Origin: an uncultured Bacilli bacterium | Lineage (GTDB): Bacteria; Bacillota_I; Bacilli_A; RF39; UBA660 | Reading direction: 5' to 3' | Length of the DNA: 51,741 nucleotides | Assembly: GCA_904420615.1 (NCBI GenBank) | Contig: CAJFVY010000018.1 | Location: 1-51,741 of the forward strand | Shown: positions 1 to 51,741 of the stretch, one piece after another | How the letters are laid out: every line of letters starts with the position of its first letter | Numbering within the stretch: position 1 is the first letter of the stretch | The notes under the pieces: generated by a model | Seen by the model: only the letters and a program-made list of their open reading frames with translations | Databases searched by the model: none | What the model was told of the DNA's origin: nothing | Program-made: the position numbers and the translations under genes

Positions 1-79
1 CAATTCCTTTCTAACAAACAAAAAATCGACTCATAAGAATCGATTTCTATCTTGAAGTCTATTCGACTTTTTTCCATTC

Positions 80-156
80 TGGGGCGGCGTATGAGGATCG
101 AACTCATGCATACTGGTGCCACAAACCAGCGTGTTAACCACTTCACCAACGCCGCC
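80..156 (-). tRNA. tRNA-His (anticodon GTG)
   Basis: The reverse complement folds as a cloverleaf. Acceptor GCGGCGT/ACGCCGC plus the His-specific extra 5' G(-1) opposite C73. Anticodon stem CTGGT/ACCAG with loop TTGTGGC. T arm ATGAG-TTCGATC-CTCAT. CCA end is encoded. Confidence 0.9.
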
Positions 157-309
157 ATAACTCAGCAATAATATATTATCAAATAACTGAAAGTAATGCA
201 AGATATTTTTATGTGAAACTAAAAAATAATTTATCATACATAATAATATAAAGAGACAATATAATAAAAAAGCTCCATTCTCTTTCATTAGAAAATGAAA
301 CTGTAATAG

Positions 310-1572
310 TTAAATACTATATTTAATTTTTAAATACTCTAAAATAGCATAGGCTGCGTCTCTTCCACTTCTTCCAGCAAAAGCTACTGTAGATGGAGTA
401 TTGGTTAAGTCTCCTCCTGCAAAAACTTTTTCACGTGAAGTTCTACCATCTTGATCAATCTTTACTTTACCTCGAAGATTACGTTCTAATCCTAATTTAC
501 TAACTACTTTTTCTTCTACTTTAGAACCAATAGCCATGATGACAGAATCACATGGAATATGGTAATTGCTTCCTTTTATATTCACTGGACTAAGACGACT
601 TTCCCCTTCTTTTTGAACTAGTTCTGTCTTGATGACTTCTACTCCTTCTACTTTAGTATCTCCATCTATACTTAAAATATTATGTTGAAATAAAAATTCT
701 ACTCCATCCCTCTTAGCATCATCAATTTCACTTTTAGTAGCCGGCATCTCTTTTTCACTCCGTCTATAGATTACATAGACATGTTTCGCACCTAATCGTT
801 TTACCGTTCTAGAAACATCCATAGCTACATTACCACCACCACTTACTATCACTGTTTTACCATGATAATCGCTATAATTCTTATTTTCTAAAAGTTCGTT
901 ACCACCATAAACACCTTCTAAGTTTTCATTAGGAATTTGCATCATCAAGGAAACATTACCACCAATTCCTAAGAAAACAGCATCATATTCTTTTTCAAGA
1001 TCCTCTAACATGATATCTTTTCCTAATTCTTGATTCAATTTTACCTCTACTCCTAAATCTAAAATCTTATCAATTGACTTTTTAAGAATACTTTTAGGAA
1101 GGCGGAAATCAGGAATACCATGATATAAAATACCACCTAAATAGTTATGTTTCTCATAAATAACAGGAGTAATTCCATTCTTAGCTAGAAAAGCAGCACA
1201 AGTAAGACCGGCTGGACCACTACCAACTACCGCAACTTTAAAACTTTTCTTAGGAATATTCTTTTCTCTTATCTTCCAATCCTGTTCTATAGACATATCT
1301 CCAATAAAAGCCTCCAATTCACCAATTGGGACAGCTTGATAAGATACTCTTTTTACGCAAGCTCCTTGGCATTGCTTATCATAAGGACAAACTCTCCCAC
1401 ATATAGCCGGTAAAACAGTCGTTTGACATAATATTTCATAGGCATGTCTATAATTTTTATCTTTAATATCTTCTATAAAAGCCGTAATATCATTATTAAA
1501 AGGACATCCTACTTGACAAGGTTTAGTCACACAATGAACACACATATTAGCTTTTTCTAAAATACTACGCAT
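310..1572 (-). CDS. GltD-like NAD(P)H-dependent Fe-S/FAD oxidoreductase (glutamate synthase small-subunit family), probable hydrogenase partner
   Basis: 420-aa ORF with N-terminal Cys clusters (CVHCVTKPCQVGCP, CGRVCPYDKQCQGAC). Dinucleotide-binding motif VAVVGSGPAGLTCA and a second Rossmann motif VSGGGNVAMD. Overlaps the hydrogenase gene by 8 nt. Confidence 0.8.
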   Translation of the reverse strand: MRSILEKANMCVHCVTKPCQVGCPFNNDITAFIEDIKDKNYRHAYEILCQTTVLPAICGRVCPYDKQCQGACVKRVSYQAVPIGELEAFIGDMSIEQDWKIREKNIPKKSFKVAVVGSGPAGLTCAAFLAKNGITPVIYEKHNYLGGILYHGIPDFRLPKSILKKSIDKILDLGVEVKLNQELGKDIMLEDLEKEYDAVFLGIGGNVSLMMQIPNENLEGVYGGNELLENKNYSDYHGKTVIVSGGGNVAMDVSRTVKRLGAKHVYVIYRRSEKEMPATKSEIDDAKRDGVEFLFQHNILSIDGDTKVEGVEVIKTELVQKEGESRLSPVNIKGSNYHIPCDSVIMAIGSKVEEKVVSKLGLERNLRGKVKIDQDGRTSREKVFAGGDLTNTPSTVAFAGRSGRDAAYAILEYLKIKYSI

Positions 1573-2932
1573 GATCTTTTCCTCCTAACAAATAAGATCG
1601 ATTTTTAAAACTAGTATGTAATAGTTTTTCTGCAAGCAAACTATTAGGTTTTCCTAAAAATTTTTGATATAGTTCTTCTATTTCAGGATTCTTGTGACAA
1701 AATCTTATCTTAGCATGATCATCTTCTTTTTCTATACTTTGTAAACGTCTTTTTTTCTTCTCTTTCATTTCTAATAGAGTTAATTTTGGTTGTCCACCGC
1801 CACCAGCGCAGCCATAACTACAACTCATTACTTCAACAAAATGATAAGTAACTTCTTTTTTTTCTATTTTTTCAAGAAGATGAACGACATTCTTAATGCC
1901 ATTTACTACTGCTACCTTGAGTGTAACTTCTCCCATATCGACCTCTGCTTCTCTTACTCCTTCTAGTCCCCTAACTTCTTGTAAAGTAATCGCATCTTTC
2001 TCTAAATCTTTTCCATTAAGAAAATAATATGCACTACGAAGAGCTGCTTCCATAACACCACCTGTTTTACCAAATAAAAGACCAGCACTAGATCCTTTTC
2101 CTAATGGGGAAGAAAATTCTTCACTAGATAAAGTTTTAAAATCAATACTACTTTCTTTCAATAAGGATATAAGTTCTCTAGTAGTTAAAACATAATCCGT
2201 ATCTTTTAGATCATCTTTCTTAAAATAATCACGTGCTTTATTTACTTCATCTCTTTTAATTTCTGATTTTTTTGCAGTACAAGGAGCTATTACAACATTT
2301 AATATTTTACTCGCATCAAGATCTTTTTCTTCTGCAAAATAAGTCTTAATCATAGTACTTTGCATTGTAATAGGACTCTTACACGTAGATAAATTAGGTA
2401 AAAAATTAGGATAAAAAATTTCAGCATAGGAAACCCAAGCTGGACAACAGGAAGTAAACATGGGTAAAGTACCATTATTTTTAATACGATTTACTAATTC
2501 CATTGCTTCTTCCATAATGGTTAAATCAGCTCCAAAGGTAATATCAAAAACATAATCAAATCCTAACTTTTTTAAGAAAGAAACGATCTTTCCTTCATAG
2601 TTATCTTCTCCTAAAGAAAAAGCTTCACCTATTGCAACTCTAACTGCAGGTGCAATACTAATCGTTTTAATAATGTCTTTTCTTTTTAACAGTTGCTTTA
2701 ATTTTAAATAATCTAATCGTTCATGAATTGCTTCTGTGGGACACATATTAGCACACTGCCCACAATGAATACAAATAGGTTTTAAAGACTTATTAATATC
2801 ATATCTTTTTGCTACTGTAATTTCATCGCGACAAACTTTTACACAATAACCACATTGAATACATTTCAAGTCATCTTTAACAATTGCGGGATTATCTTCA
2901 CTATAAATAATTTCTAAATCACTATCTTTCAT
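1565..2932 (-). CDS. hydA: [FeFe]-hydrogenase catalytic subunit
   Basis: 455 aa. Two ferredoxin-type motifs (CIQCGYCVKVC, CIHCGQCANMCP) followed by the three H-cluster signatures FTSCCPAW, APCTAKKSE and EVMSCSYGCAGGGGQP. Confidence 0.9.
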   Translation of the reverse strand: MKDSDLEIIYSEDNPAIVKDDLKCIQCGYCVKVCRDEITVAKRYDINKSLKPICIHCGQCANMCPTEAIHERLDYLKLKQLLKRKDIIKTISIAPAVRVAIGEAFSLGEDNYEGKIVSFLKKLGFDYVFDITFGADLTIMEEAMELVNRIKNNGTLPMFTSCCPAWVSYAEIFYPNFLPNLSTCKSPITMQSTMIKTYFAEEKDLDASKILNVVIAPCTAKKSEIKRDEVNKARDYFKKDDLKDTDYVLTTRELISLLKESSIDFKTLSSEEFSSPLGKGSSAGLLFGKTGGVMEAALRSAYYFLNGKDLEKDAITLQEVRGLEGVREAEVDMGEVTLKVAVVNGIKNVVHLLEKIEKKEVTYHFVEVMSCSYGCAGGGGQPKLTLLEMKEKKKRRLQSIEKEDDHAKIRFCHKNPEIEELYQKFLGKPNSLLAEKLLHTSFKNRSYLLGGKDHA

Positions 2933-3077
2933 TACTACACCATCCTAATTTCATCATACAAGTAAAGTATGAACCAGGTCAAGATAATTTTTATATGTAT
3001 CTTAACACTAATTTCTATCAGCATTATAAAAGCCATTGGTTGTTAGACACTGTCAATCTTTAATTTAAACTTTTCGT

Positions 3078-3108
3078 AAAAAAATTCTAGTATTATTCCA
3101 TACTAGAA
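3078..3108 (-). terminator. Rho-independent terminator of the Clp-like gene
   Basis: On the minus strand, TTCTAGTA-TGGAATAA-TACTAGAA forms an 8-bp stem that overlaps the stop codon. It is followed by T7. Confidence 0.6.
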
Positions 3109-4028
3109 TTAAATCCACGATCAAGTCCATCTTCTATTTCTTGTTTAAATACTTCTTTAAAATGAGGTATTTCTTTTTTGATAATATCAGGATAAACATT
3201 CTTGGTATTTAAAATAGCACGTTCTATATCAAAAATATTTACTTCCTGTCTATTATCATAGATAGCATAAGAAAATGCTTGTTGTAATAAAGTCAAAGTG
3301 ATATCAGGATAACGTGATCCTATTTCATAGATACGGCGATATTCACTAGTTAAATCAGTTAAAAATCCCATTATTTTTTCTTGTACATAGGGATCATACA
3401 ATAATTTAGCTCCTGTTTTCTTTTCAATCTTAGGAAGTGTTCCCATACAAATTGCAATTGTTTCTTCTCTTGTTGGTTCAGCTACTTCTACTTTTTGGAA
3501 TCGTCTTACAAATGCTTTATCTCGTAAAATATAGCGTTCATACTCTTCACTAGTAGTTGCTCCAATGACTTTAATATCCCCACGGTCAAGTCCTGGTTTA
3601 AAAATATTAGCAAAATCAAGTGCTTCCCCTTTCGCTCCCATTAAAGTATGAATTTCATCAATAAATAAAATTAAATTATTATATTCTTTTAATTCATCCA
3701 ATAATATTTGAATCTTACTTTCACCAGTATCTGGATCAACTCCTAATAAAGCAGAAGTATTAATTTTAATAATAGTATAATTTTTTAAGGCATTGGGTAC
3801 ATTTCCTATTTGAATTCGATAAGCTAACCCTTCTACAATAGCTGTTTTACCTACACCAGGTTTACCTACTAAAATAGCAGATTTTTCAGGAGTAAGTAAA
3901 ATTAATACTAATTGTTTAATTTCTTCTTCTCTACCAATAGCTGGATTAGTAATATATTCTTTTTCATTAAAGTTTTCACCATAACTTTTTAAAATACTAA
4001 CTTTAGATCTTCTAATTTCCTCTTTCAT
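3093..4028 (-). CDS. Stand-alone ClpA/ClpB-type AAA+ domain protein (D1-like only)
   Basis: 311 aa. Motifs: NPAIGREEEI, Walker A GKPGVGKTAIVEGLAYRI, Walker B LILFIDEIHTLMGA, IKVIGATTSEEYERY, and sensor/Arg finger FVRRFQKVEV. No N-domain, middle domain or second AAA module. Confidence 0.7.
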   Translation of the reverse strand: MKEEIRRSKVSILKSYGENFNEKEYITNPAIGREEEIKQLVLILLTPEKSAILVGKPGVGKTAIVEGLAYRIQIGNVPNALKNYTIIKINTSALLGVDPDTGESKIQILLDELKEYNNLILFIDEIHTLMGAKGEALDFANIFKPGLDRGDIKVIGATTSEEYERYILRDKAFVRRFQKVEVAEPTREETIAICMGTLPKIEKKTGAKLLYDPYVQEKIMGFLTDLTSEYRRIYEIGSRYPDITLTLLQQAFSYAIYDNRQEVNIFDIERAILNTKNVYPDIIKKEIPHFKEVFKQEIEDGLDRGFNSSME

Positions 4029-4096
4029 CTTTTCACTTCCTTATTATTTATAGTATACCATTCTAAAGGAAAGATGTAAATTTTACTTCAAAATTA

Positions 4097-4549
4097 TTAT
4101 GATAAATAACGAATTGTACATCCTATTTGTTGTAATTGTGTTAAATATTGAGAAGATACTAAAATAGTAATCTTCTCAAGTGGTACCCCAATACGATTTA
4201 TTTTTTCTAAATCATCATATAACACATATCGTTCTAAAATTTTTTTATAGTCTTTTTCTGTTTCTTCTATATTCAAAATATTGATTTGATTTAATTGTTG
4301 TTGTATCGCTGCATCTATAAACTGTAAATTCTGTTTTACTTTACCGCCTCTCAATTTATAAGGGAAAGGAAGTTTTTCATCAATATTTTTTGTAGTAACT
4401 GTAGTATGATGAAAGGATAGTTCTACTAAAACCTCTTCTTTAGAACTAGATAAATTTCCTTCATAGCTAGCTGCATTCACAATACTAATTAAGCATAAAA
4501 AAAGAAAAACAAATAAAACGCCATATTTCTTCACTTTTCGACACCTCAA
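4097..4549 (-). CDS. Hypothetical secreted protein
   Basis: 150-aa ORF with an N-terminal signal-like segment (KKYGVLFVFLFLCLISIVNA/AS). No recognisable motif. Confidence 0.5.
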   Translation of the reverse strand: MRCRKVKKYGVLFVFLFLCLISIVNAASYEGNLSSSKEEVLVELSFHHTTVTTKNIDEKLPFPYKLRGGKVKQNLQFIDAAIQQQLNQINILNIEETEKDYKKILERYVLYDDLEKINRIGVPLEKITILVSSQYLTQLQQIGCTIRYLS

Positions 4550-4636
4550 TAATAATATGGTCCAACAACTATTTATTTATTCTTCTTTGATAGCTGAAAC
4601 AAAATAAAATTTATTTCTGCAATGAATGAAATGCTG

Positions 4637-5272
4637 TTATTCTACTTTTTCAAACATTTCAATTCCTACACCACAAATTGGGCATTTAAAGTCTTTTGGA
4701 AGTTCATCTCCTTCATAAATATAACCACATACTTTACATTTCCATTTGTTAGTCGTAATTTCTTTTTTTATATCTTCTTCTACATAAGTTGGAGCATTCT
4801 TAGGTGTCTTTCCTTTTAAGACTTCATGATAATATTGATAAGTCATAGGTTGATAATCATGATAGGTTTTACTTTCTATTACTTCTCCTACAAAAATAGT
4901 ATGAGTAGATGTCTCCAAGGTACTAATTACATTACAAACCACATAACCACAGCTATCACAAATTACTGGCACATCTTGAATCATTTCATAATCAAATTCC
5001 ATAAATTTATCAGTCTCTTTACTACTATGATATCCAAAAGTTCCAATTAATTCTTTTTTACTTTTCTCATGTAAAACAGATAAAGAAAAACGGCCATTTT
5101 GTTTAATACACTGATTTGTATAATTATCATGATTAACACTAATAGCAATCGTTTGAGGATTTGCGGTTATTTGCATAGCACTATTTAAAACACATCCTAC
5201 TTTTCTAGTATCGTCCATTGTACCAACAATATATACACCATAAGATAATTTTTGTAATATGTTATTTTTCAC
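4637..5272 (-). CDS. Flavin reductase-like domain fused to C-terminal rubredoxin (high-molecular-weight rubredoxin type)
   Basis: 211 aa. The N-terminal ~160 aa is flavin-reductase-like (LSYGVYIVGT...). The C-terminus has rubredoxin CxxC pairs WKCKVCGYIYEG...FKCPICG. Confidence 0.75.
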   Translation of the reverse strand: MKNNILQKLSYGVYIVGTMDDTRKVGCVLNSAMQITANPQTIAISVNHDNYTNQCIKQNGRFSLSVLHEKSKKELIGTFGYHSSKETDKFMEFDYEMIQDVPVICDSCGYVVCNVISTLETSTHTIFVGEVIESKTYHDYQPMTYQYYHEVLKGKTPKNAPTYVEEDIKKEITTNKWKCKVCGYIYEGDELPKDFKCPICGVGIEMFEKVE

Positions 5273-5294
5273 TATATTTTCTCCTATCTTATAT

Positions 5295-5672
5295 TTATTC
5301 TACTTCTTTTTCCCATAAACCATGCAAATTACAATAAGAATAAATCTTCATACCACTTTCATATGGTACTACAAGACTTGGTTCAAAAGAAAAAGTAAAA
5401 TGTTTTTCTATAACTTCATTTTCATAAACTACAAAAATATATTCAATATAATGTTTTTCTTCCATAACATGTGGTACGGTAATTTTAATGTTATCTCCTA
5501 ACTTTTCATAGACTGGTACGTGTTTTTCCACTGCTGCATCTGTAGAATTAGCTATTACAGATTGCATTTTTTCTCCACAACACATTAAATTACCATCATC
5601 ACAATTACATTCTTCTAATACTCTTACCAAAGTATTACATTTCATACATTTTTTTAAATTTAACTCTTTCAT
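5295..5672 (-). CDS. dfx: Desulfoferrodoxin / superoxide reductase
   Basis: N-terminal desulforedoxin-like Cys (CMKCNTLV...CCGE) and centre-II motifs EKHVPV and CNLHGLW. I place the start at M13 of the tracked ORF (ATG 5670-5672), preceded by AGAGGGA, which gives 125 aa. Confidence 0.8.
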   Translation of the reverse strand: MKELNLKKCMKCNTLVRVLEECNCDDGNLMCCGEKMQSVIANSTDAAVEKHVPVYEKLGDNIKITVPHVMEEKHYIEYIFVVYENEVIEKHFTFSFEPSLVVPYESGMKIYSYCNLHGLWEKEVE

Positions 5673-5734
5673 ATTATCCCTCTTTTCCTTTTTTATTTTA
5701 TCATACAATCTTTCATTCTGTCTAACTTTTCATT

Positions 5735-6289
5735 CTAAATTTTAACATATTTAAAGCATTCTTTTTGATGAGAATTAATTACACCAATAGCCTGTAAATA
5801 AGAATAGATAATAGTAGTACCGACAAACTTCATTCCTCGTTTTTTTAAATCATGTGAAATAGTATCTGATAGTTCTGATCTTGTTTTATCTATCTCATAG
5901 ACAATTTTATTTTTTGTAAAATGCCAAATATAATTAGAAAAAGCTCCATATTCTTGTTGTATATTTTTAAATATTTTAGAATTATTAATAGCTGCTTTAA
6001 TTTTTAATTTATTTCTAACTATATTTTTATTATTTAATAATTCTTCTATTTTTTTATCATCATATTGACAGATTAAATTAATATCAAAATGATCAAAAGC
6101 TTTCTCAAAAAAACTTCTCTTATTTAAAATACATTCCCAAGATAAACCAGCCTGAAAAGACTCTAGTATTAAAAGCTCTAATAATTTTTGATCATCATAA
6201 AGAGGCTCTCCCCATTCTTCATCATGATACTTTATATATAACTCATTCTTATCATTTACCCAATTACAACGTTTCATCTTGTTTTTCAT
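5735..6289 (-). CDS. tag: DNA-3-methyladenine glycosylase I
   Basis: 184 aa with the hallmark YHDEEWG motif, a QAGLSW segment and a C-terminal zinc-site-like H..C. Length is typical of Tag. Confidence 0.85.
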   Translation of the reverse strand: MKNKMKRCNWVNDKNELYIKYHDEEWGEPLYDDQKLLELLILESFQAGLSWECILNKRSFFEKAFDHFDINLICQYDDKKIEELLNNKNIVRNKLKIKAAINNSKIFKNIQQEYGAFSNYIWHFTKNKIVYEIDKTRSELSDTISHDLKKRGMKFVGTTIIYSYLQAIGVINSHQKECFKYVKI

Positions 6290-6290
6290 G

Positions 6291-6797
6291 TTATATTTTA
6301 ACTCCTTCTAACTCTAATAAATCCTTTTTGATCTTAATTCCACCAGCATAACCAGTAAGACTATTACTAGATCCTATTACGCGATGACAAGGAATAATAA
6401 TAGAAATCGGATTATGCGACACTGCCCCTCCAATAGCTTGAGCTGACATACTCTTCTTATGTAATCTCGAAGCTACTTCATGCGCTATTTCTCCATAAGT
6501 TCTAGTGTTACCATATGGAATATCACATAATATTTGCCATACTAGCTTTCTAAACTTACTACCATCAGGTTTTAATGATAATTCATCAATTTTAGGTTCT
6601 TCGCATTTAAAATACCGATCTAACCAATTTTTCGTTTGCATTAATATTGGAAGATCATCCTTTTCTATTAAGTTTTCTTTTAAACTTCCCAAATAATATT
6701 TTTGATTTTTTATCCATAACCCTATTAAATTGTTATTATCACTTACTAATAATAATTTACCAATTGGTGAATCATAATATGTTTTATATAATGACAT
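6291..6797 (-). CDS. ogt: Methylated-DNA-protein-cysteine methyltransferase
   Basis: 168 aa with the active-site motif IPCHRVI and a preceding TYGEIA helix-turn-helix segment. Confidence 0.85.
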   Translation of the reverse strand: MSLYKTYYDSPIGKLLLVSDNNNLIGLWIKNQKYYLGSLKENLIEKDDLPILMQTKNWLDRYFKCEEPKIDELSLKPDGSKFRKLVWQILCDIPYGNTRTYGEIAHEVASRLHKKSMSAQAIGGAVSHNPISIIIPCHRVIGSSNSLTGYAGGIKIKKDLLELEGVKI

Positions 6798-6846
6798 ATT
6801 CTTTTCTCCTTTCTTTTAGATTATACCCTAAAATATGATAACTGTA

Positions 6847-7527
6847 TCAAACTTTATATTTCCATACCCCTACTTTCCCTTTCAACTTTATTTGGTCCTT
6901 CACCAATTCGGCTTTTGAAAATATCCAAACATAATAACCTATCACAAGTGGATGATTTATATATTCTTTTGGGTAAGCTTGCATTTCTTTTATATTTTTT
7001 TCATCAATACGAATACAATCTAGTACTTTTACTTTACTATGTATATAACCATATTTTATCTTTTTTTTAAATATATTTTGATATTTCTGCAATTCTTTTT
7101 TGGATAACTTACTATTAGAGGCATGAATATAAATTTCTCCACAATAGGGTAATTTCATCTTTGTAATATAAATATTTATCTTATTCTCACTAATAAGACT
7201 AGCATATGGTTCTCTTACTGTCAGCATTTTTAAATACTGACTATTATTGTATAAAATACCTTTTTGTTTTAATTTTCTAATTCTATTATCAATAGAAGAA
7301 AAAGATCGATTTAACTTTTTAGCAAGTTCATCTTTTGTCATAACTAAATAATAATCTATTAATACTTGATCTTCTTCTTTTGTCCAAGACTTAGCTAATT
7401 TATCAGCATTTATTCTCCTAGCTCTATGATTAATAGAACTGACTGTACGATTTAAATGCTTAGCAATCTCTAATGAACCCTTTTCTTTATAATATCTTAA
7501 AATGTATGCATCTTCTTTTTTGTCCAT
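6847..7527 (-). CDS. SANT/Myb-like repeats plus C-terminal ASCH-like domain; probably the 3' part of the upstream gene
   Basis: 226 aa. Contains the repeat WTKEEDQVLIDYY and an ASCH-like segment (LTVREPYASLISENK...GEIYIHAS). Its first codons overlap the end of ORF 7497-9050 in the -1 frame. Confidence 0.6.
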   Translation of the reverse strand: MDKKEDAYILRYYKEKGSLEIAKHLNRTVSSINHRARRINADKLAKSWTKEEDQVLIDYYLVMTKDELAKKLNRSFSSIDNRIRKLKQKGILYNNSQYLKMLTVREPYASLISENKINIYITKMKLPYCGEIYIHASNSKLSKKELQKYQNIFKKKIKYGYIHSKVKVLDCIRIDEKNIKEMQAYPKEYINHPLVIGYYVWIFSKAELVKDQIKLKGKVGVWKYKV

Positions 7528-9050
7528 TTACCACTTCTATGTAATCCCAATCTATTAGCTCTACATATACAAGCTTCGCTTGTTCTATTTAACAAGGAAG
7601 CAACATATTTACTACCTTTATCAGGATAATATTTAGTTAATATGTTATCTTCTTCTTCCGTCCAACCAACTACATAATCAGGAATGATTCTGCTCTTATA
7701 ATCTTTTTTTACCTTTAACCAATTATTATAATATAATCTACTAACTTCTTTACTATCATAATTATAATATTCTTGATAAGAAAGTTCTAAATTATACCAT
7801 TCAAGAAATAAATTAGAATGATGAATAAACTCTAATACCTGTTTTTCAATATTTTCTTGTGTATATTTTATTCGTAACAAAGGTATCTGTTTCCTTTTAC
7901 AAAATTCATTCTTAATATGATCATGTCTTTGATTTGTTTTTAATATGACACTAGCAGGTATAACATGACTTCTATATACATTCGTTTCAAAAAAATGTTG
8001 TACTCCATCATATTCAATTAGTCCCATTAATTGATTCTCTTTATAAATTCCAAAATCAAATAATAATATATTTTTATCTTTACATTCTCTGAATCCCACT
8101 TCTTGTTTAAAGTCAATATGATTATCCAATAGAATTTGTTTAATTTTTTCTACTGGAGAACTATACTTTTGTTGATAAGCTATATTTAAATTAACTGCCT
8201 TTATCTTACATGATCTCATATTTCTTTTCGGAAGCAATTCAGAAACATATTTTCCAATTATGGGATAATATTTTTTTAAAATAGATATTTCTTCTTTCGT
8301 CCACTTTTTTGGATTATCATATTTTAAATGATGTTTACTGGCATAAATCTTACAACTATTTAATGTCTTATGTAGTTGTTTTGCTACCCAGGTTGGTCCT
8401 TTTTCAGCATAATGCTCATACAAAAATTTTATTTCTTCAAGAGTCCATCTTTCTTCTTTCCTGATTTTTAGAACTGCAGCTCTACTTTTACATGCTGTTT
8501 CAGATCTTTTTAAATACTTAGCTACATATTTCGTATCTTTACTAGGATAGTATTTTCTTAAAAAATTATCTTCTTCTTCACTCCAACGATCTTCAAAAAT
8601 ATATTTTATCCCTAATTCACTTGCTTTGGCCATACATACATTTCTATTCCGTCCTAATAATTTACTTACTTTTAAAGATCCATATTTAGGATAATATTGT
8701 TTTATAATATCCTCTTCTTCTTTTGTCCAATGATAATCTCTTTTAATATTAAGGCTCCCTGCCTTAGCTATACAAGATTCTTTTGACTTTCCTATTTTTT
8801 TAGAACACCACACTGCTCCTTTGGCACTATAGTTTTCCTTTAAAATTTTGATTTCTTCTTCTGTCCATTTCTTAGAATGATAACCTGATAATTTAGTTTT
8901 TTCCAAATTATTTAAATGATAAACCCTATTAACACAAGCCTTTTTAGTTCTTTTTAACAACTTAGCTATAGCAGAAGCTCCTAAACTATAGTATTGTTCT
9001 CTTAATAATTGATCTTCTTCAGTAATCCACTTTATATTTTTTCTCTGCAT
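7497..9050 (-). CDS. Seven SANT/Myb-like repeats flanking a Vsr/DUF559-like PD-(D/E)xK nuclease domain
   Basis: 517 aa. Seven ~47-aa units of W-T-x-E-E-(D/I)-x-x-L-x-x-x-Y-...-G-...-(A/S)-K-x-L-...-C-...-A. The central segment LLFDFGIY...GLIEYDGVQHF...RHDHIKNEFCKRKQIPLLRI is nuclease-like. Confidence 0.65.
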   Translation of the reverse strand: MQRKNIKWITEEDQLLREQYYSLGASAIAKLLKRTKKACVNRVYHLNNLEKTKLSGYHSKKWTEEEIKILKENYSAKGAVWCSKKIGKSKESCIAKAGSLNIKRDYHWTKEEEDIIKQYYPKYGSLKVSKLLGRNRNVCMAKASELGIKYIFEDRWSEEEDNFLRKYYPSKDTKYVAKYLKRSETACKSRAAVLKIRKEERWTLEEIKFLYEHYAEKGPTWVAKQLHKTLNSCKIYASKHHLKYDNPKKWTKEEISILKKYYPIIGKYVSELLPKRNMRSCKIKAVNLNIAYQQKYSSPVEKIKQILLDNHIDFKQEVGFRECKDKNILLFDFGIYKENQLMGLIEYDGVQHFFETNVYRSHVIPASVILKTNQRHDHIKNEFCKRKQIPLLRIKYTQENIEKQVLEFIHHSNLFLEWYNLELSYQEYYNYDSKEVSRLYYNNWLKVKKDYKSRIIPDYVVGWTEEEDNILTKYYPDKGSKYVASLLNRTSEACICRANRLGLHRSGKWTKKKMHTF

Positions 9051-9158
9051 GATATTTCTCCTACAAGTTTTTATCTAGTATAACATAGTGTTATCTAACC
9101 AATTGTAAAATTCTATACTTTATAGTATAATATGGTAAATTTTGGTAGTGAGGTTGTT

Positions 9159-10118
9159 ATGGGAAAAAAATATTTAGTAGAAGAAATTGATACAGAAGTA
9201 GAATTTGGTGTTATCAAGGTAATTGTTCCTATTATAGGATTTGGATTAGCTATTTTAGTTAATTATTCTTTTTTAAAGTCCGTAATAGAAAATATTCAAG
9301 ATATGGGACATATTGATAGTGAATCCTTAGGAATCTTAATCGGTGTTTTTCTTTCTCTATTAATTGGTTTAGTTATTTTTATTATAAATCGTTATCGTGG
9401 TGTAAAAGAAGCATCAACATATAGTTTCTTTACTATCTTAATAACTTCTATTTTTCTTATGTGGTTAGGTTCTATGATTGTTCCCCCTATCGCTTATTAT
9501 CATTTATATCATGAACTTGTCTTTACAATGGGAGACTTCTTCAAAACGTTAATCTTTAATTTTATTTTTTTAGCACTTTGTTCTCCTTTAGTAGCCTTAT
9601 TAGGAACAATTATTGTAACTATTTTAGGCTATCTTTTATCTATTCCTTGTTATAAGATTATTTATTGGTTAAAGAGTAAAAATATACAAAAAACTAAATG
9701 TGTAAAAGAAATACAGAAATTATGTCAAAAAATAGATATGAAAGAAAAAATAGTTCAAGTTCATTTATATAAAGATAAAGTTGAATTTTATATCAATAGT
9801 TTTACTAAATATGATGAAATATCTTTTACTAAACTAGGTTACTCTGATTTAAAACCATTATCACAACTTACTTTATTACATATAATAGAAAAAATAGCTA
9901 AAATAAAATTAACAATTGTTGAACGTAATTTTAAAAATGGCAAGGATGTTCTTATTGCTGATAATCGCTATTTAAGAAAAAAACTAATTAAGAATAGTAA
10001 AGAGTTAAATACTATGACTAAAAAATGTGATCTTCTTTTTGAAAAAATAGAAAAAAGAAAAGCCAAAGAGAAAAAAAGAGCCTATAAAAAGGCTGTTAAA
10101 GAAGGAAAAGATTGGTAA
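9159..10118 (+). CDS. Hypothetical polytopic membrane protein with Lys-rich C-terminus
   Basis: Several hydrophobic helices. I prefer the ATG at 9159, preceded by GTGAGG, over the tracked start at 9132. Confidence 0.5.
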   Translation: MGKKYLVEEIDTEVEFGVIKVIVPIIGFGLAILVNYSFLKSVIENIQDMGHIDSESLGILIGVFLSLLIGLVIFIINRYRGVKEASTYSFFTILITSIFLMWLGSMIVPPIAYYHLYHELVFTMGDFFKTLIFNFIFLALCSPLVALLGTIIVTILGYLLSIPCYKIIYWLKSKNIQKTKCVKEIQKLCQKIDMKEKIVQVHLYKDKVEFYINSFTKYDEISFTKLGYSDLKPLSQLTLLHIIEKIAKIKLTIVERNFKNGKDVLIADNRYLRKKLIKNSKELNTMTKKCDLLFEKIEKRKAKEKKRAYKKAVKEGKDW

Positions 10119-10125
10119 AGATGTT

Positions 10126-10308
10126 TTGAATCAGTCTTCTCTTTTCCTTTTTATTAAAGGCTTACTCAAATATGATATACCTAATTATTTATGGTTTATA
10201 GGATTTGAAAGAGGGTATATCAAAAAAGAAAATAAAACAATTGACGAAGATCTACTAAACTATGATTGGATAGAAGAATTAACAGACGGATATAAAGAAG
10301 AAGATTAA
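10126..10308 (+). CDS. Small hypothetical protein (TTG start)
   Basis: 60-codon ORF directly after the previous gene. A weak hairpin AGCGG-GAAT-CCGCT lies downstream. No motif. Confidence 0.3.
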   Translation: MNQSSLFLFIKGLLKYDIPNYLWFIGFERGYIKKENKTIDEDLLNYDWIEELTDGYKEED

Positions 10309-10513
10309 TAAAATTCTTCTTTTTTATTAGCGGGAATCCGCTTTATAAATATTTATATATATATATAAAATATATGTGGTTAAAAATTGGCTACTACTGG
10401 ATAATGACAAAAAAAGTTAAAAATAAAAACCTTTTAAAATCAACAAAAAAAATAAAAAAAGCACTGGATAAAATATTACTTAGTTAAATGTCGGAAAATT
10501 GTCGGAGAGTACT

Positions 10514-10550
10514 AAAAAAACGTGTCCGCAAAGTTATATTATCGGACACG
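10514..10550 (-). terminator. Rho-independent terminator of dinJ-yafQ
   Basis: On the minus strand, CGTGTCCG-(14 nt)-CGGACACG forms an 8-bp GC-rich stem followed by T7. It lies about 55 nt after the yafQ stop. Confidence 0.7.
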
Positions 10551-10606
10551 AAGGCTAATTTAATATTATTTTTATTATATAAAATTATACAAAAAAAGAA
10601 GTGTTA

Positions 10607-10897
10607 TTATTTATTTAACACTTCACTATGACTACCAGTATTTACTAACAATAAAACTATTTCGTCTTCTAAGTATTTATATATAAGTATCCAGTCGGGT
10701 TCGATATGACAATCTCTACAATCTTTAAATTTTTTATCATTGTATAATTGATGATCTCTATATTTAGGATCTAATTGTTGTTTTCTTGAAAGCATATCTA
10801 CTACATTTAATAATTTGTCAATATTTTTGCCTTGTTTAGTTACTTTTTTTAATGATTTTTTAAATTCTTTTGAATATTTTATTTTATAATTAGTCAT
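10607..10897 (-). CDS. yafQ: Type II toxin, YafQ/RelE family mRNA interferase
   Basis: 96 aa. YSKEFKKSLKK...LDPKYRDHQL...CRDCHIEPDWILIYK...LVNTGSHSEV matches the YafQ pattern. Overlaps the antitoxin gene by 8 nt. Confidence 0.8.
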   Translation of the reverse strand: MTNYKIKYSKEFKKSLKKVTKQGKNIDKLLNVVDMLSRKQQLDPKYRDHQLYNDKKFKDCRDCHIEPDWILIYKYLEDEIVLLLVNTGSHSEVLNK

Positions 10898-11204
10898 CAG
10901 ATAATAACGCCTCTTTTAAATCTTCAATATTGTTATAACTTTTATATTCTTTAGGGTGTTTTTCGATATAAGCAAGTTCTCTTGCTGTTCTTTCAAGTTC
11001 TTCTTTAGTAAAATATTGATATAATTCAAGATCTTCTTTAGGTATAGATACATCAAAAGGGATTCTACCACGCATTATTAGTTGCTTAATAGTCATATTG
11101 ATTAATCCACTCATACTAACACCTAATTTTTGAAGTATTGCTGTTGCTTGTTCTTTATCTTCTTTATCAATTTGAACGCTTATAGAAGTTGTTAAATTAG
11201 ACAT
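10890..11204 (-). CDS. dinJ: Type II antitoxin, DinJ/RelB family, with extra C-terminal segment
   Basis: ISVQIDKEDKEQATAILQKLGVSMSGLINMTIKQL is a ribbon-helix-helix DinJ pattern. The start is taken at M19 of the tracked ORF, preceded by AAAGGAG. A promoter sits inside the tracked N-terminal extension. Confidence 0.75.
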   Translation of the reverse strand: MSNLTTSISVQIDKEDKEQATAILQKLGVSMSGLINMTIKQLIMRGRIPFDVSIPKEDLELYQYFTKEELERTARELAYIEKHPKEYKSYNNIEDLKEALLSDD

Positions 11205-11229
11205 AATATCATCTCCTTTTCTGTTAATA

Positions 11230-11258
11230 AATATATCAATTTTTATATAATTTGTCAA
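11230..11258 (-). promoter_or_regulatory. Sigma-A-type promoter of dinJ-yafQ
   Basis: Minus strand reads TTGACA (11253-11258), a 17-nt spacer, then TGaTATATT extended -10 (11230-11235). It lies about 25 nt upstream of the dinJ ATG. Confidence 0.55.
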
Positions 11259-11506
11259 GTATTTTTATATAAGAATTATATGAAAATTATATATTTTCTA
11301 TTATATTATATACAATAATAACTATTTTATCCACTTTTTTATATTTTTTGCGGAAATACTATTAAATTTATATAAATTCATATAAAACAATGCTGTAGAA
11401 TGAATTTAAGTATATAATAATTATCCATCTTTTTTAGAAAAAACACTTAAAATCGCCCTAAAATAGTTTCTATTTTATTTCATGTTTTTATCCTGTAAAT
11501 ATATAA

Positions 11507-11586
11507 TGATAGTGCTAAGATAAAAATGTAGGAAATGACTAAAATAAAAATGTCAGAAAACCTACAAACTTATCTTAGCACTATCA
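11507..11586. repeat. Perfect 17-bp inverted repeat enclosing a second 6-bp stem (80-nt structured element)
   Basis: TGATAGTGCTAAGATAA (11507-11523) and TTATCTTAGCACTATCA (11570-11586) are exact reverse complements. Inside them, TGTAGG...CCTACA also pairs. Confidence 0.8.
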
Positions 11587-11916
11587 CTTGGCATATTTAT
11601 AATAACATAAAAATGACTTTTACAAATCGCTTTGTTTTATGTTTGAAAAGTTCGAGTTTGATATCAATCTGGTGCGAGTGTATAAATATCACTCATCAAT
11701 AACATTAGAACACTTTTTAATAAATACAGAATAAAAAATATCTTTTTTAATTTTTTTATAGTAAAATACTATATATAAAGGAAGGGATTTTGCATGAAAA
11801 ATATTTAATATGAATATATTCAAAGAATACAAAGTCATTATGTAGGTAGTGACTGCATTCAAATAACAATACCACATCATCTTAACAATGGAATAACAAT
11901 ATTAAATTCAGATGAA

Positions 11917-12723
11917 ATGACATATCATTACCTACCTAATTCGCCTTTTTTCATAAATAAATATATTTCTGATGAAAGAAAAGAACACTTTCCATATTCA
12001 CAAACACCTACTCATAACAGAATAGTGAGAGGTAAAACAAAAGAATATATCAACCAACTATTCGATTTTAATAGAGTTTATATTGAAATTGCAGATGGCA
12101 TGATTAAAGAAGATTATGTTATTAAAGATGGAGATGAAGCGCTATTAGTAACAAAATATATTCTTCCTAATCAAGAATCAACCAGATTTGGAAATCGCGA
12201 AGAAGTTGAAAGATTAATTAATTCTTCAAATGGTGGTATTTATTCTCAAGATGGTGGATATTGGCAACTTTTATCATTACCAAGTAATGAAAGTATTTTA
12301 GACAGTTATAAAGAACATATAATTAAAAAAAGAAAAAATGAGCTAAATTATTATGATGGAAATGGCACTGATAAAGATTTAACAGAATATTTTTATAAAA
12401 GTGTTGATAAAATGACTATTGAAGATGTTCCTGAAGGTATTACTGTAGTTAATGATGCTATATTAGTTTCTGTTGAAAAAAATGAAATTGAGAGCATTAA
12501 AGGCATTACGGTAAAATTTTATGGCGCTGATAGTTATATGGTAGAATTTTATGATTTTCCTATTACAATTTATAGTTTAAATGATATGAAGCAATTAGAA
12601 CAAACAAATTCTAGAAAAATACCGGAACCTAAATTTCCAAGATTTTTAAATCCAAAAATTGATTCAGAATATATCAAAAAAGAAAAAAAACACGCATTAA
12701 GTTTAATACGAGCAAAAAAATAA
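11917..12723 (+). CDS. Hypothetical protein
   Basis: 268-aa ORF, the only sizeable plus-strand gene in this neighbourhood. No motif recognised. Confidence 0.5.
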   Translation: MTYHYLPNSPFFINKYISDERKEHFPYSQTPTHNRIVRGKTKEYINQLFDFNRVYIEIADGMIKEDYVIKDGDEALLVTKYILPNQESTRFGNREEVERLINSSNGGIYSQDGGYWQLLSLPSNESILDSYKEHIIKKRKNELNYYDGNGTDKDLTEYFYKSVDKMTIEDVPEGITVVNDAILVSVEKNEIESIKGITVKFYGADSYMVEFYDFPITIYSLNDMKQLEQTNSRKIPEPKFPRFLNPKIDSEYIKKEKKHALSLIRAKK

Positions 12724-12922
12724 GATGATTATGAAAGTGGTATTTAATCATCTTTTTCTTTGGCATTTTATAAATGTTGAAGTAGTGTGTGATAACTCTT
12801 ATATAAATTCTAGTCTTTACTTTAAAGATTAATCAAAAGTTATTTCTTAATAACGAAAAAATCAACCCAATTTGAGTTGATATTTATATATAAAGTTCAA
12901 ATAGTTCGAACAGATTCGTCAA

Positions 12923-13011
12923 TGGTGCACATGAAGGGACTTGAACCCATACGAAGATCACTCTTCTGCAGATTTTGAGTCTGCCGCGTCTACCAATTCC
13001 GCCACATGTGC
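12923..13011 (-). tRNA. tRNA-Leu (anticodon CAA)
   Basis: Reverse complement has acceptor GCACATG/CATGTGC and anticodon stem GCAGA/TCTGC with loop CTCAAAA. There is a long variable arm (GAAGA-GTGA-TCTTC), a T loop TTCAAGT and an encoded CCA. One T-T mismatch in the T stem. Confidence 0.85.
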
Positions 13012-13085
13012 ATATTCAAATTATATCATATTATTTGTATTTTCCAACAAAAAATAGAAATTTTTTCTAGTAAATTTCTATTTTT

Positions 13086-13673
13086 TTAATCTTCCTCGTC
13101 CCCATCTACATATTTTGATTGATATAAATCAATATTTTCTTCCTTACTACTTTCTTCATTATTAGTCATAAATTCACTAATATCAGGCAAATCATTAATA
13201 GAGGCAAGTCCAAAATAGTCTAAAAATTCACTAGTAGTCTCATATATAATTGGCCTTCCTGGTAAATCACTTCTTCCTACTTCTTTAACAAAACCTTTCG
13301 CTACTAGTTTACGAATCATCTGCCCGCTAGCGATCCCTCTTAAATTATCAATCTTAATACGTGTAATTGGTTGATTATAAGCAATAATAGCTAAGGTTTC
13401 TAAGGCTGCTTGACTTAGACTAGTTGATGACTCATTCATAAGTAACTTTTGATAATATTGATGATGTTCCTTTTTGGTAGTTAATTTAATTTTATCTCCT
13501 AAAAAATCAATCCTAATCCCTCTTTTATCACTACGATATTCCTCTTGTAAATTACGAATTAATTGTTTTACTTCATCATCACTTACTTCTAAAAGATTAG
13601 AAAGTTGCTCTATGGATAAGCCATCATCTCCTACTACAAAGAGCATTCCTTCGATTACAGCTTCTAAATTCAT
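13086..13673 (-). CDS. scpB: Segregation and condensation protein B
   Basis: 195 aa. IEGMLFVVGDDGLSIEQL and SQAALETLAIIAYNQPITRIKIDNLRGI are ScpB winged-helix patterns. Lies directly after scpA. Confidence 0.85.
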   Translation of the reverse strand: MNLEAVIEGMLFVVGDDGLSIEQLSNLLEVSDDEVKQLIRNLQEEYRSDKRGIRIDFLGDKIKLTTKKEHHQYYQKLLMNESSTSLSQAALETLAIIAYNQPITRIKIDNLRGIASGQMIRKLVAKGFVKEVGRSDLPGRPIIYETTSEFLDYFGLASINDLPDISEFMTNNEESSKEENIDLYQSKYVDGDEED

Positions 13674-13674
13674 C

Positions 13675-14382
13675 TTAACTCACCTCGCAAATAATATCTG
13701 AAAAAAGATCTCTCTGAATAATTTTTAATTCCTTATTTCTAGCCATATCTAATATAGCTAAAAACGTTGCGACAATATAATCTTTAGTAGCAACAGAAAA
13801 TAATTTTGAAAATTCTACTCTTTTTTGTTTTTTTAGAATGGATCTAATTTCAATTTCTCGTGATGAAACCGTAATTTCTTTCATCGTAATTTTAGTTTCT
13901 AAGGGAACTTCCTCTTTTTTCCGTGCTAAAAACTTTTGAAAAGCTTCTACTAACAAATCTATTGATCCATCATGGTTCACTACTGTATTTTCGTCTAAAT
14001 ACTTTTCTACTTTTTCTGGCAATTTAGTGTGGATTTCTTGGCGATTATTTTCTCTTTCTTTTAATGTTTTAGTAATTTCTTTATAAGCTTGATATTCTAA
14101 TAAACGATTAACTAAATTATCTACTTGTTCTTGTTCCTCTTCTTTCTCTTCTTTAGTTTTTCTAGGTAACAACATCTTAGCTTTTAGCTCAATTAACTCA
14201 CTAGCCATTACTAAATAACTGGAAGCTATTAAGACTTCACTATGACTTAAACTATTAATGAACTCTAAATATTGTTCTGCTATTACTGTAACTTCAATAT
14301 CTAAAATATTCATCTTGTTTTCTTTGATTAAATGTAATAACAAATCAAGAGGGCCCTCAAACATATCTAATCTCAAATCCAT
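13675..14382 (-). CDS. scpA: Segregation and condensation protein A
   Basis: 235 aa with the N-terminal hallmark FEGPLDLLLHLI and a C-terminal winged-helix segment VATFLAILDM. Confidence 0.85.
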   Translation of the reverse strand: MDLRLDMFEGPLDLLLHLIKENKMNILDIEVTVIAEQYLEFINSLSHSEVLIASSYLVMASELIELKAKMLLPRKTKEEKEEEQEQVDNLVNRLLEYQAYKEITKTLKERENNRQEIHTKLPEKVEKYLDENTVVNHDGSIDLLVEAFQKFLARKKEEVPLETKITMKEITVSSREIEIRSILKKQKRVEFSKLFSVATKDYIVATFLAILDMARNKELKIIQRDLFSDIICEVS

Positions 14383-14562
14383 CTTACTCCTTACCTTTCT
14401 TACATCATTATAACAATAATAAAAACTTTTTTCAAATTATTTAGTTTAGGCTATGTAGTGATACAATATAGAAATAGCTAAACTAGTCAATGAATTGCCA
14501 AAGAAAATAATATTTTGTATAATAATCTTGTATATAAAAAAAACATAGAAAAGGAAGTCATT

Positions 14563-14868
14563 ATGAAAAGATTTACTATGCGAGATGATAGTTTTGTTTG
14601 TGAACACTGTCATAAAGAAGTAAAACGATTAAATTATACTGCACGTGATCATTGTCCTTATTGCCTATATTCAAAACATGTAGATATTACGCCAGGAGAC
14701 AGAAGTAATCCTTGTCAGGGGTTATTAAAACCTATTGGAATTGAAAAGTTTAAAGATAGTTATAAAATAGTTTATCAATGTGAAAAATGTCATTTATTTC
14801 ATAAAAATATTATAGCAAATGATGATAGTATGGATGAGATTATTCGTATTTCAACTCTTGCAAATTAA
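14563..14868 (+). CDS. RNHCP domain protein (Zn-ribbon)
   Basis: CEHCHKEV...ARDHCPYCLYSKHVD...CQG...CEKCH. The start is taken at the ATG at 14563, preceded by AAGGAAG, rather than the tracked TTG. Confidence 0.65.
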   Translation: MKRFTMRDDSFVCEHCHKEVKRLNYTARDHCPYCLYSKHVDITPGDRSNPCQGLLKPIGIEKFKDSYKIVYQCEKCHLFHKNIIANDDSMDEIIRISTLAN

Positions 14869-14888
14869 AAGAGCCAAAAGGCTCTTTA
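14867..14888. terminator. Bidirectional hairpin between convergent genes
   Basis: AAAGAGCC-AAAA-GGCTCTTT forms an 8-bp stem between the RNHCP stop and the spoVAE stop. Confidence 0.55.
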
Positions 14889-15239
14889 ATCTTTTGCTTT
14901 AAAAATAAGAGTAAAAATAAAGGAAAAGATAATGGCTGCCGTAATACCAGAAGCTGTTAAGTCAAACATTCCCATTAATAAGCCCATAAAGCCCATGGAT
15001 TCTGCTTTAGCAAGAGCACCGTGAATTAGAGAATGTCCAAAAGAAGTAATAGGTACTAAAGCTCCTCCTCCACACTTCATAATAAAGTAATCATAAATAC
15101 CAAAGGCATCAAGAAAAGCTCCAACAGCTACAAAAATACTGGTAATATGACCTGGAGTTAATTTAGTGTGATCTAAAATAATTTGAGCAATGGCACATAC
15201 GGTACCACAAAAAAGGAAAGAAAGAATAAGATAACTCAT
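14886..15239 (-). CDS. spoVAE: Stage V sporulation protein AE (SpoVAEB type)
   Basis: 117 aa from the ATG at 15239, preceded by GGAGG and forming a TAATG overlap with spoVAD. Polytopic. Shares the PITSFGHSL motif with SpoVAC (PITGFAHSM). Confidence 0.8.
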   Translation of the reverse strand: MSYLILSFLFCGTVCAIAQIILDHTKLTPGHITSIFVAVGAFLDAFGIYDYFIMKCGGGALVPITSFGHSLIHGALAKAESMGFMGLLMGMFDLTASGITAAIIFSFIFTLIFKAKD

Positions 15240-16234
15240 TATATCGCCTCCAAACATACTGCATGTGCAATAGATAAAATAGATTTTTTCTGATAAACAA
15301 AAGTTGGTGAGAATAATGCTCCTGTAGCAATCAATAGTACCCGTTTATACTTACCAGTTTCTAAGCCTTTCATAATACTTCCATAATTCACTAAAGCACT
15401 ACAAACAGGACCACTACCACCTGCCAATACATCTTTTTGTTTTTCTAAATCATATAGCATAACTCCACAATCATTATAATTACTTCCAAGGGTAATTTGA
15501 TATTTACTTTGTAATAAATCTTTTAAGATTTCTTTCCCATAGATTCCAAGATCACCAGTTAAAATTAAGTCAAAATCTTCTACTTTTCTCTTACTATCTC
15601 GAAGATAGCGATATAACGTATCAGCGGCTGCTGGTGCCATCACTGCTCCCATATGCATAGGATCTTTCTGTTGATAATCAACAGCTGTGCCAATCACTCC
15701 ATCTACTACTTTAATATGAGATGGTTGATTTGTAAGAAGAATAGCTGCTCCACCTGTTGCTGTAAAAGTAGCTGTTGATGGTTTTGGAGCACCATATTCT
15801 GTTGGATTCCTGAACTGTTTTTCACTTGACATATTATGGGAAGAAGTAGCTGCAATACAATTATTTACTTTACCACTGTCAATAAAATTAGCACCAATTA
15901 AAATTCCTTCAATACTAGTCGCACATGCACTATAAATACCTAAGAAAGGACTATGCATTTCTAGTGCAGAATAAGAAGATGAGGTAATTTGATTTAATAA
16001 ATCACCTGCTATTACCAAATCTATATCTTTCTTATCTATTTCACTCTTCTTTAAGAGAATTTTTAAACTATCTTCTAAAAGCTTTACTTCAGCTTGTTCA
16101 AAAGATTTTGCATTACAATATAAATCCTTTACATAACGCTTATCAAAACTATTTCTTAATGGTCCCTTGGCTTCATAAGGACCCGCTACAGTTGCTGTTG
16201 CTTTTACATATACATTACGATATTTAATTAACAT
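15239..16234 (-). CDS. spoVAD: Stage V sporulation protein AD
   Basis: 331 aa with a thiolase-like layout. Sits between spoVAC and spoVAE in the canonical order. Overlaps both neighbours. Confidence 0.8.
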   Translation of the reverse strand: MLIKYRNVYVKATATVAGPYEAKGPLRNSFDKRYVKDLYCNAKSFEQAEVKLLEDSLKILLKKSEIDKKDIDLVIAGDLLNQITSSSYSALEMHSPFLGIYSACATSIEGILIGANFIDSGKVNNCIAATSSHNMSSEKQFRNPTEYGAPKPSTATFTATGGAAILLTNQPSHIKVVDGVIGTAVDYQQKDPMHMGAVMAPAAADTLYRYLRDSKRKVEDFDLILTGDLGIYGKEILKDLLQSKYQITLGSNYNDCGVMLYDLEKQKDVLAGGSGPVCSALVNYGSIMKGLETGKYKRVLLIATGALFSPTFVYQKKSILSIAHAVCLEAI

Positions 16235-16674
16235 TATATCACCTCAATAATATACCTAATCATTCCGAAAAACCATGCTGATACAACTCCATATAAAATA
16301 ACGGAACCAGCTAATTTAAAAATATTACTACCAATTCCATAAATAGGTCCTTCTTTTTTATAATCAATAGCGGCACTAGTCATGGAATGAGCAAAACCAG
16401 TAATAGGAATGATTAAACCACATTTAGCTTTCTTAACCCACTGATCAAAAAAACCTAAAGCAGTAAAAAGTGAAGCAAAAAATACTAAGGTTACAATCAT
16501 ATAAACAGACGCATCTGATCTAGAAATATCTAATATTTTCATATAAAAACACATTAAACCTTCACCAAGTGATCCTAAAAGTCCACCAACTAAAAAAGCT
16601 ACTAGAAGATTCTTACCTCTTGTCTCTTTAGGCATATGTTTTTTAACAATCTTATCATATTCTTTTTTATCCAT
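16234..16674 (-). CDS. spoVAC: Stage V sporulation protein AC
   Basis: 146-aa four-helix membrane protein, a paralogue of the SpoVAE product. First gene of the triad. Confidence 0.8.
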   Translation of the reverse strand: MDKKEYDKIVKKHMPKETRGKNLLVAFLVGGLLGSLGEGLMCFYMKILDISRSDASVYMIVTLVFFASLFTALGFFDQWVKKAKCGLIIPITGFAHSMTSAAIDYKKEGPIYGIGSNIFKLAGSVILYGVVSAWFFGMIRYIIEVI

Positions 16675-16737
16675 TGATTATCACCTATTAGTAGTATGAA
16701 TAAAAATTAAAAAAATATGATATTTTTTTATCATACT

Positions 16738-19365
16738 TTATTTATCTTTAAATATTCTTACTAATAGTGGTTTTATTAATTCTAATAAGAAGAAGCATAA
16801 AATATTAGCAATAACAACAAATATAAAATCAGAAATACGAATAGCTTCTAATGAGAAAATTTGACCAATTGGAGTTAAAAATACTAGTAACTGTACTACT
16901 AATAATATCATAATACCAATATTTAAATGTTTATTAGTAAAAACTCCTCTTTCACTAATCTGTTCTTTTAAAGAGCGACAATTATAAGCAAAAACAAATT
17001 CATTAATTACAATACTAAGTAAAGCTAAAGTTTGAGCAACAGAAATAGTACTTACTCCTCTAAAAAGGAAATAGATAAACATAGAAATACCTGTTTCTAT
17101 AATGACTGATGTAATTAAAAATGATAAGAAAAATGGTGTAAAGATAGGTTTGTTTAAACCATTTGGATATTTTTTCATATTATTTTTAGAGGCTCGCTCA
17201 AAAGCAAGAGCAATTGATGGTATAGTATCTGCTACTAAATCGATATATAAAACATGAAGTGGTAAAATAATATTTTGACTCAAGAATATGCCAATTATAA
17301 TAATTAATATTTCAGTAAAATTACTAGATAAGTTATATAAAACATTACTAACAACATTATCATAAATTCTACGTCCTTCATCTACTGCTGTTACAATAGT
17401 GGAAAAGCTATCATCTAGTAAGATAATATCAGCAACATTTTTAGTAACATCAGTACCTGTCTTACCCATGCCAACACCAACACTAGCAAGTTTCATAGCA
17501 GGAGCATCATTTACACCATCCCCTGTCATCGCTACTACTTTACCTTGCCGTTTTAATTCTTCAATAATCATATATTTATGTTCTGGACTAACTCTAGCAA
17601 AGACATTATTTTTCTTAATACATGCTCTTAATTGTTTCGTAGACATTTGATCTAAGCTACTACCTTCTACTCCCTCATCATCTGATGTAATAATCCCTAC
17701 TTCCTTAGCAATTGCTAAAGCAGTATCTAAATTATCACCAGTAATCATAATTGTTCTAATATGGGCCTCTTTACATTTACTGATAGCTTCTTTTACATCT
17801 TTTCTAGCTGGGTCCTTTAATCCAATTAACCCAACTAAAATAAGATTATCTTCCTCTTTTAAATAAGCATCATCATTTTCTTTTAGTGCACTTAACTCTT
17901 TATAACCTAAAGCAATTACTTTTAAAGCATCTTTAGACATATTAGCTTCAGCTTCTTTTAAAGCTTTTTTATCTTTAGCTGTTATCTTTCTTACTTTATT
18001 ATTAATTAATATCTTACTACATTTATCTATCATAGATGATAACCCACCCTTAGTTAGTATGTAGTTTTTATGATTAATCTCATTAATAGTACTCATCATT
18101 TTACGATTAGAATCAAAAGGTAGTTCCATGATACGAGCATACTTACTATCATACTGTTCCTTTCTAACACCAGAAACTTGTAAATAATTTGATAAAGCTA
18201 CTTCTAGAGAATCACCATAATATTGATTCTTTTTATCAAGAGTACTATTATTACAAAGTGCCATAATATGAAAAAATTGTTCATTTTCCTCTTTTTTTAA
18301 TTCTTTAGGTAAAACAAAATCCTGATTAACATAAAATTTCATAACTTCCATTTGATTCGTAGTAATGGTACCCGTTTTATCTGAACAAATGATTTCTGTA
18401 GCTCCTAAAGTCTCAATAGCTGCCATATTTCGTACAATAGACTTCTTTTTAGCCATTTGACTAACTCCAATTGATAAGGTCGCTGTTATAGCAATTGGTA
18501 AACATTCAGGAACAGAAGCTACAATCATAGAAATACAAAGCATAACTACGGTTAAAACATCATAATCATAGATAACTCCCATGGCTAAAACAAATACTAC
18601 TAAGAAGATCGCCACAGTTGAAATAAAACTACTAATCTTTTTAACTTTTACTTCTAAAGGAGTAATGGGATCAGCACTCTTAGTTAGTGTTTTCGCAATT
18701 TTACCCATTTCTGTATCCATACCTGTTCTAACTACTACTGCTTCCATTTTACCAGTAACCACACTAGTACCTGCAAAGACCATATTATTCATCTCATGAA
18801 TAGCCTTCTTACCAGATAATAAGTCATTTTCTTTCACTACTTGATTACTTTCACCAGTTAAGATTGCTTCATCTACTTTTGCAAAATAACTTTCTAGAAT
18901 TCTAGCATCTGCAACAACTTGATCACCTGCTTCTAAAACTAAAATATCACCAACTACTACGTCTTTTGAATTTACTTCCATTAATCTATTATCTCTTCTA
19001 ACTGTTACCATAGTAGCAGTATATTTTTTTAATTTCTCTACAGCATCTTCTGCTTTACTTTCTTGTAAATATCCCATAAATACATTTACTAAAGTTGTAC
19101 CAATGATAACAATTGGATCTAAATAATCCCCATCTGTAAAAATGGTATAAATCAAAGATAATATACCAACAACTAGTAATAAAATAATCATTAGATTATT
19201 AAATTGTCCTAAAAAAATACGTAGTTTTGATTTCTTTTTCCCATCTTCAATTATATTTAATCCATATTTTTCTTTTCTCATCTTTACTTCACTACTTGAT
19301 AATCCCTCAGAAGTAGTTTTTAAAGACTTAAATATTTCTTCAATGGTATTATTGTAAAAGTTCAT
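16738..19365 (-). CDS. P-type cation-transporting ATPase, Ca2+ (P2A/YloB-like) type
   Basis: 875 aa. LTGES actuator motif, phosphorylation site CSDKTGTITTN, TM4 VPECLP, hinge MTGDGVNDAPAMK, and about 10 TM helices. Confidence 0.85.
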   Translation of the reverse strand: MNFYNNTIEEIFKSLKTTSEGLSSSEVKMRKEKYGLNIIEDGKKKSKLRIFLGQFNNLMIILLLVVGILSLIYTIFTDGDYLDPIVIIGTTLVNVFMGYLQESKAEDAVEKLKKYTATMVTVRRDNRLMEVNSKDVVVGDILVLEAGDQVVADARILESYFAKVDEAILTGESNQVVKENDLLSGKKAIHEMNNMVFAGTSVVTGKMEAVVVRTGMDTEMGKIAKTLTKSADPITPLEVKVKKISSFISTVAIFLVVFVLAMGVIYDYDVLTVVMLCISMIVASVPECLPIAITATLSIGVSQMAKKKSIVRNMAAIETLGATEIICSDKTGTITTNQMEVMKFYVNQDFVLPKELKKEENEQFFHIMALCNNSTLDKKNQYYGDSLEVALSNYLQVSGVRKEQYDSKYARIMELPFDSNRKMMSTINEINHKNYILTKGGLSSMIDKCSKILINNKVRKITAKDKKALKEAEANMSKDALKVIALGYKELSALKENDDAYLKEEDNLILVGLIGLKDPARKDVKEAISKCKEAHIRTIMITGDNLDTALAIAKEVGIITSDDEGVEGSSLDQMSTKQLRACIKKNNVFARVSPEHKYMIIEELKRQGKVVAMTGDGVNDAPAMKLASVGVGMGKTGTDVTKNVADIILLDDSFSTIVTAVDEGRRIYDNVVSNVLYNLSSNFTEILIIIIGIFLSQNIILPLHVLYIDLVADTIPSIALAFERASKNNMKKYPNGLNKPIFTPFFLSFLITSVIIETGISMFIYFLFRGVSTISVAQTLALLSIVINEFVFAYNCRSLKEQISERGVFTNKHLNIGIMILLVVQLLVFLTPIGQIFSLEAIRISDFIFVVIANILCFFLLELIKPLLVRIFKDK

Positions 19366-19437
19366 ATCATCACCCTATTATAACTATACCATAAATCAAA
19401 CAATACCAAAACCTATATTCTAAAGTTATTTAGAATA

Positions 19438-19463
19438 GAAAAAAAAGTAATGTCAACCATTAC
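19438..19463 (-). terminator. Rho-independent terminator closing the 23-gene operon
   Basis: On the minus strand, AGTAATG-GTTGA-CATTACT is followed by T8. It lies immediately after the stop at 19470. Confidence 0.65.
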
Positions 19464-19469
19464 TCTTCT

Positions 19470-20672
19470 TTATCTTAAGTGATATGGATTTTCACTACTT
19501 CCATCTCCTGATTCTATCATAACTTGGCTACCCAACATAATTGTTGGCCTAATACCATAATAGTTAATGGCAGAATTAAGATTAACATATCCACCACCAC
19601 TGACATAATATACACCATATGTATTTTCAGTAGAAGCTGTCATTAACCACCAATTAGTAGAAACATTAGAACTCAAATAATTATAATTTTGACATACTCG
19701 ATCAGTAGTAGCATGACAGTTAAGATCACTTGAGGCATTTAGATAATCACTTACTGTTAGTAAACCAATCATTTGATTTGGCATAGTAGAAGCACATTCT
19801 ACTGTATTTGTATTATTAGTCTCTTGTTCACTTCTTTTACCCATACATAAATCATATGGTACTAGTTTTTCTTTATCATTATCACTTAAAAACTCCATAG
19901 ATCCTATTTGTCCTGTTTTATATATCTCTTGTAAATAATCATATATACGGCTGACATCAAAGCTATTAATACCAACATTGCTATTTGCTTCTGTATTGTA
20001 ACGATCATCCCAGGTATAAGTTAAATATTGATTACGATTAAATTCTGGTATTATTAATACTTCATGATCTGCTGTTACTTTAACAATCCTAAATAATTGA
20101 TTGTCTAATTGAACATAGTTATTAACATTTTCACCACGAAATACATATTCACCATTCATTTGGTATAAGCCATCACCAGTTGCAACAGTATCCTGATCTA
20201 TAACTGCTTGATATAATTCCTTAGTAACATAGTTAGTTCCGCATTCCAAATACGGAGTATAGCGATACTCACCATTCACTAATTCTACAACTACCGTTCC
20301 TTCACATTCATCGTCTTTACGTAATTTGGATAAGGGGTCCATAAAACCATTATCTGCTAAAGTATCTGCTGATACCTCGGCTGAATTTCCTTCTTCATCT
20401 GGAAGAAAGGATTCATTTTCTTCATAATACTTTATAGCGGCATTTTTCATTCTATTTTCTATTTCTTGATAAGATAAATTACTACCACCAATAGCTCTTA
20501 CAAGAAAAACAATCAAAAATATTACAATCAAAAGCACTGCTAAAGCAGCAATCATAAATAGCATTTTCTTTCTTAATTGATCTTGATTGCTATTAGTATG
20601 CTTTGTTGGAATTTGTTGTTCTTCTGTCTGATTTTCAGATAGTGCTTTTTTCCCTTTATTCATAAAATTCAT
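19470..20672 (-). CDS. N-terminally anchored surface protein, paralogue of ORF 42436-44289
   Basis: 400 aa with a single TM (MLFMIAALAVLLIVIFLIVFLV). Shares an N-module (YYEENESFLPDEEG...YLECG) and a domain (NNYVQLDNQLFRIVKV...ENPY) with the 617-aa protein. Confidence 0.6.
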   Translation of the reverse strand: MNFMNKGKKALSENQTEEQQIPTKHTNSNQDQLRKKMLFMIAALAVLLIVIFLIVFLVRAIGGSNLSYQEIENRMKNAAIKYYEENESFLPDEEGNSAEVSADTLADNGFMDPLSKLRKDDECEGTVVVELVNGEYRYTPYLECGTNYVTKELYQAVIDQDTVATGDGLYQMNGEYVFRGENVNNYVQLDNQLFRIVKVTADHEVLIIPEFNRNQYLTYTWDDRYNTEANSNVGINSFDVSRIYDYLQEIYKTGQIGSMEFLSDNDKEKLVPYDLCMGKRSEQETNNTNTVECASTMPNQMIGLLTVSDYLNASSDLNCHATTDRVCQNYNYLSSNVSTNWWLMTASTENTYGVYYVSGGGYVNLNSAINYYGIRPTIMLGSQVMIESGDGSSENPYHLR

Positions 20673-20688
20673 TTTTACCCCTCACCTT

Positions 20689-22845
20689 CTATTCGTCAAA
20701 GAAATCATCGAAAAAGTCATCGTCATCCCCATCATCATCAAGATCAAGTACTACTTCTTTTTTCTTATTATCTTTATTATCCATATCCACTACTTTAGGA
20801 ATATCACTCTTAATACTTGTAACCTCTTTATCAAGAACTGTATTTTGAGGTTTCAACTTAGCTTCTTCTTCTTTATTACGTTTTTCTTCTTCTTCTAATT
20901 CTGCTATCTTAGCATCAATTTTTCTTACTAAAGCATCAACATCAAAAGCAGGTGCTTCTTCTTTTGGTGCTTGTTTCATCTTCGAATTATCTAATAATGG
21001 ATTCATAGTTGGAGTTTTTCCTTCGTTCATATTACGCTCTAATAAATCTGGTGGAATAAATGTTGGAGGTGTTGGAAAGCCAAAGGAACCTCCTTGATTA
21101 TTAGGAACAGGATTACTATTCATCATATCGATTAATTTCTTTTTCTTTTGCTCTTTTACAAAGGCTTTTACATCAAAAGTATGTACAGGTTGTTTTTCAC
21201 GTTCTATGAAGGTTGCTTTAGGATATTTCTTTCCCCAATCAATTTTCCAATCAGGTGTTCTATGCGTTTTAAAAGGTTGTTTTCGTAATCGTAAAATGAT
21301 ACAATCATTTTCTTTCATTCTTTGTAAGTCAGATACCGTAACTAGAGGTGTAGATGCTGTTTTATCATCTTTTTTACTTTTTACTTCTCCACACATCTTA
21401 GAGATTTCTTCAAGAGCTGCTAATTCTGCAGAGATCAAATAAATAATATTACCACAGTTACCACGAATTGTTTCTGCATCTTCTTTACCATATACTTGAT
21501 TTAATTGAGCATAGTTCTGAATAATCATCGTAAAACGAATATGTCTACTTCTTGCTGCTGTGATCATCGTTGTCATATCCTTTAATTTAGGCATGTTAGC
21601 AAACTCATCTAGCAAAAAATTAGTACGAACTGGTAGTTCTCCACCATTTTCTTGAGCTACATCAATTAAAGTTTCATAACATTGTTTCAAAAGAATTGTA
21701 ACCAATGGATGATAGGTTGTCTTTTCGTCTTGAATAACAATAAATAAAGCTGTTTTACGTCTTCCAATATCACCTAATTCTAAATCGCTATGACTTAACA
21801 TTTCAGATAAATTTTCACGTGATGCAAATAATTTTATTTTTTGTCTAAAGACAGATAAAATAGAACCTTTTGTTTCAGATGGTGCGGATATTGTAGCAGA
21901 TGCATTAATAGCGGCAGGACTAGATGGATCTTTCTCTTGAAAATATTCCTTAATATAAGTACTACCACCAAATTTTTCTTCTCCTACCGTAGTCATCAAA
22001 CTAATACTATTAATATTAATTTCTTCTTCTTTGGCATCTTCAAATAAGCCTAATGCCACACCTGAAAAATAGTCAGCTGATGTTTTTTCCCAGAAAGGAT
22101 CTGCATTAGTATTGGAAGCATCATATAAAATATTAAGAGCTAAGTCATCTAAAAGCTCAATTGCTTTATCTTGATTACCATTCTTATACATCTTATATGG
22201 AATAGCAAGTGGATTCCAACCACTACCACTCTGTGGATTACGAAAGTTTAATACTTGTACATCATATCCTTTTTCTCTTAACATGGAAGCAGTCTTTTCA
22301 TAAATTTCACCTTTCGGATCGGTAACAATCATAGATTCTCCAGCTTTAGCTAATAACTTAACTGTTGGCAAAATAACTGTCTGAGTCTTACCGGAACCAG
22401 TAGCACCAATTACAATTGTATGATATTCACCTGAATCCACCCATGCCTCATTTTCATTTAAAATTAAAGGAACTCCTCCAGCACTAGCTGTGGCATCTTT
22501 AATAGGAACCATCTTTAATTCTTCTTTTATTTCCTTATCTTTAGCCCATCTAGAATATCCCTTGTCTTTCTTTTCAGTTGAAAATCCTATTCCCTTTTCC
22601 ATCTCAAAAAAGTAAGACTTAACACTAATCAACAAACCTACTATTGCAACTAAATAAACTAGAATTGTAATCCATATAAATTGTGGTGTAAAGGCAGGAA
22701 AAGGATTAAACCCACTAAAGGTACCTTCAGTTGCGAAACTATGTAAATTCACAATAGCAAGAGCTACAATGTATAAAAGAAAAATAGCAAATACAACAAA
22801 AGTAATAATATCATCTTTGTCTGCTCTAAATTTTAATTTCATCAA
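20689..22845 (-). CDS. virD4: VirD4/TraG-family type IV coupling protein
   Basis: 718 aa. Two N-terminal TM helices, Walker A VIGATGSGKTQ, TDPKGE motif, Walker B FLLDEFANMP. Long Lys/Glu-rich linker ending in DDDGDDDDFFDDFFDE. Confidence 0.85.
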   Translation of the reverse strand: MMKLKFRADKDDIITFVVFAIFLLYIVALAIVNLHSFATEGTFSGFNPFPAFTPQFIWITILVYLVAIVGLLISVKSYFFEMEKGIGFSTEKKDKGYSRWAKDKEIKEELKMVPIKDATASAGGVPLILNENEAWVDSGEYHTIVIGATGSGKTQTVILPTVKLLAKAGESMIVTDPKGEIYEKTASMLREKGYDVQVLNFRNPQSGSGWNPLAIPYKMYKNGNQDKAIELLDDLALNILYDASNTNADPFWEKTSADYFSGVALGLFEDAKEEEININSISLMTTVGEEKFGGSTYIKEYFQEKDPSSPAAINASATISAPSETKGSILSVFRQKIKLFASRENLSEMLSHSDLELGDIGRRKTALFIVIQDEKTTYHPLVTILLKQCYETLIDVAQENGGELPVRTNFLLDEFANMPKLKDMTTMITAARSRHIRFTMIIQNYAQLNQVYGKEDAETIRGNCGNIIYLISAELAALEEISKMCGEVKSKKDDKTASTPLVTVSDLQRMKENDCIILRLRKQPFKTHRTPDWKIDWGKKYPKATFIEREKQPVHTFDVKAFVKEQKKKKLIDMMNSNPVPNNQGGSFGFPTPPTFIPPDLLERNMNEGKTPTMNPLLDNSKMKQAPKEEAPAFDVDALVRKIDAKIAELEEEEKRNKEEEAKLKPQNTVLDKEVTSIKSDIPKVVDMDNKDNKKKEVVLDLDDDGDDDDFFDDFFDE

Positions 22846-22848
22846 ACA

Positions 22849-23373
22849 TCACCCCGTAATATTAGAATCATATGATACACTATAAACCATAATCCCTTTT
22901 TCTAAAAAGGTATAATGTATTCCATTCGCAGTTATTATATCATACTGAACAAGGTTTTGTGAACTATTTCTTTCAGTAGTATATCCAGTTATTTGTAATG
23001 CATTGGGAGTAGCTAAAATCATAGAAGCAAAAGATGAAAAATCGTCTAAAGTAATATCATTTTCTTCTACAAAAGAAGAATCTAATAATTGATAAGCTTC
23101 ATTTATATCTTCAAACATCATATTATAAAAATCATTTAAGTAAATACTTGCCATTTGTTGATCTGATAATTCAACATTAACATACTCATTAGAATCGTAC
23201 TCTCTATTTACTATATAATCACTAGCATTGCCATTTGTTAAATCAATTAAATATTGTGAATAATATGGATCATCAGAAAGAGAATCACGATTTACTACAA
23301 AATAAACAATACCAATAATGATTAATCCAATTACTATAAATAGAAATAAAACTTTAATTTGTTGCTTGTTCAT
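22849..23373 (-). CDS. Membrane-anchored protein, possible VirB8-like (NTF2-like) component
   Basis: 174 aa with one N-terminal TM and a ~140-aa ectodomain. Paralogous segment YQLLDSSFVEENDITLDDF versus LTILTPQYVEDNSITEQNI in the neighbouring gene. The assignment rests on position and size only. Confidence 0.35.
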   Translation of the reverse strand: MNKQQIKVLFLFIVIGLIIIGIVYFVVNRDSLSDDPYYSQYLIDLTNGNASDYIVNREYDSNEYVNVELSDQQMASIYLNDFYNMMFEDINEAYQLLDSSFVEENDITLDDFSSFASMILATPNALQITGYTTERNSSQNLVQYDIITANGIHYTFLEKGIMVYSVSYDSNITG

Positions 23374-23881
23374 TTTTTACCTCCTCAAAAATTTCAGAAG
23401 TAGAAGGATTAATAGAAAATGTAAGCATCTGTTCATTCAAAGTAACAGAATAGTAAGTATCTCTTTTATTAGTGTTCATAGAATTAAAGCTATCCTCAGT
23501 AATCCATCCATAAATTTCATAGCGATAAATATCATCGCCAAGATCTATCTGATACATCTCACGTGCTGAAAAAGTATAATTGTTAATGGTTGGTAATTGA
23601 TCTAAGAATGTATAAATATTTTGTTCTGTAATAGAATTATCTTCTACATATTGTGGAGTCAAAATAGTTAGCAATTCCTCCGTACTTTCACTTTGTAAAT
23701 AAGTAATATATTTATTTACACAACCAGATACTGTAAAAAAACGAGAAGCATCTGTTACAATAGTTGGTCTTGATATAGATGTTCCACTATTTTCTATAAT
23801 CTGCAAAAGAATAAAAAGTAAAGCCGCTACAATAACACCAAATGCTATTAATATTTTTTTAGATATATAAACTCCATTCAT
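23354..23881 (-). CDS. Membrane-anchored protein, possible VirB8-like (NTF2-like) component
   Basis: 175 aa with the same architecture as ORF 22849-23373. The two overlap by 20 nt. Confidence 0.35.
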   Translation of the reverse strand: MNGVYISKKILIAFGVIVAALLFILLQIIENSGTSISRPTIVTDASRFFTVSGCVNKYITYLQSESTEELLTILTPQYVEDNSITEQNIYTFLDQLPTINNYTFSAREMYQIDLGDDIYRYEIYGWITEDSFNSMNTNKRDTYYSVTLNEQMLTFSINPSTSEIFEEVKNEQATN

Positions 23882-23892
23882 TCTTTCGCCTC

Positions 23893-26151
23893 CTATAGAC
23901 CAAAAATATTATAACGAAACTCTCGTTTTTGATTTAATTGCCAAGCCGTATAATCATTTTGTTCACAGACAGTTGTTCTTGATGATTCCGGACAAGAAGA
24001 AGCTGTACAAACGGACTTATCATCACAATATCCTGCTCCATACACAAGATTTAGTGCATAACATCCGCCACTTCCACTGCTTCCTGGAAATTCACGATAA
24101 GTTCCAACCCAAGAATAAACAGATTGCCAGCCTTCTAGTGTACCGGGCAAACCATGTCCAGCTGGATCACATCCAGCTGCTTCTCTTTCGTTATAGCGAT
24201 TCGTAATAGCTGCATCGTGAGAACCACCGGGTAAATAATCTTGCAAGGTTGCCGCAAAGCCTCTAATTCCTTCTTCAAAAGAACTATATTGTGCACCACT
24301 GCTACAACCTTCTCCATTTGCAATACCAATTCCCCAGTAATTATATCCACAAGTGCTACGCCAACCTTGTTCTGTTCCTGCTGTTACGACTACTAATTCG
24401 GGATTGACATTATTATCTAGTGAAATATCGTAAATTTCTCCAGCATGAGCAGAAAAGTTATTACAAAATGCGGTATTTCCATTAGTATTACAGTAATTTT
24501 CCATCTTAGCTATAAACTCTGCTCTTGAAAGCGATGTTGAAGTAAGAGACCAACCACCACTTGACATTGGTCTTGGATTATCGGGATCTATATAATTTAA
24601 TGGATCAACAGCTGCAGTACCAAGATCTGCTCCTTCTCTGATTTCAAAATGTAAGTGTGTACCCGTTGATTGACCACTACTTCCCATTTTTGCAATAACC
24701 TGACCTTGCTTTACTGTATCTCCTGCTTTTACTAATATAGTTCCTTGGTGCAAATGGGCATAAACAGTATAATTACCATCACTATGTTGGATCGTAATAT
24801 AATTCCCAAATCCACTTCCACAATTTACATTGCCAAAAGATTGACAGGTATCCAATCCTAAAGCTGATGGTTTTACAACAACACCATCTTTAGCAGCAAT
24901 AACATTTACAACACCTGCTTCCGTAGTACCACCTAACAAATCAACTCCACGATGAGCTTCTGAATTTCCATTTACCGGATTTACTCTATTGGGTTGAAAC
25001 TGACTGCTAATAGCCACAGACGCTGGATCACCACTAGCAAACTCCACACCATTTTCTACTGTTGTCTCGCTACTACCTACTGGCCACCAATATAAATTGT
25101 TTTCAATGGAATTATAATTTTTATTTTGATCTTCCTCTGATGATATTGCCTCATTATAATTTTCAATATAATTTAAAGTTTCTTCAGAAATAAATGAATA
25201 ATATTCATCGCTTTGATCAGGAATTTTACCTTTATAATATTCTATTAAAGAATTAACAACATCATCATGATTAGAATCCGTAACCTGAAAATCATATTGC
25301 TCTAACAAATTTGCTAACTCTTGTATTTCTTCCTTAGTCATATCCTCATAACTAAACTCTTGATCATAACTATAGCGCATCACTACAACAGCTGCAGATA
25401 ACTGAGCTATGGATAATCTAGCATTGGAATTTGTATAAGCTGAAGCCACCTCATCTATTCTATCAATATAAGCTTGTTCTTCTTCTGAAGAAGCCTCGTA
25501 ATTTTCATCTGTAACTGCAGCAATAGGTGACAAGGCACTTGCATTGCTCCCTCCTACAGCAGTAACAGCAATTACTACAACTAATAGCAATAAAAGAAAG
25601 GGTCCTCCAAAAATAGGTAGCATTTTTATAGGATCAAAACTGCCTTTGCCAAATAATTTAAATTCTTGCTCTTGACCACTATCACTAGAACCATCCGTTT
25701 TTTTAGTACTACTCTTTCCTTTTTTCTTAGTAGCTTCCTCAGTAGCTTTTTCTTGGGCTACATTTTCAGCAGCCTTTTTACCAGCACTGGTAGCAGCATT
25801 TTGTATATTTTGCGTTAAATTAGCTCCTGATTTTGATTTAATCGAACCAAGTTTATTAGCCAAATCTGTGGCCCCAGAATCTTTTAATTTTTTAGTAACT
25901 TTACCAACACCAGGTACTTTATTTACCACTTTAGAAGCTGCACCTAAAGCTTTATCAACACCGGGTACTTTAGTAGCTACATCGACTACCTTACCTCCAA
26001 CACCGGGAGCTAAATAATCACCAGCAATTTTAGCTCCTGCTTTTAATGCATCTTTTGTTGCTTCTTTTTCTTCTGCTTTTTTTTGCTTACGATGAGCCTT
26101 ATATGTTGTATCAGGATCTAATTCTTGCTTGTTCTTATCCTTGTTAGCCAT
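23893..26151 (-). CDS. Membrane-anchored cell-wall hydrolase: M23 endopeptidase plus C-terminal glucosaminidase/lysozyme-like domain (VirB1 analogue)
   Basis: 752 aa. Lys-rich N-terminus with KVPGV(D/G)K repeats, and a TM (FGGPFLLLLLVVVIAVTAV). M23 motifs HRGVDL and GSSGQSTGTHLHFEI. C-terminal NPELVVVTAGTEQGW...NYWGIG. Confidence 0.75.
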   Translation of the reverse strand: MANKDKNKQELDPDTTYKAHRKQKKAEEKEATKDALKAGAKIAGDYLAPGVGGKVVDVATKVPGVDKALGAASKVVNKVPGVGKVTKKLKDSGATDLANKLGSIKSKSGANLTQNIQNAATSAGKKAAENVAQEKATEEATKKKGKSSTKKTDGSSDSGQEQEFKLFGKGSFDPIKMLPIFGGPFLLLLLVVVIAVTAVGGSNASALSPIAAVTDENYEASSEEEQAYIDRIDEVASAYTNSNARLSIAQLSAAVVVMRYSYDQEFSYEDMTKEEIQELANLLEQYDFQVTDSNHDDVVNSLIEYYKGKIPDQSDEYYSFISEETLNYIENYNEAISSEEDQNKNYNSIENNLYWWPVGSSETTVENGVEFASGDPASVAISSQFQPNRVNPVNGNSEAHRGVDLLGGTTEAGVVNVIAAKDGVVVKPSALGLDTCQSFGNVNCGSGFGNYITIQHSDGNYTVYAHLHQGTILVKAGDTVKQGQVIAKMGSSGQSTGTHLHFEIREGADLGTAAVDPLNYIDPDNPRPMSSGGWSLTSTSLSRAEFIAKMENYCNTNGNTAFCNNFSAHAGEIYDISLDNNVNPELVVVTAGTEQGWRSTCGYNYWGIGIANGEGCSSGAQYSSFEEGIRGFAATLQDYLPGGSHDAAITNRYNEREAAGCDPAGHGLPGTLEGWQSVYSWVGTYREFPGSSGSGGCYALNLVYGAGYCDDKSVCTASSCPESSRTTVCEQNDYTAWQLNQKREFRYNIFGL

Positions 26152-26185
26152 GATATCACCTACTTCATTACCTAATTAATCTATC

Positions 26186-27976
26186 CTAGAATCCTCCTCC
26201 ACTACCAAATGATTCTAATTCTTCTTTTGTTACAATAACATTTATACGCATTCTACGAGAGCCACAAACAAACAAAGCCTCTCCTTGAGAATATCGTTTA
26301 ATACTTTCTTTTTCATTATCATTTAAATCAATTAACAATGATAAATCTTCCACTGCTTGTTTTCTTAAACCCATTACCAAATAATAAGAGGAATTATCGA
26401 AAATAGCTTTACCTTGAGTAATTACATCTGGGCCTGAGAAATCACTAGGCTGTTGTGTAATAATAATGGTTCCAGTATTATATTTACGAGCACGTCTTTG
26501 TACTTGTGCTAAGAAGTCAGCTCCTTGTTGATTATTGCCACTAAGTAATACATGTGCTTCATCAACCATTAAAACAGTATTTACATCCACATCTAAACAT
26601 AATCCCCAAGCATATTTAAGTACATTAAAGAATAAAGCATTACGAATATTAGTATCTGAATTCATAAACTCTTTAATATTAAATACAATAAAATCACTTT
26701 GTGGTGCAATGGTTGTTTTACCATCAAAATAGAACTTTAATTCTCTTGTTAATGGTCTAATCTTAAGTTCCAAGCGTTGCATAATATCTTTTTCACGTGT
26801 TTGCTCCGTCATAGACATTAATCTTCCTTTTACTGTAGCATAAACATCTGTAAAAGTCGGATAGTCATTACTAGTAAACTTAGAAAAATCAGTATTAAAA
26901 TCAATACCAAAACGTTTATAAGTATCTTGTAATACTTCACTAAATAGTGTTAAAACATCTTCCTCAATAGATGGATCATAATACTTCATAAAGGCTCTTA
27001 ACGATTGAATCGTTCTAGTTAAAATAGTATAACCAAGCCCTTGTTTGATTTCTTCATCATCAGCATCAATTACAACTTCAAGTGGATTAATCATTCCGAA
27101 TTCTCCACCCTTACCAATATCGATAACATCTCCACCAAAAGAGCGTGTCATTTCCTCTAATTCATTTTCAGGGTCAATTGCCACAATTTGACAACCATTT
27201 CGAATATGACTTCTTAAAATTAGTTTAGCTGCAGTTGATTTACCACTTCCTGAAGTACCAAGAATAATCATATTAGCATTATTTCTATTATTTTCTTTAC
27301 GAATTTGATATAAAAATTGATTAAATAGAATAACTCCACCAGAAAAGTCTACCCCAAGTAAAACAGAAAGTCCTGGATCTTTAATACTATCAAAGATAAA
27401 AGGATACATAGCTGCAATAGTTGGAGATGGAATTGGAGTACCAACTCTTTGCTCAATATCTTGACTAGGAAAGATTGGTAAAATACTTTTTAGTACTTTT
27501 TCCTGCTCAAAACGTAATGAAACAGCCCTAAGTTCCATTGCATCTAAATAGTTTTTAACATTTACTTTTCTTAACTCTAAATCTTCTCTAGTATCTGCAG
27601 TTATCATAATATGCATTTGAAAGTCAAAAATCTTTGATTGACTACTAGCAAGCATAGATACAAAATACTCCAAACTTTCAGCATCTTGTCTAATACGTTC
27701 CTTTGCTGTTTGATCTTTCTCATCACGATATTTTTCTCTTAAATCAGCAACTTGTCTATTAATCATCTTAGACATAGATGAAAAAGGAACTGGAATATGC
27801 TTGATAACAATTTTAATACCACTATTAGAAGTTAGGGAAGCTAAATAACCTGGAGCAATATATCTAGGATAAGAGATCACTGTCAAAATAGTTGCATACT
27901 TATCACTAATAAAGAAATCACTGGCATTAAAGCTAAGTCCCTTAGGAGCTAATTGACTTTTTATACTAATACTCAT
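26186..27976 (-). CDS. virB4: VirB4-family ATPase, C-terminal (ATPase) part
   Basis: 596 aa. Walker A MIILGTSGSGKSTAAK, Walker B VLMVDEAHVLL, IIITQQPSDF motif. Its start overlaps the preceding stop as ATGA. Confidence 0.85.
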   Translation of the reverse strand: MSISIKSQLAPKGLSFNASDFFISDKYATILTVISYPRYIAPGYLASLTSNSGIKIVIKHIPVPFSSMSKMINRQVADLREKYRDEKDQTAKERIRQDAESLEYFVSMLASSQSKIFDFQMHIMITADTREDLELRKVNVKNYLDAMELRAVSLRFEQEKVLKSILPIFPSQDIEQRVGTPIPSPTIAAMYPFIFDSIKDPGLSVLLGVDFSGGVILFNQFLYQIRKENNRNNANMIILGTSGSGKSTAAKLILRSHIRNGCQIVAIDPENELEEMTRSFGGDVIDIGKGGEFGMINPLEVVIDADDEEIKQGLGYTILTRTIQSLRAFMKYYDPSIEEDVLTLFSEVLQDTYKRFGIDFNTDFSKFTSNDYPTFTDVYATVKGRLMSMTEQTREKDIMQRLELKIRPLTRELKFYFDGKTTIAPQSDFIVFNIKEFMNSDTNIRNALFFNVLKYAWGLCLDVDVNTVLMVDEAHVLLSGNNQQGADFLAQVQRRARKYNTGTIIITQQPSDFSGPDVITQGKAIFDNSSYYLVMGLRKQAVEDLSLLIDLNDNEKESIKRYSQGEALFVCGSRRMRINVIVTKEELESFGSGGGF

Positions 27977-28521
27977 GAAGGCATCACCGTCCCAAATTCT
28001 GTAGAAACTCCTCCATTCAAGAAGTTTTCTAATACAATTCTTAAATCATCATTGCTAACTTGTGAAGCATTTAAACCACAACCTGCCAAACCATTAATTA
28101 ATAGACGAATTCGTTTTTGTAATACATCCTCATTAGCATCCCTAAATAAAATGTAATATTCTGTATCAACAATATTATTACTCATAAAACTATTTCCTTT
28201 TTCAATATCTTGTAAAATAATTTTTCTAATAGCTGGTGATTGAGTATCATTATAAAGTAATTGTAATTGTGACATATAAACAGAAATATCAACTGGTCTA
28301 TCTGCTACAACCAACCAAAATTCAAAATCAATCATATTATAAAAGTTTTTTAAACTAATTAAAATATTATCTTGAGCTTGAGCATCAAGAATAAAAATAT
28401 TTCTAGGTGCGATTTTAACACCTGTGACTTTTTGTTTGTTGGAACAAATAATCATTCCATTACGAATACCTTCTACTGGTAACCAATCTTCTGTATATTG
28501 ACTACTTATTTTCTTGGCCAT
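27973..28521 (-). CDS. Separate ORF resembling the N-terminal domain of Gram-positive VirB4
   Basis: 182 aa. DWLPVEGIRNGMII...VTGVKIAPRNIFILD resembles the N-terminus of PrgJ/Orf16-type VirB4. The combined length of 182+596 aa matches single-chain homologues. Confidence 0.5.
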   Translation of the reverse strand: MAKKISSQYTEDWLPVEGIRNGMIICSNKQKVTGVKIAPRNIFILDAQAQDNILISLKNFYNMIDFEFWLVVADRPVDISVYMSQLQLLYNDTQSPAIRKIILQDIEKGNSFMSNNIVDTEYYILFRDANEDVLQKRIRLLINGLAGCGLNASQVSNDDLRIVLENFLNGGVSTEFGTVMPS

Positions 28522-28816
28522 CGTTATAGCACCAACCTTTCCATTTATATTTACGACGATTTGTCAAAAAAGAATAACACTCCATAATAACTGTTAATAC
28601 ATTGTGATAATTAGGAATTGGAATAATAAGAAATCCACAAATTGCTGCCGGTAATATAACTATAATAACTTGCCATGTAGTAGACATAGGCATAATAAGC
28701 AACATAATTAAGGTAGTAATTACTCCTATCGAGAATAAAATTAAGTCAAAGGGGCGAAAGATTCCTAAAATTAAATTGCCCCTTTTTGTATTTGCTGGTA
28801 TTAAATAATTATTCAT
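28502..28816 (-). CDS. PrgI/VirB3-like small membrane protein
   Basis: 104 aa with two TM helices. The N-terminal NTKRGNLILGIFRPFDLILF pattern fits. Lies immediately upstream of VirB4, as in Gram-positive T4SS. Confidence 0.55.
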   Translation of the reverse strand: MNNYLIPANTKRGNLILGIFRPFDLILFSIGVITTLIMLLIMPMSTTWQVIIVILPAAICGFLIIPIPNYHNVLTVIMECYSFLTNRRKYKWKGWCYNDGQENK

Positions 28817-28837
28817 TACTTAGTATCACACTCCTTA

Positions 28838-30946
28838 TTAAGGTCTACCTAGAGGTGGTCCGCCACCTGGTCTTGGACCTCCACCACCATGTGGCCCATG
28901 ATCATGCAAATCAATGTTAGCTGCATATAAATCAGTATCACCATCATTAGCTGTATTTCCACTAGAAGCATCCGGATTAAATGGTTGCCGTCTTGTATAT
29001 GTTTCTGGACGAACAGTAGTAGTACTTCTGAATTCCTTTGCATCTTTAATTAGATCTTGCTGTTCACTAACTGCCCTTTGAGCCTCTATAACTTGTTTAT
29101 TGATATCAGCGTAATCATTATATAACTTATTACGATTATATCGCTCACTGAATTCTTTATATAAATCTGGTTGCCTTGCTTTAAAGAAACCTTCAGAAGT
29201 TGAATCTATAAACTGTCCAGTCTTAGGATTTACATATTGAGCAACACCACTAGAATTCATAAAATTAGCAAAGTTTTCATTTGAATCAGCGCTACTTACA
29301 TTAGCTTGTTTCATACGATTTCCCAGCATTTCTTTCTGTAATTGTAAATTAGATAATTCATCTTCTCTATCTTTTAAAATTCGTTTGGCCTCACTCATAC
29401 TTTCGTCATTTACACCATACCGAGAAGCTAAATTATTTCCAGACCACCGATGCAAAAATCCTCTTGCGCCACCCTCTGCATCTTTATCACCAGTAATTTT
29501 TTTAATAATATTATCCCGTGCCATACTATATTGTCTAAAGGGTTGCCCAGATTTTTGTTGAGTATAAGCTTCGTTGGCAGCATTAGCAGAATCAAAAGCT
29601 GCTGAAGCAGCCGCTGCGCCACCGCCTCTAAGACCTCCTAAGCCTCCTAAAACAGCTGATAATCCAATATTACTCATAGGAGCCCCCTTTATACCTAGAA
29701 CTTGTCTTAGAAAAGCAGGTGCTTGTTTCATAAAGAATAAAACACCAATAATTAAAAATACTGTAGCAAACAATCCTTCAGCAGCACCAATACTAAAAGC
29801 ATCTCCTAAATTGATTCCGCCTGTAGCGATCTGTTGAATACAAAAAGCCCCAAAATAAATAATCATAAGTCTTACAAATAAATCAAGATAAGTAGATACT
29901 AATACTTTTACCCAATTATTAAATGCTCCTTCGTCTTTTCCCTTAGGATCAATATAACTAATAATTGGAATAGGAGCAATTAATCTTAAAAGAGCTAGTT
30001 TAATCGAACGTACAGCAACATCTACTGTAAATCCTAAAATAATAATAATCATAATTACAGAACAAATAAGACCACCTAGTGGCATATAGTTGAATGCATA
30101 TGCTGCATTACGTGCACCAAAAGTCGCATCCCATAAATTTCCCTCAACATGCGAACCATTTTCATCACAATTAAGATTTACTATATTCGCGACTGTGAGA
30201 CCATTAAATTCATCGCTCATATAGTCCGAGTCAGCTACTTGTGTTGGGCATATTACATTAGGACAAGGATCATTTTCATCATAATCTTCATCACTACTAT
30301 TCTTACAAAATGGTTGAGTATTATCCTTTACAGCAGGCTGAACAAAAGCTCTTGCTACTGTAGCAATCATAGCTTCACCTGGATTCAGCTGATAATCTTC
30401 TATATACGTTTCTGGATCATTAGGATCCCTAGTATTTGCAGCAGTACCTAATATCAATTTTCCAATAATATTTTCTCTCATCATACTATCCTGAAATTTA
30501 TATAAATAACCAAATAAGATACCATTACTAGCAATTTTCGCCTCTAAACTATTGTCACTGGGATCAGGAATAGTACCTGTAGTATTAATGGGAATAATCA
30601 AAAGTAATAAAAAAAGTGAAACAACAACACGTGTAACAATCTTAGAAAGTCCTTTTTGATTATCTTTTATACTATCTGGATTAATAATAACATTAATAAT
30701 AGATAATGCTAATTTAAACATCATAAAAACACCCAAAATCAATTGGATTCTTTGATAAAAACCAACTACAACACTAGCTGAAAGAATTTCTGCAGATGCT
30801 ACAGAAAAAAAGATATTATAAACAAATGCTAATATATTATAGCCTAGGCCATCTAAAAAAGCTAATAAAGAGCGTCCAAAATCCATAAAATTACCAGCCA
30901 GGCCGGCAGGTCTTGTTTGGGCAGCTGTTGCTAAAATATTTATCAT
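28838..30946 (-). CDS. VirB6/TrbL-like polytopic channel protein with coiled-coil and Gly/Pro tail
   Basis: 702 aa with at least six hydrophobic helices. It has a Cys- and acid-rich loop, a Gly/Ala-rich segment GGLGGLRGGGAAAASAAF, and a C-terminus HGPHGGGGPRPGGGPPLGRP. Position is upstream of VirB3/VirB4. Confidence 0.6.
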   Translation of the reverse strand: MINILATAAQTRPAGLAGNFMDFGRSLLAFLDGLGYNILAFVYNIFFSVASAEILSASVVVGFYQRIQLILGVFMMFKLALSIINVIINPDSIKDNQKGLSKIVTRVVVSLFLLLLIIPINTTGTIPDPSDNSLEAKIASNGILFGYLYKFQDSMMRENIIGKLILGTAANTRDPNDPETYIEDYQLNPGEAMIATVARAFVQPAVKDNTQPFCKNSSDEDYDENDPCPNVICPTQVADSDYMSDEFNGLTVANIVNLNCDENGSHVEGNLWDATFGARNAAYAFNYMPLGGLICSVIMIIIILGFTVDVAVRSIKLALLRLIAPIPIISYIDPKGKDEGAFNNWVKVLVSTYLDLFVRLMIIYFGAFCIQQIATGGINLGDAFSIGAAEGLFATVFLIIGVLFFMKQAPAFLRQVLGIKGAPMSNIGLSAVLGGLGGLRGGGAAAASAAFDSANAANEAYTQQKSGQPFRQYSMARDNIIKKITGDKDAEGGARGFLHRWSGNNLASRYGVNDESMSEAKRILKDREDELSNLQLQKEMLGNRMKQANVSSADSNENFANFMNSSGVAQYVNPKTGQFIDSTSEGFFKARQPDLYKEFSERYNRNKLYNDYADINKQVIEAQRAVSEQQDLIKDAKEFRSTTTVRPETYTRRQPFNPDASSGNTANDGDTDLYAANIDLHDHGPHGGGGPRPGGGPPLGRP

Positions 30947-30991
30947 AAAACACCTACTTTCTACAAATAGTTCTTTACATAATAATTAGAA

Positions 30992-32179
30992 TTATTGTAT
31001 TCCACATGTTGGGTTACTAATTCCCAAAAATACATTTAATATTAATTGTACTATAAGCGGTATTAAAAACAGTGCTATGGCTGCAATTAATCTAATAATA
31101 AATTTGGATTGAACACTTTGCATTAGTTTTTCATCAGATGACATAATAGCTTTAATAAAATCTATAGCACTTAATAGTATTACCGCAATTGGACCGAATA
31201 TTTTAATATAATTTAATATTCGTTGTAAGATCCAGCCAACTGATCCTTCTTCCATAACAAATAAATTCTCACAACCAATTTTTTGATTAAAGTCCATTGT
31301 TTCATCATAATGGCTAACTGGATCACTAGCAGCAACAGCAATATAATTATAAGGATACATAAGACCATCATTTCCTTGATAATAAACATAATATGGATCA
31401 TTACCTTTTTCATAAGGATTTGATATACAATACTTATAATCAGATATTACATCACTGCCATTTATCATTTGTTCATGATAAGTCAACCAACCACTATAAG
31501 CACAATTATCTCTTGGATCCAAATCTGAATATTTAAAATCATTTGTTTGCTCAGCCTTAACATGATATACAGTCAACAAATTAGTATATGAATATGCATT
31601 AGCATCAATATTTTTATTTGAAATAAAGATATTAAAATCTGAATTTTCTCTATAAATATCTGCAACATATACATACTGTGGACACTGAGAAAAATCATAA
31701 TTTTCAGTACTAGATACATATGATGGAAAAGTAACAGTTCTTGATATATATACTTTATTATCAATAGTAAGAGGTGAATCTACATTTTTAAAACCATCTT
31801 CTGTATTGAAATCATAATCATTAACATACACATTTGGATCTATTGAAAATGAAAAATTATAATTTTGATTCCAATTTTTTACTTCATACGTATCATTTTC
31901 ATCATTAAGTGAAGCACCAAAGAATTCGAATAAAGTTGCATCAATCTTAGTTAAAGTATCATTTTCTCTATCATCAGGTCCATAGAGATTAATAGAAAGT
32001 TTAGCACTGGTTACTCCCACATCATCACTAACCATTGGTTCAATTGGTAGTGGTGTCTTATAAGTATATGTATATTCACACGTATTTCTTAGAGTATCAG
32101 CCTCTACAAAATTGGGCATAACAAAGTAACAAAAAACAAAAATAAAGAAAAAAGATTTTATTAGTATTTTAGCGCGCAT
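30992..32179 (-). CDS. Secreted ~300-aa domain fused to a C-terminal VirB2-like membrane hairpin
   Basis: 395 aa. Signal peptide ...NFVEA/DT. The C-terminal ~70 aa is paralogous to ORF 32358-32678 (ID..KA..SSDEK....QSK.I.R.I.A.A.F). Confidence 0.6.
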   Translation of the reverse strand: MRAKILIKSFFFIFVFCYFVMPNFVEADTLRNTCEYTYTYKTPLPIEPMVSDDVGVTSAKLSINLYGPDDRENDTLTKIDATLFEFFGASLNDENDTYEVKNWNQNYNFSFSIDPNVYVNDYDFNTEDGFKNVDSPLTIDNKVYISRTVTFPSYVSSTENYDFSQCPQYVYVADIYRENSDFNIFISNKNIDANAYSYTNLLTVYHVKAEQTNDFKYSDLDPRDNCAYSGWLTYHEQMINGSDVISDYKYCISNPYEKGNDPYYVYYQGNDGLMYPYNYIAVAASDPVSHYDETMDFNQKIGCENLFVMEEGSVGWILQRILNYIKIFGPIAVILLSAIDFIKAIMSSDEKLMQSVQSKFIIRLIAAIALFLIPLIVQLILNVFLGISNPTCGIQ

Positions 32180-32304
32180 AATTCAACTCCACCTTAATCA
32201 AATCAAGTATATCAAAAATAATAGAAAATAGCAATCTTAAATATTCGATACGAAACTGAACTCATACTAAATTCATTTTGATTTTCATATTATTTTTAAA
32301 TAAC

Positions 32305-32335
32305 ATAAAAAGCACTAAATTCCCATTCAGTACTT
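32305..32335 (-). terminator. Weak hairpin/attenuator after the VirB2-like gene
   Basis: Minus-strand RNA AAGUACU-(12 nt)-AGUGCUU forms a 7-bp stem with one G-U pair, followed by UUUUAU. It sits in the only sizeable gap (178 nt) of the operon. Confidence 0.4.
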
Positions 32336-32357
32336 TATCTTTTATAAAATTATTTTT

Positions 32358-32678
32358 CTAATTTTTAATACTATCCCAACAAGTCCACCATGTTCCCATA
32401 TCACCAGCATTTTGATCTACTGTAACTTTTGAAATTGTATTAAATAGTAAATTCACAATAGTAACTACAAAGAAGATTGCAACAGCATAAATACAACGTT
32501 TAATTAGTTTACTTTGTGCTTCCTTAACTTGTTTTTCATCTGATGAAATAACAGCTTTACCTAAGTCAATGGTACCAAGTACAATCAAAATGATGGGAAT
32601 ACCAATTTGAATAATTGGAAATACTCCAAGTTTTATAATTCTAACAAGAAATCCTAATCCTCCGCAAGCATCTACCAT
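32358..32678 (-). CDS. VirB2/TrbC-like pilin-type small membrane protein
   Basis: 106 aa from the ATG at 32678, with AGGAG 8 nt upstream. Two TM helices are separated by the charged loop DLGKAVISSDEKQVKEAQSKLIKR. Confidence 0.5.
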   Translation of the reverse strand: MVDACGGLGFLVRIIKLGVFPIIQIGIPIILIVLGTIDLGKAVISSDEKQVKEAQSKLIKRCIYAVAIFFVVTIVNLLFNTISKVTVDQNAGDMGTWWTCWDSIKN

Positions 32679-32734
32679 ACATATCACTCCTCACTTAATA
32701 ACTTAATCATATAGTAATTTTTTATTTTTGTCAA

Positions 32735-33715
32735 TTAATTCCTTTTAAATAAACCAAATATTTTACCATCTGATTTATTATCTTTATTTTGGACTATTCC
32801 TAATTTACCAAGAAAAGTCGCTAAAGCTGGATTTTTAGCTCGATCATTTAATGGTGGAATACTATAAAATACTTTTGTTTTTCCTTCATATTCAAAATCC
32901 ATAATATCACTATTAGATAATAAACTCTTATTTAAAATAATCTTCTTACCTTTTAACTCTTCCAATACTCGTCTATTTCTTCTCATCATTTTATTTAATT
33001 TAATAATAGAAGGTTCAATTAGATAAAGAACATCGCCACAAACGCCTTCATTATTTGAATCATTTAAGTCGATCAAAATAATAGCTGCATCTTTATGCTT
33101 TACTACTTCAGTCATCAAGTCTTGATCATTCACTGACACCATATTTCTATCATTAAAATAAAGAAAATCATGGCGATTTACTTCAATAGCTGTAACGCTC
33201 ATCCCATAAGTCTGCTCTAACTCTTTCTTTAAAAGATAAATTAAAGTAGTACTTCCAGCATGATCTGTAATATTTTTAATACCAATGATTCTAGAACCTG
33301 CTACTACTTTGGCATTTATCGTAGTAGATAAATCATTTAATTGTTGAATATGAGCTACATCTTTATAAGTATTGGGATGCTCTAAGAAGTATTTTACGCC
33401 ATCAAGATTTGTTGTAAAGTTATAAATGCCCATAGAAATAATCTTGGACAAATAACTACTAGACGTTGAAATTTCATTATTAGGAAGTACCAAAATAATT
33501 TTATCAGCATCTAATCCCATTGATATTTTTTGTAAGTTAGTAATATCGTTATAATTTTCAATAGCTGTAATATCTAAAATCATTCTGGCATAAAAGAAAT
33601 TTTTAAACATGTCAACTAATTCATCAGCAGTATGAACTCCATCTACACTTTTAATAATGTCTATATCTAATTCGCTTAACATGGATTTTGCTTCATTAGC
33701 AACTATTACATTCAT
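32735..33715 (-). CDS. TadZ/CpaE-like protein: receiver-like N-domain plus ParA/MinD-like domain with degenerate P-loop
   Basis: 326 aa. The N-terminal ~120 aa is receiver-shaped (MNVIVANEA...DKIILVLP). The C-terminal part has IIGIKNITDHAGSTTLIYLL where MinD/ParA proteins carry G-K-G-G-x-G-K-T. Confidence 0.45.
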   Translation of the reverse strand: MNVIVANEAKSMLSELDIDIIKSVDGVHTADELVDMFKNFFYARMILDITAIENYNDITNLQKISMGLDADKIILVLPNNEISTSSSYLSKIISMGIYNFTTNLDGVKYFLEHPNTYKDVAHIQQLNDLSTTINAKVVAGSRIIGIKNITDHAGSTTLIYLLKKELEQTYGMSVTAIEVNRHDFLYFNDRNMVSVNDQDLMTEVVKHKDAAIILIDLNDSNNEGVCGDVLYLIEPSIIKLNKMMRRNRRVLEELKGKKIILNKSLLSNSDIMDFEYEGKTKVFYSIPPLNDRAKNPALATFLGKLGIVQNKDNKSDGKIFGLFKRN

Positions 33716-33735
33716 CTTTTACACCATCTTTCTTT

Positions 33736-34197
33736 TTAGCGTTCATAAATTGTTGTGGTTTCACCTGATACTTGTAAATAATTACCTAATGGTAAAAACC
33801 TATTGAGAAATGGAATATTAATATTAACAAAGGTAACTACCTGATAATATGTGCCACGGTAATTACCACTATTCTTATTTCCGCTGACATTAATAGCATG
33901 AACACAGTATCCTGCAGTCCTATCACACGTATATTCACTAGGATCTAAGCCGTCAAAAACAGAAGTTTCATCAAAGTAATCAGCTGGTACATAGTAATTC
34001 ATTCTTTGTACATATGATGCTATTTGCGATTGAGCATTTGTTGTATATCCTTCTGATTGTTCAATAATATCAATAATCCCATTTTTAACCCGGAAAGCCC
34101 TCGTATAATTTACAGAATAAGCCAAATAACCATTAATCAACAATACAAATGCTAAAATTATTTGGAGTGCAAATGCTCCACCAACAGCTTCTCTCAT
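33736..34197 (-). CDS. TadE-like pseudopilin
   Basis: 153 aa. Short polar leader MREAVG followed by a hydrophobic helix GAFALQIILAFVLLINGYLAY. Follows the mini-pilin gene as tadE does in tad loci. Confidence 0.5.
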   Translation of the reverse strand: MREAVGGAFALQIILAFVLLINGYLAYSVNYTRAFRVKNGIIDIIEQSEGYTTNAQSQIASYVQRMNYYVPADYFDETSVFDGLDPSEYTCDRTAGYCVHAINVSGNKNSGNYRGTYYQVVTFVNINIPFLNRFLPLGNYLQVSGETTTIYER

Positions 34198-34286
34198 ACC
34201 TTTAAAACACCCTTCCCAAGCTTTCCGCGTTTTTTTCTTTACTTACTATCTTTTATGCTTTTTATAGCTAATTTATATTTTTTTGA

Positions 34287-34439
34287 TTAACTTCTCTTTT
34301 CATTCGTTGTAGATTCAGTCCACTGATCAGTTACAGTATTCTGAATAGTTGGCCAAAAAGCCCAAAAAAATACTATAATTGCACCAATAATAATGATAGT
34401 AATAACTGTCATATTTAATTCTCCCGTTGCTTCTTTCAT
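34287..34439 (-). CDS. Flp-like mini-pilin (ORF below the track cut-off)
   Basis: My own translation of the minus strand gives MKEATGELNMTVITIIIIGAIIVFFWAFWPTIQNTVTDQWTESTTNEKRS (50 aa). It has a polar leader ending in Gly and a 20-aa hydrophobic helix. An alternative start at M10 has a GGGAG RBS. Confidence 0.55.
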   Translation of the reverse strand: MKEATGELNMTVITIIIIGAIIVFFWAFWPTIQNTVTDQWTESTTNEKRS

Positions 34440-34473
34440 TTAAAAATACACATCCTTTCCTATTATCAAATTT

Positions 34474-34502
34474 ATTATAACAAATATTTTATTTGTTGTA
34501 AC
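34474..34502 (-). promoter_or_regulatory. Possible internal promoter for the mini-pilin gene
   Basis: Minus strand reads GTTACA (34497-34502), a 17-nt spacer, then TGTTATAAT extended -10 (34474-34482), about 35 nt upstream of the ATG. The AT-rich context lowers specificity. Confidence 0.4.
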
Positions 34503-34522
34503 TATTTTTTTTCATTTTTACG

Positions 34523-35302
34523 TCAACCCATCATATTAAACATTGACGACAAAATAACTACCATTGTTCCAAGACCTGTTACAACAAGCATAATCATTGT
34601 CTGTTGTTCCATATGATTTAATCTTTCTTTATATTTCGTTTCACGTGCTTTGTTTTGCAAATTCGAAACAGTTCTTGAAAACATCAATAATCGTTCTTGT
34701 TTTTTTTCTTGTTCTCCAATTCCTAGACGATATAAAAGACGCATCATTCGCATAGAGTCTCTAACTGGATATTCATTCGCAAATTCCATATAAGGATCAA
34801 TACTAGAGTCACCTGAATTAATTTTTTCTATCATTTCTCTTAAACCATGTTTAAATATTTCAGGTGCTGATTCCAAACTTTTACCAATTGCTACTGGTAC
34901 TGTATAATGTTGAATTAAAATCTCTAAGCTCTTTAAATAGTATGGCAACATCAAGTCAATTTCATGCAAGTGAGCCTTATAATACTTTTTTAATTGCGTA
35001 TAAGGAAGTTTAAAAACAAGAAAAGCTATTCCTATTGCTAATGCAACATTTAATAGACTAATAGAATCAAGAAAAATAAACAAAAAGATAAAGGCAACTA
35101 TTACTCCATATTGAATTCTTTTATCAAATAAAACATCTGGTTTTGCATCTTCTCCATATTTTGCTCTTACTAAAAAATCGTAATCATCTTCCCTCAAGAC
35201 ATTAAAATAATGTTTATTATCTTGAATAAATTTCTTACTATCAATCGTTTTATTATAAATTAATACAAACAAGATAATGACAGCAACGAATAACATTTCC
35301 AT
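34523..35302 (-). CDS. TadC-like T2SS-F family inner-membrane platform protein
   Basis: 259 aa. TM1, a TM pair, a cytoplasmic helical domain (AIGKSLESAPEIFKHGLREMIEKINSGDSSIDPYMEFANEY) and a C-terminal TM. This is the T2SSF layout. Confidence 0.6.
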   Translation of the reverse strand: MEMLFVAVIILFVLIYNKTIDSKKFIQDNKHYFNVLREDDYDFLVRAKYGEDAKPDVLFDKRIQYGVIVAFIFLFIFLDSISLLNVALAIGIAFLVFKLPYTQLKKYYKAHLHEIDLMLPYYLKSLEILIQHYTVPVAIGKSLESAPEIFKHGLREMIEKINSGDSSIDPYMEFANEYPVRDSMRMMRLLYRLGIGEQEKKQERLLMFSRTVSNLQNKARETKYKERLNHMEQQTMIMLVVTGLGTMVVILSSMFNMMG

Positions 35303-35304
35303 AA

Positions 35305-36198
35305 CTATTCAACCCCCACATTTTCATTATAGTATCTTTCACCTTTCATCAAGAAATAACTGTTAAAGATGATAATACCATGTAACATAACCTGAACATA
35401 TGTCTGCTCTATCATAGCTAAGTAATTTTCACTACCAAGCATATATTGTATTAACATAACAAGGGCAAATAGCATGACACCATATTGCAAGAATTTTTTA
35501 TGGAAATTAGCTCGATCAAGTCTATCACGATAAACACTTTCAACAAGGGTATCGATATCAAGTTGCATATTTTCAAGACTTTCTCCAGAATCTTTAGCAC
35601 CTTCTCTAGTGATTTGTAAGAATAATTGATGCATATTCTTGACTATGTAATATGGATATTTATTATTCATATACTCTATCGATTCGTCAATTGAACCATT
35701 TTCATACGAAAGTTCTATCATGTGTTCTACATCACTTTTCACAGGATCTTCTAAAATGCCTGAGTCTCTCACTCCTTCAAGAGATTTCACAAAGCTCTGA
35801 GTCGTTGTAAATTCCATAATAACATTACTTGTATAAACCTGAATTTGTTCAAAGATATATTCACTATATACTCTTTTACATCTTAAGAAAGCAAGATATG
35901 GAATAAGAGCAATAGCTAACGTGGCATAAATAATACTAACTATAATATTATAAAAATATATATATGTTACTACAGCTGCAAAGCCTCCTAACATTAATAC
36001 TTGAGTCAAATATTGTCTTGGCGTATATTCTTGTCCTAATTCTTTTGTTTTTTCTCTTACTACTTTAAAAGAATAAGGAGCAAAGCGATCATATAGAGCT
36101 TGAAATTGTGAGGTAAAGTATTTTGCTACATTCTGCCCTTTATAATTACGATACAATAAAACTAAGGCAGCAATAATAACTAATAAGAATAATACCAT
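35305..36198 (-). CDS. TadB-like T2SS-F family inner-membrane platform protein
   Basis: 297 aa with the same layout as the next gene (KSLEGVRDSGILEDPVKSDVEHMIELSYENGSIDESIEYM). Lies directly after the ATPase. Confidence 0.6.
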   Translation of the reverse strand: MVLFLLVIIAALVLLYRNYKGQNVAKYFTSQFQALYDRFAPYSFKVVREKTKELGQEYTPRQYLTQVLMLGGFAAVVTYIYFYNIIVSIIYATLAIALIPYLAFLRCKRVYSEYIFEQIQVYTSNVIMEFTTTQSFVKSLEGVRDSGILEDPVKSDVEHMIELSYENGSIDESIEYMNNKYPYYIVKNMHQLFLQITREGAKDSGESLENMQLDIDTLVESVYRDRLDRANFHKKFLQYGVMLFALVMLIQYMLGSENYLAMIEQTYVQVMLHGIIIFNSYFLMKGERYYNENVGVE

Positions 36199-36213
36199 AA
36201 ATTTTCCTCCTTC

Positions 36214-37464
36214 CTATTGATCAAAATTAATTCTTGGTAATGATTCTTGTGTATTTAATGAAGTTGTAGCAGTAAAATTTGGAGTAATAATCTCATTATT
36301 ATCTGGTACTTCTACATTAGTAGACAAGGAAGGAGCTTCTTGAGTATCCATACTTTTATTCATTACTTCTTCTACTTCATTACTTAAATTATTCATGGAA
36401 TCCCCAGTCGTAAATAACTGATCAATATGTATATTCTGATTTTCTAGATATTCTCTTAAGTGATCACTTGGCATATTTTGTACAGGAGCCTTACCAAAGG
36501 TCTTTTGATAAAGTAGATGTGTTTGTGGTTTATTATCATCATCTACATAAAATTCCACAACTTCATCAACTTCACGATGAAATTTTCCATACTCTTTACT
36601 ATAATAAGCTTTAATGTGAACTCCTAATTGAATATAACGATAAATAGTATTTAAAAATTGGTCTACATCAATATCAGACTCTAACAATGAATAAAGACGA
36701 TATGGTATAGAACTAGCTTTATCAGCATGAATAGTTGATAAAATATTGTGTCCTGATGAAATAGAGTTACGAACGGCCGTTACTGCTTCAGCACTACGAA
36801 CTTCTGATAGTAAAATCCATTTAGGATTCTGTCGCATACAGGCTACTAGAATTTCTGAATAACTAGCAATATTATTCGTTTTCATAGCTACAATGTCTCG
36901 ATGGGGAAAGATTTTATCTAAGTGTAATTCTAGTGTATCTTCGATGGTAATAATCTTTTCATTTTCTTTCGTATGACTAGCTAAGTATTTAACAAATTCT
37001 GTTTTACCAGAACCAGTTTCTCCACTAACCATTATATTACAATGCCCTTCAACACATTTTATAAGGATATCGTGAATATTGGCTGTGAAGTAATCCTCTG
37101 CTAATAATTTTTCTTTACTAAGTCTTATTTTAGCAGGCGTTTTACGAATAACAACAGCAATTCCATTTGTTGCAATTGATTCATGCAAGAAGTTAAGACG
37201 TAATTCTGTACTTTCAGCATCCAAAAATGGTTTGGCCATATTAAAAGTTGTTCCCATAACATTAGAACATTGAAAGGCTAATTTATCTACAAAAGCATCA
37301 TTTAGCCCTTCAATTTCTATTCGCTTCGAACCATAGGTTAATGATCTAATCCATATTTGTCCATGGTTACAATAGGAAATATCAGTAATATCATCATCAT
37401 CAATTAGTGGTTGAAATAAACCAAAGTCAATCTTATCAAAAATAGCATCATTCATTCTAACCAC
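36214..37464 (-). CDS. tadA: CpaF/TadA (VirB11-superfamily) secretion ATPase
   Basis: 416 aa. Walker A SGETGSGKTEF, Asp box IITIEDTLEL, Walker B WILLSEVR, His box GHNILSTIHA. Confidence 0.8.
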   Translation of the reverse strand: MVRMNDAIFDKIDFGLFQPLIDDDDITDISYCNHGQIWIRSLTYGSKRIEIEGLNDAFVDKLAFQCSNVMGTTFNMAKPFLDAESTELRLNFLHESIATNGIAVVIRKTPAKIRLSKEKLLAEDYFTANIHDILIKCVEGHCNIMVSGETGSGKTEFVKYLASHTKENEKIITIEDTLELHLDKIFPHRDIVAMKTNNIASYSEILVACMRQNPKWILLSEVRSAEAVTAVRNSISSGHNILSTIHADKASSIPYRLYSLLESDIDVDQFLNTIYRYIQLGVHIKAYYSKEYGKFHREVDEVVEFYVDDDNKPQTHLLYQKTFGKAPVQNMPSDHLREYLENQNIHIDQLFTTGDSMNNLSNEVEEVMNKSMDTQEAPSLSTNVEVPDNNEIITPNFTATTSLNTQESLPRINFDQ

Positions 37465-37482
37465 ACTCCTTTAAATTCATTT

Positions 37483-38307
37483 TTATTGTTGTTGTGTTGC
37501 TGCTAATTCCTGATCTGTCATAGCAGTAACATTATTAATAAAGTTACGTAAATCTTCACTAGATACTTTAACATCCCCTGGATCTTCTTCTAGACTCTCA
37601 GCTGTTGGTACTGGAATAATTTCAGAATCATAGGCTCTTAAGTAACTAGCTTTTCTAAGTAACAAGTGATATTCTTCTGGAACAGCAAAGATAATTTGAG
37701 CAGGTGTTCCTTTTTCATCAAGATTAGCAAATACGTTATTACCATTAGAATCAAAAACTGCTAAAACTTTTACGTTTTCTAGTAATTTACCAATCATAAT
37801 TCTATCTTCTGTAACATTACCATTTGCATCTGTTGGATTCGTAATTTTTAAATATATATCTATATAATTACCTGGATAGATAGAGTTACTATAAGAAGTT
37901 GTCATATTAACAGCCAAATTATATAATACATAACCTTTTGGATAATTATAAATAATTGCAGCTGGTAATTGATCACGAGTTACTACACTCCGTGAATAGA
38001 ATAAACTTCCTTCCGGAATGACGCTATCTCCTGCAGAATACATATCTATAACATCTTCTGCATTTCGATATACATCACCAGCTAACATAGCCGGTGGTAC
38101 TTCCATAGTACCAACCATATCTTCTGTTATTTGTGTACTTGGATTAATCGTAACTAAAGCATATGGTACACTAATTGGATTTACTGCTTGGTTTACTCGC
38201 ATATTATAACCTACATAAAGAACTATAATAGCTAGAATAACGCCAACTACAGTAACTGTATTTTTGTTAGTAAAAAACTTTTTTATACCAATTACTAAAT
38301 TATTCAT
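37483..38307 (-). CDS. CpaB/RcpC-like pilus assembly protein (SAF plus beta-clip)
   Basis: 274 aa. N-terminal TM, an SAF-like segment (INPSTQITEDMVGTMEVP...IPEGSLF), then GNYIDIYLK...LENVKVLAV...AQIIFAVPEEYHLLLRKA. Confidence 0.55.
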   Translation of the reverse strand: MNNLVIGIKKFFTNKNTVTVVGVILAIIVLYVGYNMRVNQAVNPISVPYALVTINPSTQITEDMVGTMEVPPAMLAGDVYRNAEDVIDMYSAGDSVIPEGSLFYSRSVVTRDQLPAAIIYNYPKGYVLYNLAVNMTTSYSNSIYPGNYIDIYLKITNPTDANGNVTEDRIMIGKLLENVKVLAVFDSNGNNVFANLDEKGTPAQIIFAVPEEYHLLLRKASYLRAYDSEIIPVPTAESLEEDPGDVKVSSEDLRNFINNVTAMTDQELAATQQQ

Positions 38308-38328
38308 ATATTTCCTCCTTCTTATTCA

Positions 38329-38790
38329 TTAACCATCAACTTCACTATAATCAAGTTCCCCACGTCTTGTCATGTCTGTAATAAATTCATTGGTCTTATA
38401 AGTACTTTCTAATATAGCATCAATTTGATTACTAATACCTAATGTTTCGCTATTAAAAGTTGCAGAAGTTGAAGAATCAACTTTAATACTTACTTTAGGT
38501 GGTGTTTCATTAATATCATAAAATTTTATACTATAGCTTCGATTATTAGCAACGTTTTGAGCAAAACGACGTATAAAGCTTTCGGCAAACATTTCTTTAT
38601 CAATACGAAGATTACCATAGAGACGGTAATAACCAATATCTACCGCATCGGTCATAGCCGCCTCTGTAGTCTCTCTTAACAAATAATAATCAAGTTCATT
38701 ACCTGTTTGATAATTTTGAACAATATTTACTACACCGAAGGTAAAAAGCGCTAAGATAATAATTCCAATGATCATCATACCTCTACTCAT
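38329..38790 (-). CDS. Pseudopilin-like protein (TadF/TadG-like position)
   Basis: 153 aa. Short leader MSRG followed by a hydrophobic helix MMIIGIIILALFTFGVVNIV. No further motif. Confidence 0.35.
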   Translation of the reverse strand: MSRGMMIIGIIILALFTFGVVNIVQNYQTGNELDYYLLRETTEAAMTDAVDIGYYRLYGNLRIDKEMFAESFIRRFAQNVANNRSYSIKFYDINETPPKVSIKVDSSTSATFNSETLGISNQIDAILESTYKTNEFITDMTRRGELDYSEVDG

Positions 38791-38792
38791 TT

Positions 38793-41657
38793 TTACTCTC
38801 CTCCTCTTCTACTAGCACTCTCGCTTTGATAAGTATCGTAACAAAGTTGGCTATCTTGATAAATTGCAGTATCACACTGAGTAGCACTAGATTGATTATT
38901 ACATCCGATTAATCCACGTTTTACCAAGAAGTCTGTTCCATATCTTTCTGACATTTCATCAATAAATGAACTCTTATATACTGAAATACCAGGTGTTTTA
39001 TTAATTCCAGCTGAAGATTGTGATTTATCATCAGTTGGATTTAAATAACTTCCTTGTTCTGAATTATAATTTCGAATAGCATTAATAGTAGTTGGAGTTA
39101 AAGTAAATTCATAATCTAGATATTTTTCTTCATTTGCTTCATCATATATACTATTACCAGCTTTTTGAATATTTTCTCGTAATGCTACTGGTTGTACTAA
39201 ATAATCTTGATTAGACAAGTTAGTAGCACCACAACTCCAGTTAAAGTATGGATCTCTAGTACTTGATCCTTCTTCTGATGCAGGGAATAAATTAGTTAAC
39301 GAAATAGATCTAAAGCCATAAGCATCTGTAATATCCCATTCACAATCTTCCTCATCTGGATCACATTCATAATCACACTCTTCAACAGAAGGATCACATA
39401 TAGGATTATCATTATCGCAAATTTCAACTTTAGGATCACATTCTACCTTATCATCATCATCTGGTAAAGCCAAAGCATAGAAACATGTTAGTGGAATATT
39501 CCAGTTATAGTAACCAAAGTTTTCAATATTAACATGAATATTTTGATTTTCATTTACTTCTTGGTTAATAATAGACATTTCTTCACTCGTTAAACCATAA
39601 TTTTCTTTACTATGATCATAATATCTCTTCCATCTATACCAGTTAACATTGATTGGCGTAGAATCCATTCTAGTACAGAATTTACGACCAAGTTCTGTAT
39701 AAATGCTAGTATCTTCAGGTTCTTTATCTGTTATGATATGAGTTTTATTATTTAAATAATGTTTAGGGAAAGTTAATACATCACGATAAGTATATGGCGG
39801 ATATTCTTCCTCATAACAAATACCGTTTGTATCAATAACAATATCATCTCCTACAACATCAGTTCCACCTTTATTTTGTGTAGCATCATATATTACTTCA
39901 TAATCTTCATCACTTTCAATTGGATTATCAACAGTAATGTCAAAAGATGCAGTTCCTTCTGTTTGATTATTACTACATAATGATGCGGCTGCATCACACT
40001 TAGCTGCTACATTTTGTGTTTCTTGTTGTTGAGATTGTGATATCAAATTAGCTGCTTCTTGAGTTGGTACAGAATTCGCTGGACATTGTCCAATCAACTG
40101 ACATGAATCAGTACAATTGGCATCTACACCGTTTCTTGTTGTTTGCATTAAGAAACCATTTTGTTCACGATAAGCAAAAGTAGCACTACTACTAGCTAAA
40201 TTAGCATAACCAAGCCAAAGTTTAATTGTCTCAGCAGTTTGTTCTACACTATTTAAATACCATGGAGCTACTGAAATATAATTTTGTCCTCTATTGGCAT
40301 TCCAATATGTACGTCCTTGACTATCCTTTGCATATGAACCAAAATAAGATAAACCATTATCAGCAATCATTTGACTATATCTTTGATATAACTCTCTTGC
40401 TAGTGTCATCAAATCTTCTCCATCACGATAACGGACACCATACTCACTAAGCCATAAGTTTCTATTTTCACTTTCTGTATCAGAAGCATCTACTTTTCTA
40501 ATCGTATTTAAATCATCATTACTATTTTTAGTTTGATAAGTTAAAATAGTAGCATTATTACTATTAATAGATAATTCATCAGTTTCTTCATTCTCATATA
40601 CTTTAGTATAACATTTATTAATACATGCTTGCGTATATTCGCCGCCATCACATTCAGTAATACAATTATCAAAATCATCATCTGGTCCACCATTATGATA
40701 ATTGGTTCCTGTTTTTGTTGTACATTGTGGTACTAAAGTACATACTTCTGGAGGTGAAGGAATGTTTCCAGTATATTTACCAGAACAATCCATTGTTGTT
40801 CTAATTTCAGCTACATATTCAAAACACATTCCAATTTGAGTCTCTACTGGAGGATCCCAAATCACTTCTACTGTTTCAACACACTCTACTTCACAATCAT
40901 TAATGCCGTCATTCGTAACATCTATACTACTAGTTCCTGTATGATAATATTTTCTAGTACTATCACGTTCCGAAAAAGTATCACATTGAGCGCCAGTCAA
41001 ATCAGGATTTGTTGGATCAGATATTTCCTTGGCATCTGTTGGTATTACTACAGGATCACTTACATTTGATAAATTATGAAGATTAACTGCAGTCTCAATA
41101 TACTGATTAATTCTATCTATACTAAATGCATCTAATCTAGCTTGTGTCACTTGTTCTTCAAAACAAATAGATACTGCCGCTGCCATATTAGCATCATTTT
41201 GATAAGTATTACGATAATTTATGCAGGATTGAGAGTTGTAATAAGGATTAGAAACCAAACTTTCTACTGCAAAGCGATATGTCTTTGTACATGCTGTATC
41301 ACCAACATATGTCAAAATCAATTCGTTAGTGGTTGATACCATATCATTTGGATTTAAATTAATAATTAAATTACCATTTGATACACTAATAGAACTTTGA
41401 GCTATTCCATTTAAAGTAACTGTATAATCAGCTGCATTAAATTGATCACTATCATATTGAGAATTAATTGTAACTGTTGATCCTTCAACATTAATTGTAT
41501 TAGGCAATATTTCTATTTCACGGCATTGTTTTAATCCTTCTTCATTATCCTCACCAGATACAGACACCGTAGCAGTAACAAGAATAAAACCTACTAACAA
41601 AAACATAAGTGTAGATATTAGCCATGCTCCCTTTTTATGCTTCTTGATTATTGTCAT
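38793..41657 (-). CDS. Large N-terminally anchored, Cys-rich extracellular protein
   Basis: 954 aa with a TM after KKHKKG. Many Cys throughout. Contains the acidic Cys cluster ECDPKVEICDNDNPICDPSVEECDYECDPDEEDCEW. Confidence 0.6.
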   Translation of the reverse strand: MTIIKKHKKGAWLISTLMFLLVGFILVTATVSVSGEDNEEGLKQCREIEILPNTINVEGSTVTINSQYDSDQFNAADYTVTLNGIAQSSISVSNGNLIINLNPNDMVSTTNELILTYVGDTACTKTYRFAVESLVSNPYYNSQSCINYRNTYQNDANMAAAVSICFEEQVTQARLDAFSIDRINQYIETAVNLHNLSNVSDPVVIPTDAKEISDPTNPDLTGAQCDTFSERDSTRKYYHTGTSSIDVTNDGINDCEVECVETVEVIWDPPVETQIGMCFEYVAEIRTTMDCSGKYTGNIPSPPEVCTLVPQCTTKTGTNYHNGGPDDDFDNCITECDGGEYTQACINKCYTKVYENEETDELSINSNNATILTYQTKNSNDDLNTIRKVDASDTESENRNLWLSEYGVRYRDGEDLMTLARELYQRYSQMIADNGLSYFGSYAKDSQGRTYWNANRGQNYISVAPWYLNSVEQTAETIKLWLGYANLASSSATFAYREQNGFLMQTTRNGVDANCTDSCQLIGQCPANSVPTQEAANLISQSQQQETQNVAAKCDAAASLCSNNQTEGTASFDITVDNPIESDEDYEVIYDATQNKGGTDVVGDDIVIDTNGICYEEEYPPYTYRDVLTFPKHYLNNKTHIITDKEPEDTSIYTELGRKFCTRMDSTPINVNWYRWKRYYDHSKENYGLTSEEMSIINQEVNENQNIHVNIENFGYYNWNIPLTCFYALALPDDDDKVECDPKVEICDNDNPICDPSVEECDYECDPDEEDCEWDITDAYGFRSISLTNLFPASEEGSSTRDPYFNWSCGATNLSNQDYLVQPVALRENIQKAGNSIYDEANEEKYLDYEFTLTPTTINAIRNYNSEQGSYLNPTDDKSQSSAGINKTPGISVYKSSFIDEMSERYGTDFLVKRGLIGCNNQSSATQCDTAIYQDSQLCYDTYQSESASRRGGE

Positions 41658-42423
41658 TTGTTACACCTTCTTCCATTCTTTCTCTTATCGGTTCATAATT
41701 ATCATTTGTCTTAACATCAACTAATGTTTGTCTTTCTCCATCTCGTAATTTTCTAGCATCTACTCTAAAGGAATAACTACTTCCTGATCCATAGAATCTT
41801 GTACATGTATATAGAGTTAATAATAAATCATCTTTTGTAACATCAACATCCATATCATACATACTTTCTTCTTTTGACTTTTTTATATATTCTTCTAATT
41901 CCTCATCTGTAAATGTATCATAGAAAGAAGCACTTTGATCATCTTCTAGTAAAGCAACAGCATATATCCTATAAAGTGCAGTTTCACCAGTAACATCAGT
42001 AAACTCAATATACTGATTTTCATTTGTAAATTCAGGATAGATAAAAGCCATCAATTGTTCAAAACGAGTCATACTATCATCATCGATAATTGGATTTCGT
42101 GAAACATTACGAATATTATGCGAAATATAACTTGGATGATTACTGTTTTCATCAGGGAAAGCATTTGTCCAAGCAAATTGATATTCCATATTAGTAACAT
42201 CCTGAGCTGTAGTCCCCTGAATTAGTGCCATGTCAATATTGGTTCCTTCCACTCTTATCCAACCAACAACTTCGTCTCCATATTGTTTTGCCTGTTCTAT
42301 TTTGTCTTTTTCATCCATAATTTTAAAATCACTGGTTCGAACACTTAAAAGCCACCACAGCACTAATGTTATGGCAACTATTGCAATAATTAATCCAATA
42401 ATTAATAAACTTCGTTTTCTCAT
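41635..42423 (-). CDS. srtB: Class B sortase-like transpeptidase
   Basis: 262 aa with an N-terminal TM. VVGWIRVEGTNIDMALIQG, a His region SYISHNIR, the active-site motif LLLTLYTCT and a downstream Arg (SFRVDARK). It is collinear with S. aureus SrtB as I recall that sequence. Confidence 0.7.
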   Translation of the reverse strand: MRKRSLLIIGLIIAIVAITLVLWWLLSVRTSDFKIMDEKDKIEQAKQYGDEVVGWIRVEGTNIDMALIQGTTAQDVTNMEYQFAWTNAFPDENSNHPSYISHNIRNVSRNPIIDDDSMTRFEQLMAFIYPEFTNENQYIEFTDVTGETALYRIYAVALLEDDQSASFYDTFTDEELEEYIKKSKEESMYDMDVDVTKDDLLLTLYTCTRFYGSGSSYSFRVDARKLRDGERQTLVDVKTNDNYEPIRERMEEGVTNDNNQEA

Positions 42424-42435
42424 CTTCTACAACTC

Positions 42436-44289
42436 CTATTTTGAAATAGTATATGGATTAGCTTCTGTTCCATCCCCACCTGTTAAATATGCATCTTTAT
42501 CTATATATATTTTTAATTTTACACTTGCTCCTTCATAATCATGTAATCCAGTGTAAGGAATTGTTCCAATTGGAAAGACAATTGCTTTTGTATTAGCTTG
42601 TGTTGAAGAATCTATTAACCAATAACCAGGTCCAGAATTATCTGTTTTAGCACTGAAAATATCAAATGTAGATGGAATAGAAATCCTTGCTTTATATTTT
42701 TTGGTTGTTTTTTTGCCTTGATAAGTGATATTGCCTTCATATATTGGAACAGTTATTTCTTTATTTACTAATAGTTTAGTATCAATATATTCAATTCCTG
42801 TATTTACAATTTGATAACCAATGTTACCTTCTTCCTCAGGATTATAAACTTTATCATTATCACCATTATCATATCTAATTTGATAAGTTACTCCTTGATC
42901 ATCAGATAAAGTTCCAGTCATAATAAGTTCTACTTGATCATGGTCAATACCAGCAATCCTAAACGTATATCCAGAATAGTTTACATATTCACCAATATGA
43001 CGTGTATTTAATAAAGCATTACGTCTACCACTATTTTCCTCTATTATTATATAAGGATCTTCTGCAGTACCTGTACCAGATAACACTTTAGTGTCAGCAT
43101 CAATTCGTAAGGCTGGTCGAATATTGAACAAAGTATCCCCACTCATAGCTTCTATTTTTTCTGGATAAGCTGCAGGTGGAAATAAAGTCCAAGGATTATT
43201 GCTCTCATTAAAGTTAGCCAACCAAAACATATTGCTAGCATCTAAATAACTAAGGTTGTCTTGTAAACTTAAATTATAATCTTGTAAAGATAAAATTCCT
43301 ATTTGTCTTTCATCTGAATATCTATTACACTCAGTAGTATTATAATTGGCAGCTGTCACTTGATCATCACACCATTTACTATTAACAATTATTTTCTTAA
43401 AATCATCATCAAGTAAAGAATAAAAATAATCATTTAACCAGTCATCAAGACTACTATCAATAAAACGTCCATCTTCACTACTATAATCCACATTACTAAC
43501 TGGATCAGCACTAACTAATGTAATAGTATCATCTTCACTTACTCCAACAATTCTAAATAACATATGACTAAACATAATATAGTTATTAGGACCCGCTCCT
43601 TGATAATAACCATTTTCCGTATTAGCTTCCACAATACTAGATAAGCTTTCACTAACATTAATTGTTCTTTCTACTACTGTTGTATTATTCAATGAATCAC
43701 TAACAGTATAAGTAACTGTATACGTACCAACTTTAGATGTATCTACTTTTCCTTCAATAGTAACAGATGCTATATCCATTTCTCCGTCTACATTATCAAT
43801 AACACTTTTAACCCCTGGTTCTTCATAAGTATCTCCACGGCTAAGATCCATTTCTTTATCGCCATTTAATGTTATTTTTGGTCCTTCATGATCTACACTA
43901 GATTCATAATTTCCACATTTTAAATAAGTATAATACTCATTTTCACCATTTCGTTTTACAACTTTCACATTAGAGTTTTTATAATCACAGCGCTTATTAC
44001 TATAAACTTGTGTCAATTCTTCTACATAATCATGTTGTGCTAACGTTTCTAAGCTAACTGTTATAACTCTTCCTTCTTCTCTTGGTAAATAGCTAGAGTT
44101 AATTTCAAAGTATCTCTTTCCACCTTTATCAAGTTTTTCTTCTTGGCCTTTGAAATATATCTGTGGATAAATTATAGCAAACCAAACAATAAGAATAATT
44201 AGAATAATCGCTAAGATAATTACAGCAATCCTCAATAGTTTTTTCATCTTAGGCGTAAGTACAAATTTTTTATTTTTTTTCTTTTCCAT
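42436..44289 (-). CDS. N-terminally anchored surface protein with Ig-like domain and two copies of the domain found in ORF 19470-20672
   Basis: 617 aa with a TM. Ig-like segment GPKITLNGDKEMDL...GTYTVTYTVSDSLNNTTVVERTINV. Two units (NNYIMFSHMLFRIVGV...EDPY and YVNYSGYTFRIAGI...ANPY). Confidence 0.6.
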   Translation of the reverse strand: MEKKKNKKFVLTPKMKKLLRIAVIILAIILIILIVWFAIIYPQIYFKGQEEKLDKGGKRYFEINSSYLPREEGRVITVSLETLAQHDYVEELTQVYSNKRCDYKNSNVKVVKRNGENEYYTYLKCGNYESSVDHEGPKITLNGDKEMDLSRGDTYEEPGVKSVIDNVDGEMDIASVTIEGKVDTSKVGTYTVTYTVSDSLNNTTVVERTINVSESLSSIVEANTENGYYQGAGPNNYIMFSHMLFRIVGVSEDDTITLVSADPVSNVDYSSEDGRFIDSSLDDWLNDYFYSLLDDDFKKIIVNSKWCDDQVTAANYNTTECNRYSDERQIGILSLQDYNLSLQDNLSYLDASNMFWLANFNESNNPWTLFPPAAYPEKIEAMSGDTLFNIRPALRIDADTKVLSGTGTAEDPYIIIEENSGRRNALLNTRHIGEYVNYSGYTFRIAGIDHDQVELIMTGTLSDDQGVTYQIRYDNGDNDKVYNPEEEGNIGYQIVNTGIEYIDTKLLVNKEITVPIYEGNITYQGKKTTKKYKARISIPSTFDIFSAKTDNSGPGYWLIDSSTQANTKAIVFPIGTIPYTGLHDYEGASVKLKIYIDKDAYLTGGDGTEANPYTISK

Positions 44290-44302
44290 ATGAACACCTT
44301 TC

Positions 44303-45862
44303 CTATTTCAATTCAAACACATACTGTTTATTACGGAATGTATAAACTAGCTGCAATGTACCATTAATATCGATATCATTAGGCAAATTCAAATATAACC
44401 GATTACCTGTATAATTCGTCTTTACAAGACTAGTACAATTAATGGACTCGACCTCTCCGCTATTATTACTATAATTAATTTTAGCATATTTATTAGAAAA
44501 GTCAACAAAACTATTGCCATCAAAACTATTACTAGTAAAATATATCTCTAGAATCTTACCATTAGGATTCGTAAGTGTTTGTGATATAACTCCACAACTA
44601 GATGTAGTAGTACACCTATAAGCATTATAAGTAGTTTGATCTTTTACTGTTGCTTCCATAATTCTTATATCTTCACCAGTTGGAAATTCTATACTTTCTT
44701 TCAAAGAAATAGTCTTATCTGTTTCTATTTCTCTTAAATCCTCTATATTTAACTTAGTCTTTTTTATCAAAATCCTATCAGTAACATCTTGATAATACAA
44801 AACATATTTACTAACATCATCATCTTTATTTACTCTAAACACTAACATAAAATTAATGGTTTCGCCCGGATCCATTTCTTCATCGCTATTAAAGGATGTG
44901 CCTAAATCACTAAAATAACGATTATACTGCAAGGTATATTTATACTCCTGATTAAGATTCATTAAGCGAAATCTATCAATATTAATCGTTCTACTCCAGT
45001 CAGTATTATTAGTTACTTGTAAATTAACAATCACAAAAGCTTTTTTACTATCTTCAACAATATAATTACCATTAGTCGTTCTTTCTGTTATATAACTGTT
45101 TGTTACTTTTATAGTGTAATTATTGGCAACAAAGCTACTTCCTTCAGAATATGTTTTATGTAATACACCAAAATAGTAATAAGTATAACCGCCAATTCCA
45201 CCTATAATTATCATTGTGATAATTCCAAATACTAATCTATGTTCTCTATAAACATATTTTACATTACGCCAAAACCTTTTCCAAGTTCTTACAAATACAT
45301 CTTTATCTATTTCAACATGTACTTCAAACTCTTCTCTATCTTCTTCGTTTATTTCTAAATATTCTTTATCATTTTTAAAGCCAAACTTCTTTAAGTCTAA
45401 TCCTAAACTACGTATTCCTAATAAAATAAACACTAAAAATTGTAATAGATAAGCAATTAATAATAAGTCCCTCGCAGCCATTATGGCTGTAATGGTTGAA
45501 TATTCATCATAAGTATTAAAGTAATTACGAACATAAACAAATAAACCAAACAAAAATAAATATTCTGCTAAGACTGGTAAATATATTTTCCAAGGCTTTT
45601 TTTTATGTCTTAAAAGTACCATTAAAGTTATAATAATAGCCATAATTATTATTAGTACTAAAAATAAACCAGGTCCAATATAATTTCCAATTGGCTCTAA
45701 GAAGTCATTATAACTATTAGTAGCAATAAAATCTTTAACAAAAGTTCTAACAACTGTTGTTTTATAAAAAACAAAAATACATAGTAATAATAACCCTATA
45801 TGAATCTTTTGAAAGTTTTTAATGAGAAATGCGTAAGGTTTACGAAATATCACTTCATTCAC
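44303..45862 (-). CDS. Polytopic membrane protein with C-terminal beta-sandwich-like ectodomain (first gene of operon)
   Basis: 519 aa with about 5 TM helices in the first 230 aa. The later segment AFVIVNLQVTNNTDWSRTINIDRFRL...PGETINFMLVF is DUF4352-like. The tracked start is GTG and the exact start is uncertain; the GTG at 45853 has better RBS spacing. Confidence 0.5.
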   Translation of the reverse strand: MNEVIFRKPYAFLIKNFQKIHIGLLLLCIFVFYKTTVVRTFVKDFIATNSYNDFLEPIGNYIGPGLFLVLIIIMAIIITLMVLLRHKKKPWKIYLPVLAEYLFLFGLFVYVRNYFNTYDEYSTITAIMAARDLLLIAYLLQFLVFILLGIRSLGLDLKKFGFKNDKEYLEINEEDREEFEVHVEIDKDVFVRTWKRFWRNVKYVYREHRLVFGIITMIIIGGIGGYTYYYFGVLHKTYSEGSSFVANNYTIKVTNSYITERTTNGNYIVEDSKKAFVIVNLQVTNNTDWSRTINIDRFRLMNLNQEYKYTLQYNRYFSDLGTSFNSDEEMDPGETINFMLVFRVNKDDDVSKYVLYYQDVTDRILIKKTKLNIEDLREIETDKTISLKESIEFPTGEDIRIMEATVKDQTTYNAYRCTTTSSCGVISQTLTNPNGKILEIYFTSNSFDGNSFVDFSNKYAKINYSNNSGEVESINCTSLVKTNYTGNRLYLNLPNDIDINGTLQLVYTFRNKQYVFELK

Positions 45863-45940
45863 CCCTATCTTAATTATAAGTATATCTTATTTTATTGACT
45901 TTGAAAAGAGTACTTATAAAAAACTTTTCAGTAATTACTC

Positions 45941-45976
45941 AAAAACCTCGTTTCCTTTTATTTAAGAAACGAGGTT
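45941..45976 (-). terminator. Rho-independent terminator of typA
   Basis: On the minus strand, AACCTCGTTTC-(11 nt)-GAAACGAGGTT forms an 11-bp stem followed by T5. It starts 17 nt after the typA stop. Confidence 0.75.
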
Positions 45977-45992
45977 CATATTAACTATTTTT

Positions 45993-47813
45993 TTATTTGT
46001 CTTTTATTTTTTTAGCATCAAATTTTTTACGTTCTTCGGTATTAAGAATCTTTTTACGTAATCTAATATGATTTGGAGTTACTTCTACTAATTCATCAGA
46101 GTTAATATAGTCAAGAGCATATTCCAAAGTGATAGGACGTGGACGTTTTAATACTACTGTATGGTCAGATCCTGCTGCTCGCATATTCGTTAGTTGTTTT
46201 CCTTTGGTAACATTAACTGCTAGGTCGTTATCACGATTGCATTCTCCAATAATCATGCCTTCATAAACTTCTGTTCCTGGTTCAATGAACATCGTTCCAC
46301 GATCTTCCAAGTTACCAATGGCATATGCAGTTGAGCTTCCTTTATCTACAGATACTAAAACACCAAGTTTTCTTTCGCCAATTTCTACATTTTCATATGG
46401 CTCATAGGATTTAAAAGTATGATTCATAATACCATAACCTTTTGTCATAGTCATGAACATGGTTGAAAAGCCAATTAAACCACGTGATGGTATTGTATAA
46501 TTTAGTCTAACTTGGTTTTCAAAGTTAGTCATATTTTCCATTTTAGCACCGCGTAATCCTAATTGTTCTATGACACTACCTACTACATCTTCTGGTACTT
46601 CAATTTGTAATTCTTCTACTGGCTCATATTTTACTCCATCAATTTCTTTAATGATGACCTTAGGCTTAGAGACTTCAAGCTCAAATCCTTCACGGCGCAT
46701 ATTCTCAATTAAGATACCTAGATGTAATTCTCCACGGCCAGAAACTAAGAAACTTTCATTAGTACTATTTTCTACTTTTAAAGAAACATCTCTTTGAGTC
46801 TCTCTTAATAAACGTTCTTCTATTTTACGAGCAGTTAGAATCTTACCATCTTGTCCTACAAAAGGGCTAGTATTAGCACCAAAAGTCATTTGTAAGGTTG
46901 GTTCATCAATATGCAAGATAGGAAGTGGTACATGATTTCCTGCTTCACAAATAGTTTCTCCTACAGATATATCAGCAAGCCCAGCGATCGCAATAATATC
47001 TCCTGCTTCAGCACTTTCTATTTCTACTCTATGATAGCCATAATAACCAAATAATTTTTGAATTCTAAAGCTTTTTACTGATCCATCTAAGCGAAGGCAG
47101 TCTACCATTTCACCAGTCTTAATTACACCATTATGAACTCGTCCAATTCCAATTCTTCCTACAAATTCATTATAATCAAGTAATGCTGGTTGAAATTGTA
47201 ATGGTTTTTCTTTATCACCACTAGGTGCTGGAATTTCTTCAATAATTAAATCAAGTAATGGTTCAAAGCCCTTTGTCTGAGTAGTAAGATCATCACTTAA
47301 ACTACAAGTCTCATTTAAAGCACTTGCATATACTACTGGAAAATCTAATTGATTTTCATCAGCGCCAAGTTCAATAAACAAGTCTAATACTTCATCCACT
47401 ACTTTAGAACATCTAGCACTAGGTTTATCTACTTTATTGATTACAACAATTGGTTTAATCTTTGCTTCTAAGGCTTTCTTCAAGACGAATCTAGTCTGAG
47501 GCATTGGTCCTTCATAAGCATCTACTACTAATAAGACACCATCTACCATATTCATAATTCTCTCTACTTCTCCACCGAAATCAGCGTGACCTGGGGTATC
47601 TAAAATATTAATACGATAACCATTGTAATCTAAAGCTGTTGTTTTCGCTAAAATTGTAATACCACGTTCTTTTTCTAGGGCATTAGAATCCATTGATACA
47701 TTACTGACATCTTCATTGGCGCGAAACATACCTGAAGTCTTTAAAATACCATCTACTAAGGTTGTCTTACCATGGTCAACATGGGCAATAATAGCTATAT
47801 TTCTTTTTTTCAT
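45993..47813 (-). CDS. typA: Translational GTPase TypA/BipA
   Basis: 606 aa. G1 AHVDHGKTTLVD, G3 DTPGHADFGGEV, G4 NKVD, and an EF-G-like domain order. Confidence 0.9.
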   Translation of the reverse strand: MKKRNIAIIAHVDHGKTTLVDGILKTSGMFRANEDVSNVSMDSNALEKERGITILAKTTALDYNGYRINILDTPGHADFGGEVERIMNMVDGVLLVVDAYEGPMPQTRFVLKKALEAKIKPIVVINKVDKPSARCSKVVDEVLDLFIELGADENQLDFPVVYASALNETCSLSDDLTTQTKGFEPLLDLIIEEIPAPSGDKEKPLQFQPALLDYNEFVGRIGIGRVHNGVIKTGEMVDCLRLDGSVKSFRIQKLFGYYGYHRVEIESAEAGDIIAIAGLADISVGETICEAGNHVPLPILHIDEPTLQMTFGANTSPFVGQDGKILTARKIEERLLRETQRDVSLKVENSTNESFLVSGRGELHLGILIENMRREGFELEVSKPKVIIKEIDGVKYEPVEELQIEVPEDVVGSVIEQLGLRGAKMENMTNFENQVRLNYTIPSRGLIGFSTMFMTMTKGYGIMNHTFKSYEPYENVEIGERKLGVLVSVDKGSSTAYAIGNLEDRGTMFIEPGTEVYEGMIIGECNRDNDLAVNVTKGKQLTNMRAAGSDHTVVLKRPRPITLEYALDYINSDELVEVTPNHIRLRKKILNTEERKKFDAKKIKDK

Positions 47814-47895
47814 TCTAACTCACACTCCAAAACTTTCAAAAGTATACCACAAAAAAAGAGAAAATACTAGCTTTTTCTAGTATTTATACTTGCTC

Positions 47896-48780
47896 TTATT
47901 TAGCAGCATTGATTTGACTCATTACTTCATCAGCAAAGTTCTCTTCTTTTTTCTCAATTCCTTCACCAACAGCATAACGAACCATTGAAACAATAGAACC
48001 ACCATTATTTTTAACATAAGTTCCTACATTTAAAGAAGAATCTTTAATAAATGGTTGTTCTTCTAAACAGATTTCTTTATAGAACTTATTAAGACGTCCA
48101 GTAACCATTTTAAGAGCAATATCAGCTGGTTTTCCTTCAGCCATTACTTGTTCTTTAATAACATGTGATTCTCTTTCTACTAGATCACTAGGTACTTCAT
48201 CACGTTTTACAGAAGTTGGATTCATAGCTGCGACATGCATTGCTACATCTCTTGCTACATCACTATTAGCACCATCAAGAACAACTAAAGCTGTAATCTT
48301 GCCACCCATATGTGAATAGATACCAAATGTCTCATTGTCTTTCTTTTCTACTCTTGCAAATCTTCTAAAACTAATTTTTTCTCCAATTTTAGCAGTAAAA
48401 TTAACAATTGTTTCACTGATCGTTTCATTAGTATCAGCTACTTTTAATAGATTAGCTTCTTCCATAGTAGTAGCTTTACTATGTAATAGAGTATCCATAA
48501 TAGTAGATACTAAATTTTTAAAATCAGCATTTTGTGCTACGAAATCAGTCTCACAGTTAATTTCTAAAATTACTGCTACATTATCAAGACTACTACCAGC
48601 AGTTAAACCTTCAGCAGCTATTCTACTTTCTTTCTTTGCTGCTTTAGCAATTCCTTTTTCTCTTAGCCAATCAACAGCTTTTTCCATATCACCATTATTA
48701 GCTTCTAAGGCTTTCTTACAGTCTAGCATACCAGCGCCAGTCTTATCTCTTAATTCCTTTATATCACTTGTTTTAAACAT
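47896..48780 (-). CDS. tsf: Elongation factor Ts
   Basis: 294 aa with the N-terminal UBA-like IKELRDKTGAGMLDCKKALEANNGDMEKAVDWLREKG. Follows rpsB. Confidence 0.9.
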   Translation of the reverse strand: MFKTSDIKELRDKTGAGMLDCKKALEANNGDMEKAVDWLREKGIAKAAKKESRIAAEGLTAGSSLDNVAVILEINCETDFVAQNADFKNLVSTIMDTLLHSKATTMEEANLLKVADTNETISETIVNFTAKIGEKISFRRFARVEKKDNETFGIYSHMGGKITALVVLDGANSDVARDVAMHVAAMNPTSVKRDEVPSDLVERESHVIKEQVMAEGKPADIALKMVTGRLNKFYKEICLEEQPFIKDSSLNVGTYVKNNGGSIVSMVRYAVGEGIEKKEENFADEVMSQINAAK

Positions 48781-48796
48781 GATTATTCCTCCATTA

Positions 48797-49753
48797 TTAT
48801 TTAGTTAATGCCTCAATTAATTCTGCTTTCTTCATTGCTGAATAACCTTTAATTCCTGCTTCCTTAGCTTTAGCTTTTAAATCTGCTAAGGTTAAATCTG
48901 CTAGTGAATCATCTTCCTTTTTTTCTTCAACTTCTTTTCTTTCTTCTTTTTTTACTTCAGTTTCTTTTTTATCTTCTTTAGATTGTTTCTTTTCTTTTAC
49001 ATCTTTTGTTTCTTCTTTTTCTTTCTTAGATGATTTTCCTTTTTCATCTTCACTTACATAGTCAATTACTTCATTACCATTTACACTAGCAATTGCATTT
49101 GTTAAAGCTCCAAGTAATAATTTTACAGAACGTACTGCATCGTCATTACCAGGTATTACATAATCAACCATATCAGGGTCACAATTAGTATCAATTACCC
49201 CAAATACTGGAATTCCTAAAATCTTAGCTTCATGAATTGCATTTTCTTCTTTCTTAGAATCTACAATTACGATAGCATTTGGTAATTTTTTCATTTCTCT
49301 AATACCACGTAAATTCTTATTTAATTTATCATATTCTTTACGTAGTTTAATTACTTCTTTCTTAGGAAGAACATCAAAAGTTCCATCGCTTTCCATTTTT
49401 TCAATTTCTTCCATTCTCTTAATACGAGAGCGAATTGTCTTGAAGTTAGTTAAAGTTCCACCTAACCATCTTTCATTTACAAAGTACATATTAGTTCTAG
49501 TAGCGCATTCTTCAGCTGCTTCTTGAGCTTGTTTCTTAGTACCTACAAATAAAACGCTACCTCCTGCTTCAACTATTTGTTTCATGGCATCATATGCCTT
49601 TTCAAGACATTCTACTGTCTTCTTTAAATCGATGATATAAATATCATCACGAGTTGTGTAAATATATGGTTTCATTTTAGGATTCCATCTTCTTTTTTGA
49701 TGACCAAAATGAACTCCTGCTTCTAATAAATTATTCATTGATACTACTGTCAT
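48797..49753 (-). CDS. rpsB: 30S ribosomal protein S2 with ~85-aa C-terminal extension
   Basis: [19 protein letters not shown] and the rest of the S2 core run to about residue 230. Then comes a KE-rich linker and a terminal [32 protein letters not shown]. Confidence 0.9.
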
Positions 49754-49841
49754 ATCTTTTTTCTCCTTTTCGTTTTTCTTCTATTTTGTTCTAAAAATCA
49801 TCACCATTTCTGGCACTCGACAATTAAATTCCAAAATATGT

Positions 49842-50453
49842 TTATTTTTCTAATGCAGCAATAATATCTGCTTTCTTTAATCCTGTTGTAGCAATTCCTT
49901 TACTTTTAGCTACTTCTTTTAATTGTGCTACTGTCATTTTACTATAATCTGTAGTAGCTTTTACTTCTTCCTTTTTTTCTTCTTTTTTAGTTTCTTTCTT
50001 TGATTCTTCTTTTGTTTCTTTTTCTACTTCTTTCTTAGCACTGTTCTTAGTAATAACTACCTCATCTTTTACTTCTGTTCTCTTAACTTCTTTACTACTT
50101 GTTAGTGCTTCTTTTGCTTTCTTAACTAATTCCTTAAAGCTAGCTTCATCATGAATAGCAATTTCGCTTAACATCTTTCTGTTGATATCTATACCAGCTT
50201 TATGAAGTCCTGACATAAATTTAGAATAACTAATGTCTTCCATACGACAAGCGGCATTAATTCTAGTAATCCATAATTTTCTAAATTCACGTTTCTTTTG
50301 CTTTCTATCTCTAAATGCATATTGTCCAGAATGCATTAATTGTTCTTTTGCACTCTTATATAGACGATGTTTACTACCAAAATATCCTTTGGCTTGTTTT
50401 AATACTTTTTTATGACGAGCTTTTGTTGTTGCTCCATTTTTTACTCTTGCCAT
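49842..50453 (-). CDS. rplT: 50S ribosomal protein L20 with ~85-aa C-terminal extension
   Basis: [26 protein letters not shown] and the L20 core run to about residue 118. Then comes a KE-rich linker and a terminal [31 protein letters not shown]. Confidence 0.9.
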
Positions 50454-50483
50454 GTTTTATCCTCCTTCATTTCCTAAAGAGTC

Positions 50484-50669
50484 TTAAATAAGATTCTTCA
50501 AGCGATTTTGATCTGCTGTACTTAAGCTAGATCCCTTTCTGTTTTTACGATTGGCTTTCATAGATTTATATCCTGTATTATGACGGCTTCCTGGTCTACC
50601 AATCTTATAATCATTTTTACGTTTTTTGATAACTTTTGCAGTTCCTTTATGAGTTTTAATCTTTGGCAT
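50484..50669 (-). CDS. rpmI: 50S ribosomal protein L35
   Basis: 61 aa, MPKIKTHKGTAK..., lying between infC and rplT. Confidence 0.9.
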   Translation of the reverse strand: MPKIKTHKGTAKVIKKRKNDYKIGRPGSRHNTGYKSMKANRKNRKGSSLSTADQNRLKNLI

Positions 50670-50680
50670 ATTTCTTCCTC

Positions 50681-51214
50681 CTACTTATTTTTCTTTGGGA
50701 CCAACATCATGGTCATGGTTCTACCATCTAATTTTGGCTTTTCAGAAATCTCAGCATATTCAAGTGTTCTGTTAGCAAACTTTTCAAGTACTTCTTTACC
50801 AAGTTCTGTATGTGCCATTTGGCGTCCTTTAAAGCGAATAGATAGTTTGATTTTATCACCTTTTTGTAGGTACTTAATTACATTGCGTAATTTTGTTTCA
50901 AAATCTCCTACATCAATTACTGGTGATAAACGAAATTCTTTCAATTCTGCTTGTAAAGCACGTTGCTTCTTTAAAGCATCTTTTTCTTTCTTTTGCTTTT
51001 CATAACGGTATTTGTTATAGTCCATAATCTTACAAACTGGTGGATCACTATTAGGATTCATCAAGACTAAGTCTAAATTAGCATAACCCGCTAATGTCCT
51101 AGCATCTTCAATTGTCCTTTTACCTACCTGTTCTCCCGTTGGACCAATAACTAACACTTCTTTTGCTTTAATAGCATCATTAATTAGTTGTCCGTTATTA
51201 TCTTTTGCGATAAT
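50681..51214 (-). CDS. infC: Translation initiation factor IF-3 (ATT start)
   Basis: The IF-3 core begins IAKDNNGQLINDAIKAKEVLVIG...PPVCKIMDYNKYRYE. GGAGG lies 6 nt upstream of ATT at 51212-51214. The tracked upstream ATG would add a non-homologous hydrophobic extension that runs through the leader terminator. Confidence 0.85.
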   Translation of the reverse strand: MIAKDNNGQLINDAIKAKEVLVIGPTGEQVGKRTIEDARTLAGYANLDLVLMNPNSDPPVCKIMDYNKYRYEKQKKEKDALKKQRALQAELKEFRLSPVIDVGDFETKLRNVIKYLQKGDKIKLSIRFKGRQMAHTELGKEVLEKFANRTLEYAEISEKPKLDGRTMTMMLVPKKNK

Positions 51215-51365
51215 GAAACACCTCCATAAAATAAGAAAAGTGGATACGTAAATATCCACTTAAAAAACCAGAAAATGTGATAATATAATGTATATTATTT
51301 ATCTTCGGCCTTTTACCTATGATCTTTTGATCATCAGGTGGATATTACATCGCTTTCCTTTTTCT
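51215..51365 (-). promoter_or_regulatory. L20-leader-like transcription attenuator of infC-rpmI-rplT
   Basis: Minus-strand RNA has the terminator GUGGAUA-UUUACG-UAUCCAC (51241-51260) plus a U-rich tract (51226-51240). An upstream AAUAUCCAC (51339-47) can pair alternatively with GUGGAUAUU. A further hairpin UGAUCAAAAGAUCA is present. Confidence 0.55.
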
Positions 51366-51371
51366 TTTAAT

Positions 51372-51400
51372 AGTATATGCATAAAGTTTCATTCTGTCAA
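51372..51400 (-). promoter_or_regulatory. Sigma-A-type promoter of the infC operon
   Basis: Minus strand reads TTGACA (51395-51400), a 17-nt spacer, then TATACT (51372-51377). A 10-bp palindrome AAAGTTGAAA/TTTCAACTTT at 51414-51436 just upstream is probably the terminator of the preceding gene. Confidence 0.55.
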
Positions 51401-51741
51401 CTTTATTTTGCATAAAAGTTGAAAAATTTCAACTTTGATATCCTTCCCTCCTAATATAAAACTCTTTATTTCTATCTTCAATATAGAATGGTATAACATC
51501 ATTTACAAAACATAATCATTCTATCAATTCTAGCATCGCCATCACTAAAAGATTCATTAGTCAAAACACTATATTAAACATTCAAATTTTCAAAATTTTT
51601 TATACATTCTTTATAGTCTTCGACTATAACACCACTTCTGTATCAATAATTTTAAATAATAGACATCTTGCGAAACTAAATTATGCTATCAAAAACAACC
51701 ATAATTTGGTAAAATTATGATATGGAAAATATGAAGTATAA

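Follow-up and report, generated by a model that had tools for sequence, protein, structure and literature searches.

The disrupted gene and its two reading frames

Two overlapping reading frames, here called ORF1 and ORF2, lie on the minus strand of the window, by which we mean the whole 51,741-nt stretch of DNA that was analysed (Table 1). They overlap by 31 nt, and the mRNA at their junction reads ...AGA AGT GGT AAA TGG ACA AAA AAG AAG ATG CAT ACA TTT TAA. ORF1 starts behind a GGAG Shine-Dalgarno motif (upstream sequence TAGGAGAAATATCATG) and closes with five out-of-frame residues (KMHTF) and a TAA codon at 7497-7499, while the N-terminus of ORF2 is MDKKEDAYILRYY. A reading of the sequence alone had described this layout, comprising the frame of 517 amino acids, its overlap with the next frame, the junction mRNA with a T6 run on the plus strand, and a zero-frame A_AAA_AAG heptamer, and all of these elements were recovered. 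Translation across the junction likewise showed that a -1 shift at the heptamer gives ...GKWTKKEDAYILRYY..., rebuilds a W-T-x-E-E-D repeat and joins the frames into a fusion of 734 amino acids. The same length was found for the intact alleles of the gene (P0001, P0110-P0115, P0117 and P0119), and the gene on the closest of the related contigs, L005, is collinear with the window apart from a single 1-nt gap.

Table 1. Features of the disrupted gene in window coordinates.
Feature	Position	Strand	Description
Disrupted gene, whole	6847..9050	(-)	With A7 restored, a 2,205-nt ORF of 734 aa
ORF1	7497..9050	(-)	517 aa; 5' part of the gene; end ...GKWTKKKMHTF*
ORF2	6847..7527	(-)	226 aa as listed; 3' part of the gene, -1 frame
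A6 tract	7516..7521	(-)	T6 on the plus strand; site of the 1-nt deletion; A7 in intact alleles
A_AAA_AAG heptamer	7515..7521	(-)	Zero frame of ORF1; the G of the heptamer is at 7515
Central nuclease-like domain	7821..8162	(-)	Motifs FDFGIY ... LIEYDGVQH ... HDHIKN
C-terminal ASCH-fold domain	6850..7239	(-)	Absent from the zero-frame product; from fold search

Domain organisation of the encoded protein

The fusion contains nine units of the W-[TSI]-x-E-E type, starting at residues 8, 62, 108, 156, 202, 250, 463, 509 and 556. The unit at residue 509 is that of the junction, and the -1 shift thereby rebuilds a ninth repeat beside the eight others that had been counted from the sequence. ORF1 carries seven of these Myb/SANT-like repeats and the central DUF2726-like domain, which is of the PD-(D/E)xK type. 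Both Pfam families matched by the repeats scored well above their curated cut-offs, namely PF00249 (Myb_DNA-binding; E = 5.5e-17, 62 bits against a cut-off of 24.4) and PF13921 (E = 2.7e-11, 43.9 bits against 22.9). The DUF2726 match to the region around LIEYDGVQH was weak (E = 0.0014) and fell under the curated Pfam cut-off. Many of the invariant columns of alignment A1 are located in this central domain. PHROG matches to the repeats and the central region bear the labels "transcriptional regulator, D5-like," "homing endonuclease" and "HNH endonuclease," and the latter two families cover the central domain.

The C-terminal part of the gene carries an ASCH (PUA-like) domain, as supported by its predicted fold. 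The AlphaFold2 model of ORF2 had a pLDDT of 83.3, and its best Foldseek matches in the PDB were to the TRIP4 ASCH domain (E = 8e-9, target-normalised TM 0.64-0.68), followed by matches to EOLA1 and the Zymomonas ASCH protein (ZmASCH). The Pfam ASCH family (PF04266) gave no match for the C-terminal ~130 amino acids, and neither did any other Pfam family even at E <= 10. The predicted ASCH fold is situated downstream of the junction, in agreement with the earlier proposal that the 517-aa zero-frame product is devoid of the ASCH domain. Searches with NCBIfam and PADLOC returned negligible matches only and thus did not point to any known defence system.

The repeat family is modular and consists of uncharacterised bacterial repeat-guided nucleic-acid enzymes. 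Many remote homologues (among P0013-P0106) have the same Myb/SANT-like repeats followed by helicase-family domains (Pfam DEAD, Helicase_C and ResIII), and in others the repeats are joined to HNH or Mrr-type nuclease domains, in either case in place of the DUF2726-like and ASCH domains.

Intact alleles and the distribution of the A6 tract

A search with the reconstructed fusion retrieved the 734-aa protein P0001, with 97% identity at 100% query coverage. The 90% identity cluster of this protein has 14 members, namely nine distinct 734-aa proteins encoded by single ORFs in Logan, ENA and NCBI assemblies, three fragments, and the 517-aa and 226-aa pieces of the window. The junction is WTKK(E/D)DAYILRYY in each of the nine full-length proteins, and the three intact alleles that were read as DNA (L001, L004 and L005) all have an A7 run, in the context ACA AAA AAA GA(A/C). 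These single-ORF relatives bear out the earlier suggestion that the two frames of the window represent one gene broken at the A run. The closest comparison is with L005, for which an alignment of 12,235 nt shows 99.86% identity to the window, with 16 mismatches and one gap, the gap being the junction A; a separate comparison of the two agreed that this is the only indel inside the gene.

The A6 tract was found in the window and in L002, L003 and L006, all of which are consensus contigs that might share samples or reads. The latter three match the window at 100% identity along 2,250, 2,060 and 876 nt, respectively. An identical 226-aa product is encoded on the ENA contigs L002 and L003, which a look-up placed in 3 and 2 samples, respectively, and a related fragment is encoded on L006. 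An exact look-up of the 517-aa product was empty, yet the cluster listing has this product on one contig. In a scan of JGI metagenomes for the junction, in which runs of A5-A9 were allowed, there were no matches. The A6 tract is thus confined to one haplotype, and the nearest A7 haplotype is 16 SNPs away in 12.2 kb. Its restriction to contigs that are 100% identical to the window points to one clone.

At the protein level, the fusion differs from the intact P0115 at 2 residues and from the intact P0113 at 3, all of them N-terminal in the case of P0113, with the 222 residues downstream of the junction being identical. No degenerative change has accumulated after the break, which suggests that the deletion is recent. 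Given the few substitutions, continued expression of the 3' part under selection would likewise account for its unmutated frame.

As a separate observation, L006 departs from the window sequence at window position 7070, inside the ASCH domain. Beyond this breakpoint (L006 877-1510), an ORF on the minus strand encodes a Listeria-Bacteroides repeat domain, indicating either a chimeric scaffold or a local rearrangement.

Orthologues in other species

The alignment with 11 orthologues at 38-48% identity continues unbroken across the junction, where Trp509 is nearly invariant and Asp514 is invariant. The ASCH domain is absent from some of these proteins, and none of the 11 ends at the junction. A scan of genome contigs identified orthologues only outside the species of the window, at <= 47% identity, among which six loci from as many other species (L007-L012; gut MAGs, Clostridium sp. 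CAG:417 and Bariatricus massiliensis) were inspected as DNA. Each of them has a single open frame at the junction, with the codons TGG AAG AGG GAA GAA GAT, TGG AAT AAA AAA GAA GAT, TGG AAA AGA GAA GAA GAT, TGG AAA AAA GAA GAA GAC or TGG AGT GAA GTT GAA GAT. Neither a conserved two-frame layout nor a conserved slippery heptamer was found among the nine intact alleles and these six loci. The comparison of orthologues, which had been proposed as a check on the sequence-only reading, consequently went against programmed frameshifting: close relatives have A7, and distant ones are single ORFs without a conserved heptamer.

Other lesions in the same gene

The gene appears to be dispensable, under relaxed selection and subject to repeated decay, as indicated by the A6 allele together with different inactivating lesions that were found in other strains and in another species. 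L087 (1-993) and L088 represent one haplotype in two assemblies and have lost 1 nt at each of two other sites of the intact allele. At gene position 1572, G3 is shortened to G2, and at position 1984, A8 is shortened to A7, leaving the 3' part split into three small ORFs. In L089 (1-1325), a C2 to C1 deletion is present at gene position 1949. Of the gene, this contig retains no more than the final ~550 nt, preceded by 589 nt that are unrelated to the window and include an 89-aa ORF with no Pfam match. It represents either a truncated or rearranged locus or a chimeric contig. A nonsense mutation was observed in L013, from an uncultured Eubacteriales MAG (CASEMA010000002.1) of another species with a higher G+C content; here, at ~3205-3207, TGG has changed to TAG (GAVW to GAV*), at a Trp that is invariant in all other orthologues. 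Lesions at G3, at C2 and in the form of a nonsense codon are not sites of recoding or phase variation. Such repeated loss seems to fit a dispensable or selfish element.

Recoding and translation signals at the junction

The window has a G+C content of 30% and contains 69 copies of AAAAAAG. In the zero frame, A_AAA_AAG occurs 11 times when only the ORFs of at least 150 amino acids in the window are counted (15,009 codons), with one of these copies elsewhere in ORF1 and one in ORF2. The heptamer is no more frequent than chance would give. Moreover, removal of one A from ACA AAA AAA GAA necessarily yields ACA AAA AAG AAG and with it the zero-frame heptamer, which is a by-product of the deletion and not an independent or evolved signal.

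No stimulatory RNA structure was found around the junction; the 131-nt segment 7430-7560(-) folds at -14.5 kcal/mol (z = +0.38), and 127 of 200 shuffled sequences fold as well. Likewise, no clear Shine-Dalgarno-like stimulator was seen upstream of the heptamer.

ORF2 was also considered as a true second gene and rejected. Its ATG (7525-7527) is preceded by ATAGAAGTGGTAA, with no motif of the GGAG type found before ORF1 and before the neighbouring genes ogt and tag; it starts within a repeat unit, at a point where none of the orthologues begins. The ATG of ORF2 is an incidental internal ATG.

In E. coli, A_AAA_AAG is among the heptamers most prone to slippage and one of those above 0.1%, while heptamers without stimulators raise frameshifting 2- to 10-fold over a background of ~0.05% (PMC4066793). 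By analogy, the rescue of full-length protein by incidental -1 slippage would be expected to be small, at most sub-percent. Slippage during transcription was also considered, but the runs known to make it efficient are of ~9 nt or more, and the A6 tract is shorter than this.

Origin of the disruption

We consider it very likely that the two frames result from a real, recent and strain-specific deletion of one base in the A7 run of one clone, and that this is an ordinary frameshift mutation. The intact gene encodes one 734-aa protein, in which nine Myb/SANT-like repeats are combined with a nuclease-type domain resembling DUF2726 and, at the C-terminus, an ASCH domain. According to this scenario, one A would have been lost from the A7 run (ACA AAA AAA GAA to ACA AAA AAG AAG) in a single clonal lineage of a low-G+C gut Firmicute related to MAGs of the Clostridium sp. 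CAG:417 type, most likely through replication slippage. Thereafter, ribosomes that remain in the zero frame would stop five codons further on, and the resulting 517-aa protein would be without the ASCH domain and the last two repeats. ORF2 would represent the former 3' end of the gene, opened by a chance internal ATG, and the function of the protein may have been lost or reduced. The pattern is that of a frameshift pseudogene, with an intact close allele that differs by one indel and a downstream frame that has no Shine-Dalgarno motif of its own. A recent pseudogenising indel had been listed among the alternatives when the sequence was first read, and it has gained support from the A7 relatives, the one-gap comparison with L005, the single A6 haplotype and the independent lesions.

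We also considered the possibility that the deletion exists in the assembly only, so that the genome would truly have A7 and a plain 734-aa ORF from which the consensus has dropped one A. Indel errors typically arise in homopolymers, all of the closest relatives have A7 and the downstream frame is fully intact, as such an error would leave it. However, A6 is also present in three other deposited assemblies with different styles of contig naming (k141_..., ...METAG-scaffold_... and scaffold_...), suggestive of different assemblers, and a single indel relative to L005 in 12.2 kb shows that the assembly of the window is not generally prone to indels. Furthermore, for another strain A7 is called on a contig that has a k87-style name and a nearby ERZ accession. 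A run of 7 nt is short for a consensus error in Illumina data. We therefore regard a sequencing error, another of the alternatives raised at the outset, as unlikely. A reversible contingency switch between A6 and A7, turning the full-length protein with its ASCH domain on and off, would agree with the occurrence of both tract lengths within the species and with the shift of a second homopolymer of the gene, from A8 to A7, in another strain. Yet the A6 tract follows one haplotype rather than being scattered, which argues against frequent switching. The tract is also short (6-7 nt) in a window that has 53 A/T7 and 11 A/T8 runs in 51.7 kb, it is absent at the junction of the more distant orthologues, and the lesions at G3, at C2 and in the nonsense codon are of a kind that cannot be switched. 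In our opinion, phase variation is improbable.

Programmed -1 frameshifting of the dnaX or IS type, evolved to give a fixed ratio of the 517-aa and 734-aa products, was the explanation favoured in the sequence-only reading. The zero-frame heptamer, its rank among the most efficient motifs in E. coli (PMC4066793) and the restoration of the repeat in the -1 frame speak for such a mechanism. On the other hand, neither the layout nor the heptamer is conserved, given that the nine intact alleles and all orthologues are single ORFs, and the motif arises automatically from the deletion and occurs in frame 11 times in the long ORFs of the window. There is neither a downstream structure nor a clear upstream stimulator, and heptamers without such elements are weak in E. 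coli, at the 2- to 10-fold level mentioned above (PMC4066793). The A7 relatives, the lack of heptamer conservation and the lack of a stimulatory structure have led us to abandon this explanation as very improbable. A more modest variant is that ribosomes slip by -1 on the newly formed heptamer at a meaningful rate, so that some 734-aa protein is made along with the 517-aa product. We think that there is little chance of such a partial rescue; if true, it would show how a mutational indel gives rise to a programmed frameshift.

Comparison with known systems

An ordinary frameshift mutation, the explanation we prefer, places the gene with the frameshift pseudogenes and split genes that arise from indels in short homopolymers, with which it shares the loss of one A from A7, the overlapping ORFs, the intact orthologues and the independent lesions. 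There is no substantive difference from ordinary frameshift pseudogenes, and the deletion merely happens to create a slippery heptamer. The E. coli dnaX gene has an identical heptamer in the zero frame, but adds an upstream Shine-Dalgarno-like element and a downstream stem-loop. In dnaX, a conserved signal with its stimulators directs a shift that leads to early termination (gamma), whereas here the shift would extend the protein, and the heptamer is limited to a single clone and lacks stimulators. The transposases of IS1 and the IS3 family use -1 frameshifting on A_AAA_AAG to produce OrfA-OrfB fusions, and they likewise combine a DNA-binding part with a downstream domain across a short overlap. 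However, IS elements retain both the motif and the arrangement in two ORFs from copy to copy and among relatives, whereas the relatives of the gene studied here have one ORF.

A further parallel is the "savior" or adventitious compensation of frameshift mutations (PMC5009743) and the non-programmed suppression of such mutations (PMC10861913), in which the indel is situated in a slippery run, as it is here. Slippage, ribosomal or transcriptional, could in the same manner restore a little full-length product, although such compensation is hypothetical at this locus.

For annotation, the implication is that the two ORFs of this strain should be entered as a single disrupted gene (a pseudogene or frameshifted CDS) and not as a case of recoding. 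The finding has little import beyond annotation, but the case is a useful caution. Whenever an A7 run followed by G loses 1 nt in an AT-rich genome, a "dnaX-like" zero-frame heptamer remains, and the motif alone therefore carries no weight.

Gene neighbourhood

The neighbouring genes downstream, at window 5295-6797 (-), were identified from the Pfam labels on the syntenic L005 as ogt (methylated-DNA-protein-cysteine methyltransferase), tag (3-methyladenine glycosylase I) and a desulfoferrodoxin-like gene. The only RNA genes recognised in the window by Rfam or ARAGORN are tRNA-His(GTG) at 80-155 (-) and tRNA-Leu(CAA) at 12923-13011 (-). Upstream of the disrupted gene, past a 328-aa ORF without a Pfam match, lies a RelB/ParE toxin-antitoxin pair at window 10607-11258 (-), again according to the Pfam labels on L005.

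What the first reader, a model, noticed from the sequence alone, without database searches (positions are those of the whole stretch)
6847..9050. Unusual architecture: nine SANT/Myb-like repeats interrupted by a Vsr/DUF559-like nuclease and capped by an ASCH domain
Read through the junction, the gene encodes six ~47-aa repeats, then a PD-(D/E)xK-type module (FDFGIY...IEYDGVQHF...HIKNEFCKRKQIPLLRI), then three more repeats, then an ASCH (PUA-like) domain. Each repeat has a conserved Trp, an acidic EE(D) and YY, and in most copies a Cys (..C..(K/R)A). Long arrays of Myb-like DNA-binding units flanking a nuclease are reminiscent of programmable or multi-site DNA recognition. ASCH domains are linked to RNA or modified-base binding. 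The gene sits directly next to tag and ogt (alkylation repair). That placement hints at a DNA-damage, restriction or defence role.
Basis: partly seen in the sequence, partly recalled or inferred. Interest (0 to 1): 0.6.

Follow-up and report, generated by a model that had tools for sequence, protein, structure and literature searches.

The report
Myb-repeat nuclease gene, frameshifted copy
This is a rare accessory gene for a large DNA-cutting enzyme: a phage-type "homing endonuclease" nuclease sits between nine Myb-like DNA-binding repeats and carries an inactive-looking ASCH domain, and here the gene is split in two by loss of one A in a run of seven.

Summary
The two overlapping minus-strand ORFs, 7497-9050 and 6847-7527, are one ancestral 734-aa gene. 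The window has A6 where nine intact alleles of the same species have A7. The same A6 allele lies on two other metagenome contigs, so it is a real clone variant, not a programmed frameshift.

The protein has four parts:
- Six Myb repeats, then three more after the nuclease (Pfam E 3e-21, nine stretches).
- A restriction-endonuclease-fold domain with invariant D332, E346, D348, H352, D377 and K380.
- A C-terminal ASCH domain.

The nuclease domain belongs to a large family (8,581 representatives). That family includes DUF2726 and phage "homing / intron-encoded / VSR homing endonuclease" proteins. One relative interrupts terL in a Staphylococcus phage.

The ASCH fold is clear (TRIP4 ASCH, E 8e-9, TM 0.72). 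It lacks the Lys/Glu of the GxKxxExR motif, and about half of the family has no ASCH at all.

The full architecture was found in only 7 of about 185,000 species genomes, and in none of 40 congeners. Those congeners do keep the ogt-tag pair, so the neighbour argument is weak.

Best reading: a free-standing, homing-endonuclease-like, long-site DNA nuclease in variable genome regions. Function is untested.

The parts
6847..9050 (-). Whole gene, ancestrally one 734-aa ORF. Here it is split into a 517-aa ORF (7497-9050) and a 226-aa ORF (6847-7527) that overlap by 31 nt.
   Evidence: Intact 734-aa alleles at 97-99% identity occur in the same synteny.
8166..9029 (-). Myb/SANT-like repeats 1-6 (residues 8-295; unit starts at 8, 62, 108, 156, 202, 250).
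   Evidence: Pfam PF00249 E 3.2e-21 with nine stretches, PF13921 E 2.3e-15. Repeat register and consensus. PHROG 323 'transcriptional regulator, D5-like', E 1e-51.
7821..8162 (-). Nuclease core (residues about 297-410), restriction-endonuclease fold of the Vsr/DUF559/DUF2726 kind. Invariant residues: S297, D332, E346, D348, G349, H352, D377, K380, C384, R393, Y396.
   Evidence: AF2 pLDDT above 90 in the core, topology alpha-beta-beta-beta-alpha-beta-alpha. PDB Foldseek gives TnsA, R2 RLE and Vsr. BFVD gives 78 hits at E<=1e-3, including DUF2726 and 'VSR homing endonuclease' proteins. PHROGs 559, 9084 and 7140. 8,581 relatives.
7665..7820 (-). Helical linker between the nuclease and repeat 7 (residues 411-462). 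It is conserved (W/Y-N-P..LS..EYY) only within the Myb-nuclease family.
   Evidence: Alignment A1. The AF2 model has low confidence beyond model residue 145, about protein residue 436.
7527..7664 (-). Myb repeat 7 (residues 463-508).
7515..7521 (-). Frameshift site. The mRNA reads A_AAA_AAG (an A6 run) in the 0 frame of the upstream ORF. Intact alleles have A7 (ACA AAA AAA GAA).
7390..7526 (-). Myb repeat 8 (fused residues 509-554). The frameshift falls in its first helix.
7249..7386 (-). Myb repeat 9 (fused residues 556-601). Cys is replaced by Ile, giving an SSI(D/N)xR helix 3.
6850..7236 (-). ASCH (PUA-like beta-barrel) domain, fused residues about 606-734. It lacks the Lys/Glu/Arg of the GxKxxExR motif.
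   Evidence: AF2 pLDDT 82.5. Foldseek TRIP4 ASCH E 7.6e-9, TM 0.72, plus EOLA1, TTHA0113 and ZmASCH. Profile against PDB E 0.015 over the full length. 36%-identical proteins carry PF04266. Motif columns.
5735..6797 (-). Downstream neighbours ogt (6291-6797) and tag (5735-6289). This two-gene unit is conserved across the genus and is not part of the element.
   Evidence: Pfam. The pair is conserved in congeners without the Myb-nuclease gene. No terminator-like site was found on the minus strand between the gene and ogt.

Best explanation
The locus is a frameshifted allele of a rare accessory gene. The gene encodes a large modular DNA endonuclease of the homing-endonuclease kind.

Shown:
- The ancestral product is one 734-aa protein.
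- A Vsr/DUF2726-type restriction-fold nuclease lies between six N-terminal and three C-terminal Myb-type helix-turn-helix repeats. Its putative metal-binding and catalytic residues are all conserved.
- An ASCH barrel follows. It has lost the residues needed for the known ASCH amidohydrolase activity.

Inferred:
- The nine repeats lay the protein along several tens of base pairs of DNA on both sides of the nuclease. The variable helix-3 positions (29, 30, 33, 37, 38 of the unit) make the base contacts.
- The nuclease nicks or cuts at a long asymmetric site.
- ASCH acts as an extra, dispensable nucleic-acid-binding module.
- The gene behaves as a free-standing, selfish or conflict-related element. 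It is scattered among gut Clostridia/Bacilli, lies in variable regions next to toxin-antitoxin pairs, recombinases and a tRNA, and often decays.

In this genome's clone, loss of one A from an A7 run splits the gene. The upstream product would be six repeats, the nuclease and repeat 7 (517 aa). A separately started 226-aa product would be doubtful. Low-level -1 slippage on the resulting A_AAA_AAG could restore some full-length protein, but that would be a by-product and not a programmed event.
For: Frameshift:
- The window has A6. L001, L120 and nine 734-aa variants have A7.
- The A6 allele lies on two further contigs from other samples, each 100% identical to the window.
- pN/pS is 0.24-0.28 among alleles.

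Myb array:
-.

Nuclease:
- The AF2 core is confident.
- PDB fold matches are all restriction-endonuclease-like. Vsr has probability 0.82-0.84 and TM 0.42-0.51.
- BFVD gives strong matches to DUF2726 proteins, 'Group I intron-associated VSR homing endonuclease' and 'Homing endonuclease'.
- PHROG 9084 'homing endonuclease' E 1.4e-18, PHROG 559 E 1.8e-21, PHROG 7140 'intron encoded nuclease' E 5.6e-11.
- The phage relative gp188 of phiSA_BS1 lies between fragments of terL. The relative in Lactococcus phage WRP3 lies among nrd genes and other endonuclease genes.
- DUF2726 is grouped with Vsr, DUF559 and I-Bth0305I (3r3p) in PMC3424549.
- Invariant D/E/D/H/D/K.

Portable DNA-binding arrays on such nucleases:
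- Relatives carry DUF4379 zinc-finger repeats, CapR or DUF723 in front of the same nuclease.
- The same Myb arrays are fused to HNH, Mrr_cat plus helicase, and SNF2 helicase.

Accessory status:
- 0 of 40 congeners have the gene, and only 7 loci were found in the GTDB species set.
- Variable contexts include a MazF-like toxin, a serine recombinase with Rep_trans, Cas9, and YafQ-RelB with tRNA-Leu.
- Decay is frequent: in-frame loss of repeat units, truncations and an ASCH deletion.
Against: - No cleavage, binding or homing has been shown.
- The gene is not in an intron, an intein or a recognisable phage.
- Within the species it sits at one fixed locus in every contig seen. No empty site was observed.
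- It is under purifying selection, which also fits a host-beneficial function.
- The Pfam DUF2726 score of this protein is below the cut-off.
- hhalign against E. coli Vsr is not significant.
- No solved structure matches by sequence.
- The PDB fold E-values are weak (>=0.015).
- DNA glycosylase genes recur nearby in four loci, which a purely selfish reading does not explain.
Confidence: 0.45

Rival explanations
1. It is an anti-phage or anti-plasmid restriction-like nuclease, type IV-like. The ASCH domain (PUA-like superfamily) reads a modified base, or the Myb array reads foreign DNA, and the nuclease then cuts invader DNA.
For: - Nuclease plus PUA-like reader is the architecture of modification-dependent restriction enzymes. 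Distant fold matches of the ASCH model include the McrB N-domains and a 5hmC-specific endonuclease.
- ASCH is predicted to bind modified bases (PMC4738411).
- The gene lies in variable regions beside TA modules and, in L002, beside CRISPR-Cas9.
- Related Myb arrays are fused to Mrr_cat with a helicase.
- Distribution is sporadic.
Against: - No PADLOC model matches.
- ASCH is missing, truncated or internally deleted in at least 10 of 16 family representatives.
- The closest nuclease relatives with a described role are intron-associated or free-standing phage endonucleases.
- There is no consistent defence-island context.
Confidence: 0.2
2. It is a DNA-repair or damage-processing nuclease that works with base-excision or alkylation repair (Ogt, Tag, UDG). 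The model is Vsr, which nicks next to a lesion.
For: - ogt-tag lies directly downstream on the same strand, with no terminator-like site between.
- tag is two genes downstream in L006/L044. UDG is directly upstream in L002 and L040.
- The fold resembles Vsr.
- The eukaryotic ASCH protein TRIP4 belongs to the ASCC complex (PMC10076317).
Against: - The ogt-tag pair is conserved in the genus without this gene.
- Other contexts have no repair gene.
- Only 7 species genomes carry the gene, which is unlike a repair function.
- Truncation and frameshifts are frequent.
- Nine sequence-reading HTH repeats are not expected for a lesion-specific enzyme.
Confidence: 0.1
3. It is mainly a DNA-binding regulator or nucleoid-organising protein. 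The nuclease domain serves as a dimerisation or DNA-clamping module and does not cut.
For: - PHROG 323 and PHROG 14101 label Myb-array proteins as 'transcriptional regulator'.
- Firmicute Myb-type HTH proteins (RsfA-like) are transcription factors (PMC7824862).
- The gene is under purifying selection at a fixed locus.
Against: All candidate active-site residues are invariant across the family and its distant relatives. That is not expected for a domain that has lost catalysis. The PHROG regulator labels are annotation by similarity only.
Confidence: 0.1
4. The split is a programmed -1 ribosomal frameshift (dnaX-like), or a phase-variable poly-A switch, that sets the ratio of a short form (seven repeats plus nuclease) to the full-length form.
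For: - An exact A_AAA_AAG heptamer lies in the 0 frame, and a -1 slip restores the repeat consensus.
- The A6 allele is seen in several samples.
Against: - Nine other alleles of the same species, and all orthologues, are single ORFs.
- There is no stable downstream structure: MFE -5.3 kcal/mol, z +1.36, and 187 of 200 shuffles fold at least as well.
- The gene has eleven A-runs of six or more, so an indel in one is ordinary.
- The three A6 contigs are 100% identical and so represent one clone.
Confidence: 0.05

Closest known systems
Vsr-like ('EDxHD') homing endonucleases such as I-Bth0305I and phage Hef, and the DUF2726 / 'VSR homing endonuclease' proteins of large Firmicute phages
   Same: - The nuclease has the restriction-endonuclease fold of the Vsr/DUF559/DUF2726 clade, with a conserved Asp, an E-x-D-G-x-x-H strand and a helix Asp.
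- It is joined to repeated small DNA-binding modules (two NUMOD/HTH motifs in I-Bth0305I, which footprints about 60 bp; PMC3239194).
- Relatives are intron-associated or free-standing in phage genomes.
   Different: - Neither sequence profiles nor the listed top 50 PDB fold matches recover 3r3p, so direct membership in the EDxHD lineage is not shown.
- The DNA-binding part is nine Myb repeats on both sides of the nuclease, not a short N-terminal region.
- An ASCH domain is added.
- The gene is chromosomal, at 734 aa against about 270-330 aa, and is not in an intron or intein.
DUF4379 (treble-clef zinc finger) - DUF2726 nucleases, the commonest architecture of this nuclease family
   Same: The C-terminal nuclease domain is the same at 35-50% identity, including the S-x-G-E helix, FDF, IEYDGxQH, D..K...C and IPLLRI motifs. 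It is preceded by an array of small repeated DNA-binding units.
   Different: Zinc-finger repeats are replaced by Myb HTH repeats, and the CxxC just before the nuclease is absent. The nuclease is internal, not C-terminal. The family is itself uncharacterised.
E. coli Vsr (very short patch repair endonuclease)
   Same: Best global fold match among solved structures: 1vsr and 1cw0, probability 0.82-0.84, TM 0.42-0.51. The spacing of Asp...His...Asp resembles Vsr D51/H69/D97.
   Different: There is no significant sequence-profile similarity (hhalign probability 0.14). No Vsr zinc-site pattern is present. No linked cytosine methyltransferase was seen. Multi-repeat DNA-binding arms are added.
ASCH domains of TRIP4/ASC-1, EOLA1 and TTHA0113
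   Same: Same beta-barrel fold over the whole domain: E 7.6e-9 to 3e-5, TM up to 0.72. TRIP4 ASCH has been crystallised with dsDNA (8yfi, 8yfj, 9kyl).
   Different: The GxKxxExR Lys and Glu, shown to be essential for ac4C deacetylation in TthASCH, EOLA1 and TRIP4 (bioRxiv 10.64898/2026.02.27.708502), are replaced here by Ile and Tyr. The other fused copies have other substitutions at the Lys column and a hydrophobic residue (Ile, Leu, Phe) at the Glu column. Stand-alone ASCH proteins of the same genus keep the motif.
Eukaryotic Myb / SANT repeats and Firmicute RsfA-like Myb-type HTH proteins
   Same: The unit matches the Myb consensus closely: W-T-x-E-E-D-x-x-L ... G ... W ... I-A-x-x-L-x-R-T-x-x-x-C-x-x-R. 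This includes the helix-3 Cys.
   Different: The third Trp is replaced by Ala. There are nine tandem units, against 1-3 in most transcription factors. The array is fused to a nuclease.

Membership tests
Myb/SANT-like HTH repeat (Pfam PF00249 / PF13921) | Profile match above the curated cut-off | tested here: met
   PF00249 scores 75.6 bits against 24.4, E 3.2e-21, nine stretches. PF13921 scores 57 bits against 22.9.
Myb/SANT-like HTH repeat (Pfam PF00249 / PF13921) | Three regularly spaced aromatic core residues (W...W...W) | tested here: inconclusive
   The first W is present in 99% of units. The second position is W in 39% and Y in 12%. The third position is Ala in 81%.
Myb/SANT-like HTH repeat (Pfam PF00249 / PF13921) | Binds DNA through helix 3 | not testable with these tools
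   The only indication is that the variable positions (29, 30, 33, 37, 38) cluster in the presumed helix 3 (helix assignment by analogy with the Myb repeat, the repeats were not folded here).
Vsr / DUF559 / DUF2726 clade of the PD-(D/E)xK superfamily | Alpha-beta-beta-beta-alpha-beta restriction-endonuclease core fold | tested here: met
   AF2 model with H8-18, E22-33, E37-46, E49-57, H75-96, E100-104 and core pLDDT above 90. All meaningful PDB matches are restriction-endonuclease-like.
Vsr / DUF559 / DUF2726 clade of the PD-(D/E)xK superfamily | Pfam DUF2726 (PF10881) match above the cut-off | tested here: not met
   16-18 bits against 24.7 (E 0.002-0.01) for this protein. However, 47 of 58 relatives found by phmmer match DUF2726 (best E 5e-8). 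BFVD fold matches are named DUF2726.
Vsr / DUF559 / DUF2726 clade of the PD-(D/E)xK superfamily | Conserved catalytic Asp (strand 2), acidic/His motif (strand 3) and helix Asp | tested here: inconclusive
   D332, E346, D348, H352, D377 and K380 are invariant in orthologues and distant relatives. Their equivalence to Vsr D51/H64/H69/D97 rests on motif order and spacing, not on a superposition.
Vsr / DUF559 / DUF2726 clade of the PD-(D/E)xK superfamily | Detectable sequence-profile similarity to Vsr itself or to solved members (1cw0, 3hrl, 3r3p) | tested here: not met
   hhalign against E. coli Vsr gives probability 0.14. hmmsearch of PDB finds no member.
Homing endonuclease (functional class) | Encoded in a group I/II intron or intein, or free-standing in a mobile genome | tested here: not met
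   The gene is chromosomal, between a membrane-protein gene and ogt. Relatives of the nuclease domain do meet the criterion: phiSA_BS1 gp188 lies between terL fragments.
Homing endonuclease (functional class) | Sporadic distribution and frequent degeneration | tested here: met
   0 of 40 congeners and 7 loci in about 185,000 species genomes. Family members show a frameshift, truncations and unit deletions.
Homing endonuclease (functional class) | Cleaves the allele that lacks the gene and is copied into it | not testable with these tools
   No empty-site allele was found within the species.
ASCH domain (PF04266) | PUA-like beta-barrel fold matching solved ASCH structures | tested here: met
   Foldseek: TRIP4 ASCH E 7.6e-9, TM 0.72; EOLA1 1.9e-7; TTHA0113 3e-5; ZmASCH 2e-3.
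ASCH domain (PF04266) | Pfam profile match | tested here: not met
   No hit at E<=10 for this domain. There is transitive support. P0122 and P0123 (35-36% identity, E 1e-14 and 2e-13) pass PF04266, as do the genus's stand-alone copies. The A3 profile hits TRIP4 ASCH at E 0.015 over the full length.
ASCH domain (PF04266) | GxKxxExR motif with catalytic Lys and Glu | tested here: not met
   The window has N, I, Y and T at the G, K, E and R columns. The other three fused copies also lack the Glu.
Modification-dependent (type IV) restriction enzymes with a PUA-like reader | Nuclease fused to a reader domain that is conserved in the family, or a match to known defence models | tested here: not met
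   Only 4 of 16 representatives keep an intact ASCH; it is absent, truncated or internally deleted in at least 10. PADLOC gives no hit.
dnaX-type programmed -1 frameshift | X_XXY_YYZ heptamer in the 0 frame | tested here: met
   A_AAA_AAG at 7515-7521.
dnaX-type programmed -1 frameshift | Stimulatory downstream structure, and conservation of the two-frame arrangement | tested here: not met
   The downstream 80 nt fold worse than shuffles (z +1.36). All other alleles and orthologues are single ORFs.

The most novel reading that the evidence does not exclude
The Myb-array nucleases would be an undescribed class of long-target, monomeric, modular DNA endonucleases. Each 46-aa Myb unit would read a few base pairs through its variable helix-3 positions. 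Whole units can be lost in frame by recombination, as seen in P0013 and P0011. The same array would be a portable targeting device reused on HNH, Mrr-helicase and SNF2 effectors in gut Firmicutes and their phages. On this reading, unit order would encode target order and could be re-engineered.
Probability: 0.12. Interest if true: 0.8.

Novelty: new variant of a known kind. Interest (0 to 1): 0.45.

Why it matters
Every building block is known. The combination is not described in the papers searched: a Vsr-type homing-endonuclease nuclease embedded in a nine-unit Myb array with a catalytically degenerate ASCH domain. It is very rare (7 species genomes plus this one).

If the array reads a long asymmetric site, the family offers a new natural scaffold for very specific DNA cutting. 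It would also show how Firmicutes and their phages reuse Myb arrays as targeting modules for nucleases and helicases.

One carrier, Bariatricus massiliensis AT12, is cultured, and intact alleles exist, so ordinary biochemistry can settle the question.

For annotation, the two ORFs in this window should be read as one disrupted gene.

Tried and rejected
Exact-protein look-ups replaced it.
- Sequence profiles of the nuclease domain against PDB, with 9 and with 28 sequences: only chance hits.
- hhalign of the domain profile against E. coli Vsr: not significant.
- PADLOC: only marginal HTH-type hits on the last Myb repeats (CasR/CARF3, E about 0.002 or worse), no defence nuclease model. NCBIfam: only trivial HTH hits.
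- Programmed frameshift: rejected as the main reading.
- Functional linkage to ogt/tag within the genus: rejected. The pair is conserved without the gene, and nothing else around it is syntenic.
- Search for an empty-site allele through the exact Ogt protein: only occupied loci were found.
- Literature searches for Myb-array homing endonucleases returned nothing relevant. One paper mentions Myb-type HTH factors in jumbo phages.
- Promoter and terminator scans gave nothing above chance.
Full report
**1. What is in the sequence**

On the minus strand, a 517-aa ORF (7497-9050) and a 226-aa ORF (6847-7527) overlap by 31 nt. At the overlap the mRNA reads GGT AAA TGG ACA AAA AAG AAG ATG. The second frame gives ..KKEDAYILRYY, which continues the repeat pattern of the first ORF. 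Re-reading one A, equivalent to one extra A, yields a 734-aa protein.

A search of 5.8 billion proteins found a 734-aa protein, P0001, that is 97% identical over 100% of this fusion. Its contig L001 has the same gene order, is 98.6% identical over 4.5 kb, and has A7 where the window has A6.

The 90% cluster holds nine distinct intact 734-aa variants from independent assemblies. All read WTKK(E/D)DAY. The exact 226-aa product of the window also occurs on two other metagenome contigs from other samples. These carry A6 and are 100% identical to the window over 2.0-2.3 kb.

The split is therefore a real one-base deletion carried by one clone of the species. It is not a random assembly error, and it is not the normal state of the gene.

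**2. Is the frameshift programmed?**

The deletion creates an exact A_AAA_AAG heptamer in the 0 frame. Three results argue against a programmed event:
- The 80 nt downstream fold no better than shuffles (z +1.36).
- Every other allele and orthologue is a single ORF.
- The gene contains eleven A-runs of six or more.

I read it as an ordinary homopolymer indel. Residual -1 slippage might give a little full-length protein, but that is inference. Among alleles pN/pS is 0.24-0.28, so the gene has been under purifying selection.

**3. The repeats**

Nine units start at residues 8, 62, 108, 156, 202 and 250, and then at 463, 509 and 556. Pfam Myb_DNA-binding matches at E 3.2e-21 in nine stretches.

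Pooled over 14 orthologues, the unit is WTkEEdxfLkKYYPxKGxkwvakxLNRtxsACxnRAxxLgiK. W1 is 99% conserved, Y13 97%, and Cys32 78%. The most variable positions (29, 30, 33, 37, 38) lie in the third helix, as assigned by analogy with the Myb repeat; the repeats themselves were not folded. This is the classical Myb pattern, with the third Trp replaced by Ala.

Orthologues align collinearly, so each unit has its own identity. Whole units can be lost in frame:
- P0013 lacks units 3-5 (junction KKYYP|IIGKF).
- P0011 lacks unit 7.

**4. The middle module**

With 16 homologues as the alignment, AlphaFold2 gives a confident core (pLDDT above 90). Its order is helix, three strands, long helix, strand, helix, which is the restriction-endonuclease fold.

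Matches to solved structures are weak but of one kind:
- TnsA.
- The R2 restriction-like endonuclease.
- Vsr (probability 0.82-0.84, TM 0.42-0.51).
- Several restriction enzymes, RecU and McrC.

Against predicted viral structures there are 78 matches at E<=1e-3. They are named 'DUF2726 domain-containing protein', 'Treble clef zinc finger domain-containing protein', 'Homing endonuclease', 'Group I intron-associated VSR homing endonuclease', 'Group I intron protein' and 'Restriction endonuclease' of giant viruses.

An exhaustive phmmer search found 8,581 representative proteins (716 at E<=1e-10). In most, the domain lies at the C-terminus of a 250-450-aa protein. Of 58 such relatives:
- 47 match Pfam DUF2726.
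- 27 carry DUF4379 treble-clef zinc-finger repeats.
- 12 carry CapR.
- 7 carry DUF723.

The domain matches PHROG 559 (1.8e-21), PHROG 9084 'homing endonuclease' (1.4e-18) and PHROG 7140 'intron encoded nuclease' (5.6e-11). tblastn finds it in 308 phage records, mostly large Staphylococcus, Lactococcus, Bacillus and Enterococcus phages. In phage phiSA_BS1 the homologue lies between pieces of the large terminase gene. In Lactococcus phage WRP3 it lies among ribonucleotide reductase genes and other endonuclease genes.

Steczkiewicz et al. place DUF2726 in one clade with Vsr, DUF559 and the homing endonuclease I-Bth0305I (PMC3424549). The I-Bth0305I paper describes the Vsr-like 'EDxHD' homing lineage, with N-terminal repeated HTH motifs and a footprint of about 60 bp (PMC3239194).

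Residues D332, E346, D348, G349, H352, D377, K380 and C384 are invariant in the orthologues and in distant relatives. The domain therefore looks catalytically competent.

There are limits to this assignment:
- This protein's own DUF2726 score is below the cut-off.
- No solved structure is found by sequence.
- hhalign against E. coli Vsr is not significant.

I file the domain as 'works like, and is related to, the Vsr/DUF2726 homing-endonuclease nucleases'. I do not file it as a proven member of the EDxHD lineage.

**5. The C-terminal module**

A four-sequence profile hits the ASCH domain of TRIP4 over its full length, at E 0.015. Proteins 35-36% identical to the domain (E 1e-14 and 2e-13) carry Pfam ASCH above the cut-off, as do stand-alone copies common in the genus.

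The AF2 model (pLDDT 82.5) matches several ASCH structures:
- TRIP4 ASCH, including its dsDNA complexes, at E 7.6e-9 and TM 0.72.
- EOLA1.
- TTHA0113.
- ZmASCH.

A 2026 preprint reports that the Lys and Glu of the GxKxxExR motif are essential for the ac4C deacetylase activity of ASCH proteins. In the alignment, the stand-alone bacterial copies and TRIP4 keep K..E.R. The four fused copies instead have Ile/Thr/Glu/Lys at the Lys column and Tyr/Ile/Leu/Phe at the Glu column. The fused ASCH is thus probably a binding or structural module.

It is also dispensable. Five representatives stop cleanly after repeat 9, and two have an internal deletion in ASCH. One is truncated within ASCH, and two more stop earlier still, after repeat 8 or after the nuclease domain.

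**6. Distribution and context**

The window's genome is a 1.07-Mb, 92-contig assembly. None of 40 other species of its genus has the full gene. They have only stand-alone ASCH proteins.

A pattern scan of one genome per species (185,579 species) found 168 relatives of the nuclease domain. Only seven loci have the Myb-nuclease-Myb architecture:
- Two uncultured Clostridium.
- An uncultured Firmicutes bacterium.
- Clostridium sp. CAG:417.
- Lachnospiraceae UMGS1251.
- Bariatricus massiliensis AT12.
- An uncultured Eubacteriales bacterium.

The ogt-tag pair is present in 25 of the 40 congeners searched; in the ten congener loci examined the two genes are adjacent and nothing else around them is syntenic. 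Within the species, the gene is always at this locus.

Contexts of homologues differ:
- UDG upstream, with NT5C and Cas9 downstream (L002).
- UDG upstream (L040).
- tag two genes downstream and YhcG upstream (L006/L044).
- DUF4177/YaaC and DUF5661 (L004, L019).
- glmS-side genes with a separate ASCH gene downstream (L021, L022, L043).
- NUDIX and a deaminase (L023).
- A MazF-like toxin (L041).
- A large serine recombinase with Rep_trans immediately upstream in B. massiliensis (L045).

In the window, the other side holds an orphan membrane protein, YafQ-RelB, another orphan and tRNA-Leu(CAA).

The recurrence of DNA glycosylase genes in four loci is more than I would expect by chance. I could not turn it into a test, so it stays an open observation.

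**7. Wider family**

The same kind of Myb array is fused to several other effectors:
- C-terminal HNH nucleases (P0021, P0067).
- DUF4379 fingers (P0058, P0108).
- Mrr_cat plus a ResIII helicase (P0034).
- SNF2-type helicases, one named from a Caudoviricetes record (P0017, P0040).

Myb arrays thus act as a portable DNA-targeting module in these bacteria and phages.

**8. Verdict**

The repair/ASCH-centred functional guess is weak.

The best-supported reading is a free-standing, homing-endonuclease-like, long-site DNA endonuclease of variable genome regions, present here as a frameshifted allele. A defence role is the main rival. Nothing about activity has been shown. The architecture is a new variant of a known kind.

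I re-tested both.

Noticed in passing
own genome contig C16:18921-19331 (L009 1522-2433): A 303-aa protein joins an ASCH domain that keeps the K..E.R motif to a C-terminal region with a weak transglutaminase-like (DUF553) match. It is the paralogue of the fused ASCH domain.
   Followed up: partly
genus relatives G022, G035, G009, G005 (L031, L032, L034, L035): The Ogt match lies in an open frame of 366-376 aa that also covers the Tag match. ogt and tag therefore appear fused into one gene in some species of the genus.
   Followed up: no
L045 4872-9812 (Bariatricus massiliensis AT12, NZ_LT574838.1): The cultured-isolate homologue lies directly downstream of a 524-aa large serine recombinase and a Rep_trans rolling-circle initiator. 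That places it at the edge of an integrated mobile element.
   Followed up: partly
window 9132-12922: An AT-rich islet (GC 21-24% through most of it) lies between the gene and tRNA-Leu(CAA) at 12923-13011. It holds a 328-aa membrane protein with no Pfam match, a YafQ-RelB toxin-antitoxin pair and a 268-aa orphan.
   Followed up: partly
P0013, P0011, P0008 (metagenome homologues): These show in-frame loss of whole Myb units. Units 3-5 are lost at a KKYYP|IIGKF junction, and unit 7 is lost in another. The ASCH barrel has an internal deletion of about 47 aa. The repeat number changes by recombination between units.
   Followed up: partly
L026 1635-5220 (Staphylococcus phage phiSA_BS1): The large terminase gene is annotated as four separate pieces, with the nuclease-family ORF (gp188) between the first and second. 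This looks like unannotated introns.
   Followed up: no
nuclease domain, residues C323 and C384 (window about 7899-7901 and 8082-8084): Two cysteines are conserved with the active-site residues across distant relatives: C384 is invariant, C323 only nearly so. Whether they bind metal, as in the Vsr zinc site, is unknown.
   Followed up: no
L021 7906-8298, L022 10361-10753, L043 12740-13129: Family members that lack the fused ASCH domain have a stand-alone ASCH gene about 3 kb downstream in the same orientation.
   Followed up: no

Follow-up and report, generated by a model that had tools for sequence, protein, structure and literature searches.

Closest described systems

The pairing of a Tad-type filament module with a T4SS, which we describe here in a 51,741-nt stretch of DNA from an uncultured Bacilli bacterium (the whole stretch analysed, hereafter the window), has precedents in Gram-positive bacteria. 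The transfer regions of pAW63, pXO2 and pBT9727 carry both modules side by side (PMC1196294), and virB4, virD4 and virB11 have been described together with cpa/tad genes in Listeria LGI1 and pXO1 (PMC2834635). The same two modules as in the window occur together on pBMB67 (pXO1-like), pAW63/pXO2/pBT9727, pHT73 and a Priestia koreensis plasmid, where the first comprises a large surface protein, a DUF5411 protein, a SAF/CpaB protein (and an AAA_31 protein), a CpaF/VirB11-family ATPase, two platform-like proteins, a small pilin-like protein and a DUF4320 protein, and the second a CD1115-type VirD4, TrbL/VirB6, PrgI, a VirB4 N-terminal protein of ~225 aa and a VirB4 ATPase of ~630 aa. The window proteins are homologous to both modules of B. 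thuringiensis pBMB67, with E values from 1e-6 to 1e-85. Unlike the window, these plasmids have a MobP3 or Replic_Relax relaxase adjoining VirD4, together with replication and partition genes; their modules stand in the reverse order, their proteins share no more than 23-33% identity with those of the window, the hydrolase of pAW63 is of the NlpC/P60 and not the M23 family, and no T4SS_pilin homologue was detected on them. LGI1 and the proposed pXO1 secretion system resemble the window as Gram-positive systems in which virB4, virB6, virB11 and virD4 are joined to cpa/tad genes and accompanied by an adhesin and a peptidoglycan hydrolase; LGI1, compared here by its description, differs in being a horizontally acquired island of skewed G+C, present in some strains only, with a primase adjoining virD4 (PMC2834635).

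IncI R64 and Pseudomonas PAPI-1 likewise encode a type IV filament with a VirB4/VirD4-dependent transfer system, which the filament assists or is required for (PMC12857230), but they are Gram-negative, relaxase-bearing mobile elements with a type IVb and not a Tad-like pilus. The chromosomal T4SSs of Patescibacteria (e.g. Southlakia epibionticum) are, like that of the window, monoderm, MPF-FATA-like, mostly without a relaxase and kept across a reduced-genome lineage; they have VirB2-like pilins detected by PF18895 and work alongside a type IV pilus, which we count as a likeness (PMC12102498, PMC12857230). They belong, however, to another phylum, their T4P is separately encoded with no Tad-like module in the same cluster, their pilins form arrays of 2 to 11 genes, and their essentiality was shown experimentally; the likeness to the window is one of gene content and setting. 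The Mycoplasma ICE (Mbov_0397 VirB4, membrane proteins MMCAP2_0566/Mbov_0396) provides the best NCBIfam match for both the VirB4 (355 bits) and the VirB6-like protein of the window, at scores under the family cut-offs (590 and 90 bits, respectively); it is a mobile element, unlike the window cluster, and to our knowledge it has no Tad-like module.

The canonical Tad (type IVc) pili, those of Caulobacter (Cpa) and Bifidobacterium breve (Tad) among them, share with the window an ATPase of the TadA/CpaF/FlaI branch, a CpaB-like protein, two platform paralogues, a pilin of ~50 aa with larger minor pilins and a two-domain TadZ-like protein. In the window, by contrast, the locus has no prepilin peptidase, the pilin leader reads M[KR]xAxG-ELN instead of G/XXXXEY, the platform and TadZ-like proteins fail curated profiles, and a T4SS always accompanies the module. 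A previous sequence-only reading of this DNA had taken the two machineries to be normally separate, which the pairing on pBMB67, pAW63/pXO2/pBT9727, a Priestia koreensis plasmid and LGI1/pXO1 does not bear out. It had also placed the locus in no described class: the pairing of modules is already known, whereas its setting (chromosomal, relaxase-less and syntenic across a clade) is new.

A 26-kb gene array between core genes

By ORF calls, the array is a 26-kb block of 23 minus-strand ORFs, running from position 45862 down to 19470 and here numbered g01 to g23 from the promoter-proximal end; all coordinates below refer to the minus strand. The description of these genes as consecutive and tightly packed is borne out, with an overlap or a gap of at most 21 nt at 16 of the 22 junctions (g03 and g04 overlap by 23 nt) and gaps of 34, 45, 47, 83, 89 and 178 nt at the others. 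Both hairpins proposed to bound the array also prove to be real: the intrinsic terminator of typA upstream (45943..45977), with a stem of 14 bp and a U-run after it (dG -18.2 kcal/mol, z = -5.9), and the terminator of the cluster itself (19440..19470), where the stem has 13 bp and a U-run again comes next (dG -11.7 kcal/mol, z = -4.1). Core genes lie on both sides, as previously read: typA, tsf, rpsB, rplT and infC on one, and a Ca-ATPase gene, spoVAC/AD/AE and scpA/B on the other.

No att-like repeats were found flanking the cluster, and profile searches across the whole 51.7-kb window gave no ORF with a match to relaxase, integrase/recombinase, replication or partition families, in agreement with the earlier reading. 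With MobP3 and Replic_Relax relaxases, a serine recombinase and a Toprim primase as queries, tblastn gave no match in the window and none in 1.61 Mb of related loci. The lack of a relaxase or integrase and the core-gene flanks thus support the view that this is not a standard ICE or plasmid insert.

The Tad-like filament module

Profiles and homology together support the proposal that a Tad-like filament module is joined here to a Gram-positive VirB4/VirB6/VirD4 module. Among the labels first given to single genes, CpaB, CpaF/TadA ATPase, VirB6, VirB4, M23 and VirD4 pass curated profiles, whereas TadB/TadC, mini-pilin, TadE, TadZ, VirB2 and the VirB8-sized proteins fail direct curated profiles and have an indirect basis.

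Within the filament module, g06 (37483..38307) is a CpaB/RcpC (SAF) protein (RcpC 29.2 bits, cut-off 28.8) that also matches TIGR03177 cpaB, under its cut-off (E = 1e-9), and the SAF protein of pBMB67 (32% identity, E = 1e-27). The next gene, g07 (36214..37464), encodes a type IV filament ATPase of the TadA/CpaF/FlaI branch (T2SSE 98 bits; Walker A GETGSGKT; pBMB67 ATPase, E = 2e-32). Among proteins of solved structure it best matches FlaI (81 bits, residues 8-304) and CpaF (64 bits), a match to VirB11 being confined to the core (residues 141-263). The TadB-like platform protein g08 (35305..36198) has no direct Pfam match; by hhalign its family aligns (99.1%, E = 1e-18) with a Priestia plasmid protein listed by NCBI as 'T2SS F family', which itself scores 24.2 bits against Pfam T2SSF (cut-off 25.2). 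Its TadC-like paralogue g09 (34523..35302) was recognised by comparison of the two families (hhalign 78%, E = 2e-5), and the pair corresponds to the platform-like proteins hyp305 (g08, E = 8e-12) and hyp244 (g09, E = 1e-6) of pBMB67; the T2SSF assignment is an indirect one.

The Flp-sized, pilin-like protein g10 (34287..34439; 50 aa) has a conserved MK(A/E)A(T/S)GELN N terminus followed by a hydrophobic helix and does not have the canonical G/XXXXEY motif. It has an M[KR]xAxG leader in common with g11 (33736..34197; ~150 aa), a TadE/DUF4320-like, minor-pilin-like protein with a conserved Cys pair that aligns with the DUF4320 protein of pBMB67. Since the locus holds no prepilin peptidase and the canonical Flp motif is missing from its pilin-like proteins, the filament itself is putative. 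The last gene of the module, g12 (32735..33715), encodes a two-domain protein with a flavodoxin-like N domain and a MinD/ParA-like domain of degenerate Walker A (HAGSTT). In Foldseek searches with its AlphaFold model (pLDDT 79.5), the C domain matched HypB, ParA, MinD and NifH, and a match to the two-domain protein IcmF was also obtained (E = 4e-8); TadZ itself was absent among the best 50 matches, and the TadZ-like label is an indirect, model-based assignment.

The T4SS module

The second module opens with g13 (32358..32687; likely start, the ATG at 32678), a VirB2-like T4SS pilin with a two-helix hairpin, a Cys near each end and variable termini. Of 59 proteins scanned together, among them 33 orthologues of g13 or g14, Pfam T4SS_pilin (PF18895) matched 20 (best E = 3.4e-5), the matches being counted for the set and not protein by protein; g13 of the window is below the threshold, and the matches presumably belong to g13/g14 orthologues. 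According to the literature, the VirB2-like T4SS_pilin is absent from Gram-positive T4SSs outside Patescibacteria. A signal peptide, a hypervariable ectodomain and a C-terminal VirB2-like hairpin matching g13 make up g14 (30992..32179), which shows 57% identity between strains with 100% identical VirB4. The channel protein g15 (28838..30946) is VirB6/TrbL-like (TrbL_4 39.6 bits, cut-off 27) and matches Mycoplasma ICE transmembrane families at E = 1e-5.

VirB4 had been read as split, and the split is indeed three-way: g16, g17 and g18 cover residues 3-96, 100-276 and 294-893, respectively, of the Mycoplasma VirB3-VirB4 fusion model, a single 894-residue protein in NCBIfam. The VirB3/PrgI-like part, g16 (28502..28816), matches weakly; PrgI and TcpE matched two proteins each in the 59-protein scan, presumably g16 orthologues. 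The separate N-terminal domain, g17 (27973..28521; E = 4e-14), also matches the VirB4 N-terminal part of pBMB67, hyp227 (E = 1e-15), and its orthologues have a weak precomputed TraC-like match. The ATPase domain, g18 (26186..27976; 596 aa), matches NF045975 (Mycoplasma-ICE VirB4), AAA_10 and P-loop_TraG, and the C-terminal part of pBMB67 VirB4 at E = 1e-85. It is 596 aa long in all of the at least 120 matches listed, and species-level copies measure 594-597 aa.

Downstream lie a membrane-anchored M23 peptidoglycan hydrolase, g19 (23893..26151; Peptidase_M23 85 bits), replaced at the same position in one related locus (L089) by a protein with a SpoIID-like domain, and two small proteins anchored by one N-terminal transmembrane segment, g20 (23354..23881) and g21 (22849..23373). 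Neither gave a family match in profile searches, and g20 is poorly conserved (30-40%); their size and position suggest that they may play the part of VirB8. The VirD4 coupling protein, g22 (20689..22845), has a long acidic C-terminal tail and belongs to the CD1115 family (NF045973 321 bits, cut-off 250; T4SS-DNA_transf 209 bits; pBMB67 VirD4, 33% identity, E = 1e-66). All ATPase motifs are intact.

Transcription and the linkage of the two halves

A consensus scan suggests a weak candidate promoter for g01 (45879..45907; TTTTCA-17-TATACT, 9/12 matches). A better, near-consensus internal one lies directly before the T4SS half (32706..32734; TTGACA-17-TATGAT, 11/12 matches) and is present in 61 of 62 species, just past the g12 stop codon in nine of 12 listed loci and 20-30 nt further on in the rest. 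Another promoter-like site precedes g10 (34474..34502; GTTACA-17-TATAAT with TG) and has at least 10/12 matches in 46 of 56 species, against 17/77 and 27/57 for control regions; its position was checked in the 12 listed loci only, two of which did not fit. After g13, a hairpin followed by a U-rich tract (32310..32335; dG -11 to -13 kcal/mol, z = -4.1) is a candidate partial terminator or attenuator. The conserved internal promoters, together with this hairpin, make the single transcript assumed earlier for all 23 genes doubtful, and the promoter before g13 means that the two halves could be expressed separately.

These features would suit two independent machines lying side by side, a Tad-like adhesive pilus with adhesins (g01-g12) and a T4SS (g13-g23), each with its own promoter and function. 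In the same direction point the different module order of the plasmid relatives and one species, L080, in which the 9 kb upstream of the T4SS half contain no Tad-like half; because of this species, we infer rather than observe a physical coupling of the two machines. The pairing recurs, however, in distant replicons (Bacillus and Priestia plasmids, LGI1), is retained in more than 60 species, and the two halves diverge in close step (r = 0.92 between distance matrices, Mantel p = 0.001); moreover, the nearest VirB4 relatives without a Tad-like module are ordinary ICEs. We therefore consider two independent machines quite unlikely.

Inheritance, selection and exchange

Synteny of the cluster extends over at least 80 species-level genomes of uncultured, small-genome gut Bacilli, 1.5-Mb chromosomes among them: a 1.52-Mb circular chromosome bears it, and the g01-g19 order is found in full on a 1.546-Mb contig. 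The order g06-g23 is kept in nearly all of 80 species-level genomes with a long enough contig, L080 being the exception, and the flanks in other species are also housekeeping genes (DedA/VTT, RmuC, NAPRTase, typA). With the correlated divergence of its two halves, the cluster is thus a vertically inherited, clade-wide chromosomal locus. Its function is maintained under strong selection: VirB4 identity across species is 77-90% where that of TypA is 81-82%, and dN/dS lies between 0.005 and 0.15 in the ATPases and platform proteins, at 0.005 to 0.08 in VirB4 and at 0.005 in g18 within species.

These values contradict a reading of the cluster as an integrated conjugative element that, stripped of its mobility genes, is now a decaying, non-functional remnant, which the missing relaxase and integrase, the VirB4 in three pieces and one MAG (L002) with broken g07 and virD4 might have suggested. 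The same VirB4 split is conserved in every species and in functional plasmid relatives, the ATPase motifs are undamaged, and the Ca-ATPase gene of L002 is broken too, which points to an assembly error; decay is extremely unlikely.

Between strains with identical VirB4, g13-g15 and g19 diverge by 14-43%, and their dS is raised too, which indicates allele replacement. The exposed parts are diversified, and a three-gene cassette of them (g13-g15) is swapped between strains. Such inter-lineage recombination is one of the points in favour of continued DNA conjugation, in which a relaxase encoded elsewhere in the genome, or unrecognised in the cluster, would nick the chromosome or a co-resident element, giving Hfr-like or distributive transfer within the species. 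Every recognisable relative is a conjugative or mobilisable element, the VirD4 exceeds the cut-off of a conjugative family, and RmuC lies just downstream in many species. Yet in the mobile relatives relaxase, primase, SSB and anti-restriction genes adjoin, with the relaxase beside VirD4, and the window and 1.6 Mb of related loci have none of the four; conjugation systems are, furthermore, normally patchy and not fixed in a clade. We consider conjugation unlikely, while giving it some weight.

A probable domesticated transfer apparatus

In our reading, the cluster is probably a host-retained (domesticated) descendant of a Gram-positive conjugation apparatus of the pXO2/pAW63, pBMB67 and pHT73 type: with no DNA-mobilising genes, housekeeping neighbours and strong selection in at least 80 species, it looks like such a machine that its host has appropriated. 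The first module would be a Tad/archaeal-type type IV filament unit (CpaB/SAF, a TadA/FlaI-like ATPase, two platform paralogues, Flp-sized and TadE-like pilins, a degenerate TadZ-like protein and large surface proteins), and the second a monoderm T4SS channel (VirB6, VirB3, a three-gene VirB4, a wall hydrolase, small anchored proteins and VirD4). The Tad-like filament, with the anchored Ig-like/DUF6273 and Cys-rich proteins, may make and hold contact with another cell, and the M23 hydrolase may open the cell's own wall. VirB4, VirB3, VirB6 and the small anchored proteins would then form the membrane channel, possibly extruding a short VirB2-like pilus with g13 as shaft and g14 as tip, into which VirD4 would feed a cytoplasmic substrate. 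Rickettsiales also have conserved chromosomal T4SSs. Fixed, strongly constrained and relaxase-less in a reduced genome, the cluster resembles these and the chromosomal T4SSs of Patescibacteria, and because of this likeness we lean towards a contact-dependent, host-beneficial system that delivers protein or nucleoprotein into a partner cell, over self-transfer of a mobile element.

The same parts might work in the opposite direction, as a DNA-uptake (competence) machine whose filament captures DNA and whose VirB4/VirB6 channel imports it, cf. Helicobacter ComB or archaeal Ced/Ted. The combination of a filament and a VirB4 channel follows the Ced/Ted and ComB logic, there are weak NCBIfam matches to CedB and CedD, and small genomes may rely on imported nucleotides or DNA. 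The matches to the Ced models, however, score far under the cut-offs, and the cluster has a VirD4 coupling protein, of which we know none in ComB-type importers; uptake is very unlikely.

Surface proteins at the two ends of the cluster

The five promoter-proximal genes, g01-g05, were absent from the gene list of the sequence-only reading. A multi-pass membrane protein with hydrophobic segments and a DUF4352 ectodomain (Pfam, 37 bits) is encoded by g01 (44303..45862), conserved at the same position in L089 (513 aa), where g02 is also kept. The latter (42436..44289) is an N-terminally anchored surface protein with Ig-like and DUF6273 domains (Bact_surface_Ig-like 69.6 bits; DUF6273 30 bits), and g03 (41635..42423) a divergent sortase with a TLYTC motif (Pfam Sortase 27.8 bits, cut-off 26.6; class B sortase model 51.6 bits, under that model's cut-off); a C-terminal sorting signal was seen in no protein of the cluster. 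The 954-aa Cys-rich surface protein g04 (38793..41657), for which Pfam and PDB searches gave no match, has a basic leader ending in G and then a hydrophobic stretch, and is a candidate large minor pilin or tip adhesin. In pBMB67 its position is occupied by hyp851, in Priestia by an Ig-like protein of 993 aa and in pAW63 by a surface protein of 1416 aa. The DUF5411 protein g05 (38329..38790; 170 bits) has a pilin-like N terminus. On the Priestia plasmid, DUF5411 is likewise found upstream of SAF/CpaB, and on pBMB67 there is a weak match in this position. At the other end, g23 (19470..20672) encodes an N-terminally anchored DUF6273 surface protein (27.3 bits), a g23-like copy of which lies between g13 and g14 in some species.

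A chromosomal T4SS with a Tad-like companion

Our analysis indicates that the cluster between positions 45862 and 19470 is a chromosomal, relaxase-less and clade-wide derivative of the Gram-positive T4SS of the Bacillus cereus-group plasmids pXO2 and pBMB67, together with its Tad-like companion module, and that it carries putative VirB2-like pilins. ORF calling placed 23 minus-strand genes in 19470-45862 (g01 to g23, numbered in the direction of transcription; g01-g12 form the Tad-like half and g13-g23 the T4SS half). Neighbouring genes overlap or lie no more than 21 nt apart at 16 of the 22 junctions, and the remaining gaps measure 34, 45, 47, 83, 89 and 178 nt. Upstream, the array is bounded by the typA terminator (45943-45977, minus strand), a 14-bp hairpin followed by a U-run (ΔG -18.2 kcal/mol, z = -5.9), and its last gene is followed by a 13-bp hairpin and U-run of its own (19440-19470, minus strand; ΔG -11.7, z = -4.1). 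The flanking genes are typA, tsf, rpsB, rplT, rpmI and infC on the upstream side and a P-type Ca-ATPase gene, spoVAC/AD/AE, scpA/B, hydrogenase and DNA-repair genes on the other. The G+C content is about 0.27-0.35 in nearly all 1-kb bins of the cluster (one is at 0.40), similar to that of the flanks.

A profile search found no relaxase, integrase, replication or partition family among the ORFs of the 51.7-kb window, and a tblastn search of the window and of 1.61 Mb of related loci gave no match to MobP3 or Replic_Relax relaxases, to a serine recombinase or to a Toprim primase. The observation at the core of the sequence-only reading, a 23-gene minus-strand array lying between two terminators and two sets of core genes and lacking a relaxase or integrase, is thus confirmed. 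Insertion between att repeats was rejected, since the repeats that span the cluster are imperfect and at chance level; its flanks are housekeeping genes in every species examined. A less likely rival explanation is chromosomal conjugation by a relaxase acting in trans; it agrees with a VirD4 of the conjugative CD1115 family, and the absence of a relaxase from the window and from the 1.61 Mb searched speaks against it.

The T4SS half

Both the VirB4 ATPase and the type IV coupling protein of a monoderm T4SS are present, as is the set of VirB6/TrbL, VirB3/PrgI and a wall hydrolase. The VirB6 protein g15 matches TrbL_4 (39.6 versus 27 bits), g18 matches AAA_10 and P-loop_TraG above their cut-offs and scores 355 bits with a VirB4 model from Mycoplasma ICEs, g19 matches Peptidase_M23 (85 bits) and g22 is a VirD4 of the CD1115 family (NF045973, 321 versus 250 bits; PF02534, 209 bits). 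VirB4 is distributed over three genes, g16, g17 and g18, which cover model residues 3-96, 100-276 and 294-893, respectively. We rejected a pseudogenised VirB4 because the split form recurs from species to species and evolves under purifying selection. Of the 59 proteins scanned, only two matched PrgI and only two matched TcpE, presumably g16 orthologues. Two further proteins, g20 and g21, resemble VirB8 in size and in having an N-terminal anchor, and match no profile. The type of hydrolase domain encoded at the g19 position differs from species to species, being SpoIID-like instead of M23 in the related locus L089 (19854-20894), and the length of the hydrolase varies from 613 to 960 aa (compare L020 and L077).

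The first two genes of this half encode the candidate pilins. The g13 protein forms a hairpin of two helices, in which a Cys close to either end is conserved and the termini vary, and g14 consists of a signal peptide, a variable ectodomain and a hairpin of the g13 type. PF18895 (T4SS_pilin) was matched by 20 of 59 proteins scanned together (best E = 3.4e-5), a set that includes 33 g13/g14 orthologues and for which matches were reported without a per-protein list; we infer that the matches fall on these orthologues. The window copy was below the reporting threshold for PF18895, and g13 had no match in the plasmid collection.

The Tad-like half

Two components of a Tad pilus, the ATPase g07 and the CpaB-like g06, are supported by profile matches. 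g07 matches the T2SSE ATPase family (PF00437, 98 bits) and supplies the secretion ATPase of the TadA/CpaF type. Its alignments to FlaI (81 bits) and to CpaF (64 bits) are full-length and that to VirB11 is limited to the nucleotide-binding core, a pattern that places it in the Tad/archaeal branch of type IV filament ATPases; it did not reach the cut-offs of the NCBIfam equivalog models. g06 passes the RcpC/CpaB profile marginally (29.2 bits, cut-off 28.8) and matches TIGR03177 (E = 1e-9). g08 and g09 have no direct match to Pfam T2SSF. They are paralogues (78% in an hhalign comparison of their families), and the g08 family aligns (hhalign 99.1%, E = 1e-18) with a protein encoded on a Priestia plasmid. 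NCBI lists this plasmid protein under the name T2SS F family, and it scores 24.2 bits with Pfam T2SSF, below the cut-off of 25.2. By this indirect route, g08 and g09 may be TadB/TadC-like platform proteins. The AlphaFold model of g08, built from 30 homologues of 76-95% identity, was too poor for a fold search (pLDDT 54), the family profiles of g08, g09 and g12 retrieved nothing meaningful from solved structures, and neither did the single sequences of g06 and g04.

Two small proteins, g10 (50 aa, Flp-sized) and g11 (153 aa), begin with a common conserved leader, M[KR]xAxG, and continue with a hydrophobic helix. The conserved leader of g10, MK(A/E)A(T/S)GELN(L/M)TV, is without EY, so that it does not conform to the G/XXXXEY processing motif of Flp pilins, and g10 gave no Flp_Fap match; the shared leader and helix hint that both proteins are pilin-like, with a non-canonical Flp motif. 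No ORF in the window encodes a prepilin peptidase (TadV/CpaA, Peptidase_A24). Such an enzyme could be encoded elsewhere in the genome, and shared prepilin peptidases are known (PMC6668835). For g12, the AlphaFold model (pLDDT 79.5) combines an N domain of flavodoxin-like fold with a SIMIBI NTPase domain whose Walker A motif is degenerate; the NTPase domain matches HypB, ParA and MinD, with TadZ itself outside the top 50 matches, and an hhalign comparison of g12 with the AAA_31 protein of pBMB67 gave a probability of only 5.8%. The modelled fold is consistent with a TadZ architecture, that is, a receiver-like N domain and an atypical MinD/ParA ATPase.

The other proteins of this half include a sortase with a TLYTC motif (g03, 27.8 bits, cut-off 26.6) and a DUF5411 protein (g05, 170 bits); g02 and, at the far end of the array, g23 are DUF6273 surface proteins (30 and 27 bits). 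Within g04, which encodes a 954-aa surface protein, three imperfect 29-nt direct repeats (39340-39443) encode a recurring acidic Cys-containing motif (e.g. CDP..EEC). A sporulation channel of the SpoIIIA/SpoIIQ type was considered for the cluster and rejected: the SpoIIIAA match is 14.5 bits, and such a channel has no place for VirB4, VirB6 and VirD4.

The same pairing on plasmids and in LGI1

The closest plasmid relatives of g18 are on Bacillus thuringiensis plasmids. One run of genes on pBMB67 encodes a MobP3 relaxase, a CD1115-type VirD4, a hypothetical protein, TrbL, PrgI, a 227-aa protein and a 630-aa DUF87 protein; a second, a few kb off, encodes SLH, 851-aa, weak DUF5411, SAF and AAA_31 proteins and a T2SS/T4P/T4SS ATPase, followed by 305-aa, 244-aa and 89-aa proteins and a DUF4320 protein. 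In the first run, g22 matches VirD4 (E = 1e-66), g18 the DUF87 protein, which corresponds to the C-terminal part of VirB4 (E = 1e-85), and g17 the 227-aa protein, which corresponds to the N-terminal part (E = 1e-15). In the second, g06 matches the SAF protein (E = 1e-27), g07 the ATPase (E = 2e-32), g08 the 305-aa protein (E = 8e-12) and g09 the 244-aa protein (E = 1e-6). A Priestia koreensis plasmid encodes a relaxase and a coupling protein (T4CP), then SLH, Ig-like, DUF5411, SAF and hypothetical proteins, and then CpaF/VirB11, T2SSF, hypothetical and DUF4320 proteins. The published gene table of pAW63, pXO2 and pBT9727 has the same arrangement, with an ATPase named a VirB11 homologue, 278-aa, 250-aa and small proteins after it, and VirB4 pieces of 105, 223 and 645 aa elsewhere on the plasmid (PMC1196294). 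In the Listeria island LGI1 and in pXO1, virB4, virB6, virB11 and virD4 have been described with cpa/tad genes (PMC2834635).

Since the same layout recurs on several plasmids and an island, the split VirB4 is native to this T4SS class and the Tad-like module is its regular companion. The sequence-only reading could not place its composite in a described class; that the cluster belongs to none is not supported, given the precedents on pBMB67, pAW63/pXO2/pBT9727, the Priestia plasmid and LGI1/pXO1. The interpretation made from sequence alone is upheld in part. The pairing itself is not named in secretion-system classifiers or in the 2025 T4SS nomenclature review, and in the literature that we found the ATPase of the module is simply a 'VirB11 homologue' (PMC1196294), save for the brief mention of cpa/tad genes for LGI1 (PMC2834635). 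The Tad-like module thus seems to be a regular yet unremarked partner of one Gram-positive T4SS class, which would make the pair an unrecognised subclass.

Distribution and vertical inheritance

In a protein search, the 120 closest VirB4 clusters among the matches listed are all 596 aa long and 88-100% identical. A one-genome-per-species scan with a six-sequence query alignment found at least 554 places encoding a VirB4 relative, the best 80 species-level genomes among them having 77-90% identity. Their labels include 'uncultured Bacilli', 'Tenericutes', 'Mycoplasma sp. CAG:877', 'Candidatus Onthousia faecipullorum' and 'Erysipelotrichaceae', and a few bins with unrelated labels (Muribaculaceae, Acidaminococcus, Clostridiales) are presumably mislabelled. 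The cluster-bearing genomes may belong to the GTDB order RFN20 or to a neighbouring order of Bacilli. Judging by isolate names, the MAGs were obtained from human, mouse, rabbit, goat, sheep, yak, water deer, cattle rumen and chicken samples, and one cluster-bearing genome is a circular chromosome of 1,517,539 bp.

The order g06-g23 is identical in nearly every locus that is long enough, with the exception of L080 (discussed below), and on a contig of 1.546 Mb the order g01-g19 is whole, including the sortase and a 933-aa protein, with a thioredoxin-like gene rather than typA on the upstream flank. Downstream flanks elsewhere are DedA/VTT and RmuC, or isochorismatase and NAPRTase, or typA, all of them housekeeping genes. 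The cluster and typA remain neighbours in L077, L080, L081 and L084, where typA is downstream of virD4, and in the window, where it is upstream of g01. VirB4 proteins are 78-79% identical where TypA proteins are 81-82% identical. Distance matrices of the Tad-like and T4SS genes, concatenated for 34 genomes, are strongly correlated (r = 0.92, Mantel p = 0.001), which indicates that the two halves are inherited together. The dN/dS ratio within the species of the window is 0.005 for g18, 0.04 for g17 and 0.09 for g22; comparisons across species give 0.08 to 0.15 for the ATPases and the platform proteins. A decaying relic is a rival reading to which the missing DNA-processing genes might point; synteny, co-inheritance and low dN/dS argue instead that the cluster is functional, constrained and vertically inherited, and that it is not an island. 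In a MAG of the same species as the window (GCA_944332125.1, CALVJK010000052.1), g07, virD4 and the Ca-ATPase gene are each in two pieces, most likely through assembly or sequencing errors and not decay.

The VirB4 of the clade is isolated at the 50% clustering level, its next relatives being 43%, 41% and at most 35% identical. The two nearest outgroup proteins (41-43% identity) sit on contigs only 2 kb long. Outgroups with readable context encode either a MobL relaxase, adjacent to VirD4, or a serine recombinase, as well as ArdC, SSB or Toprim, and have no Tad-like genes; they are ordinary ICEs. Two of them (L093 and L095) have a split VirB4 and a SpaA-type pilin gene adjoining the T4SS genes, and L093 also a sortase gene, which suggests that sortase-linked surface proteins, compare g03, are a recurrent accessory of this T4SS class.

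Predicted internal promoters and the separability of the halves

A promoter-like sequence, TTGACA-17-TATGAT, is found at 32706-32734, directly after the g12 stop codon. A site with at least 10 of 12 positions precedes the T4SS half in 61/62 species, against 17/77 and 27/57 in control regions; in the 12 loci listed, nine sites lie just after the g12 stop and three lie 20-30 nt further. A hairpin and a U-rich tract lie downstream of g13 (z = -4.1), and a second promoter-like site precedes g10. Pilin genes commonly have their own promoter and a leaky terminator. The conserved predicted promoter between the halves, the g13 hairpin and the site before g10 leave the single 26-kb transcript proposed from sequence alone not established and, in our opinion, doubtful.

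Two independent systems that happen to be neighbours are a rival explanation on which these promoters bear. It also draws on locus L080 (DLAC01000059.1, UBA7057; 1-9370), where the T4SS half directly follows a P-type ATPase gene and no Tad-like half is found within 9 kb upstream, showing that the halves are separable in at least one genome. Their co-inheritance across 34 genomes and their recurrence together on plasmids favour the alternative, a T4SS with a regular Tad-like companion.

A variable cassette of exposed parts

In strains whose g16-g18 are 99-100% identical, identity is 73-85% for g13 and falls to 57% for g14, 72% for g15 and 86% for g19. In the variable genes dS is 0.6-0.9, against 0.1-0.17 in their neighbours, and dN is raised too, which indicates that divergent alleles were imported by recombination. 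Compared with locus L004, g13, g14 and g15 (30992-32687 and 28838-30946) carry divergent alleles between flanking genes that are 99-100% identical, and g13-g15 is thus a recombination hot spot for exposed T4SS parts. The differences in g13 lie in its two termini. The termini of VirB2-type pilins face outward, and the variable termini of g13 probably do so as well. Such variation would be expected of components exposed to a variable partner, to the host immune system or to phages.

Proposed working and significance

In the working that we propose, the Tad-like filament and anchored surface proteins would make contact with another cell, the M23 hydrolase would open the wall, and VirB3, VirB4, VirB6 and the small anchored proteins would form the channel, to which VirD4 would recruit a cytoplasmic substrate; a short VirB2-like pilus may be built from g13 and g14. 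DNA uptake is a rival reading, against which the presence of a VirD4 coupling protein speaks. A contact-dependent transfer that benefits the host seems to us more likely than an element transferring itself, because the cluster, like its counterpart in Patescibacteria (PMC12102498, PMC12857230), has become fixed in a reduced genome and has no relaxase.

Like the T4SS of Patescibacteria, this one is chromosomal, relaxase-less at the locus and conserved across a lineage with reduced genomes (a 1.52-Mb circular chromosome and a 1.546-Mb contig), and it has VirB2-like pilins (PF18895 or PF04956) by virB4 if the PF18895 matches are rightly attributed to g13/g14 orthologues. VirB2-like pilins are considered unique to Patescibacteria among monoderms in a 2025 T4SS review, which gives T4P-T4SS hybrids only for IncI plasmids and PAPI-1 (PMC12857230), and Gram-positive T4SS classes are described as being without virB2 homologues (PMC12102498). 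The PF18895 matches, as we attribute them, do not fit either statement, and the second would need revision. Among the papers searched, we found none linking RF39, RFN20, Onthousia or this gut lineage with a T4SS. The lineage would credibly be the second large one, after Patescibacteria, whose chromosome has a conjugation machine as a fixed part without its DNA-processing genes.

A bolder proposal, which we consider rather unlikely, is that the cluster encodes a core and possibly indispensable organelle of cell-to-cell interaction in these abundant, uncultured gut Bacilli with small genomes (~1.5 Mb), as the Firmicutes counterpart of the T4SS and pilus pair on which Saccharibacteria rely for life on their host bacteria. 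If this were true, these bacteria would depend on cell contact, as epibionts, as parasites or through obligate exchange; VirB2-type conjugative-like pili would occur in walled Gram-positives beyond Patescibacteria; and the Patescibacteria system could descend from this lineage or be sister to it. The gut Bacilli in question are frequent in humans, rodents, rabbits, ruminants and chickens, with no cultured member among the genomes retrieved. Partner dependence mediated by this machine would explain such resistance to culture, and the variable cassette of pilin, adhesin and VirB6 would then be a handle for co-culture as the determinant of specificity.

Other features of the window

Ribosomal proteins S2 (318 aa; 48797-49753, minus strand) and L20 (203 aa; 49842-50453, minus strand) have extra C-terminal SAP/Rho_N-like domains: Rho_N at residues 284-318 of S2 (E = 1.5e-9), and SAP at residues 169-202 of L20 (E = 6e-9; Rho_N, E = 8e-5). 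A 517-aa protein encoded at 7497-9050 (minus strand) has several Myb-like DNA-binding repeats, here in a bacterial genome, and its gene overlaps that of a small sigma-70 region 4/HTH protein at 6847-7527. The stretch 9000-12800 has a low G+C content (0.23-0.24) and a reversed GC skew; it contains two plus-strand ORFs without a family (9132-10118 and 11917-12723) and a YafQ/RelB toxin-antitoxin pair (10607-11258), adjoins tRNA-Leu(caa) at 12923-13011, and may be a small island.

Follow-up and report, generated by a model that had tools for sequence, protein, structure and literature searches.

We propose, with a probability of about 0.6, that positions 32735-38790 of the 51.7-kb stretch of DNA analyzed here (the window) encode a very divergent type-IV-filament assembly module of the Tad/archaeal type. 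This module would be built into a Gram-positive type IV secretion system (T4SS) of the kind known from pLS20 and pXO1, which in a lineage of gut Bacilli with small genomes (Candidatus Onthousia and its relatives) has become a fixed part of the chromosome. Genes of these two Bacillus plasmids that have so far remained unexplained look similar to those of the module.

A Tad-like module within a T4SS operon

The region comprises eight ORFs, all on the minus strand and separated by gaps of 2-89 nt (Table 1). The ORFs, their order and boundaries and the IKNITDHAGSTT motif are all where an earlier note on this DNA had placed them. Its reading as a classic tad locus, however, missed the context. The module lies within a packed minus-strand operon (~19470-45862; gaps of -23 to 178 nt), which also encodes a sortase, surface proteins, VirB2-like pilins, VirB6, VirB3, VirB4, a cell-wall hydrolase and VirD4, and in which the TadZ-like gene directly adjoins a VirB2-like gene. 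The module is not a free-standing classic tad locus but belongs, as a sub-module, to a Gram-positive T4SS operon of the pLS20/pXO1 type. No relaxase is encoded in the operon, and neither a relaxase nor an integrase in the window. The setting is chromosomal, with housekeeping genes on the flanks (typA on one side, a cation ATPase on the other). The GC content of the cluster is that of the flanks, a search for a flanking tRNA gene found none, and all ORFs of the cluster are intact.

Table 1 Features of the module and the surrounding operon
Feature	Position	Strand	Basis
Upstream operon part (gaps -23 to 13 nt): 519-aa polytopic DUF4352 protein; 617-aa Ig-like/DUF6273 surface protein; sortase-like protein (TLYTC); 954-aa secreted protein, 33 Cys	38793-45862	-	
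DUF5411 protein, 153 aa, N-terminal TM	38329-38790	-	Pfam DUF5411 2.9e-50
CpaB/RcpC-like protein, 274 aa, N-terminal TM	37483-38307	-	Pfam RcpC 9.1e-7
TadA/CpaF/FlaI-type secretion ATPase, 416 aa	36214-37464	-	Pfam T2SSE 4.4e-28
TadB-like platform candidate, 297 aa	35305-36198	-	Topology; HMM match to pXO1 TadB-position protein
TadC-like platform candidate, 259 aa	34523-35302	-	AF2/Foldseek; hhalign
Mini-pilin candidate, 50 aa, single TM	34287-34439	-	N-termini of 81 orthologs
Minor-pilin-like protein, 153 aa ('TadE-like' in the earlier note)	33736-34197	-	N-terminus; topology
TadZ-like protein, 326 aa	32735-33715	-	AF2 fold; Foldseek
IKNITDHAGSTT segment, residues 146-157 of the TadZ-like protein	33245-33280	-	P-loop equivalent without both lysines
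VirB2-like protein, 109 aa	32358-32687	-	T4SS_pilin match in 17/26 orthologs
395-aa protein, VirB2-like C-terminus	30992-32179	-	
TrbL/VirB6-like protein	28838-30946	-	Pfam TrbL_4 5e-10
VirB3-like protein	28502-28816	-	
TraC-like + VirB4 protein	26186-28521	-	Pfam AAA_10/P-loop_TraG; TraC-like annotation in relatives
M23 cell-wall hydrolase	23893-26151	-	Pfam Peptidase_M23 4.2e-24
Two single-TM proteins, ~175 aa each	22849-23881	-	
VirD4 coupling protein	20689-22845	-	Pfam T4SS-DNA_transf 1.7e-61
DUF6273 protein	19470-20672	-	

Wherever a related locus carries all nine module genes (68 loci), they are colinear on one strand, and the same holds for the run of 14 genes that starts with DUF5411 and ends with VirB4 in each of the 48 loci that possess it; the arrangement is not due to chance. 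In a collection with one genome per species, a relative of the TadZ-like protein is encoded in no fewer than 563 places, and the DNA/protein-transfer machine (the T4SS including the module) is chromosomal and conserved across hundreds of uncultured gut Bacilli. Machine parts (ATPase 65-90%, VirB4 74-90%) are much better conserved than surface parts (23-42%); over dozens of species, ATPase, VirB4 and the platform proteins share 55-90% identity. In a distant variant locus (L084), the pilin, minor-pilin-like and TadZ-like genes adjoin T4SS genes, and none of the ATPase, platform and CpaB genes is adjacent.

Identification of the module components

The TadA/FlaI-type ATPase, the CpaB-like protein and the DUF5411 protein are identified on strong evidence. 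In the ATPase, the Walker A (GETGSGKT, residues 148-155), Asp box, Walker B (ILLSEVR) and His box (TIHA) motifs are intact, and PDB matches to FlaI (9.6e-22) and CpaF (1.5e-16) extend over both domains, whereas VirB11 (4.5e-13) is matched over the C-domain only. The NCBIfam models VirB11, TIGR03819 and FlaI all match at ~1e-30 to 1e-29, each below its own cut-off, with VirB11 at the top (9.4e-31). The best plasmid matches are pLS20 gene 37 and 'CpaF/VirB11 family' proteins of the pXO1/pXO2 type (31-35% identity). The CpaB-like protein scores only just above the RcpC cut-off (29.2 versus 28.8 bits) and matches TIGR03177 CpaB (1.2e-9) under that model's cut-off; it also matches pXO1 CpaB by BLASTP (1.5e-21) and HMM (7.8e-36). 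The gene claimed in the earlier note is thus present, but it is not odd in a bacterium without an outer membrane, as had been thought, because the pXO1 locus and an actinobacterial plasmid tad locus both begin with a CpaB/SAF gene. The DUF5411 protein, a candidate minor pilin or accessory protein, has counterparts in pLS20 gene 36 (ortholog HMM 3.4e-6), which itself matches Pfam DUF5411 (1.4e-5), and in a 149-aa pXO1 protein (ortholog HMM 5.6e-6).

The proposed succession of ATPase, two platform proteins, 50-aa pilin and TadE corresponds to a Tad/type-IV-filament-like order, but part of the labels did not withstand sequence models. While the T2SSE and RcpC models matched, the T2SSF, TadE, Flp and CpaE/ParA models (Pfam, NCBIfam) had no match to any window protein, and T2SSF, TadE and Flp had none in 76 sequences from three families (three window proteins and their orthologs). 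The T2SSF, Flp and TadE assignments are instead based on fold, topology and synteny.

The TadB-like protein, for which Pfam T2SSF gave no match, has an N-terminal TM, two TMs at ~64-104, a soluble domain of ~130 aa and one or more C-terminal TMs. Its HMM matches the 310-aa protein at the TadB position of pXO1 (1.2e-10) and, as top matches of 37 proteins, pLS20 gene 38 (7e-4) and a Paraclostridium homolog (5e-4). Alignment to the gene-38 family by hhalign covered 206 colinear columns (E 7.1e-4) with a probability of just 26%. Gene 38 is matched by Pfam T2SSF at 0.19 across the entire domain, and UniRef labels some of its relatives 'GspF domain-containing'. The TadC-like protein has the identical topology, matches pLS20 gene 39 in hhalign (probability 90%, E 1.6e-6), and several of its orthologs are labeled 'Flp pilus assembly protein TadB' in IMG. 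Its AF2 model is of moderate quality (pLDDT 72), and just two PDB matches exceeded a Foldseek probability of 0.8, at weak E-values of 0.55-1.9: SpoIIIAB (6bs9; 0.96, target-normalized TM-score 0.56) and the cytoplasmic domain of the GspF-family protein OutF (5nbg; 0.84 and 0.63). A small set of aligned, genuine TadB/TadC sequences yielded no match in hhalign. With GspF-type domains as best fold matches, the structural evidence points to a putative platform protein.

Judged by 81 orthologs, the mini-pilin has a conserved N-terminus, MK(E/A)A(T/S)GEL(N/S)(M/L)T, ahead of its one hydrophobic helix. It has no Flp match and no G/xxxxEY motif, and Glu stands at +1; the archaeal type IV pilin model Pilin_N is matched weakly, by the window protein at 0.055 and by five orthologs at best at 0.018. 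On pXO1, the best, though still weak, matches of its ortholog HMM are three 67-aa Flp-like genes (0.0066-0.013). The minor-pilin-like protein has an M(R/K)(D/E)(A/S)xG N-terminus followed by a TM helix; neither it nor its orthologs match Pfam TadE. Its HMM detects pLS20 gene 40 (4.2e-5), which itself weakly matches DUF4320 (0.0058), and a DUF4320 protein of pXO1 (0.02). Both proteins begin with the hexapeptide pattern M[KR]xAx[GA] in ~80 species. Size, topology and this shared N-terminus tentatively suggest the pilin and 'TadE' labels.

A TadV/CpaA-type peptidase is indeed absent from the cluster: Peptidase_A24 had no match among the scanned ORFs of the window, and the GxGD motif is missing from every stop-free segment of at least 60 aa in it. 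As an anomaly the point does not hold, since Tad loci often have no peptidase gene in the cluster; tadV may stand apart as a "loner", and prepilin peptidases may serve several systems (PMC6668835). The common six-residue N-terminus suggests that the pilins may be processed by a peptidase encoded elsewhere.

The claim that a TadZ-like gene comes last in the module, with a P-loop devoid of the Walker-A lysine, was borne out. In the AF2 model (pLDDT 91.4), an N-domain resembling receivers and flavodoxins is joined through a variable linker to a C-domain of ParA/MinD fold. The P-loop of the latter is remodeled: IKNITDHAGSTT, at the P-loop site of this fold, is flanked by strand 142-148 and helix 155-170, and both lysines are gone. 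Foldseek matches included ParA (3ea0, 3.9e-5), E. rectale TadZ (3fkq, 1.9e-4, probability 0.98), MinD, HypB and BcsQ, while no Pfam, NCBIfam or PDB sequence match was found, even with a 41-sequence profile; the structural evidence thus argues for a TadZ-like protein. In the family (453 clusters at 50% identity), the P-loop columns read G145 x [KRQ] N148 x T150 x H A153 G154 [AS]155 T156 [TS], with Ala/Ser at 155 in 41 of 41 diverse members. Judged by these alignments, both Walker-A lysines (signature and catalytic) are lost throughout the family, with Thr150 and Ala/Ser155 in their place. The loop is colinear with RIIAFYATNENVGKSTL of a pXO1 'AAA family ATPase'.

Proposed mechanism and alternatives

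In our model, the catalytically intact, TadA/FlaI-like ATPase would act as a hexamer and power the TadB-like/TadC-like membrane platform, which may pull the mini-pilin out of the membrane to form, by polymerization, a short filament or pseudopilus. The minor-pilin-like protein, perhaps together with DUF5411, would prime this filament, and a CpaB-like ring could lead it through the wall. The TadZ-like protein may serve as a non-hydrolyzing positioning or recruiting scaffold that links the motor to the adjoining VirB4/VirB6/VirD4 channel. We infer that the filament would aid the T4SS in reaching or crossing the envelope (by contact, wall penetration or retraction), with the T4SS keeping its own VirB2-like pilins beside it.

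Alternatively, two independent machines may be neighbors: a Tad pilus of the usual monoderm kind, used for adhesion during gut colonization (compare Bifidobacterium), and an unrelated T4SS. Every Tad-type role is present (ATPase, two platform candidates, CpaB, TadZ-like and pilin candidates), sortase and adhesin-like genes lie upstream, and the Tad-like locus of pXO1 is ~10 kb away from the T4SS genes and not interleaved with them. We nevertheless regard this as unlikely: the homologous pLS20 genes 36-41 are in the middle of a conjugation operon, between adhesin and VirD4, and here a single tightly packed, co-directional block is always colinear in relatives. Furthermore, the TadZ-like gene abuts a VirB2-like gene, and L084 keeps the pilin, minor-pilin-like and TadZ-like genes with T4SS genes even without the ATPase.

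That L084 arrangement would also fit a system without any filament, in which the ATPase is the VirB11 of this T4SS and the flanking membrane proteins form a T4SS-specific, superficially Tad-like inner-membrane scaffold. The top NCBIfam match is VirB11, pLS20 gene 37 appears as "putative VirB11" in the literature, the T2SSF, TadE and Flp models all fail, and the cluster already has VirB2-like pilins. Yet FlaI and CpaF structures cover both ATPase domains and VirB11 structures just the C-domain, and a short N-terminus of class-III-like character is common to the pilin candidates. Three features are hallmarks of type IV filaments and are not known from canonical VirB/D4 T4SSs: the CpaB-like protein, the TadZ-like protein with its two domains, and the GspF-like fold. 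We therefore give this reading little credence. A decaying, non-functional remnant of an integrated conjugative element, as the chromosomal position between typA and the cation ATPase and the window free of relaxase and integrase could indicate, is highly improbable in view of intact ORFs, the 55-90% identities, the perfectly kept gene order, the flank-like GC content and the missing tRNA gene.

Comparison with known systems

A type-IV-filament machine working with VirB4/VirD4-type components is known from IncI R64 and PAPI-1 of Gram-negatives (PMC12857230, a review that mentions neither pLS20 nor Tad); these differ in being type IVb pili of diderms encoded in separate gene clusters. The T4SSs of Patescibacteria, a different phylum, are likewise of the Gram-positive kind and conserved on the chromosomes of small-genome bacteria, with VirB2-like pilins and without relaxase. 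Their authors propose co-option for a role other than conjugation, treat type IV pili apart from the T4SS and do not mention Tad (PMC12102498).

Canonical Tad/Flp systems (type IVc; Aggregatibacter tad, Caulobacter cpa, monoderm Actinobacteria) share the TadA/CpaF-type motor, two single-domain platform proteins, a small pilin, minor pilins, CpaB/RcpC and TadZ, and the monoderm versions lack a secretin and begin with a SAF/CpaB gene. In contrast, the module described here has no Flp G/xxxxEY and no T2SSF, TadE or Flp match, its TadZ-like protein is last and without Walker lysines, its peptidase is unlinked, and it is embedded in a T4SS operon. E. rectale TadZ (3fkq) likewise combines an atypical receiver domain with a ParA/MinD-like domain (Foldseek). 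In TadZ proteins known so far, Walker A is atypical yet ATP is still bound (PMC6668835), whereas in the present family Thr150 and Ala/Ser155 replace both lysines and no sequence-level match exists.

The Tad-like locus of Bacillus anthracis pXO1 consists of cpaB, an AAA ATPase, CpaF/VirB11, a TadB-position gene and three 67-aa Flp-like genes, with DUF5411-like and DUF4320 genes upstream; T4SS genes are present on the same plasmid. Shared are CpaB (HMM 7.8e-36), the ATPase (31% identity), the TadB-like protein (HMM 1.2e-10), the DUF5411-like protein and a ParA-type protein with a colinear deviant P-loop. In pXO1, however, the ParA-like gene occupies the canonical position, with cpaB on one side and the ATPase gene on the other, and its product retains the GKS lysine but has no receiver-like domain at the N-terminus; moreover, the pilins have a 21-residue leader and the locus is ~10 kb off the T4SS genes.

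The conjugation operon of B. subtilis pLS20, in which genes 36 and 38-41 are annotated as "Unknown" and gene 37 as "putative VirB11" (PMC8557374), differs in lacking CpaB-like and TadZ-like genes, in residing on a plasmid with a relaxase and in having VirD4 ahead of VirB6, while it stands at the end here. Homology to the module is demonstrated for pLS20 genes 36-40. In the same order (genes 36-41, with 45 and 48-54), both operons encode a DUF5411-type protein, a TadA/VirB11-type ATPase (34.6% identity), two polytopic membrane proteins, a protein with an N-terminal TM (120 aa in pLS20) and a small single-TM protein (47 aa in pLS20), followed in both by T4SS genes, which in pLS20 are those for the T4SS pilin, VirD4, a VirB6-like and a VirB3-like protein, a split VirB4 and a hydrolase.

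Gene content of the Tad-like module and its operon

The earlier note had described a Tad-like module with tadZ moved to its end. This observation was confirmed as written, since the eight minus-strand open reading frames, spaced by 2-89 nt, match its boundaries exactly and the motif IKNITDHAGSTT was located at residues 146-157 of the last protein. In order of transcription, the genes encode a 153-aa DUF5411 protein, a 274-aa CpaB-like protein, a 416-aa ATPase, two polytopic membrane proteins of 297 aa (TadB-like) and 259 aa (TadC-like), a 50-aa protein with a single transmembrane (TM) helix (mini-pilin), a 153-aa protein with an N-terminal TM helix (minor-pilin-like) and a soluble 326-aa protein (TadZ-like). 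The module forms the middle of one co-directional, tightly packed block, and G+C content is about 30% over the whole window.

Upstream of the module are the genes for a polytopic DUF4352 protein, an Ig-like surface protein, a sortase-like enzyme and a fast-evolving Cys-rich protein of 954 aa, which may be a tip adhesin or specificity determinant. Despite the sortase-like gene, an LPxTG-type C-terminal sorting signal was found in none of the cluster proteins. Downstream follow genes of a type IV secretion system (T4SS), encoding a VirB2-like protein of 109 aa, a 395-aa protein that shares its C-terminal domain, TrbL/VirB6-like and VirB3-like proteins, a split VirB4, an M23 hydrolase, two proteins with one TM helix each and the VirD4 coupling protein (T4SS-DNA_transf, 1.7e-61). 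Pfam T4SS_pilin matched 17 of 26 orthologs of the 109-aa protein, and hhalign of this family against the T4SS pilin of pLS20, a conjugative plasmid of Bacillus subtilis, gave no signal. As the VirB2/T4SS_pilin-like domain occurs in both the 109-aa and the 395-aa protein, the cluster has VirB2-like pilins besides the type-IV-like mini-pilin; relatives carry two or three VirB2-like genes. The VirB4 split is also present in relatives and in pLS20-type plasmids.

Positions of the module, its operon and further features on the contig
Feature	Position	Strand	Description
Co-directional block	45862 to 19470	-	module, T4SS genes and surface-protein genes
Tad-like module	32735-38790	-	eight genes, DUF5411 to TadZ-like
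TadZ-like loop motif	33245-33280		IKNITDHAGSTT
Promoter-like site	34474-34502	-	in gap upstream of mini-pilin; extended -10
Promoter-like site	32706-32734	-	in gap upstream of VirB2-like gene; 11/12 matches
Sortase-like gene	41635-42423	-	Pfam Sortase 2.3e-6; TLYTC at residue 203
954-aa secreted protein	38793-41657	-	33 cysteines, no Pfam domain; fastest-evolving gene of the operon
VirB2-like pair	30992-32687	-	two-helix VirB2/T4SS_pilin-like domain in 109-aa protein and at C-terminus of 395-aa secreted protein
TrbL-like	28838-30946	-	Gly/Pro-rich C-terminal tail HGPHGGGGPRPGGGPPLGRP
Split VirB4	26186-28521	-	182-aa TraC-like N-terminal protein and 596-aa ATPase; 4-nt overlap
VirD4	20689-22845	-	strongly acidic C-terminal tail DDDGDDDDFFDDFFDE
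Ribosomal proteins S2 and L20	48797-50453	-	C-terminal Rho_N/SAP-like extensions
Myb-like repeat proteins	6847-9050	-	517-aa protein and adjoining 226-aa sigma-70-r4/HTH protein
Toxin-antitoxin pair	10607-11258	-	RelB/YafQ type, outside the cluster

Two promoter-like sites fall into gaps of the operon; over the region as a whole, such sites are no more numerous than expected by chance. The cluster is flanked by housekeeping genes, with infC, rplT, rpsB, tsf and typA on one side and a P-type ATPase gene, spoVA and scpAB on the other. Myb-like DNA-binding repeats, as encoded elsewhere in the window, are unusual in bacteria; a 734-aa version of such a protein occurs on a related contig (L096).

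Assignment of the module proteins

The Tad-like reading of the earlier note was partly right: it was borne out by family models for the ATPase (T2SSE) and the CpaB-like protein (RcpC/CpaB), but the models for T2SSF, Flp, TadE and CpaE/ParA (TadZ) matched none of the module proteins. The ATPase (Pfam T2SSE, 4.4e-28) has intact Walker A (GETGSGKT), Asp box, Walker B and His box motifs. Its closest PDB structures are archaellum FlaI (9.6e-22), archaeal GspE and CpaF (1.5e-16), with both domains aligned, whereas PDB VirB11 chains cover residues 129-263 only, that is, the C-terminal domain. In NCBIfam, the models for VirB11, 'TadA family conjugal transfer-associated ATPase' and FlaI gave near-equal E-values, all of them far below cut-off (107 bits against 250 for the VirB11 model TIGR02788), and neither a VirB11 N-terminal domain nor an equivalog-level VirB11 score was obtained. 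As the ATPase falls under every NCBIfam equivalog cut-off, it has to be placed in the Tad/archaeal/VirB11 group as a divergent member; its assignment as a TadA/CpaF-type enzyme is secure. For the DUF5411 protein, the family match (2.9e-50) makes the assignment unambiguous. The CpaB-like protein just passed the Pfam RcpC cut-off (29.2 against 28.8 bits) and matched TIGR03177 (1.2e-9); comparison with the annotated CpaB of pXO1, a Bacillus anthracis plasmid with a Tad-like locus, makes its placement in the CpaB/RcpC family firm (BLASTP, 1.5e-21; HMM, 7.8e-36). A CpaB in the absence of an outer membrane, which had been seen as an oddity, is ordinary in a monoderm, since the pXO1 and Clavibacter plasmid loci have one as well. 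In the latter, an actinobacterial tad locus, a SAF/CpaB gene comes first and the genes at the TadC and TadZ positions also escape Pfam, so that divergence too strong for Pfam to detect is nothing unusual either.

The two membrane proteins and the 50-aa, 153-aa (minor-pilin-like) and 326-aa proteins gave no significant Pfam or NCBIfam match. Both membrane proteins have the TadB/TadC topology, in which an N-terminal TM helix and a TM pair precede a soluble domain of about 130 residues, with one or more TM helices at the C-terminus. Pfam T2SSF matched neither the window proteins nor 27 TadB-like orthologs. An AF2 model of the TadC-like protein (pLDDT 72) yielded only two Foldseek matches with a probability above 0.8, SpoIIIAB (0.96; target-normalised TM-score 0.56) and the cytoplasmic domain of the GspF-family protein OutF (0.84; 0.63), with weak E-values of 0.55-1.9. 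SpoIIIAB has itself been described as GspF-like. A SpoIIIA-type sporulation channel, as suggested by this fold match, was rejected in view of the VirB4, VirD4, VirB6-like and CpaB-like genes and of a negligible spoIIIAA score. Several TadC-like orthologs bear the IMG name 'Flp pilus assembly protein TadB'. The TadB-like HMM matched the gene at the TadB position of pXO1 (1.2e-10) and, as the top two of 37 plasmid proteins, pLS20 gene 38 and its Paraclostridium homolog (5e-4 to 7e-4). Aligned by hhalign to 52 members of the gene-38 family, the TadB-like family shared 206 colinear columns (E 7.1e-4) at a probability of just 26%; some members of that family are named 'GspF domain-containing' in UniRef, and gene 38 itself gave a whole-domain but insignificant match to T2SSF (0.19). 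Comparison of the platform-candidate families with bona fide TadB/TadC (a four-sequence alignment; Rhizobium and Clavibacter plasmids) gave no hhalign signal, a weak negative because the alignments on both sides were shallow. The TadB-like and TadC-like proteins matched each other in hhalign with 39% probability (pairwise BLASTP, E 0.019), and as this match covers the N-terminal part only, paralogy is not demonstrated. PDB sequence and profile searches with the TadZ-like, TadB-like and TadC-like proteins and the gene-38 family returned nothing. Taken together, fold and context make T2SSF membership of the platform candidates probable, while sequence comparison gave no direct T2SSF match but transitive links by way of the pXO1 and pLS20 proteins.

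In about 80 species, the mini-pilin begins with MK(E/A)A(T/S)GEL(N/S)(M/L)T followed by one hydrophobic helix, and the minor-pilin-like protein with M(R/K)(D/E)(A/S)xG(G/Q), also followed by a helix. Their common six-residue head, M[KR]xAx[GA] with Gly at position 6, resembles a short prepilin signal of class III; in the mini-pilin, Gly6 and the hydrophobic helix are compatible with such a signal peptide, and the leader Gly of the pXO1 Flp-like genes aligned at the same place. The window mini-pilin starts with MKEATG-ELNMTV and lacks Glu5-Tyr6; neither an Flp Pfam match nor the G/xxxxEY motif was found, and Glu occupies position +1. A Pfam scan of 76 sequences from the TadB-like, pilin and 153-aa families gave no T2SSF, TadE, Flp or CpaE/ParA match, the only recurring hint being weak similarity between the mini-pilin and the N-terminus model of archaeal type IV pilins. 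Pfam TadE matched neither the 153-aa minor-pilin-like protein nor 27 orthologs; this protein is related to pLS20 gene 40 and to DUF4320-type proteins.

A prepilin peptidase is absent not only from the cluster, as the earlier note had stated, but from the whole 51.7-kb window: none of the ORFs scanned matched Peptidase_A24 (TadV/CpaA), and no GxGD motif occurs in stop-free segments of at least 60 aa. The 519-aa polytopic first gene and other membrane ORFs were rejected as the missing peptidase on the same grounds (no GxGD, no A24 match). Its absence is ordinary and not the oddity proposed: tadV may be unlinked, and unlinked or shared peptidases are ordinary for type IV filament systems (PMC6668835), which makes the missing in-window peptidase unsurprising.

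The TadZ-like family, comprising 453 clusters at 50% identity, had no match in Pfam, NCBIfam or the PDB by sequence or profile search. Its AF2 model, built from 41 diverse members (pLDDT 91.4), consists of two α/β domains with a variable disordered linker between them. In Foldseek searches against the PDB, the two-domain IcmF ranked top; the C-domain matched SIMIBI NTPases, among them the ParA-family protein 3ea0 (3.9e-5), HypB, BcsQ, MinD and ParF, and the two-domain TadZ of Eubacterium rectale (3fkq) was found at 1.9e-4 with a probability of 0.98. The model accordingly has the two-domain TadZ/CpaE architecture, and the Walker-A lysine is absent throughout the family. The P-loop equivalent lies between strand 142-148 and helix 155-170. 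Aligned by length with KGGxGK[ST]T, it has Thr150 at the signature lysine and Ala/Ser155 (41 of 41 sequences) at the catalytic lysine. The deviant Walker A motif xKGGxGK[ST] is absent; the segment reads [KRQ]NxTxHAG[AS]T[TS], with both lysine positions substituted in all 41. Invariant or nearly so are N148, T150, A153, G154, T156, E178, D183, D216 and N218. Judged from this pattern, the loop is remodelled under strong constraint and not decayed. Of the 'P-loop-less TadZ' described before, the ParA/MinD fold and the position at the module end thus stand, and the lysine-less protein is a genuine family-wide variant. Known TadZ has kept ATP binding despite an atypical Walker A (PMC6668835). In pXO1, an 'AAA family ATPase' encoded between cpaB and cpaF has a loop colinear with that of the TadZ-like protein (RIIAFYATNENVGKSTL vs RIIGIKNITDHAGSTTL); as it retains the GKS lysine, it is a plausible evolutionary intermediate. 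The N-domain shows conservation at residues 44-53, where an invariant Asp48 ends strand 3 (ILDITAIK), at the site that carries the phospho-acceptor Asp of receiver domains, and Thr50 and Lys53 are highly conserved. The family has no database model and provides a clean case of a ParA/MinD fold put to another use, probably as a non-hydrolysing scaffold.

Plasmid counterparts and conservation of the locus

The best plasmid matches of the ATPase came from the Firmicute conjugative plasmids pLS20, pXO1 and pXO2/pAW63-like and from Listeria and Paraclostridium plasmids. The pLS20 conjugation operon shows the same succession as the module: gene 36 is of DUF5411 type (1.4e-5), gene 37 encodes the ATPase (34.6% identity), genes 38 and 39 encode membrane proteins at the places of the platform candidates (hhalign 90% for gene 39), gene 40 a 120-aa protein (HMM, 4.2e-5) and gene 41 a 47-aa protein with a single TM helix, followed by the T4SS pilin, VirD4, VirB6-like, VirB3-like and split VirB4. 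Homologs of genes 36-40 are thus present in the module, the match being weakest for gene 38, and VirB4, VirD4, VirB6-like, VirB3-like and a VirB1-type hydrolase are likewise encoded in one operon. CpaB-like and TadZ-like genes are missing from pLS20, whereas pXO1 has both CpaB and ParA-type genes; its locus contains cpaB, the ParA-type ATPase, CpaF, the TadB-position gene and three Flp-like genes, with DUF5411-like and DUF4320 genes upstream, and lies about 10 kb from the T4SS genes. In the paper on the pLS20 family, gene 37 appears as 'putative VirB11', genes 36 and 38-41 are given as 'Unknown', and neither Tad nor pilins are mentioned (PMC8557374); a T4SS review from 2025 mentions neither pLS20 nor Tad (PMC12857230).

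At least 6094 relatives of the TadZ-like protein were present in a 90%-identity database, the named ones stemming from Candidatus Onthousia, and in a scan of one genome per species at least 563 places encoded one. Hosts were uncultured gut 'Bacilli/Tenericutes' MAGs, Clostridium sp. CAG:451, Ca. Onthousia and Ca. Faecimonas, closed genomes of 1.5 Mb included. Gene order was colinear in all 68 loci with nine module genes and in all 48 that carry the 14-gene stretch from DUF5411 to VirB4, and was unchanged even in a locus whose TadZ-like protein shares only 36% identity. Identity was high in machine parts (ATPase, 65-90%; VirB4, 74-90%; platform candidates, 55-80%), and exposed parts drift (minor-pilin-like protein, 29-62%; Cys-rich protein, 23-42%). 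In a distant variant locus (L084; logan SRR8925781_14090, 3104-13175), the mini-pilin, minor-pilin-like and TadZ-like (23% identity) genes directly precede the T4SS genes (VirB4, 70%) and come after dnaB/dnaI and two genes for secreted proteins, with no ATPase, platform, CpaB or DUF5411 genes adjacent. Either the missing genes lie elsewhere in the genome, or the three proteins work with the T4SS alone.

Both comparisons bear on whether the module encodes an adhesion pilus that merely neighbours the T4SS. Such an independent pilus is argued against by the interleaving of homologous genes in pLS20 and by the invariant operon structure. The ATPase might also be a plain VirB11 with T4SS-specific membrane partners; here, the full-length FlaI/CpaF alignment, the GspF-like and TadZ-like folds and the presence of a CpaB-like protein speak against it. 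An integrative and conjugative element (ICE) was rejected, as the window contains neither an integrase nor a relaxase gene and no tRNA gene was found to flank the cluster, and conservation argues against a decaying one.

A probable filament module within a Gram-positive T4SS

Our findings are best read as a filament module of the Tad/archaeal type that forms an integral part of a Gram-positive T4SS. In the present case, the system is chromosomal, relaxase-less within the window and conserved across the lineage. It sits between typA and the P-type ATPase/spoVA genes, and no relaxase, integrase or replication gene was found in the window. The conservation of this chromosomal, relaxase-less form in hundreds of uncultured gut species suggests a cell-surface machine that defines the lineage.

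Going further, the Tad-like and T4SS genes may encode one hybrid nanomachine specific to monoderms, which in Onthousia-like gut Bacilli would have dropped the relaxase and turned into a chromosomally encoded core organelle with a role other than plasmid conjugation; we put this at roughly one chance in three. In such a machine, the Tad/archaeal-type motor and platform would build a pseudopilus from the 50-aa mini-pilin, and the lysine-less TadZ-like scaffold would link it to the VirB4/VirB6/VirD4 channel. Its role could be, for example, DNA uptake or export, or protein delivery to neighbouring cells.

The most interesting aspect is the embedding in a T4SS and the link to uncharacterised pLS20 genes. 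Much less is understood of Gram-positive T4SSs, including their passage through the thick wall, than of their Gram-negative counterparts. Should a type-IV-filament motor be integral to T4SSs of the pLS20/pXO1 class, several pLS20 genes listed as 'Unknown' become testable in a tractable host, and cooperation between a T4SS and a type IV pilus would gain a third example, the first in monoderms. The hybrid machine, if real, would be akin to the essential T4SS of the Patescibacterium Southlakia epibionticum and would provide a function for genes 36 and 38-41.

Follow-up and report, generated by a model that had tools for sequence, protein, structure and literature searches.

A conserved 50-codon gene beside a Tad-like module of uncultured gut Bacilli encodes a candidate mini-pilin

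What is encoded in the short interval between a gene in the position of tadC and a tadE-like gene on a contig of an uncultured Bacilli bacterium? In the window, by which we mean the whole stretch of 51,741 nucleotides that was analysed, a preliminary description placed a 50-codon ORF in this interval, and its coordinates and sequence are exactly as quoted there. The ORF (34287-34439, minus strand) runs from an ATG at 34439 to a TAA at 34287 and its 50-aa product is MKEATGELNMTVITIIIIGAIIVFFWAFWPTIQNTVTDQWTESTTNEKRS. It lies 83 nt past the stop codon of a gene for a 259-aa membrane protein (34523-35302) and 89 nt ahead of a gene for a 153-aa protein (33736-34197). We discuss it here as the candidate major subunit, or mini-pilin, of a filament.

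Is the ORF a gene? A sigma-70-type promoter dedicated to it, consisting of GTTACA, a 17-nt spacer and the extended -10 element TGtTATAAT, is located at 34474-34502 (minus strand) and displays 10 of 12 consensus matches plus the TG. A Shine-Dalgarno site, GGAAAGGA, follows at 34453-34460 (minus strand), 13 nt 5' of the ATG. We compared the homologous loci of 20 other species of the same genus, in which the neighbouring 259-aa protein is 70-78% identical, and that of G037, a genome of another family. The small ORF is found in all 20 same-genus loci and in G037. The TGnTATAAT-type promoter which had been reported ahead of the ORF (34502-34474, minus strand) is kept in 20/20 same-genus loci, where it reads [AG]GTTACA-N17-TGnTATAAT and sits 37-44 nt 5' of the start codon; in G037 the upstream sequence is TTGATT-17-TATACT. 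The motif GAAAGGAG precedes the start by 9-12 nt in 21/21 loci (the 20 same-genus loci and G037), and the start codon, at an identical position, is ATG in 16 same-genus loci and GTG in four. A codon alignment of the 20 species of the genus gives dN = 0 and dS = 0.94 for codons 2-10 and a dN/dS of 0.125 for codons 11-29, while the tail, codons 30-50, reaches 0.65 versus 0.14 in the neighbouring 259-aa gene. This pattern indicates that the first six codons are translated and very strongly constrained and that the tail is fast-evolving. Could the ORF instead have arisen by chance in an intergenic spacer, or could the spacer house a regulatory RNA? Short ORFs are common and this one falls under the usual length thresholds, but we give this reading practically no weight. 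Conservation of the frame in related loci had been named as a check, and it is borne out: synonymous changes occur without amino-acid change, with a dN/dS of 0-0.13 over codons 2-29, and start codon and Shine-Dalgarno site are retained. In addition, a profile search of 1.84 billion representatives returned 930 related protein clusters (50% identity) at E<=1e-3, at least 443 of them at E<=1e-10, and no Rfam family overlaps the region. The substitution pattern refutes a chance origin and, on these sequence comparisons, the 50-codon ORF is genuinely a gene, and a strongly conserved one.

The encoded protein can be divided into three parts. Codons 1-6 (34422-34439, minus strand) specify MKEATG and carry a shared motif, M-[KR]-[ED]-A-x-G; codons 7-29 (34353-34421, minus strand), ELNMTVITIIIIGAIIVFFWAFW, contain the invariant Glu7, Leu8 and Thr11 and then a single hydrophobic helix; codons 30-50 (34290-34352, minus strand) provide a variable polar tail that is probably extracytoplasmic. 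Hydropathy places a transmembrane helix at residues 8-26, within a hydrophobic stretch of about 22 residues that extends to residue 29. M1, K2, A4, E7, L8 and T11 never vary across 245 family members; 243 retain G6, 243 retain N9 and 228 retain E3. The N-terminal 15 aa are near-identical among these members and the tail is hypervariable; the hydrophobic helix after the conserved N-terminus often ends in W-P. A second subfamily starts MKEA[AS]GEANLTV. The tail harbours 0, 2, 4 or 6 cysteines, an even number, in 235 of the 245 proteins, which points to disulfides and thus to a tail outside the cell. Most relatives have 2-6 cysteines; this species has none, the tail in this genome and genus being about 20 residues long and Cys-free. 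A pilin-like layout had been proposed for the peptide, and the family conforms to it, with a short polar N-terminus, one hydrophobic helix of about 22 residues and a variable exposed tail. A short charged leader ending in Gly, followed by about 20 hydrophobic residues, is a feature expected of type IV filament subunits that the 50-aa protein possesses.

The N-terminal motif is not confined to the small protein. The adjacent 153-aa gene (33736-34197, minus strand), a candidate minor or priming subunit, starts MREAVG, and its product begins MREAVGGAFALQIILAFVLL, as the preliminary description had it. When all starts with at least 40 codons downstream are taken as candidates, M-[KR]-[ED]-A-x-G is found at two of 13,383 in the 1.07-Mb genome, namely those of the small ORF and of this neighbour. 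The leader is also preserved in homologous loci, a second check that had been put forward: MR[DE]A[IVFL]G opens the 153-aa homologue in 21/21 loci, alongside the invariant K2 and A4 of the 245 small proteins. In other genera one or two small genes are followed by one or two genes for proteins of 140-170 aa, and these share a start motif, M-[KR]-[ED]-[ASGV]-x-[GSN], for instance MKEATG, MKEATG, MREAIG and MREVTG in a row; Ser or Asn replaces Gly6 in several mid-size paralogues. The earlier observation of a leader shared with the next gene therefore extends further, the first six residues being common to up to four consecutive genes in other genera. By analogy, a block of small and 140-170-aa genes with a common motif is how a major pilin and its minor pilins are arranged. 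AlphaFold2 predicts a 45-residue N-terminal helix and a four-stranded sheet for the 153-aa protein (pLDDT 72), a topology that is lollipop-like. A Foldseek search of this model against the PDB yielded nothing at E<=0.001, the protein has no Pfam or NCBIfam match, and hhalign detected no relation between its family and the DUF5411 protein encoded in the same cluster.

How widespread is the small gene? A word-indexed search revealed 128 clusters related to the 50-aa protein, all 'hypothetical' and devoid of Pfam domains. The best 150 of the 930 clusters from the profile search are 43-142 aa long and almost all align from residue 1. In a sample of 400 genomes of the class, 44 of 51 members of the window's family carry the gene, as does one of three genomes of one other family; the remaining families of this sample contribute only four marginal matches (E 6e-4 to 8e-4), each within a longer ORF. 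About nine genomes carry two tandem copies. Scanning of the GTDB species genomes disclosed at least 517 confirmed loci, whose carriers are MAGs of uncultured gut Bacilli labelled Candidatus Onthousia, Scybalousia, Faecenecus, 'Tenericutes' or 'Mollicutes', from human, chicken, rabbit, ruminant and mouse hosts. The names RFN20 and CAG-826 have been placed with the Candidatus Onthousia, Scybalousia and Faecenecus genera in published papers. A tblastn search with the small ORF against 72,556 plasmids gave no match, and so the family does not look plasmid-borne.

The genes around the small ORF belong to two systems. One is a Tad-like module, whose members in the window are all on the minus strand: a DUF5411 protein, a marker of this kind of module (38329-38790; PF17424, 2.9e-50), a CpaB/RcpC-like protein (37483-38307; PF16976, 9.1e-7; TIGR03177, 1.2e-9), a secretion ATPase of the FlaI/CpaF/TadA type (36214-37464; PF00437, 4.4e-28), a 297-aa polytopic membrane protein in the TadB position (35305-36198) and the 259-aa protein, likewise polytopic, in the TadC position (34523-35302). 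The small gene comes directly after the ATPase and the two platform-like genes. Beyond the 153-aa gene, a 326-aa protein occupies the TadZ/CpaE position (32735-33715, minus strand); it has no Pfam or NCBIfam match and is syntenic in G037, in the genome G030 and in other genera. The best PDB matches of the ATPase are FlaI, archaeal GspE and CpaF, with residues 5-304 aligned, from the N-terminal domain onward. The ATPase also matches Bacillus anthracis plasmid sequences.

The two membrane proteins are paralogues (hhalign E = 6.6e-6). Neither is detected by PF00482, even at E<=10, and the ordinary PilC is all that this profile picks up in their own genome. Foldseek retrieved no PDB fold at E<=0.001 with the AlphaFold2 model of the 259-aa protein (pLDDT 82), and a profile of the family of this protein found no match among PDB sequences. 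The 297-aa protein is related by BLASTP (4e-13) to a Priestia koreensis plasmid protein that PGAP names 'type II secretion system F family' and that scores 24.2 bits against PF00482, for which the cut-off is 25.2. A tblastn search with the 259-aa protein leads to a P. koreensis plasmid gene adjoining a 'T2SS F family' gene. The module on this plasmid is syntenic, in the order DUF5411-SAF-ParA-like-CpaF-F-F, and the DUF5411 family occurs in plasmid and Anaerorhabdus-type modules as well. Context and transitive homology thus suggest that the 259- and 297-aa proteins are tied to the TadB/C platform family. The labels 'tadC-like' and 'tadE-like' used in the preliminary description hold at the level of context and transitive homology, whereas matches to Pfam, NCBIfam and PDB folds are absent. 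With these TadB/C and TadE identities being indirect, the locus presents the context that is typical of Flp pilins, a protein of less than 90 aa beside TadA-, TadB/C-, CpaB- and TadE-like genes.

The other system lies 3' of the pilin-like genes and is a complete Gram-positive type IV secretion system (T4SS), with VirB2-like hairpins, TrbL/VirB6, a split VirB4, an M23 hydrolase and VirD4. The hairpin proteins of the cluster are encoded separately from the small ORF, at 32358-32687 and in the C-terminus of 30992-32179. Housekeeping genes flank the cluster, a P-type ATPase gene and spoVA on one side and typA, tsf and rpsB on the other, and the window contains no relaxase or integrase. The entire arrangement is syntenic in G037, where it is again embedded between housekeeping genes. 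The locus most likely represents a very divergent Tad-type machine joined to a T4SS in uncultured gut Bacilli.

Does the small protein fall into a known pilin family? The Flp_Fap model PF04964 matches none of 33 members at E<=1, the window's protein included. The canonical Flp motif G/xxxxEY is indeed missing, as had been remarked from the sequence: with a cut after Gly6 the protein reads G6-E-L-N-M-T-V, with Thr at +5 and Val at +6. The Glu5 of type IV filament subunits is accordingly replaced by the invariant Thr11, and an invariant Glu, Glu7, stands at +1; in an alternative register counted from Glu3, the 50-aa protein does contain xxxxE-L. Pilin_N (PF07790), which describes the N-terminus of archaeal type IV pilins, is the only pilin model that recurs among the 33 members, with weak matches in 12, a best E of 0.0087 and every score below the gathering score; the window's protein obtains 14.8 bits against a gathering score of 25.2. 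No other family recurs among the members to a similar extent. Of the two kinds of pilin to which the peptide was to be compared according to the preliminary description, Flp/Fap is therefore without any match and the archaeal type gives a faint, sub-threshold resemblance. TadE, T2SSF and NCBIfam pilin models have no significant match for the small ORF or its neighbours, and Pfam and NCBIfam searches with the small ORF returned sub-threshold matches only (DUF3262, Brr6-like and Pilin_N). Several other identities were rejected. VirB2/TrbC conjugative pilins have a two-helix hairpin after a long signal peptide and the 50-aa protein has a single transmembrane helix. A sortase cut at 'EATG' is at odds with the C-terminal location of sorting signals and with the V, I or L at position 5 of the paralogues. 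The protein lacks the AxA site of a Sec signal peptide, and a double-glycine leader is absent from its sequence.

Is the MKEATG leader removed? Cleavage after Gly6 and an uncleaved N-terminus appear about equally likely. In its format, six residues of which the last is Gly, the leader agrees with a class III signal, and Gly6 is found in 243 of 245 members. The genome encodes a single A24 peptidase (PF01478), a PilD-type, bifunctional-looking protein of 260 aa with CxxC motifs, on contig C23 beside PilC; a peptidase would thus be available in trans, from an ordinary type IV pilus operon outside the window. For Pseudomonas PilD, the Gly at -1 is the only residue known to be critical, and a Glu at +1 would not have to prevent cleavage. 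On the other side, the PilD of this genome has canonical substrates of its own, five pilins with KG|FTL[IV]EL. Within the leader that would be discarded, neither K2 nor A4 varies and E3 hardly does, a degree of conservation unusual for a discarded leader, and the invariant E7 comes just after it. Several mid-size paralogues, moreover, have Ser or Asn at position 6. We know of no characterised pilin with Thr at mature +5 together with Glu at +1. No prepilin peptidase gene is present in the window or in the cluster of any lineage examined. An A24 peptidase occurs in 119 of 120 genomes of the window's family, but this co-occurrence is uninformative because genomes with and without the small ORF almost all possess the enzyme. 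The G037 lineage is a different matter. The G037 genome is 99% complete and has an intact cluster with MKEASGELNMTV and MREALG, and profile and protein searches found no A24 peptidase in it or in its two confamilial genomes, which together form one lineage. An intact cluster without an A24 peptidase is hard to reconcile with obligatory pilin processing.

Based on these observations, we propose that the small ORF probably encodes the major structural subunit of a filament assembled by the Tad-like module next to it. We favour a reading as major and minor type IV subunits because of the invariant helix combined with a fast-evolving, disulfide-bearing tail, the promoter of its own, the tandem duplication, the shared start and the position of the gene. 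It is from this combination that we infer a filament, the topology of its subunit, any processing and a partnership with the T4SS. The strong promoter inside the operon would allow the small subunit to outnumber the assembly proteins. The single helix (residues 8-29) may insert into the membrane in such a way that the MKEATGE end is cytoplasmic and the variable tail exposed. Subunits would then be extracted from the membrane by the FlaI/CpaF-like ATPase and the pair of paralogous platform-like proteins, which would stack the invariant helices into the core of a fibre, and the 153-aa protein, with the same start, may act as a minor or priming subunit. The resulting filament could serve as a contact or adhesion device for the adjoining Gram-positive T4SS. 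Processing might follow one of two routes. The single PilD-type A24 peptidase of the genome might remove six residues after Gly6; alternatively, the N-terminus might be retained, and Lys2, Glu3 and Glu7 would take over the charge pairing that a free amino end and Glu5 provide in other pilins. A bolder version of the second route, which we regard as possible but rather doubtful, is that these are leaderless subunits, assembled independently of a peptidase, in which K2, E3 and Glu7 replace the pairing of N-terminal amine and Glu5; they would constitute the first peptidase-independent class of pilins and provide a monoderm T4SS that is fixed in the chromosome with its contact pilus.

What else could the protein be? 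It may belong to the Tad-like/T4SS apparatus as a small bitopic membrane protein without polymerising, for example as an assembly or gating factor or as an anchor displaying a short variable peptide. One transmembrane helix next to an invariant membrane-proximal sequence would suit such a role, as would the missing Glu5, the lack of a match to any pilin family and the existence of the G037 lineage without an A24 peptidase. We nevertheless consider this unlikely: a dedicated near-consensus promoter within an operon, a tandem duplication, a hypervariable disulfide-bearing tail and a motif common to the mid-size lollipop-like proteins are all better explained by an exposed structural subunit in high copy than by a stoichiometric part of the machine. 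The combination of a conserved N-terminus and a hypervariable C-terminus with an even number of Cys residues is also typical of leader-guided secreted peptides, and the small gene might then encode the precursor of an exported, often Cys-rich peptide (a bacteriocin, signal or effector) whose N-terminus is an export signal that the neighbouring machine recognises and that is lost on export. This we deem improbable. The tail is only about 20 residues long here and contains no Cys in this genome and genus; no AxA-type signal-peptidase site follows the helix and there is no double-glycine leader; the cluster has no maturation protease, ABC exporter or immunity gene; and an ordinary signal peptide has a shorter and much less conserved hydrophobic stretch.

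What are the implications if the small protein is a filament subunit, as we favour? To our knowledge, all characterised type IV filament subunits start out as prepilins that an A24 aspartic peptidase trims, with Glu5 as the hallmark of assembly. On paper the MKEATG family breaks both rules, and at least one lineage carries it without such a peptidase. The family is completely unannotated, and its machine is present in most genomes of a widespread lineage of uncultured gut Bacilli. Should these proteins form fibres, they would establish a new variant, in signal or in assembly, and the T4SSs of monoderms would gain a pilus that textbooks deny them. The family would deserve an annotation model of its own, since the central structural gene of the locus is at present called 'hypothetical' or is missed. 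The cultured Anaerorhabdus furcosa has a related module and offers an experimental route.

How does the family compare with systems that are known? Like the Flp/Fap pilins, such as Aggregatibacter Flp1 and Caulobacter PilA, its members are tiny (Flp/Fap proteins are about 45-90 aa long) and essentially one helix; they are encoded beside a TadA/CpaF-type ATPase, two platform paralogues, a CpaB/RcpC protein and TadE-like proteins sharing the N-terminal motif; and they occur as tandem copies with a conserved N-terminus and a variable tail. Unlike Flp/Fap pilins, they have no PF04964 match and, if cut after Gly6, no G/xxxxEY, and the leader would be 6 aa long instead of 13-26. The locus differs from Tad loci in that a tadV/cpaA peptidase gene is absent, the TadB/C-like proteins go unrecognised by PF00482, and the module is fused to a Gram-positive T4SS. 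Judged from sequence and context, then, the family appears to resemble Flp pilins functionally but fails the sequence-defined tests for Flp_Fap and for a classical class III signal. There is some likeness to archaeal type IV pilins in the weak but recurrent Pilin_N (PF07790) match and in the ATPase, whose best solved relatives are FlaI and archaeal GspE. In Haloferax, several pilins of the same organism are known to have an identical hydrophobic N-domain. Position -2 of the archaeal signal is Lys or Arg and position +1 a small residue, whereas the MKEATG family has Thr and Glu there. The genome's own type IVa/Com-type pilins (MKKNKG|FTLIELL...) share with this family a leader of 5-7 residues that ends in Gly and precedes a hydrophobic helix, but they have Phe at +1, Glu at +5 and variable basic leaders. 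In the MKEATG set, by contrast, K-E-A at -5 to -3 is invariant, +1 is Glu and +5 is Thr, and the proteins are a third to a quarter as long.

Further parallels are found in related CpaF/VirB11-type modules of the same kind, which combine DUF5411 or DUF4320 with an ATPase and two platform-like proteins and are equally uncharacterised. In the Anaerorhabdus-type module of Erysipelotrichaceae, a 49-aa gene whose start is fixed by a Shine-Dalgarno site precedes the DUF5411 gene and encodes MKEILQEYGGFILSIVLIAALIA... This protein, MKEILQEYGGF..., gives a gap-free alignment with the MKEATG family that begins at residue 1 (hhalign E = 7e-5, probability 63%) and contains a Flp-like E-Y at positions 7-8, that is, an xxxxEY preceded only by M-K. 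In this register, Glu7 of the MKEATG family would be the counterpart of the pilin Glu5, with almost no leader, which speaks against cleavage after Gly6. Both types start MKE and have Glu7; the Anaerorhabdus type differs by Q6, E7-Y8 and GG|F. A search with it for variants with a canonical Flp leader retrieved only 13 clusters, all of which start MKEILQEYGGF, and for this reason the link to Flp stays a resemblance. A Paraclostridium bifermentans plasmid (NZ_CP079739.1) bears two tandem 47-aa hydrophobic genes with a different motif and no MKE start, and in the Priestia koreensis plasmid module no small pilin-like gene is visible. A paper from 2022 described a CpaF-PilC/GspF-DUF5411 system in Clostridia in which the pilin was not identified (PMC9523054). 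Reviews describe monoderm T4SSs as lacking pilins, Patescibacteria excepted (PMC4027160, PMC12857230). A type IV filament encoded together with VirB4/VirD4-type transfer genes has precedents in Gram-negatives, the R64 thin pilus and PAPI-1, whose type IV pili are thought to make or stabilise cell contact (PMC12857230). Those are type IVb pili of diderms on mobile elements, whereas here a Tad-like module adjoins a monoderm T4SS on the chromosome, between housekeeping genes.

Among the type IV secretion genes that adjoin the Tad-like module, VirB4 is encoded in the window by two ORFs, a small part of 182 aa (27973-28521) and an ATPase part of 595/596 aa (26186-27976). The protein is divided into two ORFs in G037 too, a genome of a different family (L022:13721-14269 and L121:267-2054). 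As both genomes have this split, it is a conserved arrangement rather than a frameshift. Two further proteins are candidates for VirB2-like subunits of a monoderm type IV secretion system: a 109-aa two-helix hairpin protein (32358-32687), which shows a weak match to the 'MMCAP2_0566 family conjugal transfer protein' of Mycoplasma, and a 395-aa protein (30992-32179), whose C-terminus repeats the same hairpin.

The cluster also contains a sortase-B-like gene (41635-42423; PF04203, 2e-6), which scores 51.6 bits against TIGR03064, where the cut-off is 153.75; no obvious substrate with a C-terminal sorting signal was found among the neighbouring genes. A 954-aa protein with 33 cysteines (38793-41657) begins with MTIIKKHKKG followed by a hydrophobic stretch, a prepilin-like start. 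Its counterpart in G037 starts with MVKKLKKGRLNMKQ..., a sequence that resembles the G-x-LNM of the 50-codon mini-pilin candidate, a likeness that may be coincidental. A reduced module consisting of CpaB-like, two platform-like and TadZ-like genes is found in another genome, G030 (L023, G030:C19:1-6713), where both the ATPase and the intervening small ORF are absent; this may be a decaying locus.

Elsewhere in the window, ribosomal proteins S2 (318 aa; 48797-49753) and L20 (203 aa; 49842-50453) each carry a C-terminal extension ending in a Rho_N/SAP-like module, detected as Pfam matches PF07498 and PF02037. Outside the window, the same 1.07 Mb genome also retains an ordinary type IV pilus/competence set (contigs C12, C34, C73 and C23), comprising five pilins with KG|FTL[IV]ELL and, in addition, PilD and a PilC that contains the T2SSF domain twice.

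Related modules are present in other bacteria. In Anaerorhabdus-type genomes (Erysipelotrichaceae, including a cultured species), a 49-aa gene, MKEILQEYGGFILSIVLIAALIA... (L119:2821-2970 and L120:2814-2963), is followed immediately on its 3' side by DUF5411, CpaB, an ATPase, two platform-like genes, a DUF4320-like gene and an 855-aa surface protein; no type IV secretion system adjoins the module at these two loci. The 49-aa protein displays a Flp-like E-Y motif just two residues past Met-Lys. The Paraclostridium bifermentans plasmid NZ_CP079739.1 encodes a tandem pair of near-identical 47-aa hydrophobic genes (MLDQNTDRASWGMLALVLAGISALLV...; L118:10268-10411 and 10528-10671), both preceded by a near-identical segment of ~70 nt. 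On their 5' side lie genes of a conjugative-type module: CpaF/VirB11, two genes for platform-like proteins and one of 120 aa.
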